A stretch of DNA of 64,000 bases, taken from positions 577,823 through 641,822 of the forward strand of contig NZ_JBCNLP010000001.1 of the NCBI RefSeq assembly GCF_039595395.1, in the 5' to 3' direction. Below, piece by piece: positions 1 through 64,000 of the stretch (positions are counted from its first letter, which is position 1; each line of letters starts with the position of its first letter). The translations under genes and the position numbers were made by a program. Under the pieces are notes generated by a model that did not search any database, had not been told where the DNA came from, and was given only the letters and a program-made list of their open reading frames with translations. The DNA is from Novosphingobium sp. Its GTDB lineage: Bacteria > Pseudomonadota > Alphaproteobacteria > Sphingomonadales > Sphingomonadaceae.

Positions 1-558
1 GAGGGCGAGGCCAAGCTGGCCGAAGCCCGCGCCGCTCTGGCCGAGGCGCAGACGGCGGTGGCCGAAGCGAAGAACGCCCGCGATGTGGCGGCGCTGAATC
101 TGGAGCGGACCCGTGTGGTGGCGCCGCTGGATGGCCGCCTGTCGGACCTCTCGCTGCGTCCCGGCAACTATGTGGCGCCGGGCAAGCCGGTGCTGGCGTT
201 GGTGGACACCGGCTCGCTGCGCATCGAGGGCTATTTCGAGGAAACCAAGCTGCCTCAGGTCCATATCGGCCAGCGCGCCACGGTGCGCCTGATGGGCGAG
301 AGCCGGACGCTGACCGGCCATGTCACCTCCATCGCCTCGGCCATCGAGGATCATGATCGCTCGGCCAGCCCCAATGGCCTGCCCGCGATCAACCCCAACT
401 TCAGTTGGGTGCGTCTGGCGCAGCGCGTGCCGGTGCGTATCGCGCTGGACAATCCGCCCGCCGATGTCGCGCTGATCTCGGGCCGCACCGCCACGGTGAC
501 GCTGGATCAGGGCAGCAAGAAGCAGCAGCAAGGGCAGCAGCCGGAGCAGCACCAGTGA
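1..558 (+). CDS. HlyD-family efflux membrane fusion (periplasmic adaptor) protein, C-terminal part; 5-prime end lies outside the window
   Basis: Frame 1 is open from base 1. The translation (LERTRVVAPLDGRLSDLSLRPGNYV...LRIEGYFEETKL...VTSIA) matches the EmrA/HlyD beta-barrel and C-terminal region. Its stop overlaps the next gene's start (GTGA at 555-558). Confidence 0.85.
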   Translation, partial: EGEAKLAEARAALAEAQTAVAEAKNARDVAALNLERTRVVAPLDGRLSDLSLRPGNYVAPGKPVLALVDTGSLRIEGYFEETKLPQVHIGQRATVRLMGESRTLTGHVTSIASAIEDHDRSASPNGLPAINPNFSWVRLAQRVPVRIALDNPPADVALISGRTATVTLDQGSKKQQQGQQPEQHQ

Positions 559-1961
559 GGCGTCTGTTTTCCGGGGTTGCTCTTCTGGCGCTGGCGGGCT
601 GCGGCGTGCCGCCCCATGTCGCGCAGAAGCCGGTGATCGAGAATCCGGCGACTCAGGGCGCCTTCCGCGAGGGCGATGCCCTGCAGCAGACCGGCGCTGT
701 CTCGCGCGACGATCTGCCCGCCCGCTGGTGGCACCTCTATGACGATCCGGTGCTCGATACGCTGGAGGAACAGGCGCTCGCCGCCAACATCGACCTGCGT
801 GTGGCCCAGGCCAGCCTGACCCGCGCCCGCGCCGTCTCCGCCGCCGCCGAGGGCCAGCGCGAACCCGATTTCGCCGCCAGCTTCGGCGTGCAGCGCGCGC
901 GCCTCTCGGGCGAATCCTATCTGCTGGAAGAGCCCATCCCGGTGGCGACGCTGGGCACGGCCTCGGCCTCCATGTCCTATCAGATCGACCTGTTCGGGCG
1001 CATCAAGCACAGCATCGAAGCCGCCCGCGCCGATGAAGAGGCCACCGAGGCAACGATTGGCGCGGTGAAGGTGACTCTGGCCGCGGATGTGGCCCGCGCC
1101 TACATCACCATCTGCGGCGCCAATGAGGACCGCGAGCTGGCCGAACAGGCGCTTGAGCTGCAAGGCCACGCGCTGGATGTCGCCAGGCGCCTGCAGGCCG
1201 CCGGGCGCACCTCCACGGTGGAGGTGACCGCTGCGGAAGGCCGCTATGAGCAATTGCGCGCCCTTGTACCCGTGCAGAAGGCGCGCGCGCAGGCTGCGCT
1301 CTATCGGCTGGCCTATCTGATGGGCCGCACGCCCACCGAATATCCGCGCGAAGCTGAAAGCTGCAACGCCATCCCGCAGCTCAAGAACCCGCTGCCCGTC
1401 GGTGATGGCGCTGCCCTGCTGCGCCGCCGCCCCGACGTCCGCATGGCCGAGCGCCATCTGGCAGGCGCCACAGCGCGCATCGGTGTGGCGACGGCGGAAT
1501 TGTACCCCAGCGTGGGGATCGGCCTCTCGGGCGGCTCGCTGGGCTTCCTGAAGGATCTGGGGCAGGCCGCCGCCAACATGTGGAGCGCGGGCGGCCTGAT
1601 CCGCTGGAACATCCCCAATGCGGCGTCGCGCGCGAAGGTGCGCGCGGCAGGCGCCGATGCCGATGCCGCTCTGGCGAGGTTCGATGGCGTGGTGCTGGGC
1701 GCCCTGCGTGAGACCGAGACGGCGCTCAACGCCTATGCGCAGGACCGCGACCGCACCGTGGCCATCGTGGCCGCGCGCGAGGCGGCGGACAAGGCCGCCG
1801 ATGAGGCGCGGCGTCTGCGGGCGGCGGGGCGTTCGCCGCTGCTGGCGGATATCGGCGGGCGTCAGGGGGCTCTGGGCGCGAAGGCTTCGGAGCTCAGCGC
1901 GCGTGAGGGGCTGGCTCACGATCAGGTGTCGCTGTTTCTGGCGTTGGGTGGGGGTTGGTAA
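555..1961 (+). CDS. Efflux outer-membrane factor lipoprotein, NodT family
   Basis: GTG at 555 gives VRRLFSGVALLALAGCG, a signal peptide with an LAGC lipobox. The rest resembles the OMF/NodT family. It is translationally coupled to the upstream adaptor gene. The ORF-track start at 405 is probably too far upstream. Confidence 0.85.
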   Translation: MRRLFSGVALLALAGCGVPPHVAQKPVIENPATQGAFREGDALQQTGAVSRDDLPARWWHLYDDPVLDTLEEQALAANIDLRVAQASLTRARAVSAAAEGQREPDFAASFGVQRARLSGESYLLEEPIPVATLGTASASMSYQIDLFGRIKHSIEAARADEEATEATIGAVKVTLAADVARAYITICGANEDRELAEQALELQGHALDVARRLQAAGRTSTVEVTAAEGRYEQLRALVPVQKARAQAALYRLAYLMGRTPTEYPREAESCNAIPQLKNPLPVGDGAALLRRRPDVRMAERHLAGATARIGVATAELYPSVGIGLSGGSLGFLKDLGQAAANMWSAGGLIRWNIPNAASRAKVRAAGADADAALARFDGVVLGALRETETALNAYAQDRDRTVAIVAAREAADKAADEARRLRAAGRSPLLADIGGRQGALGAKASELSAREGLAHDQVSLFLALGGGW

Positions 1962-1971
1962 AGGGGTTTTA

Positions 1972-2214
1972 GAAGAGGAAATGCGAGGGCCATCGCCCTC
2001 GCGCTCCCTTTAATGTCTACGTCGCGCACCGGGTTCGGCCTTGCGCTTAGCTTGCCGCGCCGCAGGCTTTAAACGAGAAAAAGGCGCCGAGGCATTCCTG
2101 CCTGCGGCGCCTTTTCGTGCCCGTGGAAAGGTTGCGCAACCGTTGGATGCCACCAACCTTCGTGTCGGAAGACGTCATGGGAGCGCGAGGGGGTAACCCC
2201 CTCGCACCTTCCCT
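1972..2214 (+). repeat. Family-1 intergenic element, copy 1 (full length, forward)
   Basis: Left hairpin GCGAGGGC-catc-GCCCTCGC at 1983-2002 and right hairpin GCGAGGGGGT-ta-ACCCCCTCGC at 2185-2205. Conserved core motifs are TAATGTCTAC, GGGTTCGGCC, GCCGCGCCGCAGGC and GGCGCCG..CTGCCTGCGGCGCC+TTTT. It fills the gap between the convergent NodT-family gene and ppdK. Confidence 0.9.
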
Positions 2215-2217
2215 TTT

Positions 2218-4890
<2,673 letters not shown>

Positions 4891-5069
4891 GCTGTCCTCT
4901 GCAAACGGTGCGCGCCCAAGGGGCCACAGGTCTGATCGTGCCTTAGGGGGAATGCCCTTAACCCGACAAGTCACGGCTTGTGCAGTTGTGCAGCTGCACA
5001 CAGGGTTTTTGTGCAGTCGCTGCGGTGAGCAGTTGGGAAGGCGGGGTGAGGGGAGTTTTTAGGGGCAGA

Positions 5070-5312
5070 AAAAGAAAGATGCGAGGGTGTTACACCCTCG
5101 CGCTCCCATGAATGTCTACGTTGCGCCACGGGTTCGGCCTTGCGCAAAGTTTGCCGCGCCGCAGGCCTTTAAACGCGAAAAGGCGCCGGGGCATCACTGC
5201 CTGCGGCGCCTTATCTTGTGCTGGTGGAGAGGTTGGGCGTCACGATAGGGAGCCACTGCCGCTGCGTCGGAAGACGTTATGGGAGCGCGAGGGGGTAACC
5301 CCCTCGCACTTA
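5070..5312 (+). repeat. Family-1 intergenic element, copy 2 (full length, forward)
   Basis: Same architecture as copy 1, but the left hairpin allele is GCGAGGGTG-tta-CACCCTCGC. It lies between the dnaA stop (5320-5322) and the ppdK start. Confidence 0.9.
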
Positions 5313-5319
5313 TTCTTCT

Positions 5320-6840
5320 TCAGCTTTCCAGCTGCCTCAACAGCGACCGCACATCCCCATCCATATCGGCGTCCCGCGTGCGCAGATCCTCGATCAGGCG
5401 CACGGCGTGGATCACCGTCGAGTGGTCACGCCCGCCGAACTTGCGCCCGATCTCGGGATAGGAACGCGGCGTCAGCACCTTCGACAGATACATTGCCACC
5501 TGACGCGGCCGCACCACGGCGCGCGCGCGGCGCTTCGACGACATCTCGGTGCGGTCCACGCGGTAGAACTGGCAGACGGTGCGCTGGATCTCGTCGATGG
5601 TGATGCGCTTGCGGTTGGCCGACAGGATGTCCGTCAACTGGTCCTCGGCCAGCGCCAGAGACACGGGCTGGCCGGTCAGCTGGGCATAGGCGATCAGCTT
5701 GTTGAGGCCGCCGACCAGCTCGCGCACATTGCGGTTGATGGTGCGGGCCAGGAACTCGATCACATCGGCAGGAACCGCCGTGGGCGAGGCAAAACGCGCC
5801 AGACGGTGCTCGAGGATCGAGCGGCGCAGCTCGATGTCGGCGGGCTGGATATCGGCCACCAGACCCATCGACAGGCGCGAGAGCAGGCGCTGCTCCACGC
5901 CGTCCAGCGCCTGGGGCGCGCGGTCGGCGGCGAACACCAGACGCTTGCCTTCGCCCAGCAGCGAGTCGATCGTGTAGAGCAATTCCTCCTGCGCCGAGGC
6001 CTTGCCGATGATGAACTGGATATCGTCCACCAGCAGCAGGTCGAAGCCGCGCAGGCGGGCCTTGAACTCGATGGTCTGGTTCGAGCGGAGAGCCTGCACG
6101 AACTCGACCATGAAGCGCTCGGCGCTGCAGTAGAAGATGCGGGCGCGCGGATGGTTGGCCAGGAAGGCGTGGCCGATGGCGTGCATCAGATGGGTCTTGC
6201 CCTGACCCGTCGCGGCCTTGAGGTACAGGGGCGAGAACTGGGGCTGTTCCAGCGCGGCCATGCGCTGGGCGGCATTGGCGGCCAGCACGTTGGAGGTGCC
6301 GGTGACATAGGTCGCGAAGGTCAGCGAGGGGTCGAGGCCGATCGAGGCCATGCCCAGCGTATCGGTGACCACGCTGGCCACCTCGCCCACCGACAGGCTG
6401 GAGGCGCGGGGGGCGGGCGTGTCATTGGCGGGGCGTGCGGCGGTGTCGCGGGTCAGGCGCAGCTCGGGCATGGCGCGGCGGCCCGGATGCACCGAGATGC
6501 GCACATGGCGCACGTCACGCGTGATCTTCCAGGCCAGCGTCAGGCGGTCCGAATAGCGGTCGGCCACCCAGTTGGCGGAAAATTCGGTGGGCAGATACAG
6601 GTCGAGCGTGCCGGTTTCCTTGCAGAAGCCGCCCAGCTGGATCGGACGGATCCACTGGTTGAAGAGCTGCTGTCCCAGATCCTTGCGCAGGCCCTGGCTG
6701 ATATCGGCCCAGTCGGCGGCGAGATCGATCGCCTCCTGATCCTGCGCGCTGTCCGGGGCGGCCTTGCTCTTGCCGGCCGTTTCGGCGCGTCGTCCACCCC
6801 ACACCGTTCCTGTCACGCGTTGATACTCCCGATCCGTCAT
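5320..6840 (-). CDS. dnaA: Chromosomal replication initiator protein DnaA
   Basis: 506 aa. It has the AAA+ Walker A motif (GQGKTHLMHAIG), box VII, and a C-terminal DNA-binding helix (VAMYLSKVLTPRSYPEIGRKFGGRDHSTVIHAV). Confidence 0.97.
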   Translation of the reverse strand: MTDREYQRVTGTVWGGRRAETAGKSKAAPDSAQDQEAIDLAADWADISQGLRKDLGQQLFNQWIRPIQLGGFCKETGTLDLYLPTEFSANWVADRYSDRLTLAWKITRDVRHVRISVHPGRRAMPELRLTRDTAARPANDTPAPRASSLSVGEVASVVTDTLGMASIGLDPSLTFATYVTGTSNVLAANAAQRMAALEQPQFSPLYLKAATGQGKTHLMHAIGHAFLANHPRARIFYCSAERFMVEFVQALRSNQTIEFKARLRGFDLLLVDDIQFIIGKASAQEELLYTIDSLLGEGKRLVFAADRAPQALDGVEQRLLSRLSMGLVADIQPADIELRRSILEHRLARFASPTAVPADVIEFLARTINRNVRELVGGLNKLIAYAQLTGQPVSLALAEDQLTDILSANRKRITIDEIQRTVCQFYRVDRTEMSSKRRARAVVRPRQVAMYLSKVLTPRSYPEIGRKFGGRDHSTVIHAVRLIEDLRTRDADMDGDVRSLLRQLES

Positions 6841-7095
6841 TGCCTGTAAAAATGCCTGCTACAAACCTGACCAGCTACCAACCACGCCGCACATCAGCGC
6901 CCGAAGCGCTGGTTGACGCGGCCACGACACATTAAACCACACATCACACACGGTCGCGGGCCTGCCTGCCCCGTCCATAAGGGACGGGGGAAAAAGCATG
7001 CCTGCGCGATCCGCTTCCCTCACCTGTGATGCCCACGACGCATTCAGGCACAGCTTCTTCGCTGGCCCGAACCACCCACGGCACGGACATCCGGT

Positions 7096-7324
7096 GAGTC
7101 ATTTTTCCATGAAGCCCCGAGCAGGATGTGTCCGGGGCAGAAGGGTTTCTATGGACGACTCTGGGGGCAGAGCAAGGGGGCTCCCTGCAAAAATTTTGAA
7201 ATAAACCACCTTGACAGTGATGCAGCGGGAGAAAACCGTCGAGACGAATAATCACCTGATTATTAACAAGAAAATGCAGATGAATTTCATGAGGTTTTCA
7301 CGAATCGGCGCATTTCCACGATTC
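7096..7324. promoter_or_regulatory. Cluster of four GANTC (CcrM-type methylation) sites in the dnaA upstream region
   Basis: GAGTC at 7096, GACTC at 7157, GAATC at 7302 and GATTC at 7320. Two more lie at 7442 and 7455 in the rpsT 3-prime region. The stretch is AT-richer than its surroundings and sits 256-484 nt upstream of the dnaA ATG. Confidence 0.4.
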
Positions 7325-7360
7325 GTTGCAGTTCGCTGACAATTGGTTTGCGCGGGCACG

Positions 7361-7390
7361 AAAAAACCGGCGGGGGAAACCCCACCGGTT
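7361..7390 (-). terminator. Rho-independent terminator downstream of rpsT
   Basis: The minus strand reads AACCGGTGGGG-tttc-CCCCGCCGGTT followed by TTTTTCG. Confidence 0.8.
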
Positions 7391-7482
7391 AATCCTCGTC
7401 ACAATACTTAAACAATCGCTGCTTTTTCGGTCACCATCGGCGAATCGTTTTAGCGACTCGAGAGCAACCGGCAGCCGATTGA

Positions 7483-7743
7483 TTACAGCGCCGCGACAGC
7501 CTTGGTCAGGCGCGACAGCTTGCGGCTGGCGGTGTTCTTGTGCATCACGCCGCGGGCAACACCACGGGCCAGCTCGGGCTGGGCGGCGTGCAGGGCTTCG
7601 GCGGCGGCGGTCTTGTCACCACCGGCGATGGCGCTCTCGACCTTCTTCACGAAGGTGCGGATGCGCGACACGCGGGCACCATTGATCTCTGCGCGCTTCT
7701 CGTTGCGACGGAGACGCTTGCGGGCTTGCGGCGTATTGGCCAT
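7483..7743 (-). CDS. rpsT: 30S ribosomal protein S20
   Basis: [34 protein letters not shown]... is a typical S20. The ATG is at 7743, and the ORF-track start at 7755 is 4 codons too long. The rpsT-dnaA order matches other alphaproteobacteria. Confidence 0.93.
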
Positions 7744-7892
7744 GTCTATCCTCAAACTGGCCGAAAGCGGCCGAAAATGCTGCTGAAACCTGATACAGGC
7801 AGACCCGCGCCACAGGCACAGGTCACCTTGAAGGCAGCGCCCTTAGCGAGGGTGTTGCGAATCGTCAAGCACTGAGCGCCATAACAATGGGC

Positions 7893-8729
7893 TTAACGCT
7901 GGCACACCGGGCACCAGAAGGTGGAGCGTCCACCCTGCGTAACCCGCGCAATCGTGCCCTTGCAGCCCGGCGCGAGGCAGGCCTGACCCTCCCGCCCATA
8001 GACGCGCCAGTTGGCCGCGAAATAGCCCAGCTCGCCATTGGGCTGGGCATAGTCGCGGATCGTCGAGCCGCCTGCCAGAATGGATTCGCTCAGCACATCG
8101 CGGATCGCGGGCACCAGCCTTGTCAGCTCCGCCTTCTTGATCGAGCCCCCGCTGCGCAGCGGGCTGATATGCGCGCGATGCAGCGCCTCGCAGACGTAGA
8201 TGTTGCCCAGCCCCGCCACGATCCCCTGATCGAGCAGCAGCAGCTTCACCGGCCCGATACGCCCCTTGAAGGCTGCCGCCAGATGGGCAACGCTGAGCCC
8301 ATCGCCCAAAGGCTCAGGCCCCAGGGCGGCAAAGGCAGGCCACAGATCCAGCGCCGTGCTGGCCACCAGATCCACCGAGCCAAACCGCCGCGCATCGTTG
8401 AGCGCCAGCATGGCGGCGGGCAGGGGGCCTTCGGCCTGCGTGTGCAGCACCAGATGGTCGTGCTTTTCCAGCGCATCGGGCTCGATCCGCCAGCGGCCCG
8501 ACATGCCCAGATGAAACACCATCGCCACATCGCGGTCCGTATGCAGCACGCCATATTTCGCGCGCCTTGTGAGATCGATGATCCGCGCCCCGGTCAGCGT
8601 CTGCACCAGTTCGGGCGGGAAGGGGCGGCGCAGGCCCTCGCGGCGGACCTCGATGCGCTCGATCCGGCGGTTGTGAAGGTAACCCGTCAGGCCGCGGATC
8701 GTGGTTTCGACTTCTGGAAGTTCTGGCAT
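7893..8729 (-). CDS. mutM: Formamidopyrimidine-DNA glycosylase
   Basis: The N-terminus is MPELPEVETT and the C-terminal zinc finger is CPVCQR. 278 aa. Confidence 0.95.
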   Translation of the reverse strand: MPELPEVETTIRGLTGYLHNRRIERIEVRREGLRRPFPPELVQTLTGARIIDLTRRAKYGVLHTDRDVAMVFHLGMSGRWRIEPDALEKHDHLVLHTQAEGPLPAAMLALNDARRFGSVDLVASTALDLWPAFAALGPEPLGDGLSVAHLAAAFKGRIGPVKLLLLDQGIVAGLGNIYVCEALHRAHISPLRSGGSIKKAELTRLVPAIRDVLSESILAGGSTIRDYAQPNGELGYFAANWRVYGREGQACLAPGCKGTIARVTQGGRSTFWCPVCQR

Positions 8730-8750
8730 TCAGGTGATGTAAGGGGGATG

Positions 8751-9004
8751 AGAAGGAAAGAGAAGATGCGAGGGCCATCGCCCTCGCGCTCCCTTTAATG
8801 TCTACGGCGCGCCACGGGTTCGGCCTTGCGCCCAGTTTGCCGCGCCGCAGGCAGGAAAACGGAGCCGATCGCCGAACTTTCCTGCCTGCGGCGCCTTATG
8901 TGGTGCAGGTGGAGAGTTTGAGCATAACGACGCGGCGCCACTAACCTTGCGTCGGAAGACGTTCCGGGAGCGCGAGGGGGTAACCCCCTCGCATCTTCCT
9001 TTTA
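8751..9004 (+). repeat. Family-1 intergenic element, copy 3 (full length, forward)
   Basis: Both terminal hairpins are present. The central module forms a single long hairpin, GCGCCGCAGGCAGGAAA...TTTCCTGCCTGCGGCGC. It lies between divergent mutM and ubiE. Confidence 0.9.
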
Positions 9005-9069
9005 TCTTTCGTCCATCATGCCTCATCCGCCCCTTTGCCTAACCCATCAAATTCCCTAAAGCGCACGCC

Positions 9070-9822
9070 ATGACCGACAGCACGCAAGACCAGCCCCAGA
9101 CCGCTTCCTTCGGCTATGAGGAGGTGCCCATTGACGAGAAGGTGGCCCGCGTGGGCCAGGTCTTCTCGAGCGTGGCGAAGAAGTACGACATCATGAACGA
9201 TGCGATGTCGGCGGGTCTGCACCGGGTTTGGAAGGATCGTTTCGTGCGCGCGGTAAAGCCGCAGCCCCATGAGCAGATCCTCGATATGGCGGGCGGCACG
9301 GGCGACATTGCCTTCCGCATGGCGGCGCGCGGCGCCAGCATTACGGTGTCCGACATCAATCAGGACATGCTCGATGTCGGGCTGGAGCGCGCGGTGGAGC
9401 GGGGCATCGACGGCCTCGTCTGGAGCCGCCAGAACGCCGAGGAACTGAGCTTCCCCAACCGCCATTTCGACGCCTACACGATCGCTTTCGGTATCCGCAA
9501 CGTCACGCGGATCGACAAGGCGCTGGCCGAGGCGCATCGCGTGCTGCGCTACGGCGGCCGCTTCTTCTGCCTTGAATTCTCGACCACCGAATGGCCGGGC
9601 TTCAAGGAGGTGTATGACGCCTATTCGCACAAGCTGGTGCCGCAGATCGGGCAGATGATCGCGGGCGATGCCGAGAGCTATCGCTATCTGATCGAATCGA
9701 TCCGCCGCTTCCCGCCCATGCCCGAGTTCGAGAAGATGATCCGCGATGCGGGCTTCACCCAGACCAAGGTCGAGCCGATTCTGGGTGGTCTGGTGGCGAT
9801 CCATTCGGGCTGGAAGGCCTGA
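9070..9822 (+). CDS. ubiE: Ubiquinone/menaquinone biosynthesis C-methyltransferase UbiE
   Basis: Carries the VFSSVAKKYDIMNDAMSAGLHRVWK motif and the SAM-binding motif LDMAGGTGDIA. Confidence 0.93.
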   Translation: MTDSTQDQPQTASFGYEEVPIDEKVARVGQVFSSVAKKYDIMNDAMSAGLHRVWKDRFVRAVKPQPHEQILDMAGGTGDIAFRMAARGASITVSDINQDMLDVGLERAVERGIDGLVWSRQNAEELSFPNRHFDAYTIAFGIRNVTRIDKALAEAHRVLRYGGRFFCLEFSTTEWPGFKEVYDAYSHKLVPQIGQMIAGDAESYRYLIESIRRFPPMPEFEKMIRDAGFTQTKVEPILGGLVAIHSGWKA

Positions 9823-9824
9823 AC

Positions 9825-11372
9825 TTGACCTCTTCGATCACGCATATCGGGCGCCTGCTCAGCTGGGGCCGCATTCTGGCCCGCCACGGCGCGCTCAAGA
9901 TCATCGAGGACGCACCCGCCACTCCCGGCCCGGTCAAGCGCCTGTGCCGCATTGCGCGCTTTGGGGCGCGCGTGCCGGAGGTGCCCGATTACGCCGGCGC
10001 CTTCCGCGCCATCGGCCCGGCGGCGATCAAGCTGGGCCAGACTTTGGCCACCCGCCCCGATCTGGTGGGCGACGAGGCCGCGCACAACCTGCTGGCTTTG
10101 CAGGACAGCCTGCCGCCCGTGCCCTTCCCGGCCATCCGCGCCGAGATCGAGGGCGCCTTCGCCCGCCCGCTGGAGGACCTCTACGCCCGCGTTGAGGAGG
10201 AGCCGGTCGGCGCTGCCTCCATCGCGCAGGTGCATCGCGCGTGGCTGCATGATGGCAGTCAGGTGGCGGTCAAGGTGCTGCGCCCCGGCATCGCCCGCAA
10301 ATTCGCCCGCGATATCGAGACCTACGAGTGGGCCGCCGCTCATCTGGAGGCTCTGGGCGGCGAGGCGGGGCGCCTGCGCCCGCGCCTGATCATCGCCAAT
10401 TTCCGCCGCTGGACCGCGCGCGAACTCGACCTGCGCCGCGAGGCCGCTTCGTCGAGCGAGCTGGCCGATGTCATGTCGGGCGTGGAGCATTACCGCGTCC
10501 CCACCATCGACTGGGAGCGCACCTGCGGCCGCGTGCTGACGATGGAATGGATCGACGGCGACAAGGTCAGCGATCTGCCTGCCCTGCGCGCGGCGGGCCA
10601 TGATCTGAAGTCGCTGGCGCGGCGTCTGGTGCTGGCCTTCCTCACGCAGGCGATCCACGCCGGCTATTTCCATGCTGACATGCATCAGGGCAATCTGTTC
10701 ATCGAGGCGGACGGCACCATCGCCGCCATCGATTTCGGCATCATGGGCCGCATCAACCGTCAGGCCCGCATCTGGCTGGGCGAGATTCTGCATGGCCTGA
10801 CCACCGGCAATTACCGCCGCGTCGCCGAAATCCATTTCGAGGCGCAATATGTGCCCTCCTACCACTCGGTGGATGAGTTCGCGACCGCCCTGCGCGCCGT
10901 GGGCGAGCCGATGCGTGGTCGCCCGGTGAAGGATCTCTCGGTCGGGCAGATGCTCGACGGGCTTTTCGCCATCACCCGCGATTTCGATATGGTCACCCAG
11001 CCGCATCTGCTGCTGTTGCAGAAGACCATGGTGATGGTGGAGGGGCTGGCCACCAGCCTCGACCCCGACATCAACATGTGGGACGTCTCGGGCCCCTTCG
11101 TTTCGGCCTGGATGCGCGACGAGCTTGGCCCCGAGGGCGCCATCGCCGATCGCGTGCAGGGCGCGGTGAAGGCCATCCAGCGCCTGCCCGATGTGCTGGC
11201 GCGGCTCGAATCGATGGTGCCCACCAAGGGCGCCGCCCCCGAACCGCCGCCACTGCCCGAGATTTCGCTGATGTGGAGCAATGGTAAACGCAATTTTATC
11301 CATTTCGCCGGATATGTAGCCGCTGCTTTGGCGGGAGGTCTGGCGACTTGGGGCGTGATGGCGCATATCTGA
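9825..11372 (+). CDS. ubiB: Ubiquinone biosynthesis regulatory kinase-like protein UbiB (ABC1 family)
   Basis: TTG start 2 nt after the ubiE stop. ABC1 kinase-like motifs are present (AASIAQVHRA, VKVLRPG, HADMHQGNLF) and there is a C-terminal TM segment. Confidence 0.9.
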   Translation: MTSSITHIGRLLSWGRILARHGALKIIEDAPATPGPVKRLCRIARFGARVPEVPDYAGAFRAIGPAAIKLGQTLATRPDLVGDEAAHNLLALQDSLPPVPFPAIRAEIEGAFARPLEDLYARVEEEPVGAASIAQVHRAWLHDGSQVAVKVLRPGIARKFARDIETYEWAAAHLEALGGEAGRLRPRLIIANFRRWTARELDLRREAASSSELADVMSGVEHYRVPTIDWERTCGRVLTMEWIDGDKVSDLPALRAAGHDLKSLARRLVLAFLTQAIHAGYFHADMHQGNLFIEADGTIAAIDFGIMGRINRQARIWLGEILHGLTTGNYRRVAEIHFEAQYVPSYHSVDEFATALRAVGEPMRGRPVKDLSVGQMLDGLFAITRDFDMVTQPHLLLLQKTMVMVEGLATSLDPDINMWDVSGPFVSAWMRDELGPEGAIADRVQGAVKAIQRLPDVLARLESMVPTKGAAPEPPPLPEISLMWSNGKRNFIHFAGYVAAALAGGLATWGVMAHI

Positions 11373-11419
11373 CACAGGCTGAGGCAGGGCTGCCCACGCG
11401 CCCTGCCGCGCCCTTTGCC

Positions 11420-12541
11420 ATGGGGGACCGCTTTGCCGCCTGGCCGCGCCTGCGCGCGCTGGCGGCGCTGATTGCGCTGGCGATGATGCTGGCGGCCAGC
11501 GCCTTCGTGCCCCTCACCGTGGGCCGGGGCGAAGTGGCCAAGCCCGCGCAAATCTCGCTGACCGGAAACGCCGGCAAACAGGCCGAGCGACCCCGCGATG
11601 ATGACCTGACCCTCTACGACCACGCCGTCACCCGCATCCGCCACGGCGAGAACTATTACGACTTCATCGCGCAGGAGCATCGCAAGGCCGATTACCCCCT
11701 GCGCCCCGGCCTCGCCGTCCGCCTGCCCACGCTGGCCTATCTCGACGCCGCCATGGGCGTGGACGAGGCCAAACCCGCCCCCATCGCCATGGGTGCCGCT
11801 GTGGTGCTGATGCTGGCCGTGATCTGGGCCTGGTGGCGCCGTCTGGGCGATGAGGCCTGCAGCGAAAGCCAGCGCCTTTTCGGCACCGCGCTGATCTTCC
11901 TTGGCGCCTCGCTGGGGCTGAATCGCTATTATTTCGTGCTTCACGAACTCTGGGCCGGGATGCTGATCGCCCTGTCTCTCGGCCTGCACCGGCCTTCGCG
12001 GGGCCGCTGGCTTGGCGCATGGCTGGCCGCCGCGCTGGCGCTGGCCATCCGCGAGCATACCTTGCCCTATGTGCTGCTGATGGGCGCCATGGCCCTGTGG
12101 CGCGGCCATCGGCGAGAGGCCGGGGCATGGGCGCTGCTGGTGGCGCTGTTCGCGCTCGCCATGGCGGTGCATCTGCATCTGGTTGCCCTGCACACGCTGC
12201 CCACCGACCCCACCGGGCCAAGCTGGTTTGCCATGCGCGGGCTGGGGGGCTGGCTGTCGAATGTGGCGCTCTCCTCCAACCTGCGCTTCCTGCCGCACTG
12301 GATCGCCGGGCCCGCGATCATCGCCATGATTCTGGGCTGGGCCGGATGGCGCAGCGAGGCGGGAGCCACAGCGACGCTGCTGTTCCTCGGTTATGGGCTG
12401 CTGTTCATGATCGCCGGGCGGGATGATAATTTCTACTGGGGGGCGATGATCGCGCCCGCCATGTTTGTCGGGCTGGCTTTTGTGCCGATGGCTCTGGCAG
12501 GGGTGTGGAAGGCGGTTTGGACGGGGCGGGAAGGCATTTAA
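11420..12541 (+). CDS. Polytopic integral membrane protein of unknown function (possibly GT-C-like)
   Basis: There are about 9-10 hydrophobic segments. An early periplasmic loop carries acidic residues (RPRDDDLTLYDHAV...GENYYD). The start is uncertain, either 11348 or 11420. Confidence 0.55.
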   Translation: MGDRFAAWPRLRALAALIALAMMLAASAFVPLTVGRGEVAKPAQISLTGNAGKQAERPRDDDLTLYDHAVTRIRHGENYYDFIAQEHRKADYPLRPGLAVRLPTLAYLDAAMGVDEAKPAPIAMGAAVVLMLAVIWAWWRRLGDEACSESQRLFGTALIFLGASLGLNRYYFVLHELWAGMLIALSLGLHRPSRGRWLGAWLAAALALAIREHTLPYVLLMGAMALWRGHRREAGAWALLVALFALAMAVHLHLVALHTLPTDPTGPSWFAMRGLGGWLSNVALSSNLRFLPHWIAGPAIIAMILGWAGWRSEAGATATLLFLGYGLLFMIAGRDDNFYWGAMIAPAMFVGLAFVPMALAGVWKAVWTGREGI

Positions 12542-12772
12542 AAGAAGATGCGAGGGGGTTACCCCCTCGCGCTCCCATGACGTCTTCCGACGCAAGGGCA
12601 GGGGCGCCCGGTCGTTGCGCCCGGACTATCCACCTGCGCAACCTAAGGCGCCGCAGGCATCAAATCCCTGCCTGCGGCGCGGCAAACTGGGCGCAAGGCC
12701 GAACCCGATGCGCGCCGTAGACATTAAAGGGGGCGCGAGGGCGATGGCCCTCGCATCTTCTCTTCTTCCCCT
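12542..12772 (-). repeat. Family-1 intergenic element, copy 4 (full length, reverse orientation)
   Basis: It is the reverse complement of the copy-1 architecture. Its central module is reduced to one hairpin, GCGCCGCAGGCA-tcaaatccc-TGCCTGCGGCGC. It starts at the base after the upstream TAA (12539-12541). Confidence 0.9.
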
Positions 12773-12800
12773 TCAACCCTCCCCCCGCTATCACGCGCCA

Positions 12801-13994
12801 ATGCAAGGCAAACGCATCCTCTTGATCGTCGGCGGCGGCATCGCGGCTTACAAATCCTGCGAGCTGGTCCGGCTGATCCGCAAGGCGGGCGGCGAGGTGA
12901 CCTGTGTGCTGACCGAGGGCGGCAGTCATTTCGTCACCGCGATGACCCTGGCGGCGCTGAGTGAAAACCCCGTTCACACCACGCTGTGGGATCTGAAGAA
13001 CGAGGTGGAAATGGGCCATATCCAGCTCTCGCGTCAGGCGGATCTGGTGGTGGTCTGCCCGGCGACGGCCAATATGCTGGCCAAGATGGCGGCGGGCATT
13101 GCCGACGATCTGGCGACCACGCTGATCCTGGCCACCGACAAGCCGGTGCTGGCCGTGCCCGCGATGAATGTGCGGATGTGGCTGAACGCGGCGACTCAGG
13201 CCAATGTCGCCACCTTGCGCTCGCGCGATATCACGGTGGTCGATCCGGACGATGGCGCCATGGCCTGCGGCGAATATGGCCCGGGCCGCCTGCCTGAGCC
13301 CCCTGCGGTGCTGGAAGCCATCCAGCATGCCCTGCGCGGCCCCGGCCTGCTGACAGGCCGCCACGTGCTCGTGACGGCTGGTCCCACCCATGAACCCATC
13401 GACCCGGTGCGCTACATCGCCAACCGCTCCAGCGGCCTGCAGGGCTTTGCCATCGCCGAGGCGGCGGCTCAGGCGGGGGCCAAGGTCACGCTGGTGGCCG
13501 GGCCGGTCGATCTGCCGACACCTTACGGCGTGACGCGGGTGAATGTGGAAAGCGCCCTGCAGATGGAAGCTGCGGTCGAGAAGGCTCTGCCCGCCGATGT
13601 GGCGGTGATGGTCGCCGCCGTGGCCGACTGGCGCGCCGAAAACGCGGGCGACCCCGCGCGCAAGATCAAGAAGGATGGTTCGGGCCAGCCTCCGGCGCTT
13701 AAGCTGGTCGAGAACCCCGATATTCTGGCGGGGCTCTGTGCCTCGCCGCGCAGGCCCGCTCTGGTGGTGGGCTTTGCGGCGGAAACCCATGATGTGATCG
13801 CCAACGCTCAGGCCAAGCGCCTGCGCAAGGGGGCGGACTGGATCGTGGCCAATGATGTCTCGGGCGATGTGATGGGGGGCACGCGCAATGCGGTGCAGAT
13901 CGTCACCGCCAGCGGCATAGAGGCCATCGGGCAGGCCCCCAAGGCGGTGATCGCGCAAGCATTGATCGAAAGGATTGCCCGTGCATTCGACTGA
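12801..13994 (+). CDS. coaBC: Bifunctional phosphopantothenoylcysteine decarboxylase / phosphopantothenate-cysteine ligase
   Basis: [30 protein letters not shown]... is a typical Dfp flavoprotein N-terminus, and the CoaB domain follows. The ATG is at 12801. The upstream part of the ORF-track frame is translation of the repeat. Confidence 0.93.
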
Positions 13995-14451
13995 CACCAT
14001 CCCCCTGCGCGTCAAGCGCCTGCCCCATGGCGAGGGTCTGCCTCTGCCCGCCTATGCCACCAGCGGCGCGGCGGGCATGGATGTCGTCTCTGCCGAGGAT
14101 GTGGTGCTGGCACCCGGTGCGCGCCATGCGGTGGCCACGGGCCTGTCGATGGCAATCCCCGCGGGCTTCGAGATTCAGGTGCGTCCGCGTTCGGGTCTGG
14201 CGCTGAAGCACGGCATTTCCGCGCCCAACGCGCCGGGCACGATTGACTCCGATTACCGGGGCGAGGTGAAGATCATCCTGATCAACCACGGCGACAAGCC
14301 CTTCGAGATCCTGCGCGGCGACCGTGTGGCCCAGCTGGTGCTGGCCCCGGTGGTGCAGGGCGGCTGGCTCGAAGTCGAAGAGCTGGACGCCACCGATCGC
14401 GGCGAGGGCGGCTTCGGCAGCACCGGCGGCGTGGTGGCTCTGGGCAACTAA
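13975..14451 (+). CDS. dut: dUTP diphosphatase
   Basis: Motifs [27 protein letters not shown] and GFGSTG are present. The start is TTG at 13975 or GTG at 13981, overlapping the coaBC end. Confidence 0.92.
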
Positions 14452-14475
14452 GGCCGCGAAAGCAGCGCGGGCGGT

Positions 14476-14859
14476 TTACCGCTCGCGCTGTTTCAGCACC
14501 CAGCCATAGGACTGACGCAGCGATGCACTGCGTTCGCGCGTCAGCTTCCAGCGGCAGACCAGCTCGGCAGGCGGGCCACCGGTGCCCCCGCCATAAAGCG
14601 CGAATTCCGCCGAACATTGTGAATCGCGAAAGCTGACCCATGCGCGCTCGGCATTGACGAGGCCGGTCCGCTCGGGGCCGTTCAGCACCCGAACAATGCG
14701 GGCATAGACGGCGTTCAGGGCCTTATCCTCACGCCCCAGCGCATCGGCGTAGCAATGCACCATGTCATAGGTGGTGGAGGCGGAGCGGCAGGGCGCCGCA
14801 GGATCGTTGAAAGCCTGAGTGGGCGTTGCGGCCAGCAGGAGCAACGGGGCAAGGATCAT
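14476..14859 (-). CDS. Secreted DUF1311 (LprI-like, lysozyme-inhibitor-type) protein
   Basis: The ATG at 14859 gives a signal peptide, MILAPLLLLAATPTQA. The Cys pattern and the ERAWVSFRDSQC motif are typical of DUF1311. Confidence 0.65.
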   Translation of the reverse strand: MILAPLLLLAATPTQAFNDPAAPCRSASTTYDMVHCYADALGREDKALNAVYARIVRVLNGPERTGLVNAERAWVSFRDSQCSAEFALYGGGTGGPPAELVCRWKLTRERSASLRQSYGWVLKQRER

Positions 14860-14917
14860 CGCTTTCCATCCATGAAAAACCGGCGCGGGTGGAGCGACCC
14901 GCGCCGGTGATGATGAC

Positions 14918-15622
14918 TTACTTGTCCGGCTTGACCGTGACCTTCTTTTCCGGCGCGATGGTGATGCGCAGCGATTCACCCGAATTGCCGGGGAAGCCGG
15001 TGAACATCGCCTCAACCAGATTGGGCACCAGATAGCTCAGGTGATCCGAGGTGGAGGCAGCCTGGGCGCGACCCTCGAACAGGCGGCGCGAGGTCGCCTT
15101 GTCGTCGATGCGCAGCGTGATGTCGCTGGTGTAGACGGTCGAGACGTCGATGCCATTGTCGAAGAAGGGATCATTCCAGCCCCAGCCCCAGGCGCCGCGA
15201 CCGAAGCCGCCGTAACCGCCGCCCCAGCCGCCATAGCCGAAGCGACCGCGATAACCGCGCCACGGACCCCAATAGGGATCGGCAAAGCCGGTCGAGCGCA
15301 GGACCTGACGGCCCTTGTCGATGCCATAGTTGAAATGGACGATCAGGCTGGCCGCTTCAGGATTGGGCGCGGGCGTGTAGCCATATTTCGACAGGTTCTG
15401 TGCCACGAGCGAGGCATACTGGCTGAACTCGATCCCGCCGGCCAGCGCCGGATTGTCCGACACGATGGCAAAGCTCTGCCCCTGGGGTGCGGGCAGTTGC
15501 GTCGAGAAACGGGTGACCTTGCTGTCGAAGTTTTCGGCGCAGGCCGAAAGGCCCAGCACCAGCAGGCCGGCCATCGCCGCCTGCGCCAGGCGCGAGAAGG
15601 GTTTACGCGCAACGTCGTTCAT
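14918..15622 (-). CDS. Lipoprotein (DUF4136-like) with an internal Gly/Trp/Tyr-rich low-complexity insert
   Basis: The signal peptide has an LSAC lipobox. The insert reads YWGPWRGYRGRFGYGGWGGGYGGFGRGAWGWGWNDPFF. Confidence 0.6.
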   Translation of the reverse strand: MNDVARKPFSRLAQAAMAGLLVLGLSACAENFDSKVTRFSTQLPAPQGQSFAIVSDNPALAGGIEFSQYASLVAQNLSKYGYTPAPNPEAASLIVHFNYGIDKGRQVLRSTGFADPYWGPWRGYRGRFGYGGWGGGYGGFGRGAWGWGWNDPFFDNGIDVSTVYTSDITLRIDDKATSRRLFEGRAQAASTSDHLSYLVPNLVEAMFTGFPGNSGESLRITIAPEKKVTVKPDK

Positions 15623-15760
15623 TGTGTTGTCCTCCGCAGATCACGCCCAGGGCCTATCCTCCCCAGCGGTCCGGACGTATTTGTTAGCGCCTTGTGCCTT
15701 ACCGGGAGCCGACTGAACAGGGGTTGAATGCAGGGGGACAACATTTTGTCGTAAATGGTG

Positions 15761-16354
15761 TCAGCGCTGCCTTTTCAACACGATATAGAGCGCGCCCGCG
15801 CCGCCATGCCGCACATGGGCGACGCGCAATGCCGCGATGGCATGGCCATGCGCGCCCTGCGCCAGCCAGTCGGCGACATGGGCGCGGATCGCCCCGCGCG
15901 CGGAGCCTGCCGGGCGCGGCCTTCCGGTGATCAGGAGCACCAGCCGCGCCTGTTGCTGACGCGCCAGCGTGAGGCCGTGATCGAGCCGCGCATGGGCCTC
16001 ATCCAGCGTGAAACCGTGCAGGTCGAGGCTGAAATCGGGCGCCACCAGCCCCTTGGCGAGCCGCTTGTCCCACCCCGCATCCAGCCCGTGGCGGTCGAGC
16101 GGGCGCGGTGCGGGCGCGGCGCAAGGCGGCGGCGGCAAGGGCGGCGGCACGCGGCCTTTGATCCGCTTGGGCGGCGGAGGCGGGGCCTCGGCCGTATCGG
16201 CGGGTTTGGACTGGGCGACAGGCGCGGCGCGGCGTTGCGGCTCCAGAGGCGTGATGGTCTGTGCCAGACGGGCCCAGAGCACCTCCTCCTCCTCGGTCAA
16301 CCTGCGGCCGCGGGCGAAAGCAGGCCGGGGGCGCGCCCGGCCCGGAGCTTTCAT
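15761..16354 (-). CDS. Smr (MutS2-related small) domain protein
   Basis: The C-terminal Smr domain reads LDLHGFTLDEAHARL...LITGRP...AIRAHVADWL. The ATG at 16354 overlaps the mltA stop (ATGA). Confidence 0.8.
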   Translation of the reverse strand: MKAPGRARPRPAFARGRRLTEEEEVLWARLAQTITPLEPQRRAAPVAQSKPADTAEAPPPPPKRIKGRVPPPLPPPPCAAPAPRPLDRHGLDAGWDKRLAKGLVAPDFSLDLHGFTLDEAHARLDHGLTLARQQQARLVLLITGRPRPAGSARGAIRAHVADWLAQGAHGHAIAALRVAHVRHGGAGALYIVLKRQR

Positions 16355-17610
16355 CGCAGACCCAATCGGGCGAGCGAGGCGCGGGGCAGCAGCACATTGG
16401 CCTGCCCATGGCCGATCATCCCGCCCGCGATGCGGCGCGCCTCGGCCCCGGCGCCCCAGAAGCTGTCGAAGCGGTTGGCGCCCTTGATCGCGCCGCCGGT
16501 GTCCTGAGCGATCCACAGCCCGTTGGCCTGCGTGGCGCCCGCCAGCGACGGGTCCATCGAGAGGAACACCGGCGCGCCCAGCGGCGTGAAGAGCGGATCG
16601 GCGGCGACGCTGACATGGGCATGGACCGGCAGGCCCATGGCGCCCACCGGGCCGTCGCCATTGAGTTCGCGGAAGAAGACCCAGCTCTTGTTCTGGCGCA
16701 TCAGCGCGCGGCCATCCTCGGGATGCTCGTGGATATACTGGACGATGCCCTGCATCGAGCCGGGATACTGGCCCGGCCCGGTGCCGATCAGCCCCTGCTG
16801 GCGCATCAGCCCGCCGATGTTGGTGTAATTCTGCCCATTGTCCCCGGCATAGCCGATGCGGATCACCGAGCCATCGGGCTGGCGCAGCCGTCCCGAGCCC
16901 TGCACCTGCAGGAAGAACAGCTCGACCGGATCGGCGACCCAGGCCAGTTCCAGATTCTGCCCGGCAAGCTGGCCGTTCTCGATCTGGGCGCGCTCGTAAT
17001 AGGGGACGAAATGGCCGGTCTCGTCATAGCGGCCAAAGGGCGTCTGGCCATTGGGCTTGACCGGGCCGTCGCCGGGGCGGGCATGGACCAGATCTGCGGG
17101 CATGCCATAGACCGGCGCGTCATAGCCCGGAATGTGCTGGCGGCTGCCCGCGATCTCGGGCTCGTAATAGCCGGTGACGAAGCTGGCGCCCGAACCCACG
17201 GTCACGGCGCGGAAATAGGTGTTGAAGAAGTTGGGCGCATCAGCCGTGGGCCAATCACTGGCCGCCGAGCAGGCGCTCTGCCAGTCGGTCTTGACGGTGA
17301 GGCCGCTGGGGTCGTTGCGGCTGGTCAGGCGCGGGCAGCTCGCGCGGAAGGCGGCGAGCACGGGGCCTGCGCTGGCGGGCGTCAGCCCGAAGCTGGCGAT
17401 GGAGGGCCCGGCATGCACCCCTGCCACCAGCGCATTGGCGGGCGGCGGCGGGGCGGCAGGCTGGGTCGGCTGAACCGGCAGCGGGCGGCTGGGGGCGGGG
17501 CGGCTGGAGACCGGCCCGCGCGCTTCAGGAATTACCCGGCCGCAACCGGCCAGCAGCATCAATGTGAACAGGGCCGTTGCGGCCCTGTTCTTACCCAGCC
17601 CTGCGATCAT
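16351..17610 (-). CDS. mltA: Membrane-bound lytic murein transglycosylase A
   Basis: Lipoprotein signal LLAGCG. MltA and 3D domain motifs are present (YYEPEI, GYAGDNGQNYTNIGG, DTGGAIKGANRFDSFWG). Confidence 0.9.
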   Translation of the reverse strand: MIAGLGKNRAATALFTLMLLAGCGRVIPEARGPVSSRPAPSRPLPVQPTQPAAPPPPANALVAGVHAGPSIASFGLTPASAGPVLAAFRASCPRLTSRNDPSGLTVKTDWQSACSAASDWPTADAPNFFNTYFRAVTVGSGASFVTGYYEPEIAGSRQHIPGYDAPVYGMPADLVHARPGDGPVKPNGQTPFGRYDETGHFVPYYERAQIENGQLAGQNLELAWVADPVELFFLQVQGSGRLRQPDGSVIRIGYAGDNGQNYTNIGGLMRQQGLIGTGPGQYPGSMQGIVQYIHEHPEDGRALMRQNKSWVFFRELNGDGPVGAMGLPVHAHVSVAADPLFTPLGAPVFLSMDPSLAGATQANGLWIAQDTGGAIKGANRFDSFWGAGAEARRIAGGMIGHGQANVLLPRASLARLGLR

Positions 17611-17627
17611 GGATTCAGCTCCCGACC

Positions 17628-18377
17628 TTAACCTTCATCGGTCTCGTCGAGCAGCCAGTCGGGATCGGCGGAGTTGATGTCGCGGCGGAAGGTCCAGGCG
17701 TCGCGCGCCTCGACCGCGTCATGCAGCGAACCGGCCACCATATGGCCTTCGGCATCGCGGGTGATCGCGGCGATGTCGGCCACGAAGCGCACCGTGATGC
17801 GGGCATAGGGAGCGGTATAGGTCGCGCCGGTGATCACCACCTCGTTCAGGCGGACCAGGCGGTTGTCGACCACTTCGCCCGCAGCGTTGCGCTCGTCGAT
17901 GGCGGCGGCGAAGCCGGTGGCGACATCGGCATCGCACAGCTTGGCCAGCTCATCCTTGTCGCCGCGCCAGAAGGCGCCCAGCACGATGCCATAGGCGCCG
18001 CGTGCGCCCTCAAGGAAGGCATGGGGGTCGAAACGGCGGTCGACCGCGATGATCTCGCGCAGGCCGCGCTCCACGGTGGGCAGCACCGAGAGCGGCTCGC
18101 GGGCGTTGCGGCCGCCAGCCAGAGGCTCACGCGAGGCACCGCGATCGGCGGTGCGGTCGCTACCGCGATCCTGCCCGCGTGGCTGCGAGGAGAGGTTGGC
18201 CTGGCCTGTCGGGCCCCCCGTCGGATTCTGCGCGTCGAAGCGACCCAGCGCATCGCGCGAGGCGGGTTCGTGCCGGGGTTGTTCGTCGCCCTGTTCGGCA
18301 CGGCGCCCCAGTACGGCGTAGAGTCGCAGGCCCAGGAAGGCAGCAATCATGGCCAGAATGACGATTTCGACAGTCAC
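17628..18377 (-). CDS. Tim44-like domain membrane protein
   Basis: An N-terminal TM helix precedes a C-terminal Tim44-like fold. It sits between mltA and secB, the conserved alphaproteobacterial position. Confidence 0.75.
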   Translation of the reverse strand: MTVEIVILAMIAAFLGLRLYAVLGRRAEQGDEQPRHEPASRDALGRFDAQNPTGGPTGQANLSSQPRGQDRGSDRTADRGASREPLAGGRNAREPLSVLPTVERGLREIIAVDRRFDPHAFLEGARGAYGIVLGAFWRGDKDELAKLCDADVATGFAAAIDERNAAGEVVDNRLVRLNEVVITGATYTAPYARITVRFVADIAAITRDAEGHMVAGSLHDAVEARDAWTFRRDINSADPDWLLDETDEG

Positions 18378-18724
18378 AAGCTTTGTCCAGTTTCACGCCA
18401 GAGTGCGTTTGGTATCGTGCCGACAGAGGTTCGGCAGATGCGGGAGGTATAGACCACCCGCCTTAACGAACCGCGATCATGCTACAGATAGGTAGCGAAC
18501 ACAAATGAACAACGCATGCACAAGGCCTTTAAGGGCTTTTTTTCGCCATGCCGTGGCAGGCGTGCGAGCATAGGGGGCGAATCGGTCGGGCGCGGGGGTG
18601 TTGTGCGCGCTCCCATGGCTGTTGTGCGCTCGCGGGGCAGATGCTAGGCGCTTGGATCAGCAAGATCCACCTGATGCGCCAGCCCCATAGCCAGGGCGGC
18701 GGCGCCTAGACAGAAAGCAGTCCC

Positions 18725-19246
18725 ATGTCCGAGGAAGGTAACGTCACCTCCAGCCTGAAGTTCGAAGAGGACGTCCAGCCCTCGGCAGGCATTCTTTCGC
18801 AATATGTGAAGGATCTCTCGGTCGAGAGCCCCAATGCGCCCGACTCGTTCCAGTGGACCGATCAGCCGCAGATGGACATCCAGTTCAACATCGCCGCGCG
18901 CGCCATCCAGCCCACCGTGCATGAGGCCGAGCTGAAGATCACCCTGGCCGCCAAGCATGAAGCCGGCACCGCCTATATCGTCGACCTGACCTTCGCCGGT
19001 CTGATCGCGATGCAAGGGCTGGACGAGGGCCAGATGCACGCCTTCATCTTCGCCGAGGCGCCGCGCCTGCTGTTCCCCTTCGCCCGCCGCGTGCTGGCCG
19101 ATGCCGTGCGTGACGCCGGTTTCGGCCCGATGCTGCTGGAGCCGATCGATTTCGGCGCGCTCTATTTCCAGCAGATGCAGGCGCAGGCCGAAGGTCAGGG
19201 CGAAGGCCCCGACATCGCCACGGCCGAGCCCGCCGGCCACGCGTAA
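18725..19246 (+). CDS. secB: Protein-export chaperone SecB
   Basis: GILSQYVKDLSVESPNAP... and FAEAPRLLFPFARRVLADAVRDAGF are typical SecB sequences. Confidence 0.93.
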   Translation: MSEEGNVTSSLKFEEDVQPSAGILSQYVKDLSVESPNAPDSFQWTDQPQMDIQFNIAARAIQPTVHEAELKITLAAKHEAGTAYIVDLTFAGLIAMQGLDEGQMHAFIFAEAPRLLFPFARRVLADAVRDAGFGPMLLEPIDFGALYFQQMQAQAEGQGEGPDIATAEPAGHA

Positions 19247-19310
19247 GTTCAAACGGGCCGGGGTTTGCGCTCCGGCCCGTGTTGTATCCGGGTTTTGAAG
19301 GGCGGCTGAG

Positions 19311-20876
19311 ATGAATCTGCTGAAGGCGACGGGCACGATCGGCGGCCTGACGCTGGCCAGTCGCGTGCTGGGTCTGCTGCGCGATTCGCTGTTTGCGCGG
19401 ATCGTGGGGGCGGGGTTTGCCTCCGACGCCTTTCTGGTGGCTTTCCGCCTGCCCAACATGTTCCGCGCCTTGTTCGCGGAGGGCGCCTTTGCCAGCGCCT
19501 TTGTGCCGATGTTCAACCAGAAGGTGAGCGATCCCGAGGGACGCGGCTTGTCCTCGGGCCTCGACTTTGCCGAGGCGGCCTTCAGCGTGCTGCTGCCCAC
19601 GCTGGTGGTGATGACGGTGCTGCTGGAGGTCTTCGCCTGGCCGGTGACATGGGCGCTGTCGGGCAAGTTCCATGGCGTGACCAGCGATCAGTTCGATTTC
19701 GCGGTGACGCTTTCGCGCCTGACGATCCCCTATCTGATGCTGATCTCGCTGGTCAGCCTGTTGGGGGGGATTCTCAATTCGCTGCAGAAATTCTGGGTCA
19801 ATGCCGCCGCGCCGATCCTGCTCAATCTGACGCTGATCGTCGCGCTGCTGGCCTTTGGCTCGCACAATCCGCTGGTGACGGCGCGCAATCAGGCGCTGGC
19901 GGTCACGGTTTCGGGTGCGCTGCAGCTGGCCTGGGTGGCGCATGCGGCGTGGCGCAATGGCGTCTCGCTGCGCCCGCGCTGGCCGCGCCTGACCCCAGAG
20001 GTGCGCAAGCTGATGACGCTGATCTGGCCTGCCGCCGCTGGAGCGGGTGCGGCGCAGATCAATCTGGTGGTTTCCACCGCGCTGGCCGCCAGCCTGCTCG
20101 ACCATGGCAGTGTCACCTACATCTATATGGCGGACCGGTTGAACCAACTGCCGCTCGGGCTGATCGGCATTGCGCTGGGCACGGTGCTGCTGCCCACCAT
20201 CAGCCGCCTGCTGGGCGCGGGCGATGAGGCGGGCGCGATGGACACGCAGAATCGCGGCCTCGAACTGGCGCTGTTGCTGACTTTGCCCGCCACCATGGGG
20301 CTGGTGTTCTGCGGTGAGCCGATTGCCGCTGCCCTGTTCGGCTATGGTCGCTACAACGCTGCCGACACGCATTTTACCGCTCAGGCGCTGGCCTGTTTTT
20401 CGGTGGGGCTGCCCAGCTATATTCTGGTCAAGGTGCTGACGCCCGGCTTCTATGCTCGCCATGACACCAAGACGCCGGTGCGTTTCGCGATGATTTCTAT
20501 CGGCGCCAATCTGGTGCTGAACCTCGCGCTGATCCTGCCGCTGCATCATATGGGGCCGCCGCTGGCGACGGCTCTGTCCTCCACGCTGAACGTCGTGATG
20601 CTCTACACCACGCTGGTGAAGCGCGGGCATTTCGTGATGGATGCAAGGCTCAAGCGCCGCTGGTGGCGTCTGGCGCTGGCCGCGCTGGCGATGGGCGGTC
20701 TGCTGCTGGCGGGCGAGGACCGGCTGATGCCCTACACCCATGGCGCCTGGTATGTGCGCTGCGGGGCGATGGCTGCTCTGGTGGGGGCGGGGGTTTGCGT
20801 CTATGGCGTGGCCACTGTCGTGCTGGGGGCCTTTACCAAAGCCGATCTGGCGCTGCTGAAACGGCGTCGCGCGTAA
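19311..20876 (+). CDS. murJ: Lipid II flippase MurJ (MviN)
   Basis: MNLLKATGTIGGLTLASRVLGLLRD...AFLVAFRLPNMFRALFAEGAF. 521 aa and polytopic. Confidence 0.93.
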   Translation: MNLLKATGTIGGLTLASRVLGLLRDSLFARIVGAGFASDAFLVAFRLPNMFRALFAEGAFASAFVPMFNQKVSDPEGRGLSSGLDFAEAAFSVLLPTLVVMTVLLEVFAWPVTWALSGKFHGVTSDQFDFAVTLSRLTIPYLMLISLVSLLGGILNSLQKFWVNAAAPILLNLTLIVALLAFGSHNPLVTARNQALAVTVSGALQLAWVAHAAWRNGVSLRPRWPRLTPEVRKLMTLIWPAAAGAGAAQINLVVSTALAASLLDHGSVTYIYMADRLNQLPLGLIGIALGTVLLPTISRLLGAGDEAGAMDTQNRGLELALLLTLPATMGLVFCGEPIAAALFGYGRYNAADTHFTAQALACFSVGLPSYILVKVLTPGFYARHDTKTPVRFAMISIGANLVLNLALILPLHHMGPPLATALSSTLNVVMLYTTLVKRGHFVMDARLKRRWWRLALAALAMGGLLLAGEDRLMPYTHGAWYVRCGAMAALVGAGVCVYGVATVVLGAFTKADLALLKRRRA

Positions 20877-20900
20877 TTTAAACAAGCAAGAGTAACCGAC

Positions 20901-21920
20901 ATGCGTATCGTTTCCGGCATTCAGCCCACGGGCAATCTCCACCTCGGCAATTATCTGGGGGCGATCCGCAATTGGGTGGCGATGCAGAACGATACCGTGA
21001 CGACCGGTGGCGAATGCTTCTTCTTCCTGGCCGATCTTCACGCCATTTCCATGCCGCATGACCCTGCCACGCTGTCGGCGGGCACGCGCGAGATGGTGGC
21101 GGCGCTGGTCGCCTGCGGGATCGATCCCGAGCGCTCGACGCTGTTCAACCAGACCCAGGTGCCCGAACATCCCCAGTTGCAATGGCTGCTCAACGGCACG
21201 GCACGCATGGGCTGGCTGAGCCGCATGACCCAGTTCAAGGACAAGGCGGGCAAGAACCGGGATTCGGTCTCGGTGGCGCTCTTCACCTATCCGGTGCTGC
21301 AGGCCGCCGACGTGCTGCTCTATCAGGCGACCCATGTGCCCGTGGGCGAGGACCAGAAGCAGCATCTGGAGCTGGCGCGCGACATCGCCCAGAAGTTCAA
21401 CAACGACTTCTGCCCCGAGGACAAGCCGCTCTTCACCCTGCCCGAGCCGATCATCCCGCCCGCCGCCGCGCGCATCATGAGCCTGCGCGATGGCTCGTCC
21501 AAGATGTCGAAGTCCGATCCCTCCGACATGAGCCGCATCAACCTTGTCGATGATGCCGACACCATCATGAACAAGGTGAAGAAGGCCAAGACCGATCCTG
21601 AGCCGCTGCCCAGCGAGAAGGACGGTCTGGAAGCCCGGCCCGAGGCGCGCAATCTGGTGGGCATCTATGCCGCCATGGCGGGGACCACGGTTGAGCAGGT
21701 GCTGGCGGACTTCGGCGGCAAGGGCTTCGGCGCTTTCAAGCCCGCGCTGGGTGAGCTGCTGGTAGAGAAGCTGGCGCCGATCAACGCGCGTTTCGTGGAG
21801 CTGAAGCAGGACCGCGACGCTTTGGACGCCATCCTGCGCAAGGGTGCCGAAAAGGCTCGTGCCGCTGCTGCGCCGACTTTGGCGGCGACCTATGACGCGC
21901 TGGGTCTGGTGCGCGGTTAA
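20901..21920 (+). CDS. trpS: Tryptophan--tRNA ligase
   Basis: The HIGH-type motif is [10 protein letters not shown] and the KMSKS motif is SKMSKSD. Confidence 0.95.
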
Positions 21921-21994
21921 GTCCGCGCGGCGTTTGAGCGTCTCCGGGGTGCTGATGCGATAGCATCATGGCACCCCCGCCAAAATACGCCCGG

Positions 21995-23263
21995 TCAGGC
22001 TGCCTTGCGGACTGGCCGGGTGACCACGGCAGGCTTGTCTCCGCGATGGCGGTGAAAGGCGCGGGCCGAGCGCTTCTTCATCCAGATCACCACGCCGGTG
22101 ATGCTCAGCATCGTCACCATGATGCCGATCAGGCTGGTGACGATCTTCCACGCCACACCCCACACGCTGGCCATATGCAGCGAGACGATCCAGTCGGTAA
22201 AGCGGTTGGCGGCGGGCACCTTGCTTGCCAGCGCCACGTTTTTCAGAGCGCCCGTATCGCCATCGAAGATCAGGCGCGAGGCGCCGCCCGCATCGGGCAC
22301 ATCGCCGCTGGTGGTGAAGCCATACATATAGGCCCCGGTGGCGGGCATGTAGTAAAGCCACTGCAGGCGAGCGGCATCGAAGCTGTCATGCGCTTTAGCG
22401 GCCTCCTGCCGGGCCAGCGCCTCGCCCACGGCATGGGCCTTCACCACATCGAGCTTTGGCAGCGGGCGCGGCTGGGGTAGCGGCGCGTAGAGGGCGGTAT
22501 CATCGGTTGCGCCCAGCGCCTTCGTCACCGGGCCATAGATCATCGGCAGGTTGAACGACACGCTGGAGAGCGCGAAAACCAGCAGCGCGGGCCAGACCCA
22601 CAGGCCCCCCGCGCGATGCAGATCGAAATTGAGCTTGTAGGAGGAGCCTGTGCGCCTCACCAGCCATGATGGCTGCCAGCGTTGCCACCAGCCCTTGGCC
22701 TTTTTGCCGACCGCCACCGGCCCCTTTTGCCGGATCGGCAGGGTCAGGTAGAAACCGACAAGGCAGTCGATGGCCCAGACCAGCGCCGCGATCCCCATGA
22801 TCAGCGTGCCCTTGCCCTCGACCAGCAGGTTCTCATGCAGGCGGTAGATCATCGGCAGCAGGTTGCCGATGCCCTGCGAGATATCGCCCCAGCGGCGATG
22901 GCCCAGTTCAGCCCCGGTGTAGGGATCGATGAAAAGCTCGTCCCAGTTTGGCGCCTTCGCGGGCTCTTTCCAGAACACCCGCAGGCGCAGCGTCTTGCCC
23001 GGCTCGACGCTCAGCGGCAGATAGCTGACGCTCATCTCCGGATGGCGCGCCTGTGCCGCCACGGCCAGCGCGGCGGCATCCAGCATCGGCGCGCCCGCGA
23101 CCGGAGGCGAAGCGCGCAGCCAGTGCGGCGCGGTCAGCGCCTCCAGATCATCTTCCCAGGCCAGGAAGGTGCCGGTCAGCCCGGCCATCGCCAGAAACAG
23201 GGCCAGAGTCAGCCCTGCCCAGCGATGGATCAACACCCAGAACGGACGGGTGAGGGGGCTCAT
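21995..23263 (-). CDS. PepSY-associated TM-helix protein (PiuB-like)
   Basis: The N-terminus RPFWVLIHRWAGLTLALFL is typical of the family. It lies directly downstream of a TonB-dependent receptor. Confidence 0.8.
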   Translation of the reverse strand: MSPLTRPFWVLIHRWAGLTLALFLAMAGLTGTFLAWEDDLEALTAPHWLRASPPVAGAPMLDAAALAVAAQARHPEMSVSYLPLSVEPGKTLRLRVFWKEPAKAPNWDELFIDPYTGAELGHRRWGDISQGIGNLLPMIYRLHENLLVEGKGTLIMGIAALVWAIDCLVGFYLTLPIRQKGPVAVGKKAKGWWQRWQPSWLVRRTGSSYKLNFDLHRAGGLWVWPALLVFALSSVSFNLPMIYGPVTKALGATDDTALYAPLPQPRPLPKLDVVKAHAVGEALARQEAAKAHDSFDAARLQWLYYMPATGAYMYGFTTSGDVPDAGGASRLIFDGDTGALKNVALASKVPAANRFTDWIVSLHMASVWGVAWKIVTSLIGIMVTMLSITGVVIWMKKRSARAFHRHRGDKPAVVTRPVRKAA

Positions 23264-23286
23264 ACCGGTCGGCTACTCCGTTGGAC

Positions 23287-25482
23287 TCAGAACTTCCACG
23301 CCAGCGTACCCTGAGCGGTACGGCGCTGGCCATACCAGCACCATGCGGTGGACTGCGGATAGAGATAGCAGCTGGTCAGATACTTCTTGTCGAACAGATT
23401 GGTGACATTGACGCTCAGCGTCATGCCCTTCATCCGCGTGTCGAGGTTCGACAGGTCGTAATGCAGCATCGCATCGAAGACGGTGTAGGCCGGCACATAA
23501 TACTGACGGATGTTGTTGCCGGTCAGCGTGGTGTCGAACAGGCCGCCATAGGTCCGGCTGACATGGCGCACACCCGCGCCCAGGTTCAGGCTCTTGAGCG
23601 CGCCGCTCTTGGCCGTCCAGTCGAGGTTGACGGACAGATTGCCGTCGCCCGCACCGATCAGGCCGGTGCCGACATTCTGCGGATCCTGATCCGAGACGGT
23701 GCGGACGCGCTGATGGCTGTAGGCGCCATGCAGGTTGAAGCCGCCGGGCAGCGGGGCGCTGGCCTCGATTTCAAAGCCTTCCGAACGCACCTTGCCGCTC
23801 TGCGTGGAAATCTGGGTGGCCGGATTGGTCGTGACCAGATTGGTCTGCTCGATGTGGAACCATGCGGCGGTGATCAGGATCGGCGAGCCATTGGGCTGGA
23901 ACTTCACACCCGCTTCCACCTGCTTGCCCATCGAGGGCTTGGCCAGCACGCCGGTGGCGGCGTTCAGCACCGTGGCCTGCGGCTCGAAAGAGGTCGAATA
24001 GCTGGCATAGGGCGCCAGACCGAAGCTGGTCTTGTAGAGCACACCGGCGCGGCCCGTGAACTTGCTGTCCTTCTGGACAGTGCCGGGGGTCCAGCTTGCG
24101 GCCCAGTCCTGACGGCCGCTCAGCACCACGCGCAACCCGCCATAGCTGATCGTGTCCTGCCCATAGAGGCCGGTCTGGCCGAAGCTGATCCGGGTTTCAA
24201 AGGCCGATCCGATCTGCTCCGCGCTCTGCGGCACGGGCTGGGTGCCATAGACCGGGTTGAAGATGCTGATGTCATTGGCCGAGCCGAAAGCGGCCAGCTC
24301 ATAGGAATGGGCGGTCTGGCGATCGACGCCCAGCAGGATGTCATGGGTGATCGGGCCGGTCTTGATGCGCCCGGTCAGCTGATTGTCGAAGGTCCAGTTG
24401 TTCAGCGTCTCATGCGTGGCATAGCTGCCGCGCGTGGAGGTGGTCTGCTGGCTGAGGTTCGTCAGGCCGGTCTGCATGCCGGTTTCATAGATCGAGCCCA
24501 GACTCGTCGTCACCTGCTGGTAACGACCCGAGGAGCGGAACTTCCAGCCGCTGCCGAAATCATGGTTGAGGATATAGGTGGTGGCCACCTGCTCGCGGCG
24601 GTAGAAGCCGCCGGGCTCGCCATCGGCATAGCGCGTGGAAACCTTGCCGTTCACATTGTAGAACAGCGTGCCCGAAGCAGGCTGGCCGCTGTAATTGCCG
24701 TTCTTGGGATCATGCGAATAGGCCGCCAGCACCGTCAGCGAGGTTCTGTCGTCGATCTTGGCGGTGACCGCGCCGTTGATCACCTGACGCGCACGGCTGC
24801 CGTAATATTGCTGGGTGTCGGCGCCATTGACGCTGCCTGAGAGGCGCACGCCGATGGCGTCGCTCAGCTTGCCGCCCACATCGGCATCGACGCGGTACAG
24901 GTTGTAAGTGCCATAGGTCGCTGCCGCCGAACCATAGAACTGTTTGTCGAGCGGCAGCTTGCTGGTCATGGCGACCAGACCGCCGGGGCTCGACTGACCA
25001 TAGAGCGCCGAGGCCGGGCCCTTGACCACCTCGATGCTCTCAAGGCGCGACATGTCAACCTGAGGCATGGCATAGCCGCTGCTGCTGGAAAACTGCTTCA
25101 GCCCATCGAGATAGACTGGGGCATCGAAACCGCGCAGCTTGAACTGGTCGTACTGCTCGGCGCCCGCGCCGCGCGTTTCGGGCGTGATGCCCGCCACATA
25201 GCGCAGCGCCTGATTGAGGTTGGCCACGCCCAGACGGTCGATGTCCTCGCGGCTGATCACGCTGATCGACTGCGGGGTTTCCGCGATCGGCAGGCTGCTC
25301 TTGCTGCCCGCCGAGACCGCCTTGTCACCCAGAGTACCGGTCACCGTGATGGTGTTGTCATCGGCGTTGGCGTCGGCAGCGGCGGCTGCAGCATCCGCCG
25401 CAAAGGCGGGAGCGGCCAGAGCCGTGGCGAGCGCCAGCGTGGCACAGGTCAGAAGGCGGCGGTTCAGAGGACGGGGAAACAT
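23287..25482 (-). CDS. TonB-dependent (siderophore-type) outer-membrane receptor
   Basis: The ATG at 25482 gives a signal peptide ending AFA. The plug motif is ETPQSISVISRE and the C-terminus is aromatic (...LAWKF). The ORF-track start at 25767 is probably too long. Confidence 0.88.
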   Translation of the reverse strand: MFPRPLNRRLLTCATLALATALAAPAFAADAAAAAADANADDNTITVTGTLGDKAVSAGSKSSLPIAETPQSISVISREDIDRLGVANLNQALRYVAGITPETRGAGAEQYDQFKLRGFDAPVYLDGLKQFSSSSGYAMPQVDMSRLESIEVVKGPASALYGQSSPGGLVAMTSKLPLDKQFYGSAAATYGTYNLYRVDADVGGKLSDAIGVRLSGSVNGADTQQYYGSRARQVINGAVTAKIDDRTSLTVLAAYSHDPKNGNYSGQPASGTLFYNVNGKVSTRYADGEPGGFYRREQVATTYILNHDFGSGWKFRSSGRYQQVTTSLGSIYETGMQTGLTNLSQQTTSTRGSYATHETLNNWTFDNQLTGRIKTGPITHDILLGVDRQTAHSYELAAFGSANDISIFNPVYGTQPVPQSAEQIGSAFETRISFGQTGLYGQDTISYGGLRVVLSGRQDWAASWTPGTVQKDSKFTGRAGVLYKTSFGLAPYASYSTSFEPQATVLNAATGVLAKPSMGKQVEAGVKFQPNGSPILITAAWFHIEQTNLVTTNPATQISTQSGKVRSEGFEIEASAPLPGGFNLHGAYSHQRVRTVSDQDPQNVGTGLIGAGDGNLSVNLDWTAKSGALKSLNLGAGVRHVSRTYGGLFDTTLTGNNIRQYYVPAYTVFDAMLHYDLSNLDTRMKGMTLSVNVTNLFDKKYLTSCYLYPQSTAWCWYGQRRTAQGTLAWKF

Positions 25483-25740
25483 GCGGCAAATCCTTAAAGG
25501 GCGCGCGACCTGCGCCCGAAGGGAGGGAAACGGCAGCCTCCGTTCCCGCCATCGCGGGATGGCAGGAGGGGCAGCGACCATTGTGAGTCTGTCGTTCGGC
25601 GGGGGAAACCGATCGCCGCACCCGCTAATGCGAGCGCCTCGCAACTGCAAGTGATTGTTGCGAGTGATTCGCTCTTTTTGTGGATGTGCCATAGCGATAG
25701 TGGCCCCTGCGCAACACCGAAGGGCGCAGGCAGAGGCCGG

Positions 25741-25772
25741 ACAAACGAAAACCGGGGGCGTTGCCACCCCCG
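25741..25772 (-). terminator. Rho-independent terminator downstream of ahpF
   Basis: The minus strand reads CCGGGGG-tggcaacg-CCCCCGG followed by TTTTCGTTTGT. Confidence 0.75.
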
Positions 25773-25808
25773 GTTTCGGACCTTGTTAAAGCGTTGATCC
25801 GGAGGGGA

Positions 25809-27398
25809 TCAGGCGTTTTCGGTCACCTTCTCCGGCGCGGAGGTCCGGATCAGGTGGTCGAAGGCCGACAGCGAAGCCTTGGCGCCTTCGCCCACCGCGA
25901 TCACGATCTGCTTGTACGGCACCGTGGTCACGTCGCCGGCGGCGAAGACGCCGGGCAGCGAGGTCTCGCCACGGGCGTCGACGATGATCTCGCCACGCGG
26001 CGACAGCTCGACGGTGCCCTTGAGCCACTCGGTGTTGGGCAGCAGGCCGATCTGCACGAAGATGCCTTCCAGCTCGATCGACTTGAACTCCTCGGAGTTG
26101 CGGTCCTTGTAGACCAGGCCGGTGACCTTCTGGCCGTCGCCCTTCACTTCGCTGGTCAGGGCGCTGGTGATCACCTCGACGTTCGGCAGGCTGTAGAGCT
26201 TGCGTTGCAGCACGGCATCGGCGCGCAGCTTGCTGTCGAACTCCAGCAGGGTCACATGGGCGACGATGCCGGCCAGGTCGATGGCCGCCTCGACGCCGGA
26301 GTTGCCGCCGCCGATCACCGCCACGCGCTTGCCCTTGAACAGCGGGCCGTCGCAGTGCGGGCAGTAGGCCACGCCCTTGGCCTTGTATTCCTGCTCGCCG
26401 GGCACGTTCATTTCGCGCCAGCGGGCGCCGGTGGCGAGGATCAGGGTCTTGGCCTTGAGGGTGCCGCCGCTCTCCAGCTGCACCTCGTGCAACTCGCCGG
26501 CGTTCTTCGCCGGAACCAGCTTGTCGGCGCGCTGCAGGTTCATGATGTCGACGTCGTAGTCCTTGACGTGCTCTTCCAGCGCCCTGGCCAGCTTCGGGCC
26601 TTCGGTCTCCTGCACCGAGATGAAGTTCTCGATGGCCATGGTGTCCAGCACCTGGCCGCCGAAGCGCTCGGCGGCGACGCCGGTGCGGATGCCCTTGCGC
26701 GCGGCGTAGATCGCCGCCGCGGCGCCGGCCGGGCCACCGCCGACCACCAGCACGTCGAAGGCGTCCTTGCGGGCGGTCAGCTTCTCGGCGTCGCGGGCGG
26801 CGGCGCCGGTGTCGATCTTGGCGAGGATTTCTTCCACGCCCATGCGGCCCTGGCCGAACACTTCGCCGTTCAGGTAGATGCTCGGCACCGACATGATCTG
26901 GCGCGCCTCGACCTCATCCTGGAACAGCGCGCCGTCGATGGCGACGTGACGGATGTTCGGGTTGAGCACGGCCATCAGGTTCAGCGCCTGGACCACGTCC
27001 GGGCAGTTCTGGCAGGACAGCGAGAAGTAGGTTTCGAACTCGAAGGTGCCCTCGATGCCCTTGACCTGCTCGATCACGTCCGCGTCGAGCTTGGAGGGGT
27101 GGCCGCCGACCTGCAGCAGGGCCAGCACCAGCGAGGTGAATTCGTGGCCCATGGGGATACCGGCGAAGCGCACCGTGGCATGGCGGGCCGAGGCGCGGGT
27201 GATGCTGAAGGAGGGCACGCGGGCATCCTCGCCATCGAAGCTGGCCGTGACCTTGTCCGACAGAGCAGCGATTTCGTTGAGCAACTCGCGGGTCTGGGCC
27301 GACTTGGCATCGTCGCCCACCGTGGCGACAAGCTCGATCGGCTCGCGCAGCATGGCGAGGTATTGCTTGAGCTGGGCGGTCAGGGCGGCGTCGAGCAT
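25809..27398 (-). CDS. ahpF: Alkyl hydroperoxide reductase subunit F
   Basis: 529 aa. It has an N-terminal thioredoxin-like double domain, the redox motifs CQNCP and CPHCDG, and FAD/NADH motifs. Confidence 0.95.
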
Positions 27399-27424
27399 AG
27401 TCTGGTCCTTCGGAATGAATAAGG

Positions 27425-27650
27425 GGGTAAAGTGTTAAAAGCAGGGGGTGTTACACCCCCTGCACCCCCGGAACGTCTTCCGGCGAGAGGGGAATGAATG
27501 GGGCGTCGTCGCGTTCCGAACGCCCTGATGTGCAATATGTGTCGTGCCTCCGGCGGTGAGATCGGGCGCAGCGGCGCCGCACAATCTGCCTTCGCATCGG
27601 GAGACGTATCGGGAGCGCGAGGGGATAATCCCCTCGCACTGACCCTTTTT
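27425..27650. repeat. Family-1-related variant element, copy 5, inside the ahpC-ahpF spacer
   Basis: Both ends are of the right-end type (GACGT-containing arm plus hairpin). The hairpins are GCAGGGGGTG-tta-CACCCCCTGC (27441-27463) and GCGAGGGGAT-a-ATCCCCTCGC (27617-27637). The interior has diverged from the other copies. Confidence 0.7.
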
Positions 27651-27662
27651 AACTTCGAAAAC

Positions 27663-28226
27663 TTAGATCTTGCCGACCAGATCGATCGACGGAGCCAGCG
27701 TTTCCGAACCTTCTTCCCACTTGGCGGGGCACACCTGGCCGGGGTGCTCCTGCCAGTACTTGGCGGCCTTGATCTTGCGCACCAGCTCGGCGGCGTTGCG
27801 GCCCACGCCCTCGGGGGTCACTTCGACCAGCTGCACCACGCCCTCGGGGTCGGTGACGAAGGTGCCGCGGTCGGCCAGGCCAACGCCTTCGCGCAGGTTG
27901 CCGAACTGCTTGGTCAGGTCATGGTTCTGGTCGCCGACCAGATAGTACTGGATGGTGCCGATGGCGGGCGAGGTGTCGGCCCAGGCCTTGTGGCTGAAGT
28001 GGGTGTCGGTCGACACGCCATACACTTCCACGCCCATGCCCTTCAGCGTGGCATACTCGTTCTGGAGGTCTTCCAGCTCGGTGGGGCACACGAAGGTGAA
28101 GTCGGCGGGGTAGAAGAAGAAGACAGACCACTTGCCCTTGATGTCGGCATCGGTGACGTCAACGAAAGCGCCTTCCTTGTAGGCCGTGGCGGTGAAGGGC
28201 TGAATCGAATAGCCGATAAGCGACAT
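27663..28226 (-). CDS. ahpC: Alkyl hydroperoxide reductase subunit C (2-Cys peroxiredoxin)
   Basis: MSLIGYSIQPF...FFFYPADFTFVCPTEL starts at the ATG at 28226. The resolving Cys lies in the VCPAKW motif. Confidence 0.95.
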   Translation of the reverse strand: MSLIGYSIQPFTATAYKEGAFVDVTDADIKGKWSVFFFYPADFTFVCPTELEDLQNEYATLKGMGVEVYGVSTDTHFSHKAWADTSPAIGTIQYYLVGDQNHDLTKQFGNLREGVGLADRGTFVTDPEGVVQLVEVTPEGVGRNAAELVRKIKAAKYWQEHPGQVCPAKWEEGSETLAPSIDLVGKI

Positions 28227-28379
28227 GGGGTAACTCCTTGGTCGTTTGGTGTTGAACTGCTTGAAGGCGAGATAGGGGCTCACACCGCAGATGCGAAGTG
28301 GGCATTCCCGATTAATCAGAACAGGATTGCCGATCAGTGGTTCTAATCGGACGAGGCGATTATGTGATGGTAGTATGAC

Positions 28380-28624
28380 AGGAAGGAGAATGCGAGGGCC
28401 ATCGCCCTCGCGCTCCCTTTAATGTCCACGTTGCGCGTAACCTATCGGTTCGGCACGGATTCATGGCGCCGCAGGCTTTCAAATCGCCAGCACAGCGTGC
28501 CGTTCAGGGCATACCTGCCTACGGCGCAGGTGGAGAGATGAGGCGTTTCGCTTCGGTGCCACTACCGTCTCGCCGGAAGACGTTCCGGGAGCGCGAGGGG
28601 GTAACCCCCTCGCATCTTTCTTTT
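28380..28624 (+). repeat. Family-1 intergenic element, copy 6 (full length, forward)
   Basis: Both terminal hairpins and the conserved GGTGGAGAG and GGAAGACGT motifs are present. It ends 1-2 nt before the aroC stop (28626-28628). Confidence 0.9.
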
Positions 28625-28625
28625 C

Positions 28626-29696
28626 TTACCGCCCTGTCTGCCCGCGATGCAGCAACTTGTGATCGGCCAGCACCAGAGCCATCATCGCCTCGACAACAGG
28701 TACACCGCGAATGCCGACGCAGGGGTCGTGACGGCCCTTGGTGAAGAGTTCTGTGGCCTCGCCCTCGCGGGTGATGGTGGGCATCGGGGTCAGAATGCTG
28801 CTGGTCGGCTTGAAAGCGACGCGCACCACCACCGGCTGGCCGGTGGAGATGCCGCCCGCGATCCCGCCCGCATGGTTGGCGGAGAAACGCGGGCCTTCAT
28901 TGCCGGGGTACATGGGGTCGGCGTTCTGCTCACCGGTCAGGCGGGCGGCGGCGAAACCGTCGCCGATTTCCACGCCCTTGGTGGCGTTGATGGTCATCAT
29001 CGCGGCGGCGAGGTCGGAATCCAGCTTGGCATAGATCGGCGCGCCCCAACCGGCAGGCACGCCGGTGGCCGTGCATTCCACCACCGCGCCCACCGAGGAA
29101 CCGGCCTTGCGCGCGTCATCCACGATCTTTTCCCAGCGCTGCGCGGCGGCTGCGTCAGGGCAGAAGAACGGGTTGGCGCGGATCTGGTCGGCGTCGAAAT
29201 TGGCCGGATCGATGGCATCGCCGCCGATTTCCGAGACATAGGCCAGGATCGTCACCTCTGGGATCGCCAGACGCGCCACGCCGCCGGCGGCCACGCGCGC
29301 CGCCGTCTCGCGCGCCGATGAGCGCCCGCCGCCGCGATAGTCGCGGAAGCCATATTTGGCGTCATAGGTGTAATCGGCGTGGCCGGGGCGATAGGATTTG
29401 GCGACCTCGGAATAATCCTTGGAGCGCTGATCGGTGTTCTCGATCATCAGGCTGATCGGGGTGCCGGTGGTCTTGCCCTCGAACACGCCCGAGAGGATGC
29501 GCACCTGATCGGGCTCCTGCCGCTGGGTGGTGAACTTGCTCTGGCCGGGGCGGCGGGCGTCGAGGAAGGGCTGGATCATGCTCTCGTCGATCGCCAGACC
29601 CGGAGGGCAGCCATCGACCACGGCGCCAAGGGCAGGCCCGTGGCTCTCGCCCCAGGTGGTGAATCGGAAGATGCGGCCAAAGGTGTTCCAGCTCAT
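28626..29696 (-). CDS. aroC: Chorismate synthase
   Basis: [24 protein letters not shown]... starts at the ATG at 29696. The ORF-track extension to 30134 is not chorismate-synthase-like. Confidence 0.95.
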
Positions 29697-29771
29697 GGGG
29701 TTTGCCTTTGGCGCCGTTGTTCGCAAAAGTCCACCGTCGCGGGCTTGGAATAAAGCTGCGCGGGCGATAGG

Positions 29772-30080
29772 GTGGCGGCCATGTATATGAATGTCTTCCG
29801 CAGCCGTAAGCGCGATGGGTATGATGCCGAAGCCTATGCCGAGGATGCCGCGCGCATGGGCGAACTGGCGCAGGCTCAGCCGGGCTTCGTCGATTACAAG
29901 AGCTTTGCCGCCCCCGATGGCGAGACGGTGACGATCTCGGTCTGGGAGAGCACGCAGGCGGCCAAGGCCTGGGCGCGTCATCCGGAGCATCTTGAGGCGC
30001 AGGCGCGCGGACGCGACGACTATTACGCCGAGTTCACGATGTATGCGGCCGACGATGCGCGGGTGCGGCGCTTTCCCTAA
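29772..30080 (+). CDS. Antibiotic biosynthesis monooxygenase (ABM) family protein
   Basis: About 100 aa. The pattern FVDYKSF...[23 protein letters not shown] is ABM-like. The start is GTG at 29772 or ATG at 29781. Confidence 0.7.
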
Positions 30081-30161
30081 GGTGGGTCGTGATTTGCCCA
30101 CAGGCTGATGAAAAGCACTGGCAATCACGGGCAAGCGCTGCTAACCGCATGGCCAGCGCAA

Positions 30162-30238
30162 GCATCCATAGCTCAGCTGGATAGAGTACTGCCCTCCGAA
30201 GGCAGGGGTCGCAGGTTCGAATCCTGCTGGATGCGCCA
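30162..30238 (+). tRNA. tRNA-Arg (anticodon CCG)
   Basis: The cloverleaf was folded by hand. Acceptor stem GCATCCA/TGGATGC, anticodon stem CTGCC/GGCAG with loop CTCCGAA, T arm GCAGG-TTCGAAT-CCTGC, and an encoded CCA. Confidence 0.9.
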
Positions 30239-30321
30239 TTTTCCTGACAGCTTTGACGATTTGCCGCGGATGCTGGTCTGCGCTAGGGGCTTGCCGCAAT
30301 TGCAGGCAAAGGAGCAGCCCC

Positions 30322-30669
30322 GTGTCGATCATTCTCTATGGCATTCCCAATTGCGACACGGTGAAAAAGGCCCGTACCTGGCTGACGGCCAAGGGCGTGG
30401 ATTATGCCTTCCACGATTACAAGAAAGCCGGGGCCGATGAAGCGCAGATCGCGCGCTGGGCTCAGGCGGTGGGCTGGGAAAAGGTGCTGAACCGCGCCGG
30501 CACCACCTTCAAGAAGCTGCCCGAGGATCAGAAGGCCGATCTGGACGAGGCCAAGGCCGTGGCGATCATGGCCGCCAACCCCAGCGCCATCAAGCGCCCC
30601 ATCGTGGAGAAGGACGGCAAGGTCGTCGCGGTGGGCTTCAAGGAGCCCGAGTGGGCCGGGATTTTCTGA
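30322..30669 (+). CDS. ArsC/Spx-family reductase-like protein (YffB-type)
   Basis: The GTG at 30322 gives [21 protein letters not shown]...AIKRPIV. Confidence 0.85.
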
Positions 30670-30809
30670 TTGGACAATGCGCCAGGGCGCATTGTCAGCG
30701 CGGCACCAGCCCGCTCCCCCGGCCCAGCCGCCCACAGCATACCACGATGGTTGGCTGGTCCGGGGAAGCGGGCTGATGCCGCAAATCCGGCTGTCGTCGG
30801 TTTGCAAAC
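30670..30809 (+). repeat. Family-2 three-hairpin intergenic element, copy 1
   Basis: Hairpin 1 is GACAATGCGC-cagg-GCGCATTGTC (30673-30696). Hairpin 2 has a 23-bp stem with 2 mismatches (30707-30775). Hairpin 3 spans 30780-30805. It fills the whole gap between two convergent genes. Confidence 0.8.
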
Positions 30810-31415
30810 CTATTGCAGCGCCCGCTGCTCGATCAGCTTGAGGTAACGCATCCGCTCGGCGGGCAGCACCAGCATCTGCAATTGGGGCGAGCCGCCGGGC
30901 AGCAGATGGCAGTCGCCCGGCTCCACCTGAGGGCCGGTGGTGCCGATCAGCGCGGGCAGGGGCTTGATGACCTCGAAGGTCAGCACATAGTCCAGCGTGG
31001 CCTTGAAATCGCTGCGGATGGCGAGGGAATCGCGGGCCTGCCGCATCGTATCGACCCGCTGGAAGGTGCCCCAGCCGCCGGGCCGCAGTGAGCCATCGGG
31101 CAGCACCTGACCTTTGGCGACGGCCATCTGGAAGCGTGTGCCCACCGACAGCAGCATCACCTCGGGCGGCAGGCCATCGGGCCATGGCGAGGGCAAGGGG
31201 CTGTCGGCCAGATCGTGGAACACCGCCGCCGCCCGCGCCGGATCGGCATAGCGCCAGCCCTGCGCCTGAGCCCATGCCTTGCCCGCCGGGCTCTCCAGCG
31301 TATCGCAGCCTGCGACGGGGCCCGGTCCGACCTGCGCCAGCGCCGGAGACGGCGCCAGCAAAGACGCCGGAGCCGGGACCAGCGCCAGCAGTGCCGCCAG
31401 CAGGCCCGCCCGCAT
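30810..31415 (-). CDS. Secreted hypothetical protein
   Basis: The signal peptide is MRAGLLAALLALVPAPASLLAPSPALA. The start overlaps the ubiG stop by 1 nt (TGATG). See the findings for a weak TNT-like motif resemblance. Confidence 0.6.
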   Translation of the reverse strand: MRAGLLAALLALVPAPASLLAPSPALAQVGPGPVAGCDTLESPAGKAWAQAQGWRYADPARAAAVFHDLADSPLPSPWPDGLPPEVMLLSVGTRFQMAVAKGQVLPDGSLRPGGWGTFQRVDTMRQARDSLAIRSDFKATLDYVLTFEVIKPLPALIGTTGPQVEPGDCHLLPGGSPQLQMLVLPAERMRYLKLIEQRALQ

Positions 31416-32152
31416 CAGCCGCGCTTCGCGGTGAGGATATAGTTCAGGCTCATATCATCCGAGAGATGCAGGCCTTTGAGCGGCGAGAACGCGATGCCCA
31501 TCGGCTGGCCCACCTGAAAACCGGCATCCTGCAGCAGGATCGCCAGTTCGGGCGGAGTGATGAAATCGTCCCAGTGATGCGTGCCGCGCGGCACCATGCC
31601 GATGCGCTCCGCCGCTTCGATCAGCAGCAGGCGCGAGGCCGCCGTGCGGTTGGGGGTGGAGAGGATCATCAGCCCGTCATCGGCCAGCGTCTCGGCCAGA
31701 GCGGCGATAAAGGCGGCTTTGTCGGCGACATGCTCGATCACCTCCATGCTGGTGACCAGATCGAAACCGCGCAGCCCCAGCGAGGACAATTCGCCATGGT
31801 GATAGGTGATCGGCAGGCCGCTGCCCGCCGCATGCTCGCGCGCCGCCGCGATGTTTTCCGCCGCCGCATCCACGCCGGTCATCGCCGCGCCGAGGCGGGC
31901 CAGCGGCTCGCACAGCAGGCCCGCGCCGCAGCCGACATCGAGCGCCGTCTTGCCTGCCAGGGGCTTCACGCTGCGCGAATCACCCTTCCAGTGCGAATCG
32001 ATGGAATCGCGGATAAAACCCAGCCGCACCGGATTGAGCCGGTGAAGCATCGCCGAGGAACCCTTTGGATTCCACCATTCCGCCGCCAGCTTTCCGAAAT
32101 GGTCAGCCTCGGCCTTGCGAATTGTATCAATGTTGCCTGTTGCGTTGCTCAT
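31415..32152 (-). CDS. ubiG: Ubiquinone biosynthesis O-methyltransferase UbiG
   Basis: Carries FGKLAAEWWNPKGSSAMLHRLNPVRL and the SAM motif LDVGCGAGLL. Confidence 0.93.
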   Translation of the reverse strand: MSNATGNIDTIRKAEADHFGKLAAEWWNPKGSSAMLHRLNPVRLGFIRDSIDSHWKGDSRSVKPLAGKTALDVGCGAGLLCEPLARLGAAMTGVDAAAENIAAAREHAAGSGLPITYHHGELSSLGLRGFDLVTSMEVIEHVADKAAFIAALAETLADDGLMILSTPNRTAASRLLLIEAAERIGMVPRGTHHWDDFITPPELAILLQDAGFQVGQPMGIAFSPLKGLHLSDDMSLNYILTAKRG

Positions 32153-32248
32153 GATCCCTTTCTAAAGCGCCGCGTCCGCTCCCGGCAAGCAGGGGCGGCA
32201 TGTTTCTTCAAGGCAAGTTACGCCAGCCAGTTGATAGGGAGCCTGTTT

Positions 32249-33502
32249 GTGGCCCGCATCGTGATGAAATTCGGTGGCACCTCCATGGCCGGGACCGAGC
32301 GTATTCGGCGCGTGGCGGGCATCGTCAAACGCCAGCAGGAAGCCGGGCATGAGGTGGCGGTGGTCGTCTCGGCCATGGCGGGCGAGACCGACCGTCTCGT
32401 CAACTTCAGCCGCGAGGCCCATGCGCTTTACGACCCGGCCGAATACGACGTCGTCGTCGCCAGCGGTGAGCAGGTGACCAGCGGCCTTCTGGCCATGACG
32501 CTGCAGGCCATGGGCTGCAAGGCGCGTTCGTGGCTCGGCTGGCAGATGCCGATCCTGACCGACGACGCCCATGCCAAGGCCCGCATCCAGACCATCGAGT
32601 CCGAAGCGCTGCTGGCCAGCATGGCTTCGGGCGAGATCGCTGTCATCCCCGGTTTCCAGGGCGTGACCGAAGGCGGGCGCATCACCACGCTGGGCCGTGG
32701 CGGTTCGGACACCTCCGCCGTGGCCGTGGCCGCTGGCATCAAGGCCGACCGCTGCGACATCTACACCGATGTCGACGGCGTCTACACCACCGATCCGCGC
32801 ATTGTGGCCAAGGCCCGCAAGCTCAAGAACGTCACCTATGAGGAGATGCTGGAACTGGCCAGCGTCGGCTCCAAGGTTTTGCAGACGCGCTGCGTCGCGC
32901 TCGCCATGAAAGAAAATGTGCGGGTGCAGGTGCTCTCGTCCTTTATCGATGAAAACGCGCCCGCCGCAGACACGCTGCCGGGCACCATGATTGTTTCCGA
33001 CGAGGAACTGGAAGGTTTGGACATGGAACGCCAGCTGATCACCGGCATCGCCGCCGACAAGAACGAAGCCAAGGTCATCCTGACCGCCGTGCCGGACCGT
33101 CCGGGCGCCGTGGCGACCATCTTCACGCCGCTGGCCGAGGCCAACATCAACGTCGACATGATCATCCAGAATGTCGGCCGCGAGGACACCGACACCGACG
33201 TCACCTTCACCGTGCCCCAGGCCGATCTGGACCGCACGCAGGCCGTGCTGGAAGCCAACCGCGAGGTCATCGGCTATCAGAAGCTGACGACCGACCCCAA
33301 GGTGGCCAAGGTCTCGGTGGTGGGCGTGGGCATGCGCAGCCACGCGGGCGTGGCCGCCACCATGTTCAAGTCGCTGGCCGATCGCGGGATCAACATTCAG
33401 GCGATTTCCACCAGCGAGATCAAGGTCTCGGTGGTGATCGACGCCGACGAGGTCGAGCTGGCCGTGCGTCTGCTGCACACCGCCTACGGTCTGGACGGCT
33501 AA
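32249..33502 (+). CDS. lysC: Aspartate kinase
   Basis: The GTG at 32249 gives VARIVMKFGGTSMAG... and two ACT domains follow at the C-terminus. The long ORF-track N-terminal extension from 31088 runs antisense to ubiG and is spurious. Confidence 0.93.
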   Translation: MARIVMKFGGTSMAGTERIRRVAGIVKRQQEAGHEVAVVVSAMAGETDRLVNFSREAHALYDPAEYDVVVASGEQVTSGLLAMTLQAMGCKARSWLGWQMPILTDDAHAKARIQTIESEALLASMASGEIAVIPGFQGVTEGGRITTLGRGGSDTSAVAVAAGIKADRCDIYTDVDGVYTTDPRIVAKARKLKNVTYEEMLELASVGSKVLQTRCVALAMKENVRVQVLSSFIDENAPAADTLPGTMIVSDEELEGLDMERQLITGIAADKNEAKVILTAVPDRPGAVATIFTPLAEANINVDMIIQNVGREDTDTDVTFTVPQADLDRTQAVLEANREVIGYQKLTTDPKVAKVSVVGVGMRSHAGVAATMFKSLADRGINIQAISTSEIKVSVVIDADEVELAVRLLHTAYGLDG

Positions 33503-33532
33503 AGCGCTCTGACGTTTCGGCGTTGTTAAAAA

Positions 33533-33571
33533 CCCCTCGGCAGGCACAAGTTCGCTTGCCGAGGGGTTTTT
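33533..33571 (+). terminator. Rho-independent terminator after lysC
   Basis: CCCCTCGGCAGGC-acaagttcgc-TTGCCGAGGGG followed by TTTTT. Confidence 0.85.
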
Positions 33572-33647
33572 GCGTCCGGGTGCCCTGCGAGAGCGGTGTG
33601 GAACTTGGCGCTCCCTCGGGCATAGTGCTTTCATATCAGCTTGAAAG

Positions 33648-34226
33648 GTGCTCCAGATGGTGAAGCTGCAATCCTCCAATCCCCGGTCCTTGCGCATGGC
33701 GGCCATGGCGCTGGGCGCGCTGGTGTCTGTCACGGGGGGGAGCCTGATCGCGAACGCCCGGCAAACCACCAGCGAACCCGTTGTCCAGAAGACGGACAAG
33801 GCGCCCAAGCCCGTCACCAAGGATGATCCCAACGCCCAGCAGGTGGCCGAAACCCCGCTGACCGACCTCAATGTGAAAAAGGGCGAGATTCCGGCGGTTT
33901 TGCTGCGCGCCCAGCAGAATCCCTACAGCATGGCCGGGATGAAGGGCTGCCCTGCGATCACCAATGCGGTGTCGCAGCTCAACGCCGTGCTGGGCGACGA
34001 TGTGGACGTCAGCAAGGCGAAGAAGCGCAATGTTGGCGCGGGCCATGTGGCGCAGACGGTGGTGGGCTCGTTCATCCCCTTCCGCGGGATTATCCGCGAG
34101 GTCTCCGGCGCCAGCTCGGAAGAGCGCAAGCTGCAGGCGGCCATCGCGGCGGGCATGGCGCGGCGCGGGTTCCTGAAGGGCGTGGGGATGACGAAGGGAT
34201 GTCGTTATCCGGGGCGGCCGGCTTAA
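33648..34226 (+). CDS. Secreted hypothetical protein
   Basis: The N-terminus is signal-like (RMAAMALGALVSVTGGS). I recognise no family, and the start is uncertain. Confidence 0.5.
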   Translation: MLQMVKLQSSNPRSLRMAAMALGALVSVTGGSLIANARQTTSEPVVQKTDKAPKPVTKDDPNAQQVAETPLTDLNVKKGEIPAVLLRAQQNPYSMAGMKGCPAITNAVSQLNAVLGDDVDVSKAKKRNVGAGHVAQTVVGSFIPFRGIIREVSGASSEERKLQAAIAAGMARRGFLKGVGMTKGCRYPGRPA

Positions 34227-34376
34227 GGTTTCGGTTTGGGGATTATGCCTCCGGCGGGCAAAGGGCCATCGCCCTTTGCAATCCCTTTTTTCTGCCTTTG
34301 CGCTGCGGGTTCAGCGTTGGGTGTTGGGCGCGATGCTGATGTTATAAGCCGCTTCGCGGGAGGCGAAAGGGCTGGA

Positions 34377-34637
34377 TCAGGGTTTGCTGCCCTCATTATC
34401 GTGATCGAAAAGTTCTCCCTGGTTGCCTTCATCGGCATCGCCGATCTCCTGGCGGACCTGGATCATCTGAACGGCTCTGGCTTTTGCCGGATCAAAAACG
34501 GCAAAGCTGGAGTCCAGCGCAGAGCCAAAGCCGCCTCCATGCTTTTTGCCCCGCTGCTTGCGTTTGCTACGAGCAATGATGAAAGGCAGGGCAAGCCACA
34601 AAGGCAAAGCGATGGCCAGTGCGATCAACCATTCCAT
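34377..34637 (-). CDS. Small membrane-anchored hypothetical protein
   Basis: 86 aa. An N-terminal TM helix (WLIALAIALPLWLALPFII) is followed by a basic stretch and an acidic tail. Confidence 0.45.
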   Translation of the reverse strand: MEWLIALAIALPLWLALPFIIARSKRKQRGKKHGGGFGSALDSSFAVFDPAKARAVQMIQVRQEIGDADEGNQGELFDHDNEGSKP

Positions 34638-34675
34638 CAGCTTTCTCCAGCGGGACAGATTTCATTTAAAACGCT

Positions 34676-34805
34676 GTCTTTGCCGCGCCGCAGGCAATTC
34701 TAACATAGGCGGCACAGCCAATTCAGCGCAACGCCGAACCCGAGGCGCACGGTAGACATTCATGGGAGCGCGAGGGTGTAACACCCTCGCACCTTCCCTT
34801 CCTCC
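34676..34805 (-). repeat. Family-1 intergenic element, copy 7 (truncated, about half length, reverse orientation)
   Basis: It retains a degenerate central segment, GCCGAACCC, GTAGACATT and one terminal hairpin (GCGAGGGTG-taa-CACCCTCGC). The other end is missing. Confidence 0.75.
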
Positions 34806-34884
34806 CTGAACTCAAAAACCAAAAACCCGCCCCCGGTGGTCCATCCGGAGGCGGGCTCTTGTGCGACCCTCAGGGCTATGTGGA

Positions 34885-36425
34885 TCAGTCCGCCAGTTCA
34901 GGATCAGTCGGCACTTCACTCGGCACCGGCAGGCCCAGGGCCTTGGCCACGCCCGCGCCATAGGCGGGGTCGCAGCGCAGGCAGTTGGCGATATGGCGCG
35001 CCTTGATGAAGTCCGGCGCGTCGCCCATGCCGCGTGCGGTGTTCTCGAAGAGCACCTGCTGCTGCGCGGGGGTCATCAACTGGAACAGGGCGCGCGGCTG
35101 GCTGAAGTAGTCGCTGTCATCCTCGCGAAAGTCCCAGAAGTCGGCGTTGCCGTCGATCTTCATGGGGGGCTCGCGATAGTCGCTCTGCGATTCCCACTGG
35201 TGGAAGCTGTTGGGCTGATAATGGATGGTGCTGCCGTAATTGCCATCGACGCGCATATAACCGTCGCGGTGGTTCGAATGCACCGGGCAGCGCGCGGCGT
35301 TCACCGGGATCTGGTGGTGGTTCACGCCCAGGCGGTAGCGCTGCGCATCGGCGTAGGCGAACAGGCGCGCCTGCAGCATCTTGTCCGGCGAGAAGCCGAT
35401 GCCGGGCACCAGGTTGCTGGGCGCGAAGGCGGCCTGCTCGACCTCGGCGAAGTAGTTGTCGGGGTTGCGGTTCAGCTCGAACTCGCCCACCTCGATCAGC
35501 GGGTACTGCGCCTTGGGCCAGACCTTGGTCAGGTCGAAGGGGTGGAAGCGGTAGGTGGCCGCTTCCTTCTCGGGCATGATCTGCACGAACATCTTCCAGC
35601 GGGGGAAGTCGCCGCGCTCGATGGCGTCATACAGGTCGCGCTGGTGGCTCTCGCGGTCGCCCGCTACCGTTTCGGCGGCCTCGGCGTTGGTCAGGTTCTC
35701 GATGCCCTGCTGGGTCTTGAAGTGGAACTTGACCCAGAAGCGCTCGTTGTCGGCATTGATGAAGCTGTAGGTGTGGCTGCCGAAGCCATGCATGTGGCGG
35801 TACGCGGCGCCGGGATGCCGCGGTCGCTCATCACGATGGTCACCTGATGCAGGGCCTCGGGCAGCAGGGTCCAGAAATCCCAGTTGTTGGTGGCGCTGCG
35901 CAGGTTGGTGCGCGGGTCGCGCTTCACCGCGTGGTTGAGGTCGGGGAACTTGCAGCGGGTCGCGCAGGAAGAACACCGGGGTGTTGTTGCCGACCAGGTC
36001 CCAGTTGCCTTCCTCGGTGTAGAACTTCAGCGCGAAGCCGCGGATGTCGCGCTCGGCATCGGCCGCGCCGCGCTCGCCGGCCACGGTGGAGAAGCGCGCG
36101 AACATCTCGGTCTGCTTGCCGACCTCGCCGAGAAGATCTTGGCGCGGGTGTAGGGGGTGATGTCGTGCGTGACGGTGAAGGTGCCGTAGGCGCCCGAGCC
36201 CTTGGCGTGCATGCGGCGCTCGGGGATCACTTCGCGGTCGAAGTGGGCCAGCTTCTCCAGCAGCCACACGTCCTGCAGCAGCAGCGGGCCGCGCGGGCCG
36301 GCGGTCTGGACGTTCTGGTTGTCCACCACCGGCGCGCCGAAGGCGGTGGTCAGCGGCGTGGTGCCGGGGGCGGCGCTGCCATGGGCAACGGGGCATTTTC
36401 CGGTGGGGGTATCGGAATCGGACAT
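34885..36425 (-). pseudogene. Monofunctional haem catalase interrupted by three frameshifts
   Basis: Catalase sequence is split over two reading frames. The N-terminus ([16 protein letters not shown]...[29 protein letters not shown]) is in frame [37 protein letters not shown]...[12 protein letters not shown] is in frame [49 protein letters not shown] returns to frame [15 protein letters not shown] through the C-terminus is in frame B. The frame switches occur near 36130, 35952 and 35805. Confidence 0.8.
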
Positions 36426-36657
36426 GGGTGGGCCTCCTCAAAACTTTCTGACCGAATGCGTGCCTTGCTAGCGCGGCATGTGCGTGTCGCAAAAACGGTA
36501 AAGCATGTCACACTGATCGAACTCTTGGATAATACGGATTTGTGACCATATTGCCGAGCCATACCGGGGTATAGCACAGGCGATATACGGCGGATTGCCG
36601 TTTTCTTACGTCCGCTTTATAGGCGGCCCCCAAGAATCCTTAAGGTATGAGAAACTG

Positions 36658-37662
36658 GTGACGGACAAGACCAAGGCGCTGATGGCACGGGGCGCCGCAT
36701 TCCTGGGCAGCGAGCATGCCATTCTGTGCGGGGCGATGAGCTGGGTTTCGGAGCGCAACCTCGTTGCGGCCATCAGCAATGCTGGCGGCTTCGGCGTGAT
36801 CGCTTGCGGCGCCATGACTCCCGAGCTGCTCGATGCGGAGATCGCCGCCACCGCCGCACTGACGGGCAAGCCCTTCGGTGTGAACCTCATCACCATGCAC
36901 CCCAAGCTCTTCGAGCTGATCGAGGTCTGCGCGAAGCACAAGGTGACCCATGTGGTGCTGGCCGGCGGCCTGCCCCCCAAGGGCAGCCTTGAGGCCATCA
37001 AGGAGATCGGCGCCAAGGTGATCTGCTTTGCCCCCACGCTGGCGCTGGGCAAGAAGCTGCTGCGCAGCGGCGCCGACGCTCTGGTGATCGAGGGCCATGA
37101 GGCTGGCGGCCATATCGGCCCGGTTTCGACCAGCGTCCTCGCTCAGGAAATCCTGCCCGAGCTGGCCGCCGACAACATCGTGTTCGTGGCGGGCGGCATC
37201 GGTCGCGGCGAGGCGATTGCCTCCTATCTGGAAATGGGCGCCTCGGGCGTGCAGCTCGGCACGCGCTTTGCCGCGGCCACCGAGAGCATCGCTCACCCCG
37301 ATTTCAAGAAGGCCTTCTTCCGTGGTCATGCGCGTGACGCCATGCCTTCGGTGCAGGTCGATGCCCGCCTGCCGGTGATCCCCGTGCGCGCCCTGAAGAA
37401 CAAGGGCACCGAGGAGTTCACCGCCAAGCAGCGCGAAGTCGCCGCCAAGCTGGACGCGGGCGAGGTGGACATGCACGAAGCCCAGCTCATGATTGAGCGC
37501 TTCTGGGCCGGTGCCCTGCGCCGCGCCGTGATCGATGGCGATGTGGAGAGCGGCTCTTTGATGGCGGGCCAGTCGGTGGGCATGGTCACCAAGGAAGAGC
37601 CTGTCCTGGACATTATCACCCAGTTGATGGGTGAGTGTGAGGCGGCTCTCAAGGGGCGGTAA
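36658..37662 (+). CDS. NAD(P)H-dependent flavin oxidoreductase (nitronate monooxygenase / FabK-like family)
   Basis: AILCGAMSWVSERNLVAAISNAGGFGVI...GHEAGGHIG are NMO family motifs. The start is uncertain, either GTG at 36658 or the ORF start at 36595. Confidence 0.8.
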   Translation: MTDKTKALMARGAAFLGSEHAILCGAMSWVSERNLVAAISNAGGFGVIACGAMTPELLDAEIAATAALTGKPFGVNLITMHPKLFELIEVCAKHKVTHVVLAGGLPPKGSLEAIKEIGAKVICFAPTLALGKKLLRSGADALVIEGHEAGGHIGPVSTSVLAQEILPELAADNIVFVAGGIGRGEAIASYLEMGASGVQLGTRFAAATESIAHPDFKKAFFRGHARDAMPSVQVDARLPVIPVRALKNKGTEEFTAKQREVAAKLDAGEVDMHEAQLMIERFWAGALRRAVIDGDVESGSLMAGQSVGMVTKEEPVLDIITQLMGECEAALKGR

Positions 37663-37925
37663 GAAGGTTTGAAGAGGTAAGTGCGAGGGCCGTCGCCCTC
37701 GCGCTCCCTTTAATGTCTGCGACAGTGCTTTGGGTTCGGCCTTGCGCCCAGCTTGCAGCGCCGCAGGCTTGAAAACGATAGAAGGCGCCGGGGCTTCCTG
37801 CCTGCGGCGCCTTTTCGTTGCGCAGGTGGAGAGCCGAGGCACGACGAAGCGGTGCCACTGCCAGTTCGTCGGAAGACGTCATGGGAGCGCGAGGGGGTAA
37901 CCCCCTCGCACCTTCCTTTCCCTCC
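37663..37925 (+). repeat. Family-1 intergenic element, copy 8 (full length, forward)
   Basis: It begins immediately after the upstream TAA (37660-37662). Both hairpins are present, and the central hairpin is followed by TTTTCGTT. Confidence 0.9.
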
Positions 37926-38011
37926 CTTGAAATTCCTGAATAGCCGAACCCTTCACAATATGCTTCATTCCGCCGCGCACAGAGGGGGTGCATGAGCAGG
38001 AGGTCCAAATC

Positions 38012-38881
38012 ATGTGCGATGATTTCACCGTTGTGGAGGAAGACGCGGCCCTGAAGGCCATGGGCGTCTCGCGCCGCGATTTTGCGGGTCTGGCGGCGGG
38101 TGCGGGCCTTGCCACCATCGCGGCGAGCCCGGCCTATGCGGCGGCGGGCGTGGTCGAGAAGGCGGTCAGCATCCCCACGGGCGATGGGCAGTGCGATGGC
38201 TTCCTCTATCACCCGGCTACGGGCACGCATCCCGGCATCATCGTCTGGCCGGATATTGCGGGCCTGCGCGACGCTTATAAGCTGTGGGCCAAGCGGCTGG
38301 CGGGTGAGGGCTACAGCGTGCTGGTGGTCAATCACTACTACCGCACGGCGAAAGCCCCTCTGCTGGCGACGATGGCCGAGTGGCGCACCCCGGCTGGCGC
38401 GGAAAAGCTGAAGCCCGCCATCGCGGCGCTTAATCCGGCGCTGATCACCAAGGATGCCGCCGCATTCGTGGCCTTCCTCGACAAGCAGCCCTCGGTCAGC
38501 AAGACGCGCGGGCTGGGCGCGGCGGGGCACTGCATGACGGGCAGCTATACGGTGCGCGCGGCGGCGGTGGCGCCGGGTCGCGTGAAGGCCTGCGCCTCGC
38601 TGCATGGCGGCGGGCTGGTGGACGACAAGCCCGATGGCGTGATCGCTTTGATCCCCAAGACGAAGGCCAGCTTCCTGTTCGCCATCGCCCAGAACGACGA
38701 TGCACGCGCGCCCGGTGACAAGGATGCGCTGAAGAAGGCCTGCGCCGCCGCAGGCCGCCCGGCGGAGGTGGAGGTTTTCCACGCCGACCACGGCTGGACC
38801 ACGCTGGACGCCCCCAGCTACAACAAAGAAGAGGCCGAGCGCGCCTGGACCCGCATGACCGCGCTCTTCGCCAAGCTGTAA
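38012..38881 (+). CDS. Dienelactone hydrolase family protein with a Tat-type signal
   Basis: The ATG at 38012 is preceded by AGGAGG. The twin-arginine motif is [13 protein letters not shown], and a DLH-like alpha/beta fold follows. Confidence 0.8.
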
Positions 38882-38966
38882 GGACCGATGCGCCCCTGCT
38901 CCACCCTTGCGGGCGGGCGGGGGCGTTTCCATATGGGGGCCTGGCTTCCCAAGGAGTTCCCCCGCG

Positions 38967-39383
38967 ATGTCCGATCTTCCCGCCGATCCCCAGACGCTGA
39001 CCGATGCGCAGTGGCGTGAGCGGCTGACCCCCATGCAGTACCATGTGCTGCGCGAGGCGGGCACGGAACGCGCCTTCACCGGCGAGTACGATCACCTCTT
39101 TGCCGAGGGCGAGTATGTCTGCGCGGGCTGCGGGGCGCCGCTCTTCACCTCGGAGGACAAGTTCAATTCGGGCTGCGGCTGGCCGGCCTATTCGGCGCCT
39201 CAGGCCGAGGAAGCGATCACCGAATATCGCGATGTCAGCCACGGCATGGTCCGCACCGAAGTGCGCTGCGCCCGCTGCGACGGCCATCTGGGCCATGTCT
39301 TCCCCGATGGCCCCGGACCCACGGGCCTGCGCTATTGCATCAACAGCGCCGCGCTGGATTTTGAGCCCGAAGTTAAGGGCTAA
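38967..39383 (+). CDS. msrB: Peptide-methionine (R)-S-oxide reductase
   Basis: The zinc-site Cys pairs are CAGCGAPLF and [12 protein letters not shown], and the catalytic motif is RYCINS. Confidence 0.93.
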
Positions 39384-39389
39384 GAGACT

Positions 39390-39530
39390 GTTTGGAAATT
39401 CGGCGAAGCCGAATTTGCGGCACCAGCCCACTCCCCCGCCCGGCCACCCACAGGATACGACCGATGGGTGGCCGGGCGGGGGAGAGGGCTGGTACCGCGC
39501 TGAAAATGCGCTTTTGCGCATTTTCCAAAC
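39390..39530 (+). repeat. Family-2 three-hairpin intergenic element, copy 2
   Basis: Hairpin 1 is AAATTCGGC-gaa-GCCGAATTT (39396-39416). Hairpin 2 pairs 27 of 28 bp (39423-39492). Hairpin 3 is GAAAATGCGC-tttt-GCGCATTTTC (39502-39525). The outer complement is GTTTGG/CCAAAC. Confidence 0.85.
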
Positions 39531-39671
39531 GGGCTCTAAGCCTAGGTTCAGGCGGTTTTTGGCAGATTTAGCGGGGGCAGGGGTTAACCTTGCCCCTTTG
39601 ATAGCCTAGTAGGGCGCGAAAGCTGCGGACTCGCGCCCTGCCTGTCCGCCGATGGGATGTAATTTCACGCA

Positions 39672-41789
39672 ATGGCAAGACGCGATATCCGGCGCCAGGC
39701 AGGACAAGGTTCAGGTGACGGCCCCCCTCGCGGAGGCTCCCCGAAAGCAGGGCGTTCCAAACGGAGTATCTGGGTGAAAATCTTGGTGTGGCTGGCCGCT
39801 CTGGGCGCGCTGGCATGTTCGCTTGTCTTTGGCATCGTCTATTTCGAAGCCCAGAGCCTGCCCAGCCTCGAGGCGCTGAAATCCAGCCAGAACGGCCAGA
39901 CGATTCTGGTGCGCGCGCGCGACGGATCGCAACTGGTCGTCATCGGCCCCTCCTATGGCCAGTGGCTGGACTATGACCGTATTCCCTCGGTGATGAAGGA
40001 CGCCATCGTCTCCACCGAGGACCGCCGCTTCCGCGACCATATCGGCATCGATCCCATCGGCATGATGCGTTCGGCCGCCGTCAACGTGAAGAGCGGCCAC
40101 CGCCGTCAGGGCGCCTCGACCATCACGCAGCAGCTGGCGCGCAACATCTTCCTCAACAATGACCGCACCTTCAGCCGGAAGATCAAGGAGATCTTCATCG
40201 CCATGGCGCTGGAGTGGAAGTTCTCCAAGGACCAGATCCTCGAACTCTACCTCAACAAGGTCTATTTCGGCGGCGGCGCTTACGGCGTGGATGCGGCCAG
40301 CCGCAAGTTCTTCAACCACCCCGGCACCCAGCTCAGCCTGCCCGAGGCCGCGATCATCGCGGGCCTTGTGAAGGCCCCCAGCCATTACTCGCCCACCGCT
40401 GACGCTCAGGCCGCCGTCGACCGCGCCAGCGTGGTGCTCGATGTGATGGAGGATGCCGGATCGATCACCCCGTCCGAGCATGCCGCCGTGCATCTCGACA
40501 AGGTGAAGATGGCCGCCGAGCCCGCGCAGAACTCGGTGCGTTACTTCACCGACTGGGCGCTGCCCCAGCTCGACACGCTGATCGGCACCGACAACACCGA
40601 GCCGGTGGAAGTCTGGACCACGCTCGACCCGAAAATGCAGTCCGCCGCCACCGCCGCCGTCGCCGCCAACGCTCCCAAGGGCGCGCAGGGCGCGCTGGTG
40701 TCGCTGGACCGCGACGGCAGCGTGCTGGCGATGGTCGGCGGCACCGATTACGTCACCAGCAACTACAACCGCGCCACGCAGGCCATGCGCCAGCCCGGTT
40801 CGGCGTGGAAGCTGTTCGTGTACCTCGCCGCGCTGGAATCCGGCGTGAAGCCGGACGATCCGATCAACGACGAGCCCGTCACCATCGACGGCTGGACGCC
40901 GCATAACGACGCCGGTCGCTACGCCGGCCAGATCGATATCCGCACCGCCTTCGCCTATTCCAAGAACACCGTCGCTGCCCAGCTCGGCCAGAAGGTGGGC
41001 TTCGATCAGGTGGCGGCCATGGCGCGCCGCTTCGGCATCACCACCTCCATCGCCACCAACCCCTCGATGGTGCTGGGCACCAACGAGGTCCGCCTGATCG
41101 AGATGGCCCGCGCCTTCTCCGAAATACAGGCGCATGGCTCCTCGGTGACGCCCTATGGCATCGTCAAGGTCGTGACCTCCAGCGGGCGGGTGCTCTATCA
41201 GCATCCCCAGCCGCAGGGCCAGACGCTGGTCGCGCCCTTCGTCGCCGCCGGGATGACCGACCTGATGCAGACCGCCGTCAACATCGGCACCGGCCGCGCG
41301 GCCCAGATCGGGCGCCCGGTCGCGGGCAAGACCGGCACCACCTCCTCGAACAAGGACGGCTGGTTCATGGGCTTCTCCAGCGGGATCACCACCGGCGTGT
41401 GGATGGGCCGCGACGATGCTCACCCTGTCCCCGGCCTGCAGGGCGGCACCGCCCCGGCGCGGGCATGGGCGCAGTATATGCGCACCGCCGTCGCCGGTCG
41501 CCCCGCCGAGCCCTTCGACACCCAGCTGAAACTGCCCGAATGGCAGCTCGAGCCCGACGATCAGGCCGGTATGGGTGATCCCAACGCCTATTTCTCGCCC
41601 GACGATCAGGGCAATCTGGTCGGCCCCAACGGGCAGCCCCTGCCGCCGCAGCAGTCGCCTCAGCCGGGCGCCGGGGATGCGGACCAGCAGCAGCCCGTGC
41701 CCGAGGCGCCGCTTGTGCAGCAGCCACAGCCGGTGCCGGCGGCTCCCAAGAAGAAGCCGACGGCTCAGCCTGGGTTCGGGATTTATTAA
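39672..41789 (+). CDS. Class A penicillin-binding protein (bifunctional glycosyltransferase/transpeptidase)
   Basis: GT51 motifs are EDRRFRDHIGID and GASTITQQLARN. The transpeptidase motifs are SAWK and KTGTT. The C-terminal tail is proline/glutamine-rich. Confidence 0.9.
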   Translation: MARRDIRRQAGQGSGDGPPRGGSPKAGRSKRSIWVKILVWLAALGALACSLVFGIVYFEAQSLPSLEALKSSQNGQTILVRARDGSQLVVIGPSYGQWLDYDRIPSVMKDAIVSTEDRRFRDHIGIDPIGMMRSAAVNVKSGHRRQGASTITQQLARNIFLNNDRTFSRKIKEIFIAMALEWKFSKDQILELYLNKVYFGGGAYGVDAASRKFFNHPGTQLSLPEAAIIAGLVKAPSHYSPTADAQAAVDRASVVLDVMEDAGSITPSEHAAVHLDKVKMAAEPAQNSVRYFTDWALPQLDTLIGTDNTEPVEVWTTLDPKMQSAATAAVAANAPKGAQGALVSLDRDGSVLAMVGGTDYVTSNYNRATQAMRQPGSAWKLFVYLAALESGVKPDDPINDEPVTIDGWTPHNDAGRYAGQIDIRTAFAYSKNTVAAQLGQKVGFDQVAAMARRFGITTSIATNPSMVLGTNEVRLIEMARAFSEIQAHGSSVTPYGIVKVVTSSGRVLYQHPQPQGQTLVAPFVAAGMTDLMQTAVNIGTGRAAQIGRPVAGKTGTTSSNKDGWFMGFSSGITTGVWMGRDDAHPVPGLQGGTAPARAWAQYMRTAVAGRPAEPFDTQLKLPEWQLEPDDQAGMGDPNAYFSPDDQGNLVGPNGQPLPPQQSPQPGAGDADQQQPVPEAPLVQQPQPVPAAPKKKPTAQPGFGIY

Positions 41790-42088
41790 AGGGGTTTGAA
41801 GGGGGAAAGTGCGAGGGTGTTACACCCTCGCGCTCCCTTTAATGTCCGCGTTGCGCTTCGGGTTCGGCCATAGGTCTAAGGTCGCTGCGCCGCGGGCTTT
41901 AAACGATAGAGGGCGCCGGGGCTTCCTGCCTGCGGCGCCTTTTCCTTGCGCGGTGGAGAGTTCACGCACCACGACCGGGCGCCACTGCCCATGCGTCGGA
42001 AGACGTCATGGGAGCGCGAGGGCCCGGAGCATGTCTCTTGAGACATGCGACCAACAAAGACTCCCCCCTCGCATCTTCCTTTTCCCTT
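41790..42088 (+). repeat. Family-1 intergenic element, copy 9 (full length, forward) with a 43-nt insertion in the right terminal hairpin
   Basis: The right hairpin arms GCGAGGG (42016-42022) and CCCTCGC (42066-42072) are separated by 43 nt instead of 7. The insert holds its own palindrome, GCATGTCT-cttg-AGACATGC. Confidence 0.88.
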
Positions 42089-42093
42089 CTGCC

Positions 42094-42130
42094 TTCAAGA
42101 ATCGCACAAACAAAAAAGCCCCCGCCAACC
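42094..42130 (-). terminator. Rho-independent terminator downstream of degP
   Basis: The minus strand reads AGCCCTCGCC-ggtt-GGCGGGGGCT followed by TTTTTTGTTTG. Confidence 0.8.
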
Positions 42131-42163
42131 GGCGAGGGCTCTTCTGCAATGCCAGGAAATCAA

Positions 42164-43711
42164 TCAGCGCAGGCGGATCGGCACGTACTGCGCGGGCTGG
42201 CCGCGGTGGATCACCTGCAGCAGCAGCGCCGGGCGGTTCGAGGCCTGTGCCGCGCGGATGGCGGCTTCCAGCTCGGCCACGGTGTTGACCGGCTGATAGC
42301 CTGCCGAGGTCACCACGTCCCCGCGCGACAGGCCCTTGGCGCCCGCGTCCGAGTTGGGGTCGACGAAGCCGATCACCACGCCCTTGGTGTTTTCTGCAAC
42401 GCCCACGGCGCGGGCGATCGGCGGCGTCAGCGGCTGCACGGAGAGGCCGATGGCCTTTTCGGTCAGGCCGCTGGTGGCTGGGGCCTTGGGGTTGGCGCCC
42501 TTCTTGAAGGGGTTGTCACCGCCGGCATTGTCGGGGTCGAAGACCTGCTGGGCCAGTTCTTCCTCGCTCGGGCGGGTGGCGACGGTGACCTGGAGGGTCA
42601 TCGGCTTGCCGTTGCGAATGATGTCGATCGGGATGCGCTTGCCGGGCTCGGTGTTGGCCACAAGGTAGGACAGCGACTGGCGCGGGCTGACTTCCTGCCC
42701 GTTGACGCGCAGCACGACGTCGCCAGCCAGCAGGCCGCCCAGTGCCGCGGCCTTGCCGGGTTCGACGAGCTGAATGAACTCGCCCTTGTTGTGGGGCACG
42801 CCCAGCGAGTCGGCGAGGTCATCATTCAGCGGCTGGATGCGCACGCCGAGGTAGCCGCGCGCGATGGTCTTGCCGTGGATCAGCTTATCGACGATGGGCG
42901 AGGCGATGTCGGAGGGGATGGCCAGGCCGATGCCGACCGAGCCGCCGGTGGGCGACAGGATGGCGCGGTTGATGCCGATCACCTGGCCCTTCATGTCGAA
43001 CATCGGGCCGCCCGAGTTGCCCTGATTGATCGCCGCATCGGTCTGGATGTAGCGGTCATAGGCGCTGCCCGAGCCGGTGTTGCGCAGCACGGCCGAAACG
43101 ATACCGGCGGTGACGGTGCCGCCCAGGCCGAAGGGGTTGCCGATGGCGATCACCCAGTCGCCCACGCGGGCCGCGCCGCTGTCGCCGAACTTGACGAAGG
43201 GCAGGGGCTTGGGGGTGGTGATCTTCAGCACGGCGAGGTCGGACTGGGAGTCCTTGCCGATCAGCTTGGCGGGATATTCGTTGCCGTCGGTGAGGGTAAC
43301 GCTGATCGATTCGACCTCGCCCTGGCCCTCGGCGGTGATGACGTGGTTGTTGGTGACGATGTAGCCATCCGCCGACACGATGAAGCCCGAGCCGAGCGAC
43401 TGGGCTTCGCGGGTCTGGCCACCGCCGCCGCTATCGCCCTGGCCGCCGAACATGCCCTCGAAGGGGGTGCCGGCCAGCGGGTTGTCATTCTGCACCTTCA
43501 CCTTCTGGCGGGTGGAGATGTTGACCACAGCGGGCTGCAACTGAGCGGTCAGGTCGGCGAAGCTGGCGGGCGCGCCGGCGCGGGGCGCCATGGCGGATAT
43601 TTTCTGGGCATCGTTCTGCGCGACCTGCGCACCGGCGGGGAAACCCGAAACGAGCGAGAATGTGGCGCCACCCAGCAGCAGGGCGCTGGTCAATCCATAA
43701 GCATATCGCAC
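42164..43711 (-). CDS. degP: Periplasmic serine endoprotease DegP/HtrA (Do family), two PDZ domains
   Basis: The GTG at 43711 is preceded by AAGAGGA. Catalytic motifs are TNNHV and GNSGGPMF, and the N-terminus is signal-like. Confidence 0.9.
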   Translation of the reverse strand: MRYAYGLTSALLLGGATFSLVSGFPAGAQVAQNDAQKISAMAPRAGAPASFADLTAQLQPAVVNISTRQKVKVQNDNPLAGTPFEGMFGGQGDSGGGGQTREAQSLGSGFIVSADGYIVTNNHVITAEGQGEVESISVTLTDGNEYPAKLIGKDSQSDLAVLKITTPKPLPFVKFGDSGAARVGDWVIAIGNPFGLGGTVTAGIVSAVLRNTGSGSAYDRYIQTDAAINQGNSGGPMFDMKGQVIGINRAILSPTGGSVGIGLAIPSDIASPIVDKLIHGKTIARGYLGVRIQPLNDDLADSLGVPHNKGEFIQLVEPGKAAALGGLLAGDVVLRVNGQEVSPRQSLSYLVANTEPGKRIPIDIIRNGKPMTLQVTVATRPSEEELAQQVFDPDNAGGDNPFKKGANPKAPATSGLTEKAIGLSVQPLTPPIARAVGVAENTKGVVIGFVDPNSDAGAKGLSRGDVVTSAGYQPVNTVAELEAAIRAAQASNRPALLLQVIHRGQPAQYVPIRLR

Positions 43712-43908
43712 GTGGCTCGGTCCTCTTTCTGATGTCGGCGCATGCTGCCCCGGCCGGGGCGCAAGGCGCAAGAGCAATTCAACAGGTTAACTGGCGGATG
43801 GGCGTCAGGTTTCGGCCAAATCTCACCTTTTTGCCCTGAATGAAGTTTGAATGGTTCATCTTTGCGGGGGTTCTGGCGGGTTTGGTCTAAGCTGTTTGGG
43901 TAAATGAC

Positions 43909-44799
43909 TTATTTGGCTTTTCCGCCTCCCTGGGCTGGGGTAGCTTTGCCGCCGCCCCGGAATTGGCGCAGATAATCATTGTCGGGCGTCAGCACGATGG
44001 TGGTCCCCGACTTGATCTGCGGATTGGCCATGGTCGCCTCATAGCTCTTCATGGCGCGGTAGAAATCGTAGAAGCCCGGATCCTTGCCGAAGGAGGCGGC
44101 ATAGGTCTGGGCGGCGCGGGCCTCGGCGTCGGCCTCGATGATCTGGGCCTGCTTCTGGCCGTCGGCGCGGATGGCGGTGGCCTCCTGCTCGCGGGCGGAT
44201 TCCATATTGGCGAAGGCGCGTTCCAGCGCGGTGCCCTCGGGCAGGTCGGCGCGCTTGATCCGCACATCGATCACCTGCACGCCATATTGCCGCGCCTCGC
44301 GGTCGAACTGCTGGCGGATCTGGGCCAGCACCGCGCCGCGCTCGGCGGTCAGCAGCGTCTGGAAGGTGTGCGAGGCCAGCCCCCGGCGCAGCCGCGAGTT
44401 GAGGATCGGCTGAAGCTGTTCTTTCAGCCGGTCCATCGTGCCCGCCGTGCTGACCATCAGCACCGGATCAATCACGCGGTAAAGCGCGAAGGCATCGACC
44501 TCCAGCCGCTGCTGATCGGAGGAGATGACGAGCTGGCGGTCCATCTCGATCGGCTGGATGCGCTTGTCGACGCGCACCAGCGTTTCGAAGAAGGGGATGC
44601 GCGGATAGAGGCCCGCGCCGGTCTGGCCGAAATCCTGATTGGGCTTGAACTTGTTGATGACCGAGACCGGGGCGCCATTGCGCAGCACCACCGCCTGCTC
44701 GGTCTCATCCACCTCGACCACGCTGAGCAGCGCCACCACGGCGGCCACGGCCACCACGCTGAGCGTCAGCCTGTGCTCTTGCCAGAAGGTGCCGATCAT
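43909..44799 (-). CDS. hflC: FtsH protease modulator HflC
   Basis: A band-7/SPFH domain follows an N-terminal TM helix. The start overlaps the hflK stop (ATGA). Confidence 0.9.
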   Translation of the reverse strand: MIGTFWQEHRLTLSVVAVAAVVALLSVVEVDETEQAVVLRNGAPVSVINKFKPNQDFGQTGAGLYPRIPFFETLVRVDKRIQPIEMDRQLVISSDQQRLEVDAFALYRVIDPVLMVSTAGTMDRLKEQLQPILNSRLRRGLASHTFQTLLTAERGAVLAQIRQQFDREARQYGVQVIDVRIKRADLPEGTALERAFANMESAREQEATAIRADGQKQAQIIEADAEARAAQTYAASFGKDPGFYDFYRAMKSYEATMANPQIKSGTTIVLTPDNDYLRQFRGGGKATPAQGGGKAK

Positions 44800-46103
44800 T
44801 GGGCGCCTCCGATCTGGGGCTGGGGCTGAGGCAGGGCGTTGCCATCGGGCACGGCTTCGGCGCGGCGGCGCAGTTCGGGCAGCGGCAGATAGGTGGTGGG
44901 GCCGTTGGGCAGGATCACCTTGTCGTTCTGCGAGAGCACGCGGTCCATCGTCTCGTAATACATGCGGCGGCGAGTCACCTCGGGCGCGGCCTTGTACTGG
45001 GTGTAGACGCGGTCGAAGGCGGCGGCCTCACCCTCGGCGCGGGCGATGGTCTGCTGGGCATAGCCGCGCGCCTGCTGGATGTAGCGGCTGCGGTCCTGCT
45101 GGGCTGCCTGCACCTTCTGGAAGGCCTCGTTCACCTTGCTTGGCGGATCGGCCTTTTTGAGGTCCACGCCCTGAATCAGCACGCCCGCGTGATAGGCATC
45201 GAGCACCGCCTGCATGCGCTGCTGGACATGGGCACCGATTTCGGCGCTGGCGGCGCCGCCCATCACGTCGTTGAGCTTCACCTCGGCGATGCTGGCGCGC
45301 ATCGCGGCCTCGGCCACTTCGGTGACGGTACCTTCGGGGTCTTTCAACTGGAAGGAATAGAGCTTCAGGTCGCGGATGCTCCAGCGCACGACATAGGAGA
45401 TGTTGACCAGGCTCTGGTCGCTGGTGAGCATCAGATTTTCCGCCTCGCCATTGGGGACGGAAAGCTGCTTGATGGTGGTGACATCGCGCACCTCCACCTG
45501 CTGGAAGGGCCAGGGCAGCGTCCAATTGAAGCCGGGCTGCAGGGTCTTGGAATATTGCCCGAAGGTGGTGACCACCCCCTGCTCGTGCAGGCCGAGCGCA
45601 TGCACGCTGGAGAGCATCACCCCCAGCGCTAGCGATCCGCCGATGATGCTGGGCCACCAGCTCTTGCCGTTATGGCGTGGGGGCAGGCGCAGCAGATGGC
45701 TCAGGTCCGGCGGGGGAGCGCCATCCTTGCCGCCGTCTTTTCCGTCCTTGCCGTTGCCGGACTTGTTGCCGTTGCCACCGCGGCGCTGGCGGAAGATCTC
45801 CTCGATCCCCGGCGCGCGGCGTGGCGGCGGTGCCTCGGGCGCCCATGGGTTGCGTGGGGGCTCTCCGGCGCGGGGCGGGGCAGGGTCGCCGTCACCTGCG
45901 GCGGGAGGAGGCGTGGATGCGCCATCCTCGGGCGAGGGCGTGTTGTCCCCGCCCTCTGGCGTGTGGTTGGCCAGCAGGGGCGGGGCTGCCATGTGCCCCG
46001 GCCTGAGACGGTCGATCCATTCACCCAAAAGCTTCATGAACACATCTATAGGACGCCTTTCGCGCAAGAACAGGGGACAAGCGCGGGTATTGCGGAAATT
46101 CAT
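44796..46103 (-). CDS. hflK: FtsH protease modulator HflK
   Basis: An SPFH domain follows a Pro/Gly-rich cytoplasmic N-terminus. The start is uncertain, with candidates at 46103, 46037 and 45992. Confidence 0.85.
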   Translation of the reverse strand: MNFRNTRACPLFLRERRPIDVFMKLLGEWIDRLRPGHMAAPPLLANHTPEGGDNTPSPEDGASTPPPAAGDGDPAPPRAGEPPRNPWAPEAPPPRRAPGIEEIFRQRRGGNGNKSGNGKDGKDGGKDGAPPPDLSHLLRLPPRHNGKSWWPSIIGGSLALGVMLSSVHALGLHEQGVVTTFGQYSKTLQPGFNWTLPWPFQQVEVRDVTTIKQLSVPNGEAENLMLTSDQSLVNISYVVRWSIRDLKLYSFQLKDPEGTVTEVAEAAMRASIAEVKLNDVMGGAASAEIGAHVQQRMQAVLDAYHAGVLIQGVDLKKADPPSKVNEAFQKVQAAQQDRSRYIQQARGYAQQTIARAEGEAAAFDRVYTQYKAAPEVTRRRMYYETMDRVLSQNDKVILPNGPTTYLPLPELRRRAEAVPDGNALPQPQPQIGGAQ

Positions 46104-46249
46104 CCTGTGCCATGGCGGAAAGGCTGCCGGAGCATTTTGAGAAGGGGCATAAAATGCCGCTTCGGCTCGAAAATGCGACCCACAAAGAGAAAGAGCCTTT
46201 TCGCTTCTGGCGAAAAGGCTCTAGGGCCTAGGCAATCCCCTATGTTCCG

Positions 46250-47257
46250 ATGCCTGAAAGACTTCTGCCCATGACCTCGCCCGACATGCTCAAGCAGCAT
46301 TTGCCTGAAACTCTGGCGCAGCGGGTGCAATCCGCGCGGCTGGTCGAGGGCGTGGCGACGCTGGTGCTGGACGGCGCCGGGCTGGACCAGCCCGGTCGCG
46401 AGCAGGCCGAACACGCCATCCGCACGGCGCTGGCAGGGGTGGAAGGCGTGAGCGAAGTGCGCGTCGGCATCATGGCCGACCGCCCCACCGAGGCGCCCAA
46501 ACCCAAGGGGCCGATCATCATTTCCGTCGGCGCTGGCAAGGGTGGCGTCGGCAAATCGACGCTCTCGGCCAATCTGGCGGTGGCGCTGGCGCGGCAGGGC
46601 TTGAAGGTCGGGCTGGTCGATGCCGATATCCACGGCCCCAGCCAGCCGCGCCTGTTGGGCACCGAAGGCATCAAGCCCGAGGCCGCCGACAGCAAGATGT
46701 TTCCGATCCCTACGGCGTTCGGTATCCGCGCCCTGTCGATGGGCAATCTGATCGAGCCGGGCAAGGCCATCGCCTGGCGCGGATCGATGGCGGCGGGCGC
46801 GCTGGGCCAGATGGTCGACGCGCATTGGGGTGATACCCAGGTGCTGATCATCGATCTGCCGCCGGGCACCGGCGATGTGCAGCTCACCATGGTGCAGAAG
46901 CACAAGCCGGCGGGCGCGATCATCGTCTCCACGCCTCAGGATCTGGCGCTGATGGATGCGGCGCGGGCGATTCAGCTTTTTGACACGGTGGGCGTGCCGG
47001 TGATCGGTCTGGTCGAGAATATGGCCGGTTATATCTGCCCCCATTGCGGCGAGGAATCCGACCCCTTCGGCCATGGCGGCGCGGAGACTGCCGCGCGGGA
47101 GATGGGCCTGCCTTTCCTGGGCCGCGTGCCGCTCGATCTGTCGATCCGCGTGGACAGCGATGCGGGCAGGCCGCCTGCCGCCGGTGACACGCTGCAGGGC
47201 AAGGCCTTTGCCGCGATTGCCGCCAAGCTGGCCGCCTGGCTCAAGGCGCACGCCTGA
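46250..47257 (+). CDS. apbC: Iron-sulfur cluster carrier ATPase (Mrp/NBP35/ApbC family)
   Basis: It has the deviant Walker A GAGKGGVGKST and the CPHCG motif. The start is 46250 or 46271. Confidence 0.9.
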   Translation: MPERLLPMTSPDMLKQHLPETLAQRVQSARLVEGVATLVLDGAGLDQPGREQAEHAIRTALAGVEGVSEVRVGIMADRPTEAPKPKGPIIISVGAGKGGVGKSTLSANLAVALARQGLKVGLVDADIHGPSQPRLLGTEGIKPEAADSKMFPIPTAFGIRALSMGNLIEPGKAIAWRGSMAAGALGQMVDAHWGDTQVLIIDLPPGTGDVQLTMVQKHKPAGAIIVSTPQDLALMDAARAIQLFDTVGVPVIGLVENMAGYICPHCGEESDPFGHGGAETAAREMGLPFLGRVPLDLSIRVDSDAGRPPAAGDTLQGKAFAAIAAKLAAWLKAHA

Positions 47258-47259
47258 CC

Positions 47260-49536
47260 ATGGAGCTGTCGCGCCGCCAACTGCTGGTGGGCGCGGCCCT
47301 TGGCGGCGGGCTGGTGGTGGCCTGGGGGCTGCGCAAGCGTCCTTGGCCCCTGCCTCTGCCGCCGGGCGAGGGCGAGGTGGCCTTCGATGCCTGGATCAGG
47401 GTGGGGCGCGATGGCGTGGTCACCGTCAGCGTGCCGCAACTGGAGATGGGGCAGGGGATCAGCACGCAACTGGCGCAGATCGCCGCGCTGGAGCTGGAGG
47501 CGGACTGGCGGCAGATGGGCGTGGTCTTCGCGCCTGCGTCCGAGATTTTCGCCAATGCTCCGCTGGCGGCGCGCTGGGCGGAACTGTGGCTGCCGATGGC
47601 GCGGGACAATGGCGTTCCGTCTGACAACTGGTTGGCCCGCCATTGGGCCGAGGCGCATCGCTTTACCGCCACCGCTGATGGACAGTCGCTGGCGGCTTAC
47701 GAGGCGCCCTTGCGCCATGCCGCTGCCGGGGCGCGGGCGCTGCTGGTGAAAGCTGCGGCGAAGCGCTGGGATGTAAGGCCGGAGGATTGCACCGTGTCCG
47801 GCGGTCTGGTGCACCATGGCCCGCAGAGCCTGACATTTGGCGCTTTGGCGCAGGAAGCTTCCAAGCTAACCCCGCCTGATCCTCTGCCGCTTGGCCCTCT
47901 GCCCGCCGAAAACCCCGCGCGTCTGCCATCGGGCAGCACGCCGCCTTTCCCCCGGCTCGACCTGCCCGCCAAACTCGATGGCGGGTGGATGTTCGCGGGG
48001 GATGTGCGCCTGCCCGATATGGTCTTTGCCGCGATCCGCCATGCCCCCGTTGGAGAGGCTGCGCATCTGGCCGGTCACGATGCCAGGGCCGCGAAAGGCA
48101 TCGGCGGCTTCCTCAAGCTGGTCGAAGGGCCCGACTGGCTGGCCGCCGTCGCCACCAACAGCTGGGCGGCGGAGCAGGCGCTGGCCGCCGTGGCGCCGCG
48201 CTTTTCCGTCCATCGCCCGATCAGCGCGGAAAAGATCGATGGCGCGCTGGATGCGGCACTGAAAGCGGCGATCAAACAGGGCGGGCAGACCATCGCCAAA
48301 CAGGGCGATCCCGAGGCGCTGCTGGGCAGCAAGCCGCCCTACAGCCAGCGCTATGACGCCGCTGCTGCCGTGGCCGCGCCGCTGGAAACCGCCAGTGCGG
48401 TGGCCCGCCTGCGCGATGGGCGCTGCGAGATCTGGGTGGCGTCGCAAGCGCCCGAACAGACCCGCCGCGCGGTGGCCGGGGCGCTCGATATCAGCGTGGA
48501 GCATGTGGTGCTCTATCCGCTGGCGGCGGGCGGCAGTTTCGATGCCCGGCTCGAATGCCCCCATGCCGTGGAGGCCGCGCTGATCGCGCGCGAGACCGGC
48601 AAGCCCGTGCTGCTGACCTACACCCGCTGGCAGGAGGCCGTCACCGCCATCCACCGCCCGCCCCTGGCCGCGCAGATCGAGGCGCGGGTCGATCAGACCG
48701 GCACGATCGCGGCATGGCGGCTGCGTGTGGCGATGCCCTCTGCCGCGCGGGAGTTTGGCGCCCGCCTGCTGCAAGGCACCAGCCGCGCCGAGGCGATGGC
48801 GCATCACCAGAACGCTCATGTCGATCCGCTGGCGATGGAGGGCTTTGTCCCGCCCTACAGCTTCGCGCTTGCCATCGAGCATGCGCCCGTTGCCGTCGGC
48901 CTGCCCACCGGGCGGCTGCGCGGCAATGGCCACGCGCTGGGCGCCTTTATCACCGAGAGCTTTGTCGATGAGATCGCCGCCGCTCAGGGCCGCGAGCCGC
49001 TGTCCTACCGCATGGCTATGCTGGAGGGCGATCCCCGGCTGGCGGCCTGTCTGCAGCGCGTGTCGGCGCTGGCCAACTGGAACGGCGGCCATGATGCCAG
49101 CGGGCAGGGCATCGCCTGCCATCGCATAGGGTCCGTTTCCGGGGGCGGCTGCATCGCCGCCGTGGTGACGGCCCGGCGCGGCGATGAGGGCGTGGCGGTG
49201 GACCGCATTGTCGCCGTGGCGGACATTGGCCGCATCGTGAATGTCGATATCGCCCGGCAGCAGATCGAGGGCGGGCTGGTCTATGGCATCGGTCTGGCTT
49301 TGGGCTCGGCCTCGGTGTGGAATGGGGGCTTGCCCGCTGGCGCGCGGCTGGCGGCGCTCAATCTGCCCTTGCTCGTCAATTGCCCCGAGGTGGAGGTTGA
49401 CCTGATCGCCTCCACCGCCGATCCCGAGGATCCCGGCGAGGTGGGCGTGGCTGTGGCCGCCCCGGCCATCGCCAATGCGCTGTTTTCGGCGACGGGCTTG
49501 CGCCTGCGTCGCCTGCCGCTTGGCAGTGAGGAATGA
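47260..49536 (+). CDS. Molybdopterin-binding subunit of a xanthine dehydrogenase/aldehyde oxidase-family enzyme (IorB-like), Tat signal
   Basis: MELSRRQLLVGAALGGG is a Tat-like leader. The protein resembles the isoquinoline 1-oxidoreductase beta-subunit family along its length. Confidence 0.75.
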   Translation: MELSRRQLLVGAALGGGLVVAWGLRKRPWPLPLPPGEGEVAFDAWIRVGRDGVVTVSVPQLEMGQGISTQLAQIAALELEADWRQMGVVFAPASEIFANAPLAARWAELWLPMARDNGVPSDNWLARHWAEAHRFTATADGQSLAAYEAPLRHAAAGARALLVKAAAKRWDVRPEDCTVSGGLVHHGPQSLTFGALAQEASKLTPPDPLPLGPLPAENPARLPSGSTPPFPRLDLPAKLDGGWMFAGDVRLPDMVFAAIRHAPVGEAAHLAGHDARAAKGIGGFLKLVEGPDWLAAVATNSWAAEQALAAVAPRFSVHRPISAEKIDGALDAALKAAIKQGGQTIAKQGDPEALLGSKPPYSQRYDAAAAVAAPLETASAVARLRDGRCEIWVASQAPEQTRRAVAGALDISVEHVVLYPLAAGGSFDARLECPHAVEAALIARETGKPVLLTYTRWQEAVTAIHRPPLAAQIEARVDQTGTIAAWRLRVAMPSAAREFGARLLQGTSRAEAMAHHQNAHVDPLAMEGFVPPYSFALAIEHAPVAVGLPTGRLRGNGHALGAFITESFVDEIAAAQGREPLSYRMAMLEGDPRLAACLQRVSALANWNGGHDASGQGIACHRIGSVSGGGCIAAVVTARRGDEGVAVDRIVAVADIGRIVNVDIARQQIEGGLVYGIGLALGSASVWNGGLPAGARLAALNLPLLVNCPEVEVDLIASTADPEDPGEVGVAVAAPAIANALFSATGLRLRRLPLGSEE

Positions 49537-49540
49537 GGAT

Positions 49541-50569
49541 ATGACTGTGAGCCAGACCGCTTTGCCCCCCTCCCATCCCGCCGTGACCGTGGGCAAGGTG
49601 GGCGTGCTGCTGGTCAATCTGGGCACGCCTCAGGCCGCGACGCCTGCCGCCGTGCGGACCTATCTGGCGCAATTCCTCTCCGACCCGCGCGTGGTGGAGA
49701 TCCCGCGCGCCATCTGGCTGCCGATCCTGCATGGCATCATCCTGCGCACGCGGCCCGCGAAATCGGCCCATGCCTATGCGCAGGTGTGGACCGAGGAGGG
49801 ATCGCCTTTGGCCGCCATCACCAGGGCTCAGGCGGTGGCGCTTCAGGCGCGGCTGGGCGAGGGCGTGACGGTGCGTTGGGGCATGCGCTATGGCCAGCCC
49901 GCCATTGCCGGGGAGATCGAGGCGCTGAAAAGTCAGGGCTGCGACCGCATCCTGATCTGCCCGCTCTATCCGCAATATTCGGGCGCCACCACCGCCAGCG
50001 TGATGGATGCCGTGGGGGCGGCTCTGGCCGCGATGCGCTGGCAGCCCGCGATCCGCACCCTGCCGCCCTATCACGACGACCCGGCCCATATCGCGGCGCT
50101 GACCAGCGATGTGACGCGCCAGTTGCAGGCGCTGCCCTTCGTGCCCGAGGTGCTGCTGCTCTCCTTCCACGGCATGCCCGAGCGCACCCTGCATCTGGGT
50201 GACCCCTATCACTGCCAATGCCGCAAGACCGCGCGCCTGCTGGGCGAGGCGCTGGCCCCGCTGTTCCCCGTGCTGCGTGTGGAAACCGCCTTCCAGAGCC
50301 GCTTTGGCCGCGCCAAATGGCTGGATCCCTCCACCGAAGCCGTGCTGGAGGCCGAGGCGAAGAAGGGCACGCGCAAGCTGGCCATCGTGGCGCCGGGCTT
50401 CTCCGCCGATTGCGTCGAGACGCTGGAGGAACTGGCGATCCGTGGGCGCGAGGTTTTCGTCGAGGCCGGCGGTCAGGATTTCTCGGTGCTCTCCTGCCTC
50501 AATGCTGGCGAGGAGGGCATGGCGATGATCGAAACGCTGGTGCGGCGCGAGCTGTCTGGCTGGGCCTAA
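49541..50569 (+). CDS. hemH: Ferrochelatase
   Basis: The ATG at 49541 is preceded by GAGGA. VGVLLVNLGTP...YLAQFLSDPRVVEIPR and LLSFHGMPERTL are typical HemH motifs. Confidence 0.93.
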   Translation: MTVSQTALPPSHPAVTVGKVGVLLVNLGTPQAATPAAVRTYLAQFLSDPRVVEIPRAIWLPILHGIILRTRPAKSAHAYAQVWTEEGSPLAAITRAQAVALQARLGEGVTVRWGMRYGQPAIAGEIEALKSQGCDRILICPLYPQYSGATTASVMDAVGAALAAMRWQPAIRTLPPYHDDPAHIAALTSDVTRQLQALPFVPEVLLLSFHGMPERTLHLGDPYHCQCRKTARLLGEALAPLFPVLRVETAFQSRFGRAKWLDPSTEAVLEAEAKKGTRKLAIVAPGFSADCVETLEELAIRGREVFVEAGGQDFSVLSCLNAGEEGMAMIETLVRRELSGWA

Positions 50570-51126
50570 GGCTTGGGCCTAGGCGCCACCTTGTAGCCGG
50601 CATCGGGCGAGACCCAGAGCAGGTGATCGTCCGGGTGGTTCACCGGCTGCCCGGCGATGGTGGCATGGCGGGTGAAGCTGCGGGGATTGCCGCTGCCATC
50701 CGGGGTGCGGGTGGAGCACAATTCCCTGCCGATCAGCCCCTCGCGGGCCATCCCTTCCTGAATGCGCGGCAGCAACCCCGCGCTTTGCTCGGGCGGAAGC
50801 GGCTCGCCGCCGAAACGCAGCTTGGCCTGCTGCACCATCTCCACCGAGACCGTGCCGCACACCTGATTGCCCTTCAGCAGCGCCACGCCGGAAAAGCTGA
50901 GTGTCATCTTCAGATCGGGGCGCAGCAGCACTTCGGTGTCATCGGTGAAGCTGCCATCGGGGCGCGGGGTGAAATGGGCCAGTGCGCGGCAGGTTTTCGT
51001 CGCCTCATCGGGCTCGGCGCATTCGATCAGCCCTTGCGCGACAAGGGCCAGTGGATCGGCGCTGGGGGAGGGCGCGGCGGCATCCGCCTGGGCGGCAAGC
51101 AGCAGGAGCAGGCTGGCAATCGGCAT
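50566..51126 (-). CDS. Secreted hypothetical protein
   Basis: The signal peptide is MPIASLLLLLAAQADA. I recognise no family. Confidence 0.5.
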   Translation of the reverse strand: MPIASLLLLLAAQADAAAPSPSADPLALVAQGLIECAEPDEATKTCRALAHFTPRPDGSFTDDTEVLLRPDLKMTLSFSGVALLKGNQVCGTVSVEMVQQAKLRFGGEPLPPEQSAGLLPRIQEGMAREGLIGRELCSTRTPDGSGNPRSFTRHATIAGQPVNHPDDHLLWVSPDAGYKVAPRPKP

Positions 51127-51161
51127 GGCGTATCTCCCTTACGTCAGCTTCATGGAGGCGA

Positions 51162-51338
51162 TCAGAAATCCCAGGCGATGCCCTTGCGCGTGAAATCGCC
51201 ATAGCGCGTGGGGGACAGGCCCTCGGGGTCGTCCTCCGCCACCGGCGCGGCGGGGGCGGGCGCCGGATCGTTCGACCAATGCGCGGGCTTGGCGAAAGCG
51301 GCGGGGCGCTGAGTCGAGCGTTTGATCATGTCGGCCAT
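51162..51338 (-). CDS. DUF1674 (SDHAF4-like) small protein
   Basis: 58 aa ending ...PTRYGDFTRKGIAWDF, the characteristic DUF1674 C-terminus. The ATG is at 51338. Confidence 0.75.
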   Translation of the reverse strand: MADMIKRSTQRPAAFAKPAHWSNDPAPAPAAPVAEDDPEGLSPTRYGDFTRKGIAWDF

Positions 51339-51403
51339 AGGCCCCCAAATGCACCCGCAGCGCGGCGATTTCAATATGGCCAAAGATAGAGTAGGGGGCC
51401 ACG

Positions 51404-52645
51404 ATGACAGATCAGGACACAAAAGGCCTTCCCGCCCGCCGCGCCGCGCTGCGCATGATGGACGCCGTGCTGCGCCGGGGCGAAACGCTGGACAATGCCG
51501 CTCACGCCGCCTGCCAGGGCATCAAGGCCCGCGAGGACCGCGCTCTGGCCCGCGCTCTGGCGGGCGAGGCGCTGCGCTGGCTGGTCGATCTGGATGCGCT
51601 GATCGATTCGGCAACGCATCAGATTTTGCCGGAAGACGCCAAGCCCCGCGCCGTGCTGCGCCTGATGCTGGCGGGCTGGCTGCGGCTGGGCACGCCGCCC
51701 CATGCCGTGGTGGCGACCGGGCTGGACCTGCTGCAGGGCGGCCCGCGCCGTCTGGCGCATGGCGTGTTCTCGACTCTGGTGAAGCGCGGGGCGACCCTGC
51801 CCGAAACGCCCAGCCTGCCCGAGGCCGTCGCCGCGCGCTGGGGCGAGCGGGCTCTGCCCGTGGCGCAGGGGCTGGCCGTGCCTCCGCCGCTGGACCTGAC
51901 TTTGCGAGAACCCGCCGAGACCGCGCTCTGGGCCGGGAAGCTGGGCGGCACCAGCCTGATGCCCGGCCATCTGCGCCTGTCGCGCGGCAGTGCTGTGGAG
52001 ACTCTGGAAGGCTTCAACGAGGGCGCATGGTGGGTGCAGGATCTGGCCGCCGCCATTCCCGCGCGCCTGATCGGAGCCGGAACGGGCCGCGCTCTGGACC
52101 TTTGCGCAGCGCCCGGTGGCAAGACCATGCAACTGGCCGCGCTGGGCTGGGATGTGACGGCGCTGGATCAGTCGGCCCGCCGTCTTGAACTGGTACGCGA
52201 GAACCTCACCCGCACGAGCCTGAAGGCCGAGACCATCGCCGCCGATGCCCTGAAATGGGAGCCGGAAGGCCTGTTCGATGCGATCCTGATCGACGCGCCC
52301 TGCACCGCCACAGGCACCGCGCGTCGCCATCCCGATGTGCTGCACCGTATCGGCGCGCGCCAGATCGCCGAGATGGCCGAAATCCAGCAGGCCCTGATCG
52401 CGCGGGCTGCGGGCTGGCTGAAGCCGGGCGGGCGGCTGGTTTACGCCGTATGCTCGCTGGAGCGTGAAGAGGGCGAGAGTCAGGCGGCGCAGGTCGGGGG
52501 TCTGGCGGCCGATCCGGTTTTGGCCTCGGAACTGCCCGAGGGTGTGGCGCCGACCGCCGAGGGCTGGGTGCGGACCGATCCGGGCATGCTGGCCGAGCAG
52601 GGCGGGCTGGATGGGTTCTTTGTCGCCCGGTGGCGGAAGGGGTAA
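51404..52645 (+). CDS. rsmB: 16S rRNA (cytosine-C5)-methyltransferase, RsmB/Sun family
   Basis: It has a NusB-like N-terminus, the SAM motif DLCAAPGGKT, and the catalytic motifs DAPCTATG and YAVCSL. Confidence 0.88.
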   Translation: MTDQDTKGLPARRAALRMMDAVLRRGETLDNAAHAACQGIKAREDRALARALAGEALRWLVDLDALIDSATHQILPEDAKPRAVLRLMLAGWLRLGTPPHAVVATGLDLLQGGPRRLAHGVFSTLVKRGATLPETPSLPEAVAARWGERALPVAQGLAVPPPLDLTLREPAETALWAGKLGGTSLMPGHLRLSRGSAVETLEGFNEGAWWVQDLAAAIPARLIGAGTGRALDLCAAPGGKTMQLAALGWDVTALDQSARRLELVRENLTRTSLKAETIAADALKWEPEGLFDAILIDAPCTATGTARRHPDVLHRIGARQIAEMAEIQQALIARAAGWLKPGGRLVYAVCSLEREEGESQAAQVGGLAADPVLASELPEGVAPTAEGWVRTDPGMLAEQGGLDGFFVARWRKG

Positions 52646-52891
52646 GAAGGAAGATGCGAGGGGGTTACCCCCTCGCGCTCACGGAACGTCTTCCGACGAA
52701 GCGGCAGTGGTTCCGAAGCCGTGCGCTCAACCTCTCCACCTGCACAACAGAAAGGCGCCGCAGGCAGTAAGCCCCGACGCCTTTCTCGTTTTTAAAGCCT
52801 GCGGCGCGGCGACCTTGCTCTGAGGCCGAACCCGAAGCGCTACGTAGACATTAAAGGGAGCGCGAGGGTGTAACACCCTCGCATTTTCCCC
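52646..52891 (-). repeat. Family-1 intergenic element, copy 10 (full length, reverse orientation)
   Basis: It occupies exactly the space between the rsmB stop (52643-52645) and the msrA stop (52892-52894). Confidence 0.9.
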
Positions 52892-53449
52892 TTAACCTTC
52901 TGCGCCTTCCTTTACCTTGGCGGCAAACCCCTTGCGCAGCTTGGCCAGCTTGGGCGGGATCACGGCCATGCAATAGGGGTTCCGCTGGCCTTCGCCGTCC
53001 CAGTAGTCCTGGTGGTAGTCCTCGGCGGCGTACCACTCGGCGGGGCCTTCGATGGTGGTCACGATGGGCAGCTTGTGGTCTTCCTGCGAACGCGTGATCG
53101 CGGCCGAAGCCTCCGCGCGCTGCTCGTCCGACAGCGGGAAGATCGCCGAACGGTACTGCGTGCCGATGTCGCCGCCCTGGCGGTTGAGCTGCGTCGGGTC
53201 GTGGGTGGCCATGAAGACATCCAGCAGGTCGCCATAGGACAGCACGCTGGGGTCATAGGTGATGCGGATGGCTTCGGCGTGGCCGGTGGCGCCGCTGCAC
53301 ACCTGCTTGTAGGTGGGGTTGGGCACGGAGCCGCCGATGTAGCCGCTTTCCACATTTTCCACCCCGGCGCACATGCGGAACACGGCCTCGGTGCACCAGA
53401 AGCAGCCGCCGGCGACGATGGCTTGGGGAAGGGTGGCAGTGTCGGCCAT
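52892..53449 (-). CDS. msrA: Peptide-methionine (S)-S-oxide reductase
   Basis: It has the GCFWC active-site motif, and the ATG at 53449 gives MADTATLPQAIVAGGCFWCTEAVF. Confidence 0.93.
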   Translation of the reverse strand: MADTATLPQAIVAGGCFWCTEAVFRMCAGVENVESGYIGGSVPNPTYKQVCSGATGHAEAIRITYDPSVLSYGDLLDVFMATHDPTQLNRQGGDIGTQYRSAIFPLSDEQRAEASAAITRSQEDHKLPIVTTIEGPAEWYAAEDYHQDYWDGEGQRNPYCMAVIPPKLAKLRKGFAAKVKEGAEG

Positions 53450-53572
53450 GGGGGGAATCTCCTTTGGGGGGGCGGCCTCCAAGTGGCGATGATGAGACGG
53501 TTTCGCAAGAGGGCGTTAAGTCCGGGCGGCGCGTGATAGACTTTGTCACAGAGCAGGCATAGGAGACGGGCC

Positions 53573-54442
53573 ATGACCCAGACTCGCACGCTTTCTGTCG
53601 CCGCCCTGCAACTTGCCCTGCCTTCGTGGGACGAGCAGGAGAGCATTGCCGCCGTCTCCGCGCTGGTGGAGCAGGCCGCGAAAGAGGGCGCCCAGGTGAT
53701 CCTGCCGCCGGAATTGTTCAGTAGCCCTTACTTCTGCACGGTCGAGGATGAGGCACTGTTCGCTCTGGCCAAGCCCACCACGGAACATCCTAGCGTGCTG
53801 GCGATGCAGAAGCTGGCCAAGGGGCTGGGCGTGGCGATCCCCACCAGCTTTTTCGAGCGCGACGGGCACCACTATTACAACACGCTGGCGATGATCGACG
53901 CCGAGGGCCAGATCATGGGCACCTATCGCAAGAGCCATATCCCCGATGGGCCGGGTTACGAGGAAAAGTACTATTTCCGCCCCGGCAACACCGGTTTCAA
54001 GGTGTGGGATGTCTTTGGCGCCCGCATCGGCGTGGGCGTCTGCTGGGACCAGTGGTATCCCGAATGCGCGCGGGCGATGGCTCTGCTGGGGGCCGAGGTG
54101 CTGTTCTACCCCACCGCCATCGGTTCTGAGCCCTATGACGCCAATCTGGACACCAGCCGCATGTGGCGCCGCGCGATGATCGGCCATGCGGTGAGCAACT
54201 GCATGCCGGTGGTGGCCAGCAACCGCATCGGTGTGGAGGGCGAGAACACCGTCCAGACCTTCTACGGCCACAGCTTCATCAGCGACGAATGGGGCGATCT
54301 GCTGGGCGATTACGGCCGCGAGGATGTGGGCGTGCTGACCGCCACGCTGGATCTGAACCGCGCCGCGATGCACCGGGCGGGCATGGGCTTTTTCCGGGAT
54401 CGCCGCCCGCAGCTTTATGGCCGCCTCGTTGAGGATATCTGA
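53573..54442 (+). CDS. Carbon-nitrogen hydrolase, N-carbamoylputrescine amidase-like
   Basis: Nitrilase-superfamily E-K-C signature, with PELF, YRKSHIP and GVGVCWDQWYPE. The sequence is AguB-like. Confidence 0.8.
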   Translation: MTQTRTLSVAALQLALPSWDEQESIAAVSALVEQAAKEGAQVILPPELFSSPYFCTVEDEALFALAKPTTEHPSVLAMQKLAKGLGVAIPTSFFERDGHHYYNTLAMIDAEGQIMGTYRKSHIPDGPGYEEKYYFRPGNTGFKVWDVFGARIGVGVCWDQWYPECARAMALLGAEVLFYPTAIGSEPYDANLDTSRMWRRAMIGHAVSNCMPVVASNRIGVEGENTVQTFYGHSFISDEWGDLLGDYGREDVGVLTATLDLNRAAMHRAGMGFFRDRRPQLYGRLVEDI

Positions 54443-55004
54443 GGCGCCGGCTGAGGGCTGGCTCTATCTGATCGCGCTGGGGTCGAATCAGCGGCATCAT
54501 CACTATGGGGCTCCGCGCGCTGTCTTGGCTGCGGCGGTTTCGGCTCTGCGCGACGCCGGGCTGACGGTGCTGGGTGTGGCGCCGGTGATCGACAGCGCGC
54601 CGGTGGGGCCCAGCCTGCGCCGCTATGCCAATGGCGCGGCGCTGGTGCGCTCCGTGCTGGAGCCGGTGGCGCTGCTGGGGCTGCTGCAAGGCATCGAGGC
54701 CGCGTTCGGGCGCAGGCGGGCGCGGCGCTGGGGTTCGCGGGTGCTCGATCTGGATATTGTGCTGTGGCAGGGCGGTGTGTGGCGCTCGGGTGGGGCGGGG
54801 CGCCGGGCGCTGGCGATTCCGCATGGCGAATGGCGTGGGCGCAGCTTTGTGACGGGGCCGGCGGCGGCGCTTGTCCCGCTCTGGCGCGACCCTGTGGATG
54901 GATTTACGGTGCGACAGCATCACCTACGCTTGACCCGGCGGCCCCGGCCCCTTAGGGGAGCCCATCCAAGCGATGGCATCGCATCGGGCGCAAGCCCAGG
55001 ATGA
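54417..55004 (+). CDS. folK: 2-amino-4-hydroxy-6-hydroxymethyldihydropteridine diphosphokinase
   Basis: LIALGSNQ..., LDLDIVLW and IPHGEWRGRSFV are HPPK motifs. The start is uncertain. Confidence 0.75.
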   Translation: MAASLRISEAPAEGWLYLIALGSNQRHHHYGAPRAVLAAAVSALRDAGLTVLGVAPVIDSAPVGPSLRRYANGAALVRSVLEPVALLGLLQGIEAAFGRRRARRWGSRVLDLDIVLWQGGVWRSGGAGRRALAIPHGEWRGRSFVTGPAAALVPLWRDPVDGFTVRQHHLRLTRRPRPLRGAHPSDGIASGASPG

Positions 55005-55013
55005 CCAAGGCGG

Positions 55014-55089
55014 GGGCCCTTAGCTCAGTCGGTAGAGCAACTGACTTTTAATCAGTAGGTCGCTGGTTCGAATCCAGCAGGGCTCACCA
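55014..55089 (+). tRNA. tRNA-Lys (anticodon UUU)
   Basis: The cloverleaf was folded by hand. Acceptor stem GGGCCCT/AGGGCTC with one G-U pair, anticodon stem ACTGA/TCAGT with loop CTTTTAA, T arm GCTGG-TTCGAAT-CCAGC, and an encoded CCA. Confidence 0.9.
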
Positions 55090-55096
55090 TGGATCA

Positions 55097-55133
55097 CAAG
55101 GGCTTGGCGGCTGTGCCAAGCCCTTTGTTTTTT
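55097..55133 (+). terminator. Rho-independent terminator after tRNA-Lys
   Basis: CAAGGGCTTGGC-ggctgt-GCCAAGCCCTTTG followed by TTTTTT. Confidence 0.85.
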
Positions 55134-55152
55134 AGCAGTCTGTCAGACTTTA

Positions 55153-56667
55153 TCACGCCGCTGCCTTGGCGCTCCGTGGCGTTCGGGTCTTGTTGCGCAC
55201 GCGGCGCATCGGCAGGCTGCGGGTGTGGCGCTTGAAATAGACGATCTCCAGCAAGGTCGGCCAGATCTCCAGCGAGGCGCGGATCAGCCCCACCTCATCA
55301 TCGACGATGCGGCTGACATTCTGCTGGAAGAAATCCGGCTCGAAATCATAGAAAGTGCGCGACAGGCCCGCCGCGAACTGGCCCAGCGCCATCCGCCGGT
55401 CCTCATGGCGCGCATGGTCCATGGCCGCCAGCACGCGGGCGTGCAGCGAGCGGGCATCGTCCAAGATCTGCTGGCTGTCCTCCAGCGAGACCGCGCCGTC
55501 ATAATCGAAGGCGATGCCCCATTCATCGGTCTTGCGCAGGGTCGAGCGGAACTTGCGCTTCAAAAGCCCGCAGACCGCCTCGTTGAAGACCTCGGCCGCC
55601 AGTGGATTGCGCATATAGGCGTTCTTGATGTGGGTCTGCGCCGAATCCACATGCGCCGCCACAAAGCCCGACTGCTGGATCCACAGGCGATAGATGTAAT
55701 CCTCGAAACGCAGCCTTGTGGGAAAGAACGGCGGCAGGCCGGTGGTGTTGTCATAGCCCGCCACGCCGCAATCCATCCGCCAGTTCACATTGGTGAGGCA
55801 GGGGCGGAAGTTCACCATCACATAGGTGTCATTCAGCCTTTCGGCGTCGATCTCTTCGGGATCGTCGAGGAACATGTCGACGTAATCCACCGCATCGATG
55901 TCATTGGTGCCGGTGCGGAAGGTCTGGGCCATCTTGATGATGCCGCCGCGCGGCAGCGTGCCGGGCTGCAGCGCCAGAGCATTGTCGCGGCAGAAGCCCA
56001 GCGAGGTGTTGCTCTCCAGATCCATCGCGGAATCGAGCAGCAGCTCGCCCTGATCGTAATTGGCCGGAGCCTCCGCCACGGTGCGGCCCAGCACATCGCG
56101 GAAGGAGGCGAGGATGTCATAGGATTTGCGGCTGTGGCCATTGGCGCCGCGCGGGATCAGCTTGCCCCGGCTGATCTCGTTCTCGCCCAGCGCCTCGGGG
56201 CTGTCCTCGATCAGCGCATAGGGGCGCATATCGTCGTCGGCGCTGACCATCAGGTCGCCCAGCGTGTACATCAGCGTGAAATTGCGGTTGCCGCCATAGC
56301 TGGGGCGGAACAGGTTGCGCACCAGCATATCCAGCTTGCGGTCTTTCAACCGGCGGCAGATGTAGCCGAGAAACTGCTCCTTCTCCGCAGGGCCGACATA
56401 CCACACCTCATTCTGGGTGCGGGTGGCTTCCAGCGTGTCGTAGTATTTCTGATGGTTGGCGATCGAGGAATCGTCGAAAACGGTGATCGGAGCGCTCTGG
56501 CCGCAGCGGGAGAAGTTCTCGTCATAGGCTTCGACGGTCTCGCCCACGTCGCGCAGGCGATAGGTGGGGATCACGAAATGCATCTGGGGTGTGGTCACGG
56601 AGACAAGTCCATCCGATGAGCGCGCCGGAACGGCGCCGGGGACGCCGTATCTAGGTCGGCGCGGCAT
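55153..56667 (-). CDS. Soluble GT-A-like protein resembling the RGP/GT75 (reversibly glycosylated polypeptide / UDP-arabinopyranose mutase) family
   Basis: The ATG at 56667 is preceded by GGAG. Motifs in RGP order are HFVIPTYRLRD, MVSADDDMRP, RMDCGVAGY and RLRFEDYIYRLWIQ. No TM segment is present, and there is a ~150-aa C-terminal extension. Confidence 0.5.
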   Translation of the reverse strand: MPRRPRYGVPGAVPARSSDGLVSVTTPQMHFVIPTYRLRDVGETVEAYDENFSRCGQSAPITVFDDSSIANHQKYYDTLEATRTQNEVWYVGPAEKEQFLGYICRRLKDRKLDMLVRNLFRPSYGGNRNFTLMYTLGDLMVSADDDMRPYALIEDSPEALGENEISRGKLIPRGANGHSRKSYDILASFRDVLGRTVAEAPANYDQGELLLDSAMDLESNTSLGFCRDNALALQPGTLPRGGIIKMAQTFRTGTNDIDAVDYVDMFLDDPEEIDAERLNDTYVMVNFRPCLTNVNWRMDCGVAGYDNTTGLPPFFPTRLRFEDYIYRLWIQQSGFVAAHVDSAQTHIKNAYMRNPLAAEVFNEAVCGLLKRKFRSTLRKTDEWGIAFDYDGAVSLEDSQQILDDARSLHARVLAAMDHARHEDRRMALGQFAAGLSRTFYDFEPDFFQQNVSRIVDDEVGLIRASLEIWPTLLEIVYFKRHTRSLPMRRVRNKTRTPRSAKAAA

Positions 56668-56873
56668 AGCGTCTCCAGCCGACAAAAGGCGGCTTTCCGT
56701 TGTATTTGCGTAGGGAGCGTGGCGAGGGATCAAAAATATATAAAAATTATATATCTTTTCCCATTCCCTCATCTGGAGCTCAAATGCCGGGCGCGCCTAA
56801 TGGAGCGGGGCCCCGGAACGGCTGAATGCCTCTGCGAACAGGCAGGCGGTTCCCAGGCCCCATGAGGACTTCC

Positions 56874-58508
56874 ATGACGATGACTGCTCTTGGCCTTCTG
56901 GCCAGCCTCGCGCTTGCTCCTGCCGGTGCGTCGGCGGATTCTGCCAGCGTGAATGACAATGCCGCGGTGCAGGCGACCGCCCAGCCTGCCGCCAACACCA
57001 AGCCGCCGATGACGGATGCCGATCTGGGCACCAGCGTGATCGGCCGCTTCTTCCGCTATCAGGTCGCCGAGATGGGCCAGACCGGATCGCCGATCACCGA
57101 TCCCAATGCGCCCTCCTCGCGCCGCGATGGCTGGACGCCCCAGCCTGAAAACGCGCCGCCCATGCCCTTCACCGAATGGCCTTATGGCGGTGCGACCAGC
57201 CTCGGCGTCAACCGCCCCAATTCGGTGGACAGCCCGCTGATGGTGGCGCTGGGCAAGACCGGGCTGGGCCAGGCGATGAGTGCCGCGCATATCCAGGCCT
57301 ATGGCTGGGTCGATGTGGGGGGCAACATCTCCACCTCCAGCCGCAAGCAGGGCAATTCGCCCGGCGCCTATGACTACAATCCCAACACGGTGCAGATGGA
57401 TCAGGCGGTGCTCTATCTGGAGCGTACCCCCGATACGGTGCAGACCGACCATGTCGACTGGGGTTTCCGCGTTGCGGCGATCTATGGCACCGATTATCGC
57501 TATACGGTGTCGGACGGGCTGTTTTCCGGCCAGTATCTGACCAACAACAAGAGCTATGGCTTCGACCTGCCGATGGTCTATGCCGATATCTACATCCCCA
57601 AGGTGGCCAAGGGGCTGGAATTGCGCATCGGCCGCTATATCGCCCTGCCCGATATCGAGGCGCAGCTCGCGCCCAACAACTATATGTACAGCCATTCGCT
57701 GGCCTACAGCTTCGACAATTACACCAACACCGGCATTCAGGCGACGCTGGCGCTGTCCAAGAACCTGTTCCTGCAACTGGGCGTGTCAGCGGGCAGCGAT
57801 ACGGCGTTCTGGAACACCGGCAAGCATATCGCCAACCCCTATCCCAGCCCGCTCTATCCGGGCCAGACCTTCCGCAAGGATCCGGGCGCCCAGCCCTCCT
57901 TCACCGGCTGTCTGCGCTATCAGACCGACAGCGCGCGCGATGCGGTCTATGCCTGCGCCGATGCGATCAACAGCGGCACCTGGGGCTACAACAACCTCCA
58001 GTGGTTCGGCCTGACCTATTACCACAAGTTCACCGACAAGTGGCACATCTCCTTCGAGACCTACAATCTCTATGAGACCAAGGTGCCCAACATCAACAAT
58101 GCCACGGTGCAGACGGTGGTGGCCAATGGTGGCACGCCCTTTGCCGGGCTTAAATACAATGCGCCCAACATGGCCCAGTGCCACGATCCCAATGCGCTGA
58201 CCTGCACCGCCAAGGCCTTCGCCCTGCTGGCCTATACCAATTATCAGCCCAGCCCGCGCGACAACATCTCGCTGCGCACCGAATATTACAATGACGAGGA
58301 AGGGCAGCGCACCGGCATCGCCACGCGCTATTACGACATTGCGCTGGGCCTGCAGCACTGGTTCAGCCCGCAGATCGAGTTCCGGCCCGAGGTGGCCTAT
58401 TACCGCTCGATCGATGCGGCGGCCTTCAACGGCGATGGCGCTCTGGGCATTGCGCCGGACAAGAACCATCAGCTCGTGCTCTCGGGCGATGTGATCGTGC
58501 ATTTCTGA
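56874..58508 (+). CDS. Outer-membrane beta-barrel protein (porin-like, bbp2/OmpL-like)
   Basis: The signal peptide is MTMTALGLLASLALAPAGASA. Alternating aromatic and hydrophobic strands run throughout, and the C-terminus is ...VLSGDVIVHF. Alternative starts are 56826 and 56862. Confidence 0.7.
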   Translation: MTMTALGLLASLALAPAGASADSASVNDNAAVQATAQPAANTKPPMTDADLGTSVIGRFFRYQVAEMGQTGSPITDPNAPSSRRDGWTPQPENAPPMPFTEWPYGGATSLGVNRPNSVDSPLMVALGKTGLGQAMSAAHIQAYGWVDVGGNISTSSRKQGNSPGAYDYNPNTVQMDQAVLYLERTPDTVQTDHVDWGFRVAAIYGTDYRYTVSDGLFSGQYLTNNKSYGFDLPMVYADIYIPKVAKGLELRIGRYIALPDIEAQLAPNNYMYSHSLAYSFDNYTNTGIQATLALSKNLFLQLGVSAGSDTAFWNTGKHIANPYPSPLYPGQTFRKDPGAQPSFTGCLRYQTDSARDAVYACADAINSGTWGYNNLQWFGLTYYHKFTDKWHISFETYNLYETKVPNINNATVQTVVANGGTPFAGLKYNAPNMAQCHDPNALTCTAKAFALLAYTNYQPSPRDNISLRTEYYNDEEGQRTGIATRYYDIALGLQHWFSPQIEFRPEVAYYRSIDAAAFNGDGALGIAPDKNHQLVLSGDVIVHF

Positions 58509-58577
58509 CAAGCTGCGCGCCGCCCTTGCGGGGGCGGCAGCAAGACCGGCTTCGGGAGCCCGACCGGCCTTGACCTG

Positions 58578-58611
58578 GCCCGCCCCGCCGCAACGGGGCG
58601 GGCGCCTTTTT
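58578..58611 (+). terminator. Rho-independent terminator after the beta-barrel gene
   Basis: GCCCGCCCC-gccgcaac-GGGGCGGGC followed by gccTTTTT. Confidence 0.7.
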
Positions 58612-58698
58612 GCCTTCGCAAGGTGTCTGCCCTCGCAAAGCGCGGCAACGCCGGCCCGGTGTCATACCGGACCGGCGTCATTGCGTGTCCGGTGAAGC

Positions 58699-59211
58699 TC
58701 AGCCCCGGCGGCCGGTTTCGAAGAGGAACCAGCGGCGGCCCTCGGCCTCATCCAGCCAGTTCTCGATCAGGCTGGCGGTGACCACGTCGCGATGCTCCTC
58801 GCACAGTTCGTGAAGGGCGCGCAGACGGGTGGCCAGATCGCCATTGTCGTCGCGCAGCTCGGCCAGCATGTCCTGCGGCTCGACGTAATCGGCGTCATTG
58901 TCCAGCACGCGGCTCAGGCGGGCGATCTGGCCGATCGAGCGCAGGGTGGTGCCGCCCAGCTTGCGGGCACGCTCGGCGATGGGGTCGGTCATGGCGAAGA
59001 TTTCATCGGCCTGACGGTCCAGCAGCAGGTGGTATTCGGTGAAATGCGGGCCCGAGACATGCCAGTGGAAGTTCTTGGTCTTGAGATAGAGCGCGAAGAC
59101 ATCGGCCAGCAGCACGGTCAGCGCGGCGGAAAGATCGCGGGTGGCGTCCTCACCCAGGCCCGAGGGCGTGGCGAGGGGGGCAATGCGCTTGGCTTGGGCG
59201 GTGATCGACAT
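58699..59211 (-). CDS. dps: DNA starvation/stationary-phase protection protein Dps
   Basis: LYLKTKNFHWHVSGPHFTEYHLLLD...ERARKLGG carries the ferroxidase-centre motifs. Confidence 0.93.
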   Translation of the reverse strand: MSITAQAKRIAPLATPSGLGEDATRDLSAALTVLLADVFALYLKTKNFHWHVSGPHFTEYHLLLDRQADEIFAMTDPIAERARKLGGTTLRSIGQIARLSRVLDNDADYVEPQDMLAELRDDNGDLATRLRALHELCEEHRDVVTASLIENWLDEAEGRRWFLFETGRRG

Positions 59212-59305
59212 GAGGCTGGTTCCTTGGGTGAGGTGAGGAGGGCAGTGTGGCGAGAATCCCCGCCGTATTCTTGGATGAAACAGATGGATTTCAGGCCAGT
59301 GACGT

Positions 59306-59689
59306 TCAGGCCAGCGACGTCGTGATGGCGATGCCCGATTTCAGCGTCAGCGTGACCGGCGTGCGCTCGGCGACATCGGCGAGGCGCGCGGCCTGGTCGG
59401 CGCTCAGGCCCACGGGGTGCAGCACGCGGCGGATCTGGCGCTGCTCGCCCGCGCCGGTCAGGCTCAGCTCGATATCGAGGCTTTCGAGCGGCCAGCCCTT
59501 GCGATCGGCATACATCCGCAGGGTGATCGCGGTGCAGGCAGCCAGGCTGGAGAGCAGCAGATCATAGGGGGCAAAGCCCGCACCCTTGCCGCCCAGCGCT
59601 TCGGGCTCGTCGGCAACAAGCTGGCGGGGGCCGACCGTGATCTGGGTGGCATAGGGTGTCTGGCCGATGGCGGCATGGGCGCGGGTCAT
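59306..59689 (-). CDS. OsmC-family peroxiredoxin-like protein
   Basis: 127 aa with the OsmC-fold pattern (GFAPYDLLLSSLAACTAITLRMYA). Confidence 0.85.
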   Translation of the reverse strand: MTRAHAAIGQTPYATQITVGPRQLVADEPEALGGKGAGFAPYDLLLSSLAACTAITLRMYADRKGWPLESLDIELSLTGAGEQRQIRRVLHPVGLSADQAARLADVAERTPVTLTLKSGIAITTSLA

Positions 59690-59747
59690 GGCTTGTCTTT
59701 CGGGAAGGTGTGGCCGGCAGGGGGATGCCGGCCACGGGGCAGGGGGA

Positions 59748-60446
59748 TCAGGCGGCGTCGACCAGAACGATCTCGGTGTCTTCCAGCGCGGTGACCTTCA
59801 GCACATCGACATCCTTGATCGCGGCGCCGTCGCGGGTGTTCACCCGCACATCGTCGATCTGAACCGCGCCGATGGCGGGCACCAGATAGCCGCGGCGGTC
59901 CTTGCCCAGCGGATATTCGGCGGTTTCACCGGCCTTCAGCGTGGCGGCCACGATGCGGGCATCGGTGCGGATCGGCAGGGCGTCGTCATCATTGTCATAG
60001 CCGCTGGCCAGCACCACGAACTGACCGGCACGCTCGCCCTTGGGGAAGGGGCGGGCGCCCCAGCTCGGCTTGTCGCCGCGCTGGGTGGGGACGATCCAGA
60101 TCTGGAAGATTTTCGTCGCGACATCTTCCATATTGTATTCGCTGTGGGTGATGCCGGTGCCCGCGCTCATCACCTGGACGTCGCCGGCCTCGGTGCGGCC
60201 CTTGTTGCCCAGATTGTCCTGATGGGTGATCGCGCCCTCGCGGACATAGGTGATGATTTCCATGTCGCGGTGCGGGTGCGGGGGGAAGCCGGTCTGCGGG
60301 GCGATGATGTCATCGTTCCACACGCGCAGGTTGCCCCAGCTGGTGCGGGCCGGATCGTAATAGTCGGCGAAGGAAAAATGGTGCTTGGCGTTGAGCCAGC
60401 CATGGTTGGCACCGCCGAGGCTGTTGAAAGAGCGCAGTTCGATCAT
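59748..60446 (-). CDS. Pirin-family protein (YhhW-like)
   Basis: FPPHPHRDMEIITYVREGAITHQD is the cupin metal-binding motif. 232 aa. Confidence 0.9.
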   Translation of the reverse strand: MIELRSFNSLGGANHGWLNAKHHFSFADYYDPARTSWGNLRVWNDDIIAPQTGFPPHPHRDMEIITYVREGAITHQDNLGNKGRTEAGDVQVMSAGTGITHSEYNMEDVATKIFQIWIVPTQRGDKPSWGARPFPKGERAGQFVVLASGYDNDDDALPIRTDARIVAATLKAGETAEYPLGKDRRGYLVPAIGAVQIDDVRVNTRDGAAIKDVDVLKVTALEDTEIVLVDAA

Positions 60447-60542
60447 GGGTTGTCTCCTGTGAAGGACCGGGACCGGGGGTGGCCTGCTGTCCTGATGGAG
60501 CGGTTTTAGCGGCGACTCGTCGATCAGTTTAGCTGGATAAAT

Positions 60543-60569
60543 AAGTTCAAAATGTTCGATGAATTTGAA
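60543..60569. promoter_or_regulatory. Conserved 27-nt AT-rich box upstream of pirin (site A)
   Basis: AAGTTCAAAATGTTCGATGAATTTGAA lies 97-123 nt upstream of the pirin ATG. It matches 63375-63401 at 24 of 27 positions and contains the inverted repeat GTTCAA-N14-TTGAA. Confidence 0.55.
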
Positions 60570-60595
60570 TGATCGGCGCTGATGTGAAGGAACGC

Positions 60596-60632
60596 GAAAA
60601 GGCCCGCGCCACGCATTTGCGTGACACGGGCC
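60596..60632 (-). terminator. Rho-independent terminator downstream of the yoaK-like gene
   Basis: The minus strand reads GGCCCGTGTCACGC-aaat-GCGTGGCGCGGGCC (two G-U pairs) followed by TTTTCGCG. Confidence 0.75.
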
Positions 60633-60660
60633 TTGAACGAAAAGCTTTGTTGAAAGGGAT

Positions 60661-61359
60661 TTACCCCTGACGAGATGAGGGATGCAGCGCGCAGGCCGCC
60701 GTTCCGCCCAGGATCAGAACGCCCGCCAGCACCAGAGGCAGCGCCATCCCACCATGAGCCAGCAGAAAGGCCCCCAATGCCGCCCCCGCAAAAATGGAGA
60801 CCACACTGGCAACCCGGCGCTGCCAGTTGGGGTTGGCGCCCCCGGCCATGCTGGAGTCAGCGGCCAGACCTGTCAGCGTCAGGGTCAGCACGGTGGTGGT
60901 GAGATCGGGTACCTTCAACTGGCGCACCGTGGCATTGCGAAAGCCCATCGCCAGAGCGGTCAGCACCACAATGCTCAGCAGCGCGGCATCGGGGGATTGC
61001 GTGGCGACATTGAAGAAACACGAGACCGCAGCGGCGGCCCACAGCAGCGCGGCTTCGATAACCGCAGCGCGCATCAGCCAGCGATGCAACGGGCCACCCT
61101 CCTGCTGCTTGCCGATATGCCCGGCGACAAAGGCCCCGGCCAGAAAGCCGCCGATCGCCACGATGTAGGACAGCGGATGAAAGCCCGGCGTCCCCACGGC
61201 TGCAAAGCCCAGAAAGACGATGTTGCCGGTCATATTGGCGGTGAAGACCTTGCCCAGACCCAGCACGCTGATCGCATCGACAAGGCCCGTCGTGACCGAG
61301 AGCAGCAACAGCAGCAGAGGCAGCGGGGAAGAACGGGGCGGGGTGGATGGGGCAGACAT
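60661..61359 (-). CDS. YoaK-family (DUF1275) membrane protein
   Basis: It has six hydrophobic segments and the motifs TGLVDAISVLGLGKVFTANMTGN and GFRNATVRQL. The ATG is at 61359. Confidence 0.8.
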   Translation of the reverse strand: MSAPSTPPRSSPLPLLLLLLSVTTGLVDAISVLGLGKVFTANMTGNIVFLGFAAVGTPGFHPLSYIVAIGGFLAGAFVAGHIGKQQEGGPLHRWLMRAAVIEAALLWAAAAVSCFFNVATQSPDAALLSIVVLTALAMGFRNATVRQLKVPDLTTTVLTLTLTGLAADSSMAGGANPNWQRRVASVVSIFAGAALGAFLLAHGGMALPLVLAGVLILGGTAACALHPSSRQG

Positions 61360-61387
61360 GAGCGTTTCCTTGAAAAGAGGGCAGGCG

Positions 61388-61792
61388 TTACGGCGTGGGC
61401 GCGATGCCCTGCACCGACATGGTGCCATCGGGCGCCAGCACGATCCCGGCCTTGCGCTGACCGGCGGCATCGATCAGCACGATGCCCGATCCACCCGCAT
61501 TGTTGAGAAAGACATAGGAAGACGCGCCGCCGGGCCGGTCGAACTTCACATGGGCACCCTTGTCATCGATCTCCAGCGAGGCCGTGGGCGAGTTCGCCGC
61601 GGGATTGGCCAGTCGGATCGCTGGGCGTCCCGCACCATCGAGGCTGATGGTGGCGCCGGGCGTATCGTCGCCGCGCAGCAATTGGATGGTGGGCGTGCCA
61701 TCCCTGGCGGAGAGCAGGATGCGGGCATGGCCCTGGGCATCGGTCACGCGGATCTCCTGCGTCACAACGGGGGCGGGGGGAGCAGCTTGCAT
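61388..61792 (-). CDS. Hypothetical small protein with repeated beta-strand-like units
   Basis: 134 aa. A unit of about 15-17 residues, hydrophobic-x-L-x-x-x-D/G-G-x-x-x-I/V, recurs about 5 times. I recognise no family. Confidence 0.45.
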   Translation of the reverse strand: MQAAPPAPVVTQEIRVTDAQGHARILLSARDGTPTIQLLRGDDTPGATISLDGAGRPAIRLANPAANSPTASLEIDDKGAHVKFDRPGGASSYVFLNNAGGSGIVLIDAAGQRKAGIVLAPDGTMSVQGIAPTP

Positions 61793-61803
61793 GAGATTGG
61801 GTC

Positions 61804-62421
61804 CTATCGATCCGTGGCGGTGGAGATCGCCGCCAGCTCGTCGCGGAACTGCACGGCGGCGGCATCGAAGCGCTCGACGCCCACATCGAAGACCCAGCGG
61901 GTCAGCCTGAGGGGCTCGACAAAATTCATGGCGCGCAGATGAGCGGCGGCATCGAGCGCCTCGGTCAGGCCCCGCAGCATGGCCGAGGAGGCCCCGGCGG
62001 TTTCGGCAGGTGTCAGCCCGCCATCCAGCATGCTGGCGGCCAGAGCCATGCTGCGCAGCGGGCGGAAAAATGCTGCACCCACCGCCTGCCTTGCCACGCT
62101 TGCCATCACGCCGGGTGACCAGTCTTCGGGGGCGCCCAGCCCGATCACCAGCAGCGCTTTGGCGGCCACGCCGGAGGGCGGGGCGGAGAGGAACAGGCTT
62201 TCGCCCCGCTCCCCCCTGAACAGGCCATCCTTGCGCATGGCGGTCAGTGTGCCGTCCAGCGCATCATCGAGATGGGCAAGCCCGCCGCCCAGCGTGGCAC
62301 CATGGGCTTCATGGGTGAACATGCAGGCGCATGACAGATCGACAGTGGCGGCAGTGCTGTCCCATCCGGCGACATCCACCGAGACCCCGCGATACGATCC
62401 AATGGTTTGAACCTTGGTCAT
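61804..62421 (-). CDS. Hypothetical protein resembling a stand-alone leucyl-aminopeptidase (M17) N-terminal domain
   Basis: The pattern FRGERGESLFLSAPPSGVAAKALLVIGLGAPEDW resembles the M17 N-terminal domain. There is no catalytic M17 C-terminal domain. Confidence 0.45.
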   Translation of the reverse strand: MTKVQTIGSYRGVSVDVAGWDSTAATVDLSCACMFTHEAHGATLGGGLAHLDDALDGTLTAMRKDGLFRGERGESLFLSAPPSGVAAKALLVIGLGAPEDWSPGVMASVARQAVGAAFFRPLRSMALAASMLDGGLTPAETAGASSAMLRGLTEALDAAAHLRAMNFVEPLRLTRWVFDVGVERFDAAAVQFRDELAAISTATDR

Positions 62422-62442
62422 GCGCCTGCTCCTTCCGGTGCC

Positions 62443-63270
62443 TTACTGCTGGATGAAGGCCAGCAGATCGGCGTTGATCACATCCGCATGGGTAACCGGC
62501 ATGCCGTGGGGATAGCCGGGGTAGGATTTGAGCACGGCGCCGGGCACGATCCGGGCCGCCAGCTTGCCGGTGGTCTCGAAGGGGACGACCTGATCGTCCT
62601 CGCCATGCATCACCAGCGTGGGGACGGTGATGGCCTTGAGATCCGCCGTGAAGTCTGTTTCGGAAAAGGCCGCGATGCCCAGATAATGCGCCAGCGCGCC
62701 GCCATTCATCCCCTGGCGCCACCAGTTGAGGCGCACCGCTTCCTTGATCTCGGCACCCTCGCGGTTGTAGCCGAAGAAGGGCAGGGTGAAGTCATAGAAG
62801 AACTGGCTGCGGTTGGTGGCGGTCTGTTCGCGCACCATGTCGAAGACCTCCATCGGGACGCCATCGGGGTTGTTGTCCGACCGCACCATGATCGGCGAGA
62901 CCGCGCTGACCAGCACCGCCTTGGCGACCCGGCCCGGCTTGGCCTGGGCCACATAGCGAGCCACCTCGCCGCCGCCGGTCGAGTGGCCGATATGGATGGC
63001 GTTTTTCAGGTCCAGCGCATCGGTCAGGGCCGTCACATCGGCGACATAGGTGTTCATATCGTGTCCGGTGGCGGCCTGCGTCGAGCGGCCATGGCCCCGG
63101 CGGTCATGGGCGATGACGCGGTAGCCCTTGGCAAGGAAGAACATCATCTGCGCGTCCCAGTCGTCGCTGCTGAGCGGCCAGCCATGGTGGAAGACGATGG
63201 GCTGGGCGTCTTTCGCGCCCCAGTCCTTGTAGAAAATCTCGGTGCCGTCGGTGGTGGTGATGAAGGGCAT
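62443..63270 (-). CDS. Alpha/beta hydrolase, non-haem chloroperoxidase/perhydrolase family
   Basis: MPFITTTDGTEIFYKDWG...FHHGWPLSSDDWD..., the nucleophile elbow GHSTGGG, and the C-terminal HG motif. Confidence 0.88.
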   Translation of the reverse strand: MPFITTTDGTEIFYKDWGAKDAQPIVFHHGWPLSSDDWDAQMMFFLAKGYRVIAHDRRGHGRSTQAATGHDMNTYVADVTALTDALDLKNAIHIGHSTGGGEVARYVAQAKPGRVAKAVLVSAVSPIMVRSDNNPDGVPMEVFDMVREQTATNRSQFFYDFTLPFFGYNREGAEIKEAVRLNWWRQGMNGGALAHYLGIAAFSETDFTADLKAITVPTLVMHGEDDQVVPFETTGKLAARIVPGAVLKSYPGYPHGMPVTHADVINADLLAFIQQ

Positions 63271-63374
63271 GGTTTGTCTCCTGAACGGGCGTGAAATCCG
63301 GGGCAGCGCTGTTTGGTTCGCCGCTGCTGAAGCCTGTTTAGGTCAGACCTTCTTTCCGGATAACCCGCATAAAG

Positions 63375-63401
63375 AAGTTCAAGATGTTCGATAAAATTGA
63401 A
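63375..63401. promoter_or_regulatory. Conserved 27-nt AT-rich box upstream of the chloroperoxidase-like operon (site B)
   Basis: AAGTTCAAGATGTTCGATAAAATTGAA lies 105-131 nt upstream of the ATG at 63270. It contains GTTCAA-N14-TTGAAC. GGATAA precedes the box here, as at site A. Confidence 0.55.
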
Positions 63402-63474
63402 CGGTGGGTGGCGCAAAAGAAAGGCGGCCATGGAGGAACCATGACCGCCTTGTGTCGCGATAAACGTGGGTATT

Positions 63475-64000
63475 TCAGGTGAAGTCGGCGCCATTCACCC
63501 TGAAGCGATAGGTGCCCGAACCGACATCGAGGACAAGCTTGCCCTCACCCGCAACCGGCTTGATCTCGGCCCGCCCGGCGATGGGGCGCCCTCCCTCGCT
63601 GACCTGCGTGGCCGCGCGCGCGGGCAGATGCAGCCGCCCCTGCGTGTTGGCGGGAATGGTGATGTCCAGCGTAAAGCTGCCATCGCCGCCCCGCTTCCAG
63701 TCGGTGGCGATCAGGCCACGGCGGCTCTGGTAACGCGCTCCGCCCGAGGGCATGCGCGCATCATGGACCGGATCGAAGCGGAAGCGCGCAAAGCCCGGCT
63801 CGAGCGGATCGATCCCCGCCAGCCGCCGGAACATGAAGCCCGCCACCGCCCCCAGCGCATAATGGTTGTAGGAATTCATCGAGAGATCGCCGGTGTCGCC
63901 GTTCCACCGCTCCCAGATGGTGGTGGCGTTCTTGGCGATCATATAGCCCCATGAGGGGTATGCCGTGCGCAGCAGCAGGTCATAGACCAGCGTGCCATGC
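63475..64000 (-). CDS. Glycoside hydrolase family 78 (alpha-L-rhamnosidase-like), C-terminal part; 5-prime end lies outside the window
   Basis: YPSWGYMIAKNATTIWERWNGD...NHYALGAV is the typical GH78 catalytic-domain end and C-terminal domain. The frame stays open to the window edge. Confidence 0.8.
   Translation of the reverse strand, partial: HGTLVYDLLLRTAYPSWGYMIAKNATTIWERWNGDTGDLSMNSYNHYALGAVAGFMFRRLAGIDPLEPGFARFRFDPVHDARMPSGGARYQSRRGLIATDWKRGGDGSFTLDITIPANTQGRLHLPARAATQVSEGGRPIAGRAEIKPVAGEGKLVLDVGSGTYRFRVNGADFT

Follow-up and report, generated by a model that had tools for sequence, protein, structure and literature searches.

An old, clade-specific and very abundant REP/MITE-like repeat of Novosphingobium

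The genome of Novosphingobium carries an old, clade-specific and very abundant REP/MITE-like element, which, as far as could be found, is undescribed: literature searches for repeats of Novosphingobium or sphingomonads, and for the hairpin sequence itself, yielded nothing relevant. In the window, i.e., the whole 64-kb stretch of the Novosphingobium chromosome analysed here (the dnaA region), blastn and an nhmmer profile built from the full copies identified eight full copies (nhmmer E 1e-58 to 1e-75), one half copy and one diverged variant, with a density of one copy per 5-6 kb. All ten copies proposed by an earlier, sequence-only reading were recovered at the same positions or a few bases off; each of them falls between called genes, and their occurrence in both orientations was confirmed by nhmmer. 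The best reading is that of an oversized REPIN/BIME-like repeat, predicted to act as a stacked bidirectional terminator and now largely immobile.

The first full copy (1972-2215, + strand; E 2.7e-70; hairpins 1983-2002 on the left and 2185-2205 on the right) occupies the entire gap between two convergent genes, affiliated by Pfam with an outer-membrane efflux protein (405-1961, +) and pyruvate phosphate dikinase (2218-5001, -), and its site is also occupied in loci L134, L135, L142 and L195. The second (5070-5316, +; E 1.3e-74; hairpins 5081-5101 and 5287-5307) directly follows the stop codon of dnaA (5320-6840, -) on the 3' side and lies upstream of the PPDK gene; it has orthologous copies in L135, L142, L143 and L218, and Logan contigs with dnaA end inside its hairpin. 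The divergent genes fpg and ubiE flank the copy at 8757-9002 (+; E 1.4e-75; hairpins 8768-8787 and 8972-8992). The reverse copy at 12540-12765 (-; E 3.3e-66; hairpins 12550-12570 and 12735-12754), with the central stem in short-loop form, lies between a gene for a 397-aa hypothetical protein (stop codon 12539-12541) and coaBC. The copy at 28382-28623 (+; E 1.5e-58; hairpins 28392-28411 and 28593-28613) is bordered by the stop codon of aroC and the conserved promoter region of ahpC; in the alignment of its orthologs (L124-L133) the hairpin changes are compensatory and the interior is replaced. The copy used as reference (37672-37919, +; E 2.8e-74; hairpins 37683-37702 on the left and 37889-37909 on the right) separates the tandem NMO and DLH genes; the stem of its central stem-loop (37758-37810, T tract 37812-37815) has a predicted energy of -29 kcal/mol and is followed by TTTTCGTT. 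In the gap of the convergent PBP1A and DegP genes, the copy at 41800-42082 (+; E 5.7e-66) contains a palindromic insert of 42 nt (42023-42064) in the loop of the right hairpin, also present in other copies (L134, L208/L237 and L192). The last full copy (52646-52893, -; E 4.7e-75; terminal hairpins 52656-52676 and 52862-52882), with an ortholog in L184, occupies the entire gap between convergent rsmB and msrA (by Pfam), each stop codon being 10 nt away from a terminal hairpin.

The diverged variant (27425-27650, +; nhmmer match 27431-27649, right half, E 6e-14) has its right hairpin at 27617-27637 and the left hairpin GCAGGGGGTGTTACACCCCCTGC. Both of its ends are of the right-end type, the left one as an inverted copy of that type. 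It lies within the ahpC-ahpF operon, a position at which N. rosa, GCA_017163935.1 and several metagenome contigs retain it. The half copy (34709-34801, -; model positions 2-93, E 6.5e-19; hairpin 34770-34790) comprises only the left end, hairpin and left arm; it adjoins the stop codon of a catalase gene and recurs as the same half copy in a metagenome relative (L279).

In the repeat, two REP-like end modules in inverted orientation enclose a core of ~190 bp. From the outside inwards, the end module consists of a purine-rich tail, a GC-rich hairpin of 20-21 nt (GCGAGGG-loop-CCCTCGC) and GCTCCC, the latter being GGGAGC plus palindrome on the opposite strand; the core comprises a GC stem of 11-12 bp, preceded by an A-rich and followed by a T-rich tract. 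Exact hairpins GCGAGGG-N4-7-CCCTCGC are confined in the window to the ends of the element. Alignments bore out the ordered motif architecture described from the sequence alone, and its dimensions were revised. The purine- and pyrimidine-rich runs, initially taken for flanks, are part of the element, with an outer GGTTTNAAG box in 72 of 192 ends vs 7 of 192 shuffled ends and a compositional bias that is strong over ~11 nt and weak over ~19 nt. The inner GCTCCC/GGGAGC and 20 more bases are truly inverted between the two ends. The inverted ends, composed of the hairpin, GCTCCC, an inner motif of ~12 nt and the outer purine run with its box, measure 45-65 nt rather than ~35 nt, and the element is nearer 250-290 bp than ~240 bp; the filled and empty coaBC sites differ by ~251 nt. 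Insertion into pre-existing terminator loops was considered for the AAGGGG...CCCCTT pattern around copy 1972-2215, which the outer inverted-repeat box explains better. A small peptide starting at ATG or GTG before the hairpin, with the purine-rich run as an 'SD-like' tract, was dismissed as well, because the 20- and 21-nt hairpins shift the frame and a common stop codon is missing.

In the Novosphingobium loci examined, 77 of 77 hairpins stay complementary via the variants GG/CC, TG/CA, GA/TC and others; the alignment column pair 19-56, for example, is occupied by CG (47), UA (38) and GC (4). For the named structure 98.6% of cells are paired, with a covariation score that was reached by none of 500 shuffles. 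The central 11-bp stem is invariant (98.5% of cells paired) and keeps its T-rich tail, with a loop of 9 to ~60 nt. The fold of the whole unit, calculated for the reference copy, has -143 kcal/mol (z = -7.6 on the + strand and -5.0 on the - strand). No internal covariation was detected outside the two terminal hairpins, either by RNAalifold on 18 and 94 copies or by a mutual-information scan, in which the remaining high-scoring pairs are adjacent positions, i.e., module haplotypes.

The search beyond the window, named beforehand as a test that could refute the family, returned hundreds of further copies. At least 185 of them (at least 117 full) were counted in 0.99 Mb of metagenome loci from a strain 91-94% identical, with one copy per 5.4 kb in these loci, which were chosen for containing a copy; half copies are frequent (68 of 185 among the metagenome matches listed). 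Copies were also found in N. rosa and in GCA_017163935.1, the latter with a density of one per 4 kb. Solo hairpins are present in other Novosphingobium loci (L062, L023, L063 and L065), solo hairpins and tandem arrays of the same end module occur in other taxa, and related hairpin modules reach distant phyla. A Sandaracinaceae MAG has the identical core with a GTGG head in 101-bp arrays, directly upstream of a RayT-like ORF (NF047646, E 5.8e-10, 39 bits vs the cut-off of 80; no Pfam match), the homologs of which carry the name RayT at JGI. A distant blastn search of PLSDB plasmids gave no match to the repeat.

Comparison with relatives identified empty sites. The fpg-ubiE gap is 54 nt long and empty in N. 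flavum (L145/L146) and 121 nt long, without the hairpin, in strain TH158 (L147); the hypothetical gene and coaBC are 7 nt apart in N. flavum and overlap in TH158. With these orthologous sites empty, the copies are insertions. The element hairpin was absent from 60 kb of N. flavum and TH158. All 10 window sites are occupied in a strain of 87-94% flank identity, and the same was seen in every relative checked at that identity. The orthologous sites compared were all filled in L135 (4 of 4), GCA_017163935.1 (6 of 6) and N. rosa (5 of 5). No insertion polymorphism was detected between close strains; current mobility is therefore unproven. Orthologous copies have a mean identity of 78% (65-93%) vs 87-94% in the flanks, and paralogs 71%; the ends are better preserved than the interiors, which diverge faster than the flanking DNA, and entire hairpin variants and arms are exchanged between copies, orthologous ones included. 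The expansion of the family to hundreds of copies took place in the ancestor of the Novosphingobium rosa group, and since then the positions of the copies have been fixed, with a quick turnover of loops and arms and retention of the hairpins and central stem.

Among 74 copies, 43% are in convergent gaps vs 17% of the background, and 4% in divergent gaps vs 15%. Between tandem genes the orientation is unbiased (18 same, 21 opposite), as expected of a symmetric device. The central stem has -25 to -39 kcal/mol; four of eight copies continue after it with TTTTCG, TTTTCC or TTTCTG, the others with weaker tails. A terminator consensus scan of the first 20 kb placed seven of its nine strong sites (at least 8 pairs, at least 7 of them G-C) at outward-facing hairpins of element ends, and also marked element ends at 28593, 37889, 28411 and 52676. 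The end hairpins, followed by ATCTTCCTTT, a mixture of C and T and not a clean U tract, pass a simple terminator scan. Against a terminator stand one copy within the ahpCF operon and three in divergent gaps, where a strong terminator would be harmful. Judged from the sequence, the repeat probably stops transcription both ways. Each copy would represent a stack of two to three strong hairpins with T-rich tails facing both directions, and may serve as a bidirectional transcription stop or insulator, and probably also as a stabiliser of mRNA 3' ends. This role fits the copies at gene ends, above all convergent ones, where copies would be tolerated or useful.

The sequence-only reading had suggested a REP/MITE-like non-autonomous element; a non-autonomous, non-coding, dispersed repeat of this REP/MITE-like sort is supported, whereas a strict MITE is not supported, with neither a target duplication in 96 copies nor a parent IS in the DNA examined. 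The REP-like branch fits best: the end motif TGGGAGCG with its GC palindrome matches the GGGAGCG-plus-palindrome build of RAYT-associated REPs from Pseudomonas and Xanthomonas, such as TGTGGGAGCGGGCgTGCCCGCGAA and GTAGGAGCGCGCTCGCGCGCGA (PMC2817692, Table 1). By definition, a conserved GT(A/G)G head stands at the foot of the REP palindrome on its 5' side (PMC2817692). This canonical head is missing in Novosphingobium, where the heads are CATGGGAGC, CCGGGAGC and AAAGGGAGC, with ATGG, CCGG and AAGG preceding GAGCG; GGGAGCG is common to these ends and Pseudomonas REPs, with GT missing, and only the Sandaracinaceae version has GTGG. A short, imperfect GC-rich palindrome of about 20-40 nt strongly over-represented in extragenic DNA is the mark of a REP, and two inverted modules in one hairpin-capable unit, without target-site duplication and with long vertical persistence, that of a REPIN; the Novosphingobium repeat shows all of these features. 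As in the REPIN/RAYT systems of Pseudomonas fluorescens and E. coli, there are hundreds of extragenic copies that persist at fixed sites, frequent singlets (half copies), compensatory hairpin changes, and a transposase gene that is single or absent instead of a multi-copy IS. Unlike in REPINs, the spacer is not short, its ~190 bp forming a conserved modular core with its own stem-loop, which is atypical; the head is not conserved, the host is alphaproteobacterial and a RAYT gene was not found in the DNA examined. RAYTs are reportedly rare in Alphaproteobacteria (PMC5581495). A REPIN-RAYT system would have one RAYT (Y1 HUH) gene bordered by REPs in the same genome. Searches with tblastn, phmmer and hmmsearch, using E. 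coli RayT and a profile of 105 members of the RayT-like family from myxobacteria, detected no RAYT-like or other Y1 gene in the 64-kb window and ~1.3 Mb of related Novosphingobium DNA, a sample outside which a single-copy gene could fall; in all DNA examined, L024 was the sole match to the RayT queries.

We consider it somewhat probable that the copies are, as a joint reading, clade-specific, non-autonomous and non-coding repeats of the REP/REPIN/BIME type that were copied in a RAYT-like manner and act as a bidirectional stop. Copying could be performed by a single-copy RAYT-like HUH tyrosine transposase acting on hairpins in single-stranded DNA, a route that leaves no target-site duplication; we infer this link from resemblance and from one myxobacterial locus.

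Other families resemble the repeat in part. BIMEs of enterobacteria, with proposed roles in termination and mRNA stability, and RIMEs of rhizobia are likewise mosaics of modules with alternative versions, have palindromic units alternating in orientation and are sited at gene 3' ends and between operon genes. However, no sequence relationship was detected, the Novosphingobium repeat keeps one fixed left-core-right order and does not form variable tandem clusters, and it is far longer than RIME1 and RIME2 (~108 bp). The Correia/NEMIS elements of Neisseria, ERIC of enterobacteria and RUP of Streptococcus share with it the lack of coding capacity, the terminal inverted repeats and the many intergenic copies; they are 100-300 bp long, are co-transcribed with their neighbours and may carry terminators or promoters. 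These hairpin-forming MITEs duplicate a defined target (TA for Correia and RUP), and their DDE parents are known or suspected, whereas for the Novosphingobium repeat neither a duplication nor a parent IS was found, and each of its ends is a perfect local hairpin. PATEs, derived from IS200/IS605 and mobilised in trans by a Y1 HUH transposase, are similar in this mode of mobilisation, in their subterminal hairpins and in lacking an inverted-repeat-type duplication, but IS200/IS605 hairpins have the same orientation on one strand and their ends are not inverted repeats, in contrast to the inverted ends seen here; moreover, no TnpA or TnpB gene is near the Novosphingobium repeat.

The main rival is a classical MITE that arose from an IS by deletion and whose 45-65-nt inverted repeats are bound in trans by a DDE transposase, now lost or single-copy, with a target duplication either very short (e.g., TA, as in the IS630 family) or erased by age. 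Long terminal inverted repeats that include the outer box, a size of 250-290 bp without coding capacity, the presence of both orientations and of truncated copies, and clade-specific bursts with empty orthologous sites all agree with it, and a T-A step often borders the purine run, compatible with a 2-bp TA duplication. This boundary is trivial, however, for a purine run preceded by T. The check for target-site duplications was negative in 96 independent copies (longest shared flank word 4.68 nt vs 4.57 nt, sd 0.98, in mismatched pairs), as it was in a set of 15, although with the exact ends blurred this test is insensitive to a duplication of 2 bp. As had been noted from the sequence, no transposase is present in the window, and none was detected in the loci of relatives or in ~1 Mb of element-rich metagenome DNA, which also lacked any multi-copy ORF; in 120 genome loci the only ORFs that recurred beside hairpins were the tandem repeats in translation. 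Hairpin pairs 2-3 kb apart (L023 and L037), inspected as candidates for an autonomous copy, enclose genes for ParA/HEPN, aminotransferase and epimerase and no transposases. An IS5-like end, GGAAGGTGCGA, with TTA or TA duplication, was considered and rejected for the lack of a duplication signal and because the T-purine-purine boundary is a trivial result of the purine run. Solo end modules and tandem hairpin arrays in other taxa are typical of REPs and not of MITE ends, and the swapping of whole hairpin variants between orthologs is unexpected for a duplex inverted repeat bound by a protein. We regard the MITE as possible, yet on the unlikely side.

A regulatory cassette built by the host, i.e., a bidirectional terminator or insulator that was spread and homogenised by recombination or gene conversion and selected at gene ends, seems improbable to us. 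It would account for the complete retention at orthologous sites despite fast internal change, the wholesale exchange of hairpin variants and arms between copies, the strong enrichment at convergent gene ends, the terminator-like hairpins pointing both ways and the same-orientation copies that border differences in gene content. Recombination alone, however, leaves unexplained the first arrival at hundreds of unrelated sites, including a gap of 7 nt; conserved ends in a symmetric inverted-repeat arrangement are the hallmark of a transposable unit, and related hairpin modules are present in distant phyla. Least credible, and very improbable, is the proposal that the copies are small RNA genes or cis-acting RNA elements, also raised by the sequence-only reading, with the conserved stems as RNA structure and the central hairpin and T tract as the terminator of the RNA. 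The very stable fold, the terminator-like central stem of the + strand and the compensatory changes at the end hairpins speak for it. Nevertheless, both strands fold about equally, as DNA inverted repeats would, covariation is limited to the two terminal hairpins, the interiors outpace the flanking DNA in divergence, no promoter-like site was found in or ahead of the copies, and the copies favour neither strand with respect to the flanking genes. At gathering thresholds Rfam identified only two tRNAs in the window, and a permissive search of one copy (E up to 10) gave a best match of 20 bits vs a cut-off of 38; in the Rhodobacteraceae, gammaproteobacterial and myxobacterial loci with the same hairpin, one tRNA was the only match.

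Returning to the REPIN/BIME-like repeat, if the density in the window holds genome-wide, a few percent of a 4-Mb genome consists of this one family. By its predicted structure, the family would determine where many transcription units end. It also accounts for the breaks at gene ends in short-read assemblies of these bacteria. Variable gene-content blocks are bounded by copies in the same orientation, which are therefore a substrate for deletions and changes in gene content. REP/REPIN-like repeats, best known from gammaproteobacteria, are hereby extended to Sphingomonadales with an unusually large and modular unit, and the pairing of fully conserved positions with a fast internal turnover suits the question of whether such repeats persist by usefulness or by self-repair from other copies. 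The hairpin core common to Rhodobacteraceae and other groups suggests a wider family. A bolder extension, which we hold to be rather doubtful, is that the repeat is the visible part of an undescribed alphaproteobacterial REPIN-RAYT-type system, the doublet of which captured a bidirectional terminator and became a domesticated genome-wide transcription insulator rather than junk. Its end module would then belong to a hairpin superfamily of Sphingomonadales, more than 30 Rhodobacteraceae genera, gammaproteobacterial and myxobacterial lineages and a group of siphovirus-like phages, in which the same ~27-nt core would be joined to different inner sequences in each lineage; the doublet would have been retained at essentially every insertion site throughout the life of the clade, amounting to ~4% of the sampled DNA.

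Carriage by phages was considered and discarded: L159, the sole 'viral' contig in which true copies occur, represents a chromosomal GTA-like cluster, and the remaining viral matches represent a different conserved phage region that has the hairpin core alone in common with the repeat.

All ten copies proposed by the sequence-only reading were recovered by blastn of the copy at 5070-5312 against the window. The eight full copies were made into an nhmmer profile, which returned them in the window with E values of 1e-58 to 1e-75, together with a left-half copy near a catalase gene (34709-34801; E 6.5e-19) and a diverged copy inside the ahpC-ahpF operon (~27431-27649; E 6e-14). Alignments of the copies bear out the motif order listed earlier, and every copy sits between genes, as had been claimed; the neighbours are ordinary housekeeping genes (dnaA, rpsT, fpg, ubiE, ubiB, coaBC, ahpCF, aroC, catalase, PBP1A, degP, rsmB and msrA). 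The purine-rich left and pyrimidine-rich right stretches, previously taken for flanks outside the element, belong to it, so that the unit is closer to 250-290 bp than to the ~240 bp first given. Exact GCGAGGG-N4-7-CCCTCGC hairpins were found within the window at element ends only. A second hairpin type, GCAAAGGGCCATCGCCCTTTGC followed by a T-rich tail, lies at 34258-34279, in the gap that also holds the half copy. In N. sp. SG751A and N. sediminicola (L072 ~1700-1745; L107) it adjoins short elements made of a left end plus a terminator, and it may represent a separate small repeat family.

The element is not confined to the window: N. rosa, GCA_017163935.1 and metagenome loci all carry copies. 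The pattern GGGAGCGCGAGGG-N5-6-CCCTCGC, scanned in one genome per species, matched at least 120 stretches; among the matches listed, only N. rosa NBRC 15208 gave full-length profile matches, with weaker or partial ones in other Novosphingobium and one Sphingomonadales MAG. Exact look-ups of AhpC and ribosomal protein S20 located syntenic loci in N. rosa, GCA_017163935.1 and several metagenome contigs. A metagenome scan by the right-end pattern yielded at least 120 stretches (0.99 Mb, mostly from one JGI sample) with at least 185 copies, 117 of them full length (half copies accounted for 68 of 185 hits), and the family therefore numbers at least hundreds of copies per genome. The strain behind these JGI loci, hereafter the metagenome strain, is syntenic with the window at 87-94% identity across ~50 kb. 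Short-read contigs bearing dnaA break off inside hairpins, the ends of Logan contigs L001-L003 and L136-L140 falling precisely within terminal hairpins (window 5288 and 8780). Metagenome assemblies are thus fragmented by this family at most gene ends.

In a Novosphingobium MAG with a dnaA 84.5% identical (L062 900-975), the dnaA stop codon is followed by a solo end module made up of a purine run, GCGAGGGCCACGGCCCTCGC and GCTCCC. A full copy occupies that position in the window; the downstream neighbour differs. A contig labelled viral (L159) is an RcGTA-like cluster of a Novosphingobium-like genome (large terminase, portal, major capsid, DUF2460, BR0599-like), with two element copies (2141-2371 and 4342-4609) inserted between its genes.

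Comparison of orthologous sites revealed empty ones in N. flavum and strain TH158. The fpg-ubiE gap measures 54 nt in N. flavum and 121 nt in TH158, coaBC is preceded by a gap of 7 nt in N. flavum, the gene pair overlaps in TH158, and the 20 kb fetched contain no element hairpin in either. These short, hairpin-free gaps identify the copies as insertions missing from both relatives; at coaBC, the occupied version of the site exceeds the empty one by ~251 nt. Among close relatives no presence/absence differences were seen, all comparable sites being filled: ten of ten window sites in the metagenome strain (half copy and ahpC-ahpF variant included), four of four in L135, a locus 88-91% identical to the window, six of six in GCA_017163935.1, which has one extra copy, and five of five in N. 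rosa. Between dnaA and PPDK the window (5001-5320) has no additional gene, L135 (12447-14091) has one (Amidohydro_2), and GCA_017163935.1 (L142 12413-16787) has three (Amidohydro_2, a LysR gene and one for a phosphonate-binding protein). This variable block is bounded by same-orientation copies, as expected if copies mediate deletions or insertions through recombination.

The positions of the copies are fixed; their sequences are not. Orthologous copies in L135 are 73-80% identical to those of the window, against 81-89% for third codon positions of most neighbouring genes and 81-87% for other intergenic DNA. In the metagenome strain they average 78% (65-93%), with flanks at 87-94%, and paralogous window copies average 71%. 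Ends are better kept than interiors (83% versus 74%), and entire hairpin variants and entire arms are swapped between orthologous copies. What evolution keeps is structure. Hairpin complementarity is retained in 77 of 77 cases across at least seven stem variants, and over 92 distinct copies 98.6% of cells are paired across the central stem and both end hairpins, with a covariation score reached by none of 500 shuffles (top covarying pair: CG 47, UA 38, GC 4). The central 11-bp stem is nearly invariant, its loop ranging from 9 to ~60 nt; a mutual-information scan found no further base-pair covariation. Two small palindromic inserts recur in terminal-hairpin loops of unrelated copies: one of 42 nt, CCCGGAGCATnnCTCTTGAGnnATGCGACCAACAAnGACTCC (window 42023-42064, L134 8761-8802, L208 ~4435-4697, L237 and L192), which shows a compensatory GT/AC to TC/GA change, and one of 33 nt, CCCCAGCTTGTCGCGTGCGACAAGCGCACGCTT (L124 2292-2324 and L238). 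They may be nested mini-elements targeting the loop, or hairpin variants spread via conversion.

The copies persist at all orthologous sites, which speaks against simple decay. Copy-to-copy repair could be an alternative source of this picture. The central stem has a folding energy of -25 to -39 kcal/mol and is directly followed by TTTTCG, TTTTCC or TTTCTG in four of eight window copies; with the A-rich tract before it and the inner GGCGCCG...CGGCGCC hairpin read in several copies, it would be a predicted terminator on both strands. Outward of each end hairpin lies ATCTTCCTTT. Over the first 20 kb, seven of the nine terminator-like sites that rank strongest are outward-facing end hairpins, which recur in the other two scans. 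Convergent gaps harbour 43% of copies versus 17% of all gene pairs in the same loci, divergent gaps 4% versus 15%, and between tandem genes there is no orientation preference (18 versus 21). Read from sequence only, the pattern is in keeping with a symmetric, two-way stop or insulator, or at a minimum with insertion at places where such a structure harms least. The structured-RNA alternative raised by the sequence-only reading fared poorly: an sRNA family is unlikely, given a negative Rfam search, no promoter-like site, no strand bias and two strands that fold about equally well. The start codons of fpg and coaBC (window 8729-8768 and 12755-12800) lie 38-46 nt from a left-end hairpin, lack a Shine-Dalgarno sequence and have, 6-8 nt upstream, a GCTATCAC or CTTACATC box similar to GCTANAWC, the consensus of alphaproteobacterial -10 elements. 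An outward promoter for leaderless mRNAs may hence be supplied by the outer left end.

Full-text literature searches returned nothing on Novosphingobium or sphingomonad repeats or on the hairpin sequence itself. We file this newly described family in the REP/BIME/MITE class of bacterial intergenic repeats, where a core so large and conserved, and an alphaproteobacterial host, are unusual. The earlier MITE/REP-like assignment held on its REP side, through the build of the end module, solo end modules in other Novosphingobium loci and half copies, and lost ground on its MITE side. The left and right flanks of 96 independent copies share 4.68 nt, versus 4.57 nt in mismatched pairs, which gives no sign of a target-site duplication; no ORF recurs near the hairpins in the examined loci, and where hairpin pairs are spaced by a few kb, the genes between them are ordinary ones. 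Nothing here points to a DDE transposon; a classical MITE may still apply if the duplication measures 2 bp or was erased. A host cassette spread by recombination is a rival that accounts for both retention and module swapping, but leaves the first arrival at hundreds of sites unexplained.

The end module shares with RAYT-associated REPs (those linked to a Y1 HUH transposase) a build of TGGGAGCG then a GC palindrome; Pseudomonas and Xanthomonas REPs have TGTGGGAGCGGGCgTGCCCGCGAA and GTAGGAGCGCGCTCGCGCGCGA (Table 1 of PMC2817692). The element also matches the published REPIN picture in its absence of duplications, single or absent transposase gene and long vertical persistence. The GT of the REP head is missing from Novosphingobium end modules. 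Searches of ~1.3 Mb of Novosphingobium DNA yielded no Y1 gene, and RAYTs are reported to be rare in Alphaproteobacteria (PMC5581495). A RAYT connection, suggested by sequence likeness and by one myxobacterial locus, is a lead, not proof. In a Sandaracinaceae MAG (JACKEC010000016.1; L024 480-1819), three 101-bp tandem units with GTGGGGAGCGCGAGGGGCTTGCCCCTCGC, an identical core and a GTGG head lie directly 5' of a 310-aa RayT-like Y1 ORF; related loci are L017, L031 and L091. This ORF has HUH-like SHFHAV and YAIVNP motifs, matches NCBIfam REP_Tyr_transpos (NF047646) at E 5.8e-10, under the curated cut-off, and has 253 homologs, mostly myxobacterial, which JGI names RayT. Past the ORF there is a second occurrence of the upstream gene's 3' end (GAVDYVPVACRD*), which looks like a target duplication made by the cassette. 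In another Novosphingobium MAG (L023), inverted solo end modules (5254-5279 and 7439-7464) flank a two-gene cassette of a ParA-like AAA_31 ATPase and a HEPN RiboL-PSP protein, without a transposase.

The ~27-nt hairpin core, attached to differing inner sequences in Rhodobacteraceae, in lineages of gammaproteobacteria and myxobacteria and in a phage group, may outweigh the Novosphingobium family in worth. Among the matches listed, a conserved ~55-nt Rhodobacteraceae unit, CTTCTTCTTGGnnAAAATAYYCCG-GGGAGC-GCGAGGGGCTGGCCCCTCGC, was seen in more than 30 genera and ~50 loci (within L004-L121), mostly just after stop codons (e.g., L078 ~4194-4219, L047 1218-1243 and L064 6728-6753). It shares the hairpin core but not the inner sequence of the Novosphingobium element and has no Rfam match; in L020, L054, L055 and L115 a pair of units in facing orientation makes an inverted doublet of ~150-200 bp. 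Gammaproteobacterial MAGs (Azotimanducaceae, Pseudomonadales) carry the GGGAGC-plus-hairpin core in head-to-tail arrays of 45-bp period (L036 ~2150-2490, at least nine units; L008 4893-4962; L009, L075 and L079). About 24 related IMG/VR contigs (L148-L180), siphovirus-like by PHROGs hits to a tape-measure protein and an exonuclease, share the region ...GCGAAGCGCGACC-GGGAGC-GCGAGGGCAGGCGCCCTCGC-ATAGAATGAGC..GAAGGAG (e.g., L154 4916-4941 and L179 371-396), often ~372 nt from the contig end, where the hairpin core stands in a phage regulatory context.

Follow-up and report, generated by a model that had tools for sequence, protein, structure and literature searches.

A conserved bacterial protein with a predicted GT75-like fold that recurs beside kdp genes

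To which enzyme family does the product of a minus-strand gene of Novosphingobium sp. belong, and which process might it serve? The gene (called T here, as is its product) lies in a stretch of 64,000 nucleotides that was analysed as a whole and is referred to as the window. The original prediction had likened the protein to plant RGP1 and the GT75 family and had proposed that it makes a furanose nucleotide sugar or acts as a self-glycosylating primer for a surface glycan. Overall, this interpretation is partly supported: the GT75 resemblance holds for the predicted fold and the active-site layout, but not for GT75 membership by sequence model.

The gene and its surroundings in the window

The coding ORF of T is real and intact (minus strand, 55153-56667). 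It had been read from ATG 56667, which gives 504 aa, and the longest ORF extends to ATG 56772. The true start is almost certainly GTG 56598, with a product of 481 aa, because homologues are 479 to 484 aa long and open at an equivalent MTxPxLxFVIPT, and because the copy in Novosphingobium rosa has a 1-nt indel between both candidate starts. A further ATG of the window, at 56583, is CTG in the N. rosa copy according to the alignment. Residue numbers are therefore counted from GTG 56598, and the segment 56599..56667 is most likely an untranslated leader. The features of the locus are as follows.

55153..56598, minus strand: coding sequence of T (GT75-like protein), 481 aa from GTG 56598 to the stop codon at its end
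55153-55155, minus strand: stop codon of T, from the ORF list
56599..56667, minus strand: 23 codons from ATG 56667 to the GTG start; frame not kept in N. rosa (1-nt indel), extension missing in homologues
56599..56713, minus strand: leader of about 115 nt, kept in N. rosa; nucleotide homology stops at 56713
56737..56755, no strand assigned: AT-rich palindrome ATATATAA-TTT-TTATATAT, candidate promoter/operator from its sequence, about 140 nt upstream of the GTG
55014..55089, plus strand: tRNA-Lys(UUU) gene, outside T and 63 nt from its 3' end (ARAGORN; Rfam tRNA, 77.8 bits)
55098..55125, plus strand: GC-rich hairpin and then a run of thymines in the sequence, the tRNA terminator between the convergent tRNA gene and T

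Residues 1 to 481 are 98% identical between T and the N. rosa protein. When the N. rosa locus was compared with the window by blastn, the sole match was 55152-56713, with 93.7% nucleotide identity, and the tRNA-Lys gene marks the edge of this common segment. No convincing integration-site repeat was found around T beside the tRNA-Lys gene, and a plasmid origin of the region was discarded, a plasmid collection having given only short single-gene matches. A riboswitch or structured leader upstream of T was likewise rejected, since the leader had no Rfam match and an ordinary folding energy (z -0.8). The palindrome sits within a 35-nt AT-rich block (56728-56762), which contains 6 of the 10 matches to TTTATA-N5-TTTACA found in the window with up to 3 mismatches; the likeness of this block to the KdpE box is weak, at 3 mismatches. 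No sigma-70 consensus promoter was found upstream of T, and no kdp genes are present in the 64-kb window. T is a stand-alone transcription unit here, with its own AT-rich upstream element.

Predicted fold and active-site residues

Sequence models did not place T in any known family. T had no match in Pfam at E ≤ 10, including the RGP model PF03214, and neither did 24 relatives with 23 to 41% identity match PF03214, a model that gave 597 bits to AtRGP1 as a control. There was no match to NCBIfam models, and searches of PDB sequences with the single sequence and two profiles retrieved none, MtdL and the UAM structure 8CID being missed as well. In a local hmmsearch, the family HMM gave negative scores to GT75 sequences. 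The Glycos_transf_2 model PF00535 had no match to T and weak matches in 3 of 25 divergent relatives, with a best E of 0.002, so that no other GT-A family fits clearly better. Of the two outcomes that together were to count against the original prediction, the lack of a significant RGP/GT75 match was thus observed, but a better-fitting family was not.

The predicted structure gave a different picture. A first AF2 model, built from 35 close homologues, was set aside (pLDDT 64.5, conserved core unmodelled, all GT-A matches in Foldseek non-significant). With an alignment of close homologues plus the 24 relatives at 23 to 41% identity, a model with a pLDDT of 93.4 and a pTM of 0.91 was obtained, in which T has a GT-A fold made of three parts.

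56239..56598, minus strand: N-terminal Rossmann-like nucleotide-binding region, aa 1-120 (AF2 model; hhalign to RGP1), with the motifs IPTYR (aa 10-14), FDD (41-43) and YGGNRN (101-106)
55630..56229, minus strand: enlarged core region, aa 124-323 (AF2 model, conserved residues, low-stringency hhalign register), with TGTNDIDA (229-236), RPCLTNVNWR (265-274), RFED (297-300) and H323
55222..55602, minus strand: C-terminal helical region, aa 333-459 (AF2 model)

In the model, the N-terminal region runs in the order strand 6-12, helix 18-31, strand 38-42, helix 46-57, strand 65-68, helix 70-84 and strand 115-120, and the C-terminal region consists of long helices (333-352, 372-394, 399-415 and 421-459) interrupted by a short beta-hairpin (354-364).

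The two top matches in a Foldseek search of the PDB were chains of MtdL (7xps/7xpr), with E values of 4.8e-8 and 8.5e-8 and a probability of 1.0, at a target-normalised TM score of only 0.44 to 0.48, below 0.5, and a large global RMSD. MtdL is the first solved structure of a GT75 NDP-pyranose mutase (PMC9909042). The next matches were GlfT2 at 1e-5, then K4CP, PcManGT, GtrB, MpgS (about 0.01 to 0.03) and glycogenin; MtdL was ahead of every GT2 structure by at least 200-fold in E value. The second-tier GT2 structures GlfT2 (4FIY) and K4CP (2Z86), at 1e-5 to 1e-3, resemble T in their GT-A Rossmann region and in having a DXD motif and are also the closest structural neighbours of MtdL itself (PMC9909042), but their match is weaker than that of MtdL, and T has neither a multi-domain polymerase architecture nor a polysaccharide context. 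At the level of the modelled fold, the GT75 resemblance of T is beyond chance.

T has the GT-A fold and the three-part build in common with GT75 proteins (MtdL 7XPS, Hyg20, plant RGP/UAM, PF03214), and the order of motifs appears alike: IPT[YI]R, DDD, D[IVY]DA, then tentatively RF[EG]D or RYDD with a helix behind it, and a strand that ends in His, with a basic residue next. T and the GT75 proteins are alike soluble and cytoplasmic; as had been predicted, T has no TM segment (top 19-residue Kyte-Doolittle hydropathy, 1.14). T differs in being about 105 to 125 aa longer than RGP or MtdL. The extra length had been put at about 150 aa in a C-terminal region, but no domain is appended there: in the AF2 model it is spread over the larger core and the longer helical region. 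In MtdL, the C-terminal region has three helices and mediates tetramerisation (PMC9909042). The view of GT75 as an essentially plant and algal family is outdated, since bacterial MtdL and Hyg20 have been characterised and the GT75 entries in CAZy include bacterial and archaeal ones (PMC9909042).

The conserved residues were compared with GT75 by hhalign, and four segments emerged as proposed counterparts.

56230..56238, minus strand: DDD, aa 121-123, DXD metal/NDP-sugar motif after beta4, aligned to the DDD of RGP1
55894..55902, minus strand: D233-I-D235, proposed counterpart of GT75 PD[VY]DA (MtdL D195/D197, RGP1 D182/D184), from an hhalign seed
55699..55710, minus strand: R297-F-E-D300, proposed counterpart of MtdL R257-F-G-D260, low-stringency hhalign register
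55609..55632, minus strand: H323-I-K325-NAYM-R330, proposed Mn2+-binding His and basic 'loop A', low-stringency hhalign register

The family alignment placed GNRNF..SADDDM on ACRCF..TIDDDC of RGP1 (E 1.3e-3), and a second seed paired TGTNDIDA with LxxPDxDA (P 0.0087); the hhalign probabilities of the family-GT75 matches were low (18.7% and 4.6%). In MtdL, the DDD equivalent is D109-D111 (PMC9909042). Across 49 sequences with identity down to 24%, D121 and D123 never vary, while D122 and R105 are conserved to at least 90%; R105 precedes DDD and has the ribose-binding R90 as its counterpart in MtdL. A low-stringency extension pairs D233, N272, R297, D300, H323 and K325 with residues conserved in GT75. 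Any pairing beyond DDD depends on this low-stringency alignment, which clashes over residues 184 to 222 with another one that sets G184...D189...D193 on GLWL..D.D of GT75; we consider the latter less likely, because with TGTNDIDA on xxPDxDA the conserved residues further downstream all fall at consistent distances again. Superfamily-wide conservation reaches at least 90% at both D233 and D235. R297 is invariant, conservation at E299 and D300 is 90% or more, and a helix follows RFED as it follows RFGD of MtdL, in which R257 is the beta-phosphate-binding Arg and D260 the general-base Asp (PMC9909042). H323 and R330 are invariant too, as is R304; in the model, strand 312-323 ends at H323 and K325 comes thereafter, the proposed MtdL counterparts of this segment being His287, Arg289 and His292 (PMC9909042). 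No match was found between the C-terminal halves of the family and of GT75, or in a global-mode run, and alignment to the single RGP1 sequence gave just a 22-column DDD match with a probability of 0.6%. The N-terminal half of the GT75 alignment was thin (two plant and three partial bacterial sequences), because a search with an MtdL fragment returned only GT75 fragments of about 200 aa.

All four motifs quoted in the original prediction are present in T (HFVIPTYRLRD at aa 7, MVSADDDMRP at 117, RMDCGVAGY at 274 and RLRFEDYIYRLWIQ at 295), and their proposed parallels in RGP1 fared unequally. The pairing of MVSADDDMRP with IFTIDDDCFV at the DDD is backed by hhalign. IPTYR on IPTIR, within HFVIPTYRLRD and DIVIPTIRNLD, is plausible, but no tool aligned this pair; RLRFED on GRYDD is in register, but within the low-stringency extension of a weak match. 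RMDCGVAGY on PMCGMNLAF is off by about 8 residues, since hhalign pairs PMCGMN of GT75 with RPCLTNVNWR (aa 265-274).

The nucleophilic arginine of GT75 is, as far as the alignments tell, not clearly conserved in T. The motif [FY]xRG[FY]P around the autoglycosylated Arg (R159 in MtdL, R158 in RGP1) is absent from T, and R167, at the position expected from the spacing in RGP1, is M, L or S in homologues. R144, R204 and R228 are conserved within the Kdp-linked clade only and vary in the superfamily; of these, R204 is a candidate for the nucleophile. Moreover, MtdL Asp87, which is essential in MtdL, corresponds to the invariant Gly102 of T.

Distribution of the family and linkage to kdp genes

More than 2,352 homologues of T were found; all of them lack a Pfam domain, and almost every one is annotated as 'hypothetical'. 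The JGI record of one homologue carries the name 'glycosyltransferase involved in cell wall biosynthesis'. T is encoded in at least 376 species of five or more phyla with an identity of at least 59%. Identity between phyla is 59 to 63%, about 120 columns are invariant, and conservation is very high over the full length, the helical domain included. Its hosts are Sphingomonadaceae, Acetobacteraceae, Acidobacteriota, Verrucomicrobiota, Planctomycetota and lichen Nostoc, groups that are typical of dilute, acidic or desiccating habitats. Relatives with 25 to 40% identity (P0213, P0128, P0165, P0263) are found in unrelated contexts (GT8, peptidase U32, encapsulin); a GT8 gene adjoins a relative that is 27% identical. 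The family is far more conserved than GT75, and whereas GT75 genes belong to antibiotic or cell-wall sugar pathways, its context is Kdp and a compatible-solute module. In our reading, T and its homologues form an unnamed family of their own, related to GT75 as a remote sister and not part of it.

Kdp is among the best-studied bacterial stress systems. The ORFs of 80 related loci were clustered, and the kdp clusters were confirmed by Pfam. A kdp gene was present within 8 kb of T in 50 of the 80 loci, often within an operon, and the clusters contained kdpB in 44, kdpA in 39 and kdpC in 35 loci. Kdp genes were this close in 12 of 13 loci of Verrucomicrobiota (all adjacent and co-oriented), in all 18 of Nostoc, in 4 of 9 of Planctomycetota, in 3 of 7 of Acidobacteriota and in 10 of 29 of Alphaproteobacteria, the remaining 19 alphaproteobacterial loci having no kdp nearby. 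T recurs inside or beside kdpFABC(DE) operons in Cyanobacteria, Verrucomicrobiota, Planctomycetota, Acidobacteriota and Alphaproteobacteria, in at least five gene orders that vary by lineage: kdpC-T-kdpD (L006, L042, L051, L083 and L087), kdpA-T-kdpB with gaps of 5 to 8 nt (L041), kdpB-T (L047 and L054), kdpE-T and a divergent kdpA<>T. Since the gene orders differ across lineages, the linkage of T and kdp appears to be under selection. An osmolyte synthase would be unusual between kdpA and kdpB; a pump-associated factor fits that position at least as well. Other neighbours of T encode the K+ transporter Kup and a TrkA_C protein.

A KdpE-box-like sequence, TTTATA-N5-TTTAYC, is found 95 bp upstream of a stand-alone T in two loci (L022 and L023), where it resembles the boxes of kdp promoters in L009 and L019; L027 has a variant with 3 mismatches. 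With up to 3 mismatches, the box was matched in 8 of 41 loci as compared with 0.8 expected, a count that is inflated by AT-rich promoter DNA. Like the accessory genes of kdpFABCDE (kdpF; the truncated KdpD of cyanobacteria), T is co-oriented with the pump genes, often in an operon and in several phyla. The literature searched describes no glycosyltransferase-fold protein as part of Kdp systems and connects no enzyme of nucleotide sugars with them, and neither the family of T nor its kdp link was found there.

Most T loci contain no other sugar gene. Thirteen loci carry T-GT4-GDE, with T first and with gaps of 0 to 20 nt or overlaps. The GT4 product aligns end to end with TeGSS (7FG9; E 6e-87, about 50% identity), and the GDE hydrolase matches GH176 (7VMA; E 2e-91), a family that includes a characterised alpha-1,2-glucosidase. 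TeGSS is an alpha-1,2-glucosyltransferase, the glucosylsucrose synthase that makes salt-stress glucosylsucroses, and its gene in T. elongatus adjoins that of sucrose-phosphate synthase (PDB 6kih, listed as Tll1590 protein). As in the SPS and GSS pair of Thermosynechococcus (tll1590/tll1591; compare Nostoc Alr1000), T in these 13 loci lies directly upstream of a GSS homologue, in the position that the acceptor-making enzyme has in T. elongatus. SPS differs in being a GT-B (GT4) enzyme with a fold unrelated to that of T, and T may be the enzyme that makes the acceptor.

Possible functions of T

T is very probably a GT75-like NDP-sugar enzyme, and a functional link to Kdp or to K+ and osmotic stress is probable. 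The best explanation, to which we give an even chance, is that T, a soluble cytoplasmic GT-A enzyme of nucleotide sugars, works in parallel with Kdp to produce a stress glycoside; that T is specifically a synthase of a small-molecule glycoside (osmolyte) is a tentative proposal, well short of even. T would bind an NDP-sugar with Mn2+ or Mg2+ via D123 and H323, with R297 contacting the beta-phosphate and D300 acting as the base. Its expression would accompany that of the Kdp pump under K+ shortage or rising osmolarity, and T would pass the sugar to a small acceptor. The product would be either a primary compatible solute or the acceptor from which such a solute is made, and with it the cell may maintain turgor or charge balance during K+ scavenging. 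In the loci of Acidobacteriota and Planctomycetota, this product may be extended by the GSS homologue encoded by the next gene and recycled by the GH176 enzyme encoded by the third. Mannosylglycerate synthase (GT78) and the glucosyl- and mannosyl-3-phosphoglycerate synthases GpgS and MpgS offer a functional analogy only: these soluble GT-A enzymes depend on a metal and use an NDP-sugar to form small stress glycosides. No sequence-family relationship to T was found.

Much as first proposed, T could be a true GT75-type enzyme: either a metal-dependent NDP-pyranose/furanose mutase that acts through a covalent adduct between Arg and sugar, or a primer that glycosylates itself. In that case a glycan or a furanoside would receive its furanose nucleotide sugar from T. 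The best structural match is indeed such a mutase, counterparts can be proposed for D109-D111, D195, S228, R257, D260, H287 and R289 of MtdL, and R204 of the Kdp-linked clade lies 29 residues before D233, a spacing within the range from RGP1 (24) to MtdL (36). Yet every arginine between DDD and D233 varies within the superfamily, the essential Asp87 is replaced by glycine, and neither T nor the 24 relatives match PF03214. A mutase also requires a furanosyltransferase partner, whereas in most loci the sole conserved neighbours are K+ transport genes; surface-glycan genes are absent near T, the context being the Kdp K+ pump and the compatible-solute module instead. Such a role is unlikely. The loss of activity seen in class-2 RGPs, which would leave T a dead GT-A scaffold with a structural or regulatory role only, has a precedent in GT75 (AtRGP5 is inactive; PMC9909042) and would agree with a nucleophilic Arg that cannot be pinpointed, but H323 and R297 of T are invariant, whereas AtRGP5 no longer has the corresponding metal and NDP ligands (His287 and Arg257 in MtdL). 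The DDD motif is likewise invariant in its outer residues, and we take this reading to be highly improbable.

The insertions of T within the structural kdp operon, together with a conservation that extends over the helical domain and would fit constrained protein-protein contacts, are consistent with an accessory factor specific for Kdp. Such a factor might glycosylate proteins or serve as a regulator that senses nucleotide sugars, and by modifying or binding KdpB, KdpD or KdpE it would tune the activity or assembly of the pump; GT75 enzymes are in fact arginine glycosyltransferases that act on themselves (PMC9909042). Against this, T stands alone in the window and in many Alphaproteobacteria, and the 13 loci in which it shares a tight operon with the genes of two carbohydrate enzymes speak for a part in small-molecule sugar metabolism, so that we regard such a factor as quite unlikely. 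An ordinary GT2-like glycosyltransferase for a polysaccharide or lipid, incidentally close to kdp, would agree with the weak Glycos_transf_2 matches, the GT2 structures in Foldseek (GlfT2, K4CP, PcManGT and GtrB), the JGI name and the GT8 gene beside the distant relative. This seems highly improbable given the lead of MtdL over all GT2 structures, the lack of a TM segment and of polysaccharide genes in the conserved neighbourhood, and the fact that chance adjacency to a single-copy operon within 8 kb is expected in well under 1% of genomes as compared with the 50 of 80 loci observed.

The stress-glycoside enzyme is our preferred reading. More broadly, T may be a previously unrecognised component of K+ homeostasis, derived from GT75 and co-transcribed with Kdp, with one of two roles. 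It may make a new or unexpected stress glycoside, in which case a GT-A enzyme would lead to a primary compatible solute able to spare K+ or to counterbalance it, or it may control the pump by glycosylating a Kdp protein; we rate this broader view as possible, at somewhat less than even. With T, GT75, so far known for the supply of furanose nucleotides in plants and antibiotic producers, would gain a second bacterial lineage that is much more conserved and may differ in its chemistry. T is a well-defined and easily testable candidate for a missing step between K+ scavenging and organic-solute synthesis. The kdp linkage suggests an unrecognised sugar-based part of the response to low potassium or osmotic stress and, if this is true, the bacteria of soil, peat and lichens would have a sugar-nucleotide branch in their response to K+ limitation.

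The gene, its product and its GT75-like fold

The gene encoding the GT75-like protein (both called T here) is an intact open reading frame on the minus strand that ends with a stop codon at 55153 and can reach upstream to 56772 at most. The original prediction had given a product of 504 amino acids, and ATG 56667 does yield one, but the true start is almost certainly GTG 56598 (481 amino acids; residues are numbered from this codon), since homologues are 479 to 484 amino acids long and start at an equivalent M/V-T-x-P-x-L-x-F-V-I-P-T. Between the two candidate starts, the copy in Novosphingobium rosa NBRC 15208 (L008) differs by a 1-nt indel, and the next ATG of the window is CTG there. As predicted, T lacks a transmembrane segment, since Kyte-Doolittle hydropathy over 19 residues peaks at only 1.14.

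T did not match Pfam, NCBIfam or PDB sequences, even at E ≤ 10. More than 2,352 homologues were found in a large protein collection, almost all named "hypothetical protein" and none with a Pfam domain. When one genome was scanned for each species, the gene turned up in 376 species, including Sphingomonadaceae, Acetobacteraceae and Dongiaceae, Bryobacteraceae and other Acidobacteriota, Gemmataceae and other Planctomycetota, Chthoniobacterales and other Verrucomicrobiota, and many Nostoc, several of which are lichen cyanobionts. The window and N. rosa proteins share 98% amino acid identity, identity between phyla is 59 to 63%, and a 35-sequence alignment has about 120 invariant columns out of 481. 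An exhaustive profile search (E ≤ 1e-3) yielded 1,016 cluster representatives, among them full-length relatives with 23 to 41% identity. Across T and its divergent relatives, G102, D121, D123, G171, R297, R304, H323, R330 and W446 are invariant; near-invariant residues include P11, T12, R14, D42, R105, D122, D189, Q225, G230, D233, D235, D283, N284, E299 and D300.

Structure prediction with close homologues as the sole input was poor (pLDDT 64.5), and the GT-A matches of that model were all non-significant. After divergent relatives had been added, the model reached a pLDDT of 93.4 and a pTM of 0.91, with three regions:

N-terminal, ending at DDD 121-123: Rossmann-like, strands 6-12, 38-42, 65-68 and 115-120
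124-323: large, mostly beta core, the last long strand ending at H323
333-459: C-terminal region of long helices

Exactly the same build is found in MtdL, a Mn2+-dependent GDP-sugar pyranose/furanose mutase that was the first member of glycosyltransferase family 75 to be crystallised and has GlfT2 and chondroitin synthase as its nearest structural neighbours (PMC9909042). Foldseek against the PDB ranked the MtdL chains 7XPS and 7XPR first (E 4.8e-8 and 8.5e-8, probability 1.0), then GlfT2 (E 1e-5 to 4e-4), then K4CP, PcManGT, GtrB, MpgS and glycogenin, all with TM-scores of only 0.36 to 0.48 and a large global RMSD. As modelled, T has a GT-A fold that is closest to GT75.

PF03214, the Pfam RGP model, matched neither T nor 24 divergent relatives. 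The model is sensitive, since an AtRGP1 sequence scored 597 bits on it; this sequence, which also matched PDB 8CID (E 1e-106), served only as a probe after validation on both. Profile-profile comparison of the T family with a GT75 alignment (AtRGP1, the 8CID chain, an MtdL fragment and 26 bacterial PF03214 proteins) gave E 1.3e-3 with a probability of 18.7% and paired GNRNF...SADDDM with ACRCF...TIDDDC. A comparison limited to the core gave the seed TGTNDIDA versus xxPD[VY]DA (P 0.0087). Low-stringency extension of this seed paired, with consistent spacing, D233, T269, N272, R297, D300, H323 and K325 of T with D195, S228, N230, R257, D260, H287 and R289 of MtdL, residues that in MtdL bind Mn2+, phosphate or sugar or serve as its proposed general base (PMC9909042); this register is statistically weak and contradicts the E 1.3e-3 alignment at residues 184-222. 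The nucleophilic arginine that defines GT75 (R159 in MtdL and R158 in RGP, in [FY]xRG[FY]P) (PMC9909042) has no clear counterpart in the T family alignments, R167, R144, R204 and R228 being conserved at best inside the Kdp-linked clade, and Asp87 of MtdL is replaced by an invariant glycine.

We therefore file T as a distinct family, a remote sister of GT75 and not a member. The original prediction is thus supported in part: structural resemblance to GT75 held, but sequence membership did not. All four motifs quoted as parallels to plant RGP are present in T, and three of the pairings are supported or plausible, but RMDCGVAGY and PMCGMNLAF are about 8 residues out of register.

Gene neighbourhoods across phyla

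The genomic setting of T is the chief new finding. Open reading frames were called 8 kb to each side of T in 80 related loci and clustered by all-against-all BLASTP; neighbour families, including Kup and the TrkA_C protein, were confirmed with Pfam on one representative each, the OmpR-type regulator excepted. The commonest neighbours were KdpB (44 loci), KdpA (39) and KdpC (35), followed by the OmpR-type regulator (21), KdpD (12) and a short KdpD-N/Usp form (8). A kdp gene was found in 50 of the 80 loci.

Loci with a kdp gene within 8 kb of T
Verrucomicrobiota: 12 of 13, all co-oriented and adjacent
Nostoc: 18 of 18
Alphaproteobacteria: 10 of 29
Acidobacteriota: 3 of 7
Planctomycetota: 4 of 9
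Other or unclassified: 3 of 4

Gene order varies by lineage and includes kdpABC-T-kdpDE, kdpA-T-kdpB with gaps of 5 to 8 nt (L041), kdpB-T (L047, L054), kdpABCDE-T (some sphingomonads), divergent kdpA and T (L019) and kdpC-T-kdpD (a metagenomic contig). With a single-copy kdp operon, adjacency by chance would be expected at well under 1%. The stand-alone T genes of L022 and L023 have TTTATA-N5-TTTAYC 95 bp upstream, which resembles the E. coli KdpE operator and the kdp promoter boxes of L009 and L019.

L022, L023 and L027 are metagenome-assembled contigs labelled Dongiaceae, Terriglobia and Terriglobales; their upstream regions, with the KdpE-like box at -95, are near-identical, and their T copies are of alphaproteobacterial type with 74% identity, a sequence pattern that suggests mis-binning or very recent transfer. 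Eight Nostoc loci (L048, L060, L061, L063, L065, L066, L068, L074) have two kdpA genes each. Between kdpC and T they encode a small protein with a TrkA_C domain, a protein of 132 aa without a Pfam match and a pentapeptide-repeat protein; a putative porin-like gene of about 590 aa comes next. In Chthoniobacterales and relatives (L062, L064, L067, L075, L084), T is followed by a truncated KdpD of about 383 aa, comprising the N-terminal domain and Usp without the kinase core, a type known from cyanobacteria. A gene for a Kup-type K+ transporter (K_trans) adjoins or lies near T in L025, L026, L032, L051 and L087; a further type of K+ uptake system thereby strengthens the link with potassium. Another recurrent neighbour, in Sphingomonadaceae and Bryobacteraceae (L001, L008, L012, L037, L059), is an ABC-transporter ATPase with a C-terminal AAA_assoc_C domain; in some loci it also has an MgtE_N domain, and in some it is accompanied by a permease of 582 aa and a UCP029691 protein.

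In 13 loci (7 of 7 Acidobacteriota, 4 Planctomycetota, 2 others), genes for a GT4 protein and a hydrolase of 731 aa come directly after T, with gaps of 0 to 20 nt or overlaps, and L044, L052, L059, L071 and L073 also carry kdp on the same contig stretch. The GT4 protein aligns end to end with the Thermosynechococcus glucosylsucrose synthase 7FG9 (about 50% identity, E 6e-87), a UDP-Glc:sucrose alpha-1,2-glucosyltransferase whose products accumulate in Nostoc under salt stress (PMC9909042). The hydrolase matches TgAMY (7VMA; E 2e-91) of GH176, a family with a recently characterised alpha-1,2-glucosidase acting on kojibiose and 2-O-glucosyl-trehalose. In T. elongatus, the glucosylsucrose synthase gene, tll1591, adjoins tll1590, taken to encode sucrose-phosphate synthase (PDB 6KIH, listed only as Tll1590 protein). 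Since its partners are a glucosylsucrose synthase homologue and a GH176 enzyme, T would by analogy stand where the enzyme that makes the acceptor belongs, in an operon that builds and recycles alpha-1,2-glucosylated stress sugars.

The copy in the window

In the window, T is a monocistronic unit with these neighbours:

55014-55125, convergent with T: tRNA-Lys(UUU) gene and hairpin/T-run terminator, 63 nt from the 3' end of T
beyond these, downstream of T: HPPK gene
56728-56762: AT-rich block of 35 nt between T and the divergent porin gene, about 140 nt upstream of the start
upstream of T, opposite strand: beta-barrel porin gene (BBP2)

No kdp, kup, glucosylsucrose synthase or GH176 gene was found in the 64 kb. 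Nucleotide homology to the N. rosa locus (93.7%) covers only T and a 115-nt leader (55152-56713), and both flanks are unrelated; T has therefore moved or been exchanged between Novosphingobium lineages as a single-gene unit. tRNA genes are common insertion points; no flanking direct repeat was found at tRNA-Lys(UUU) and T. The AT-rich block, the sole strongly AT-rich one in this 65%-GC window and absent at the N. rosa locus, holds a perfect 8-bp inverted repeat, ATATATAA-TTT-TTATATAT, a palindrome that is at best a KdpE box with 3 mismatches. T is flanked on both sides, at less than 5 kb, by genes for MsrA, Dps, OsmC and pirin (52892-53482, 58699-60446), a loose oxidative or general stress set that would fit a stress setting and is not evidence for one.

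Possible function

The T family is linked to Kdp and, in some phyla, also to a glucosylsucrose synthase homologue and GH176, and the DDD motif, R297 and H323 are invariant. On this basis, T would bind an NDP-sugar with a divalent cation, would be co-expressed with the Kdp pump under K+ limitation or osmotic stress and may move the sugar to a small acceptor, which would make a primary stress glycoside or a precursor of one. T is less likely to be a pure mutase, because it is the only sugar enzyme in most operons and a furanose nucleotide product would lack a user. A protein glycosyltransferase directed at Kdp, or a regulator of it, is a serious rival to stress glycoside synthesis, favoured by the positions of T inside kdp operons. 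Our literature search found neither work on the T family nor a glycosyltransferase-fold partner of Kdp.

Since GT75 enzymes have been described from bacteria before, a bacterial GT75 is no surprise per se. The novelty lies in a separate GT75-like family that is very conserved and tied to the K+ pump.
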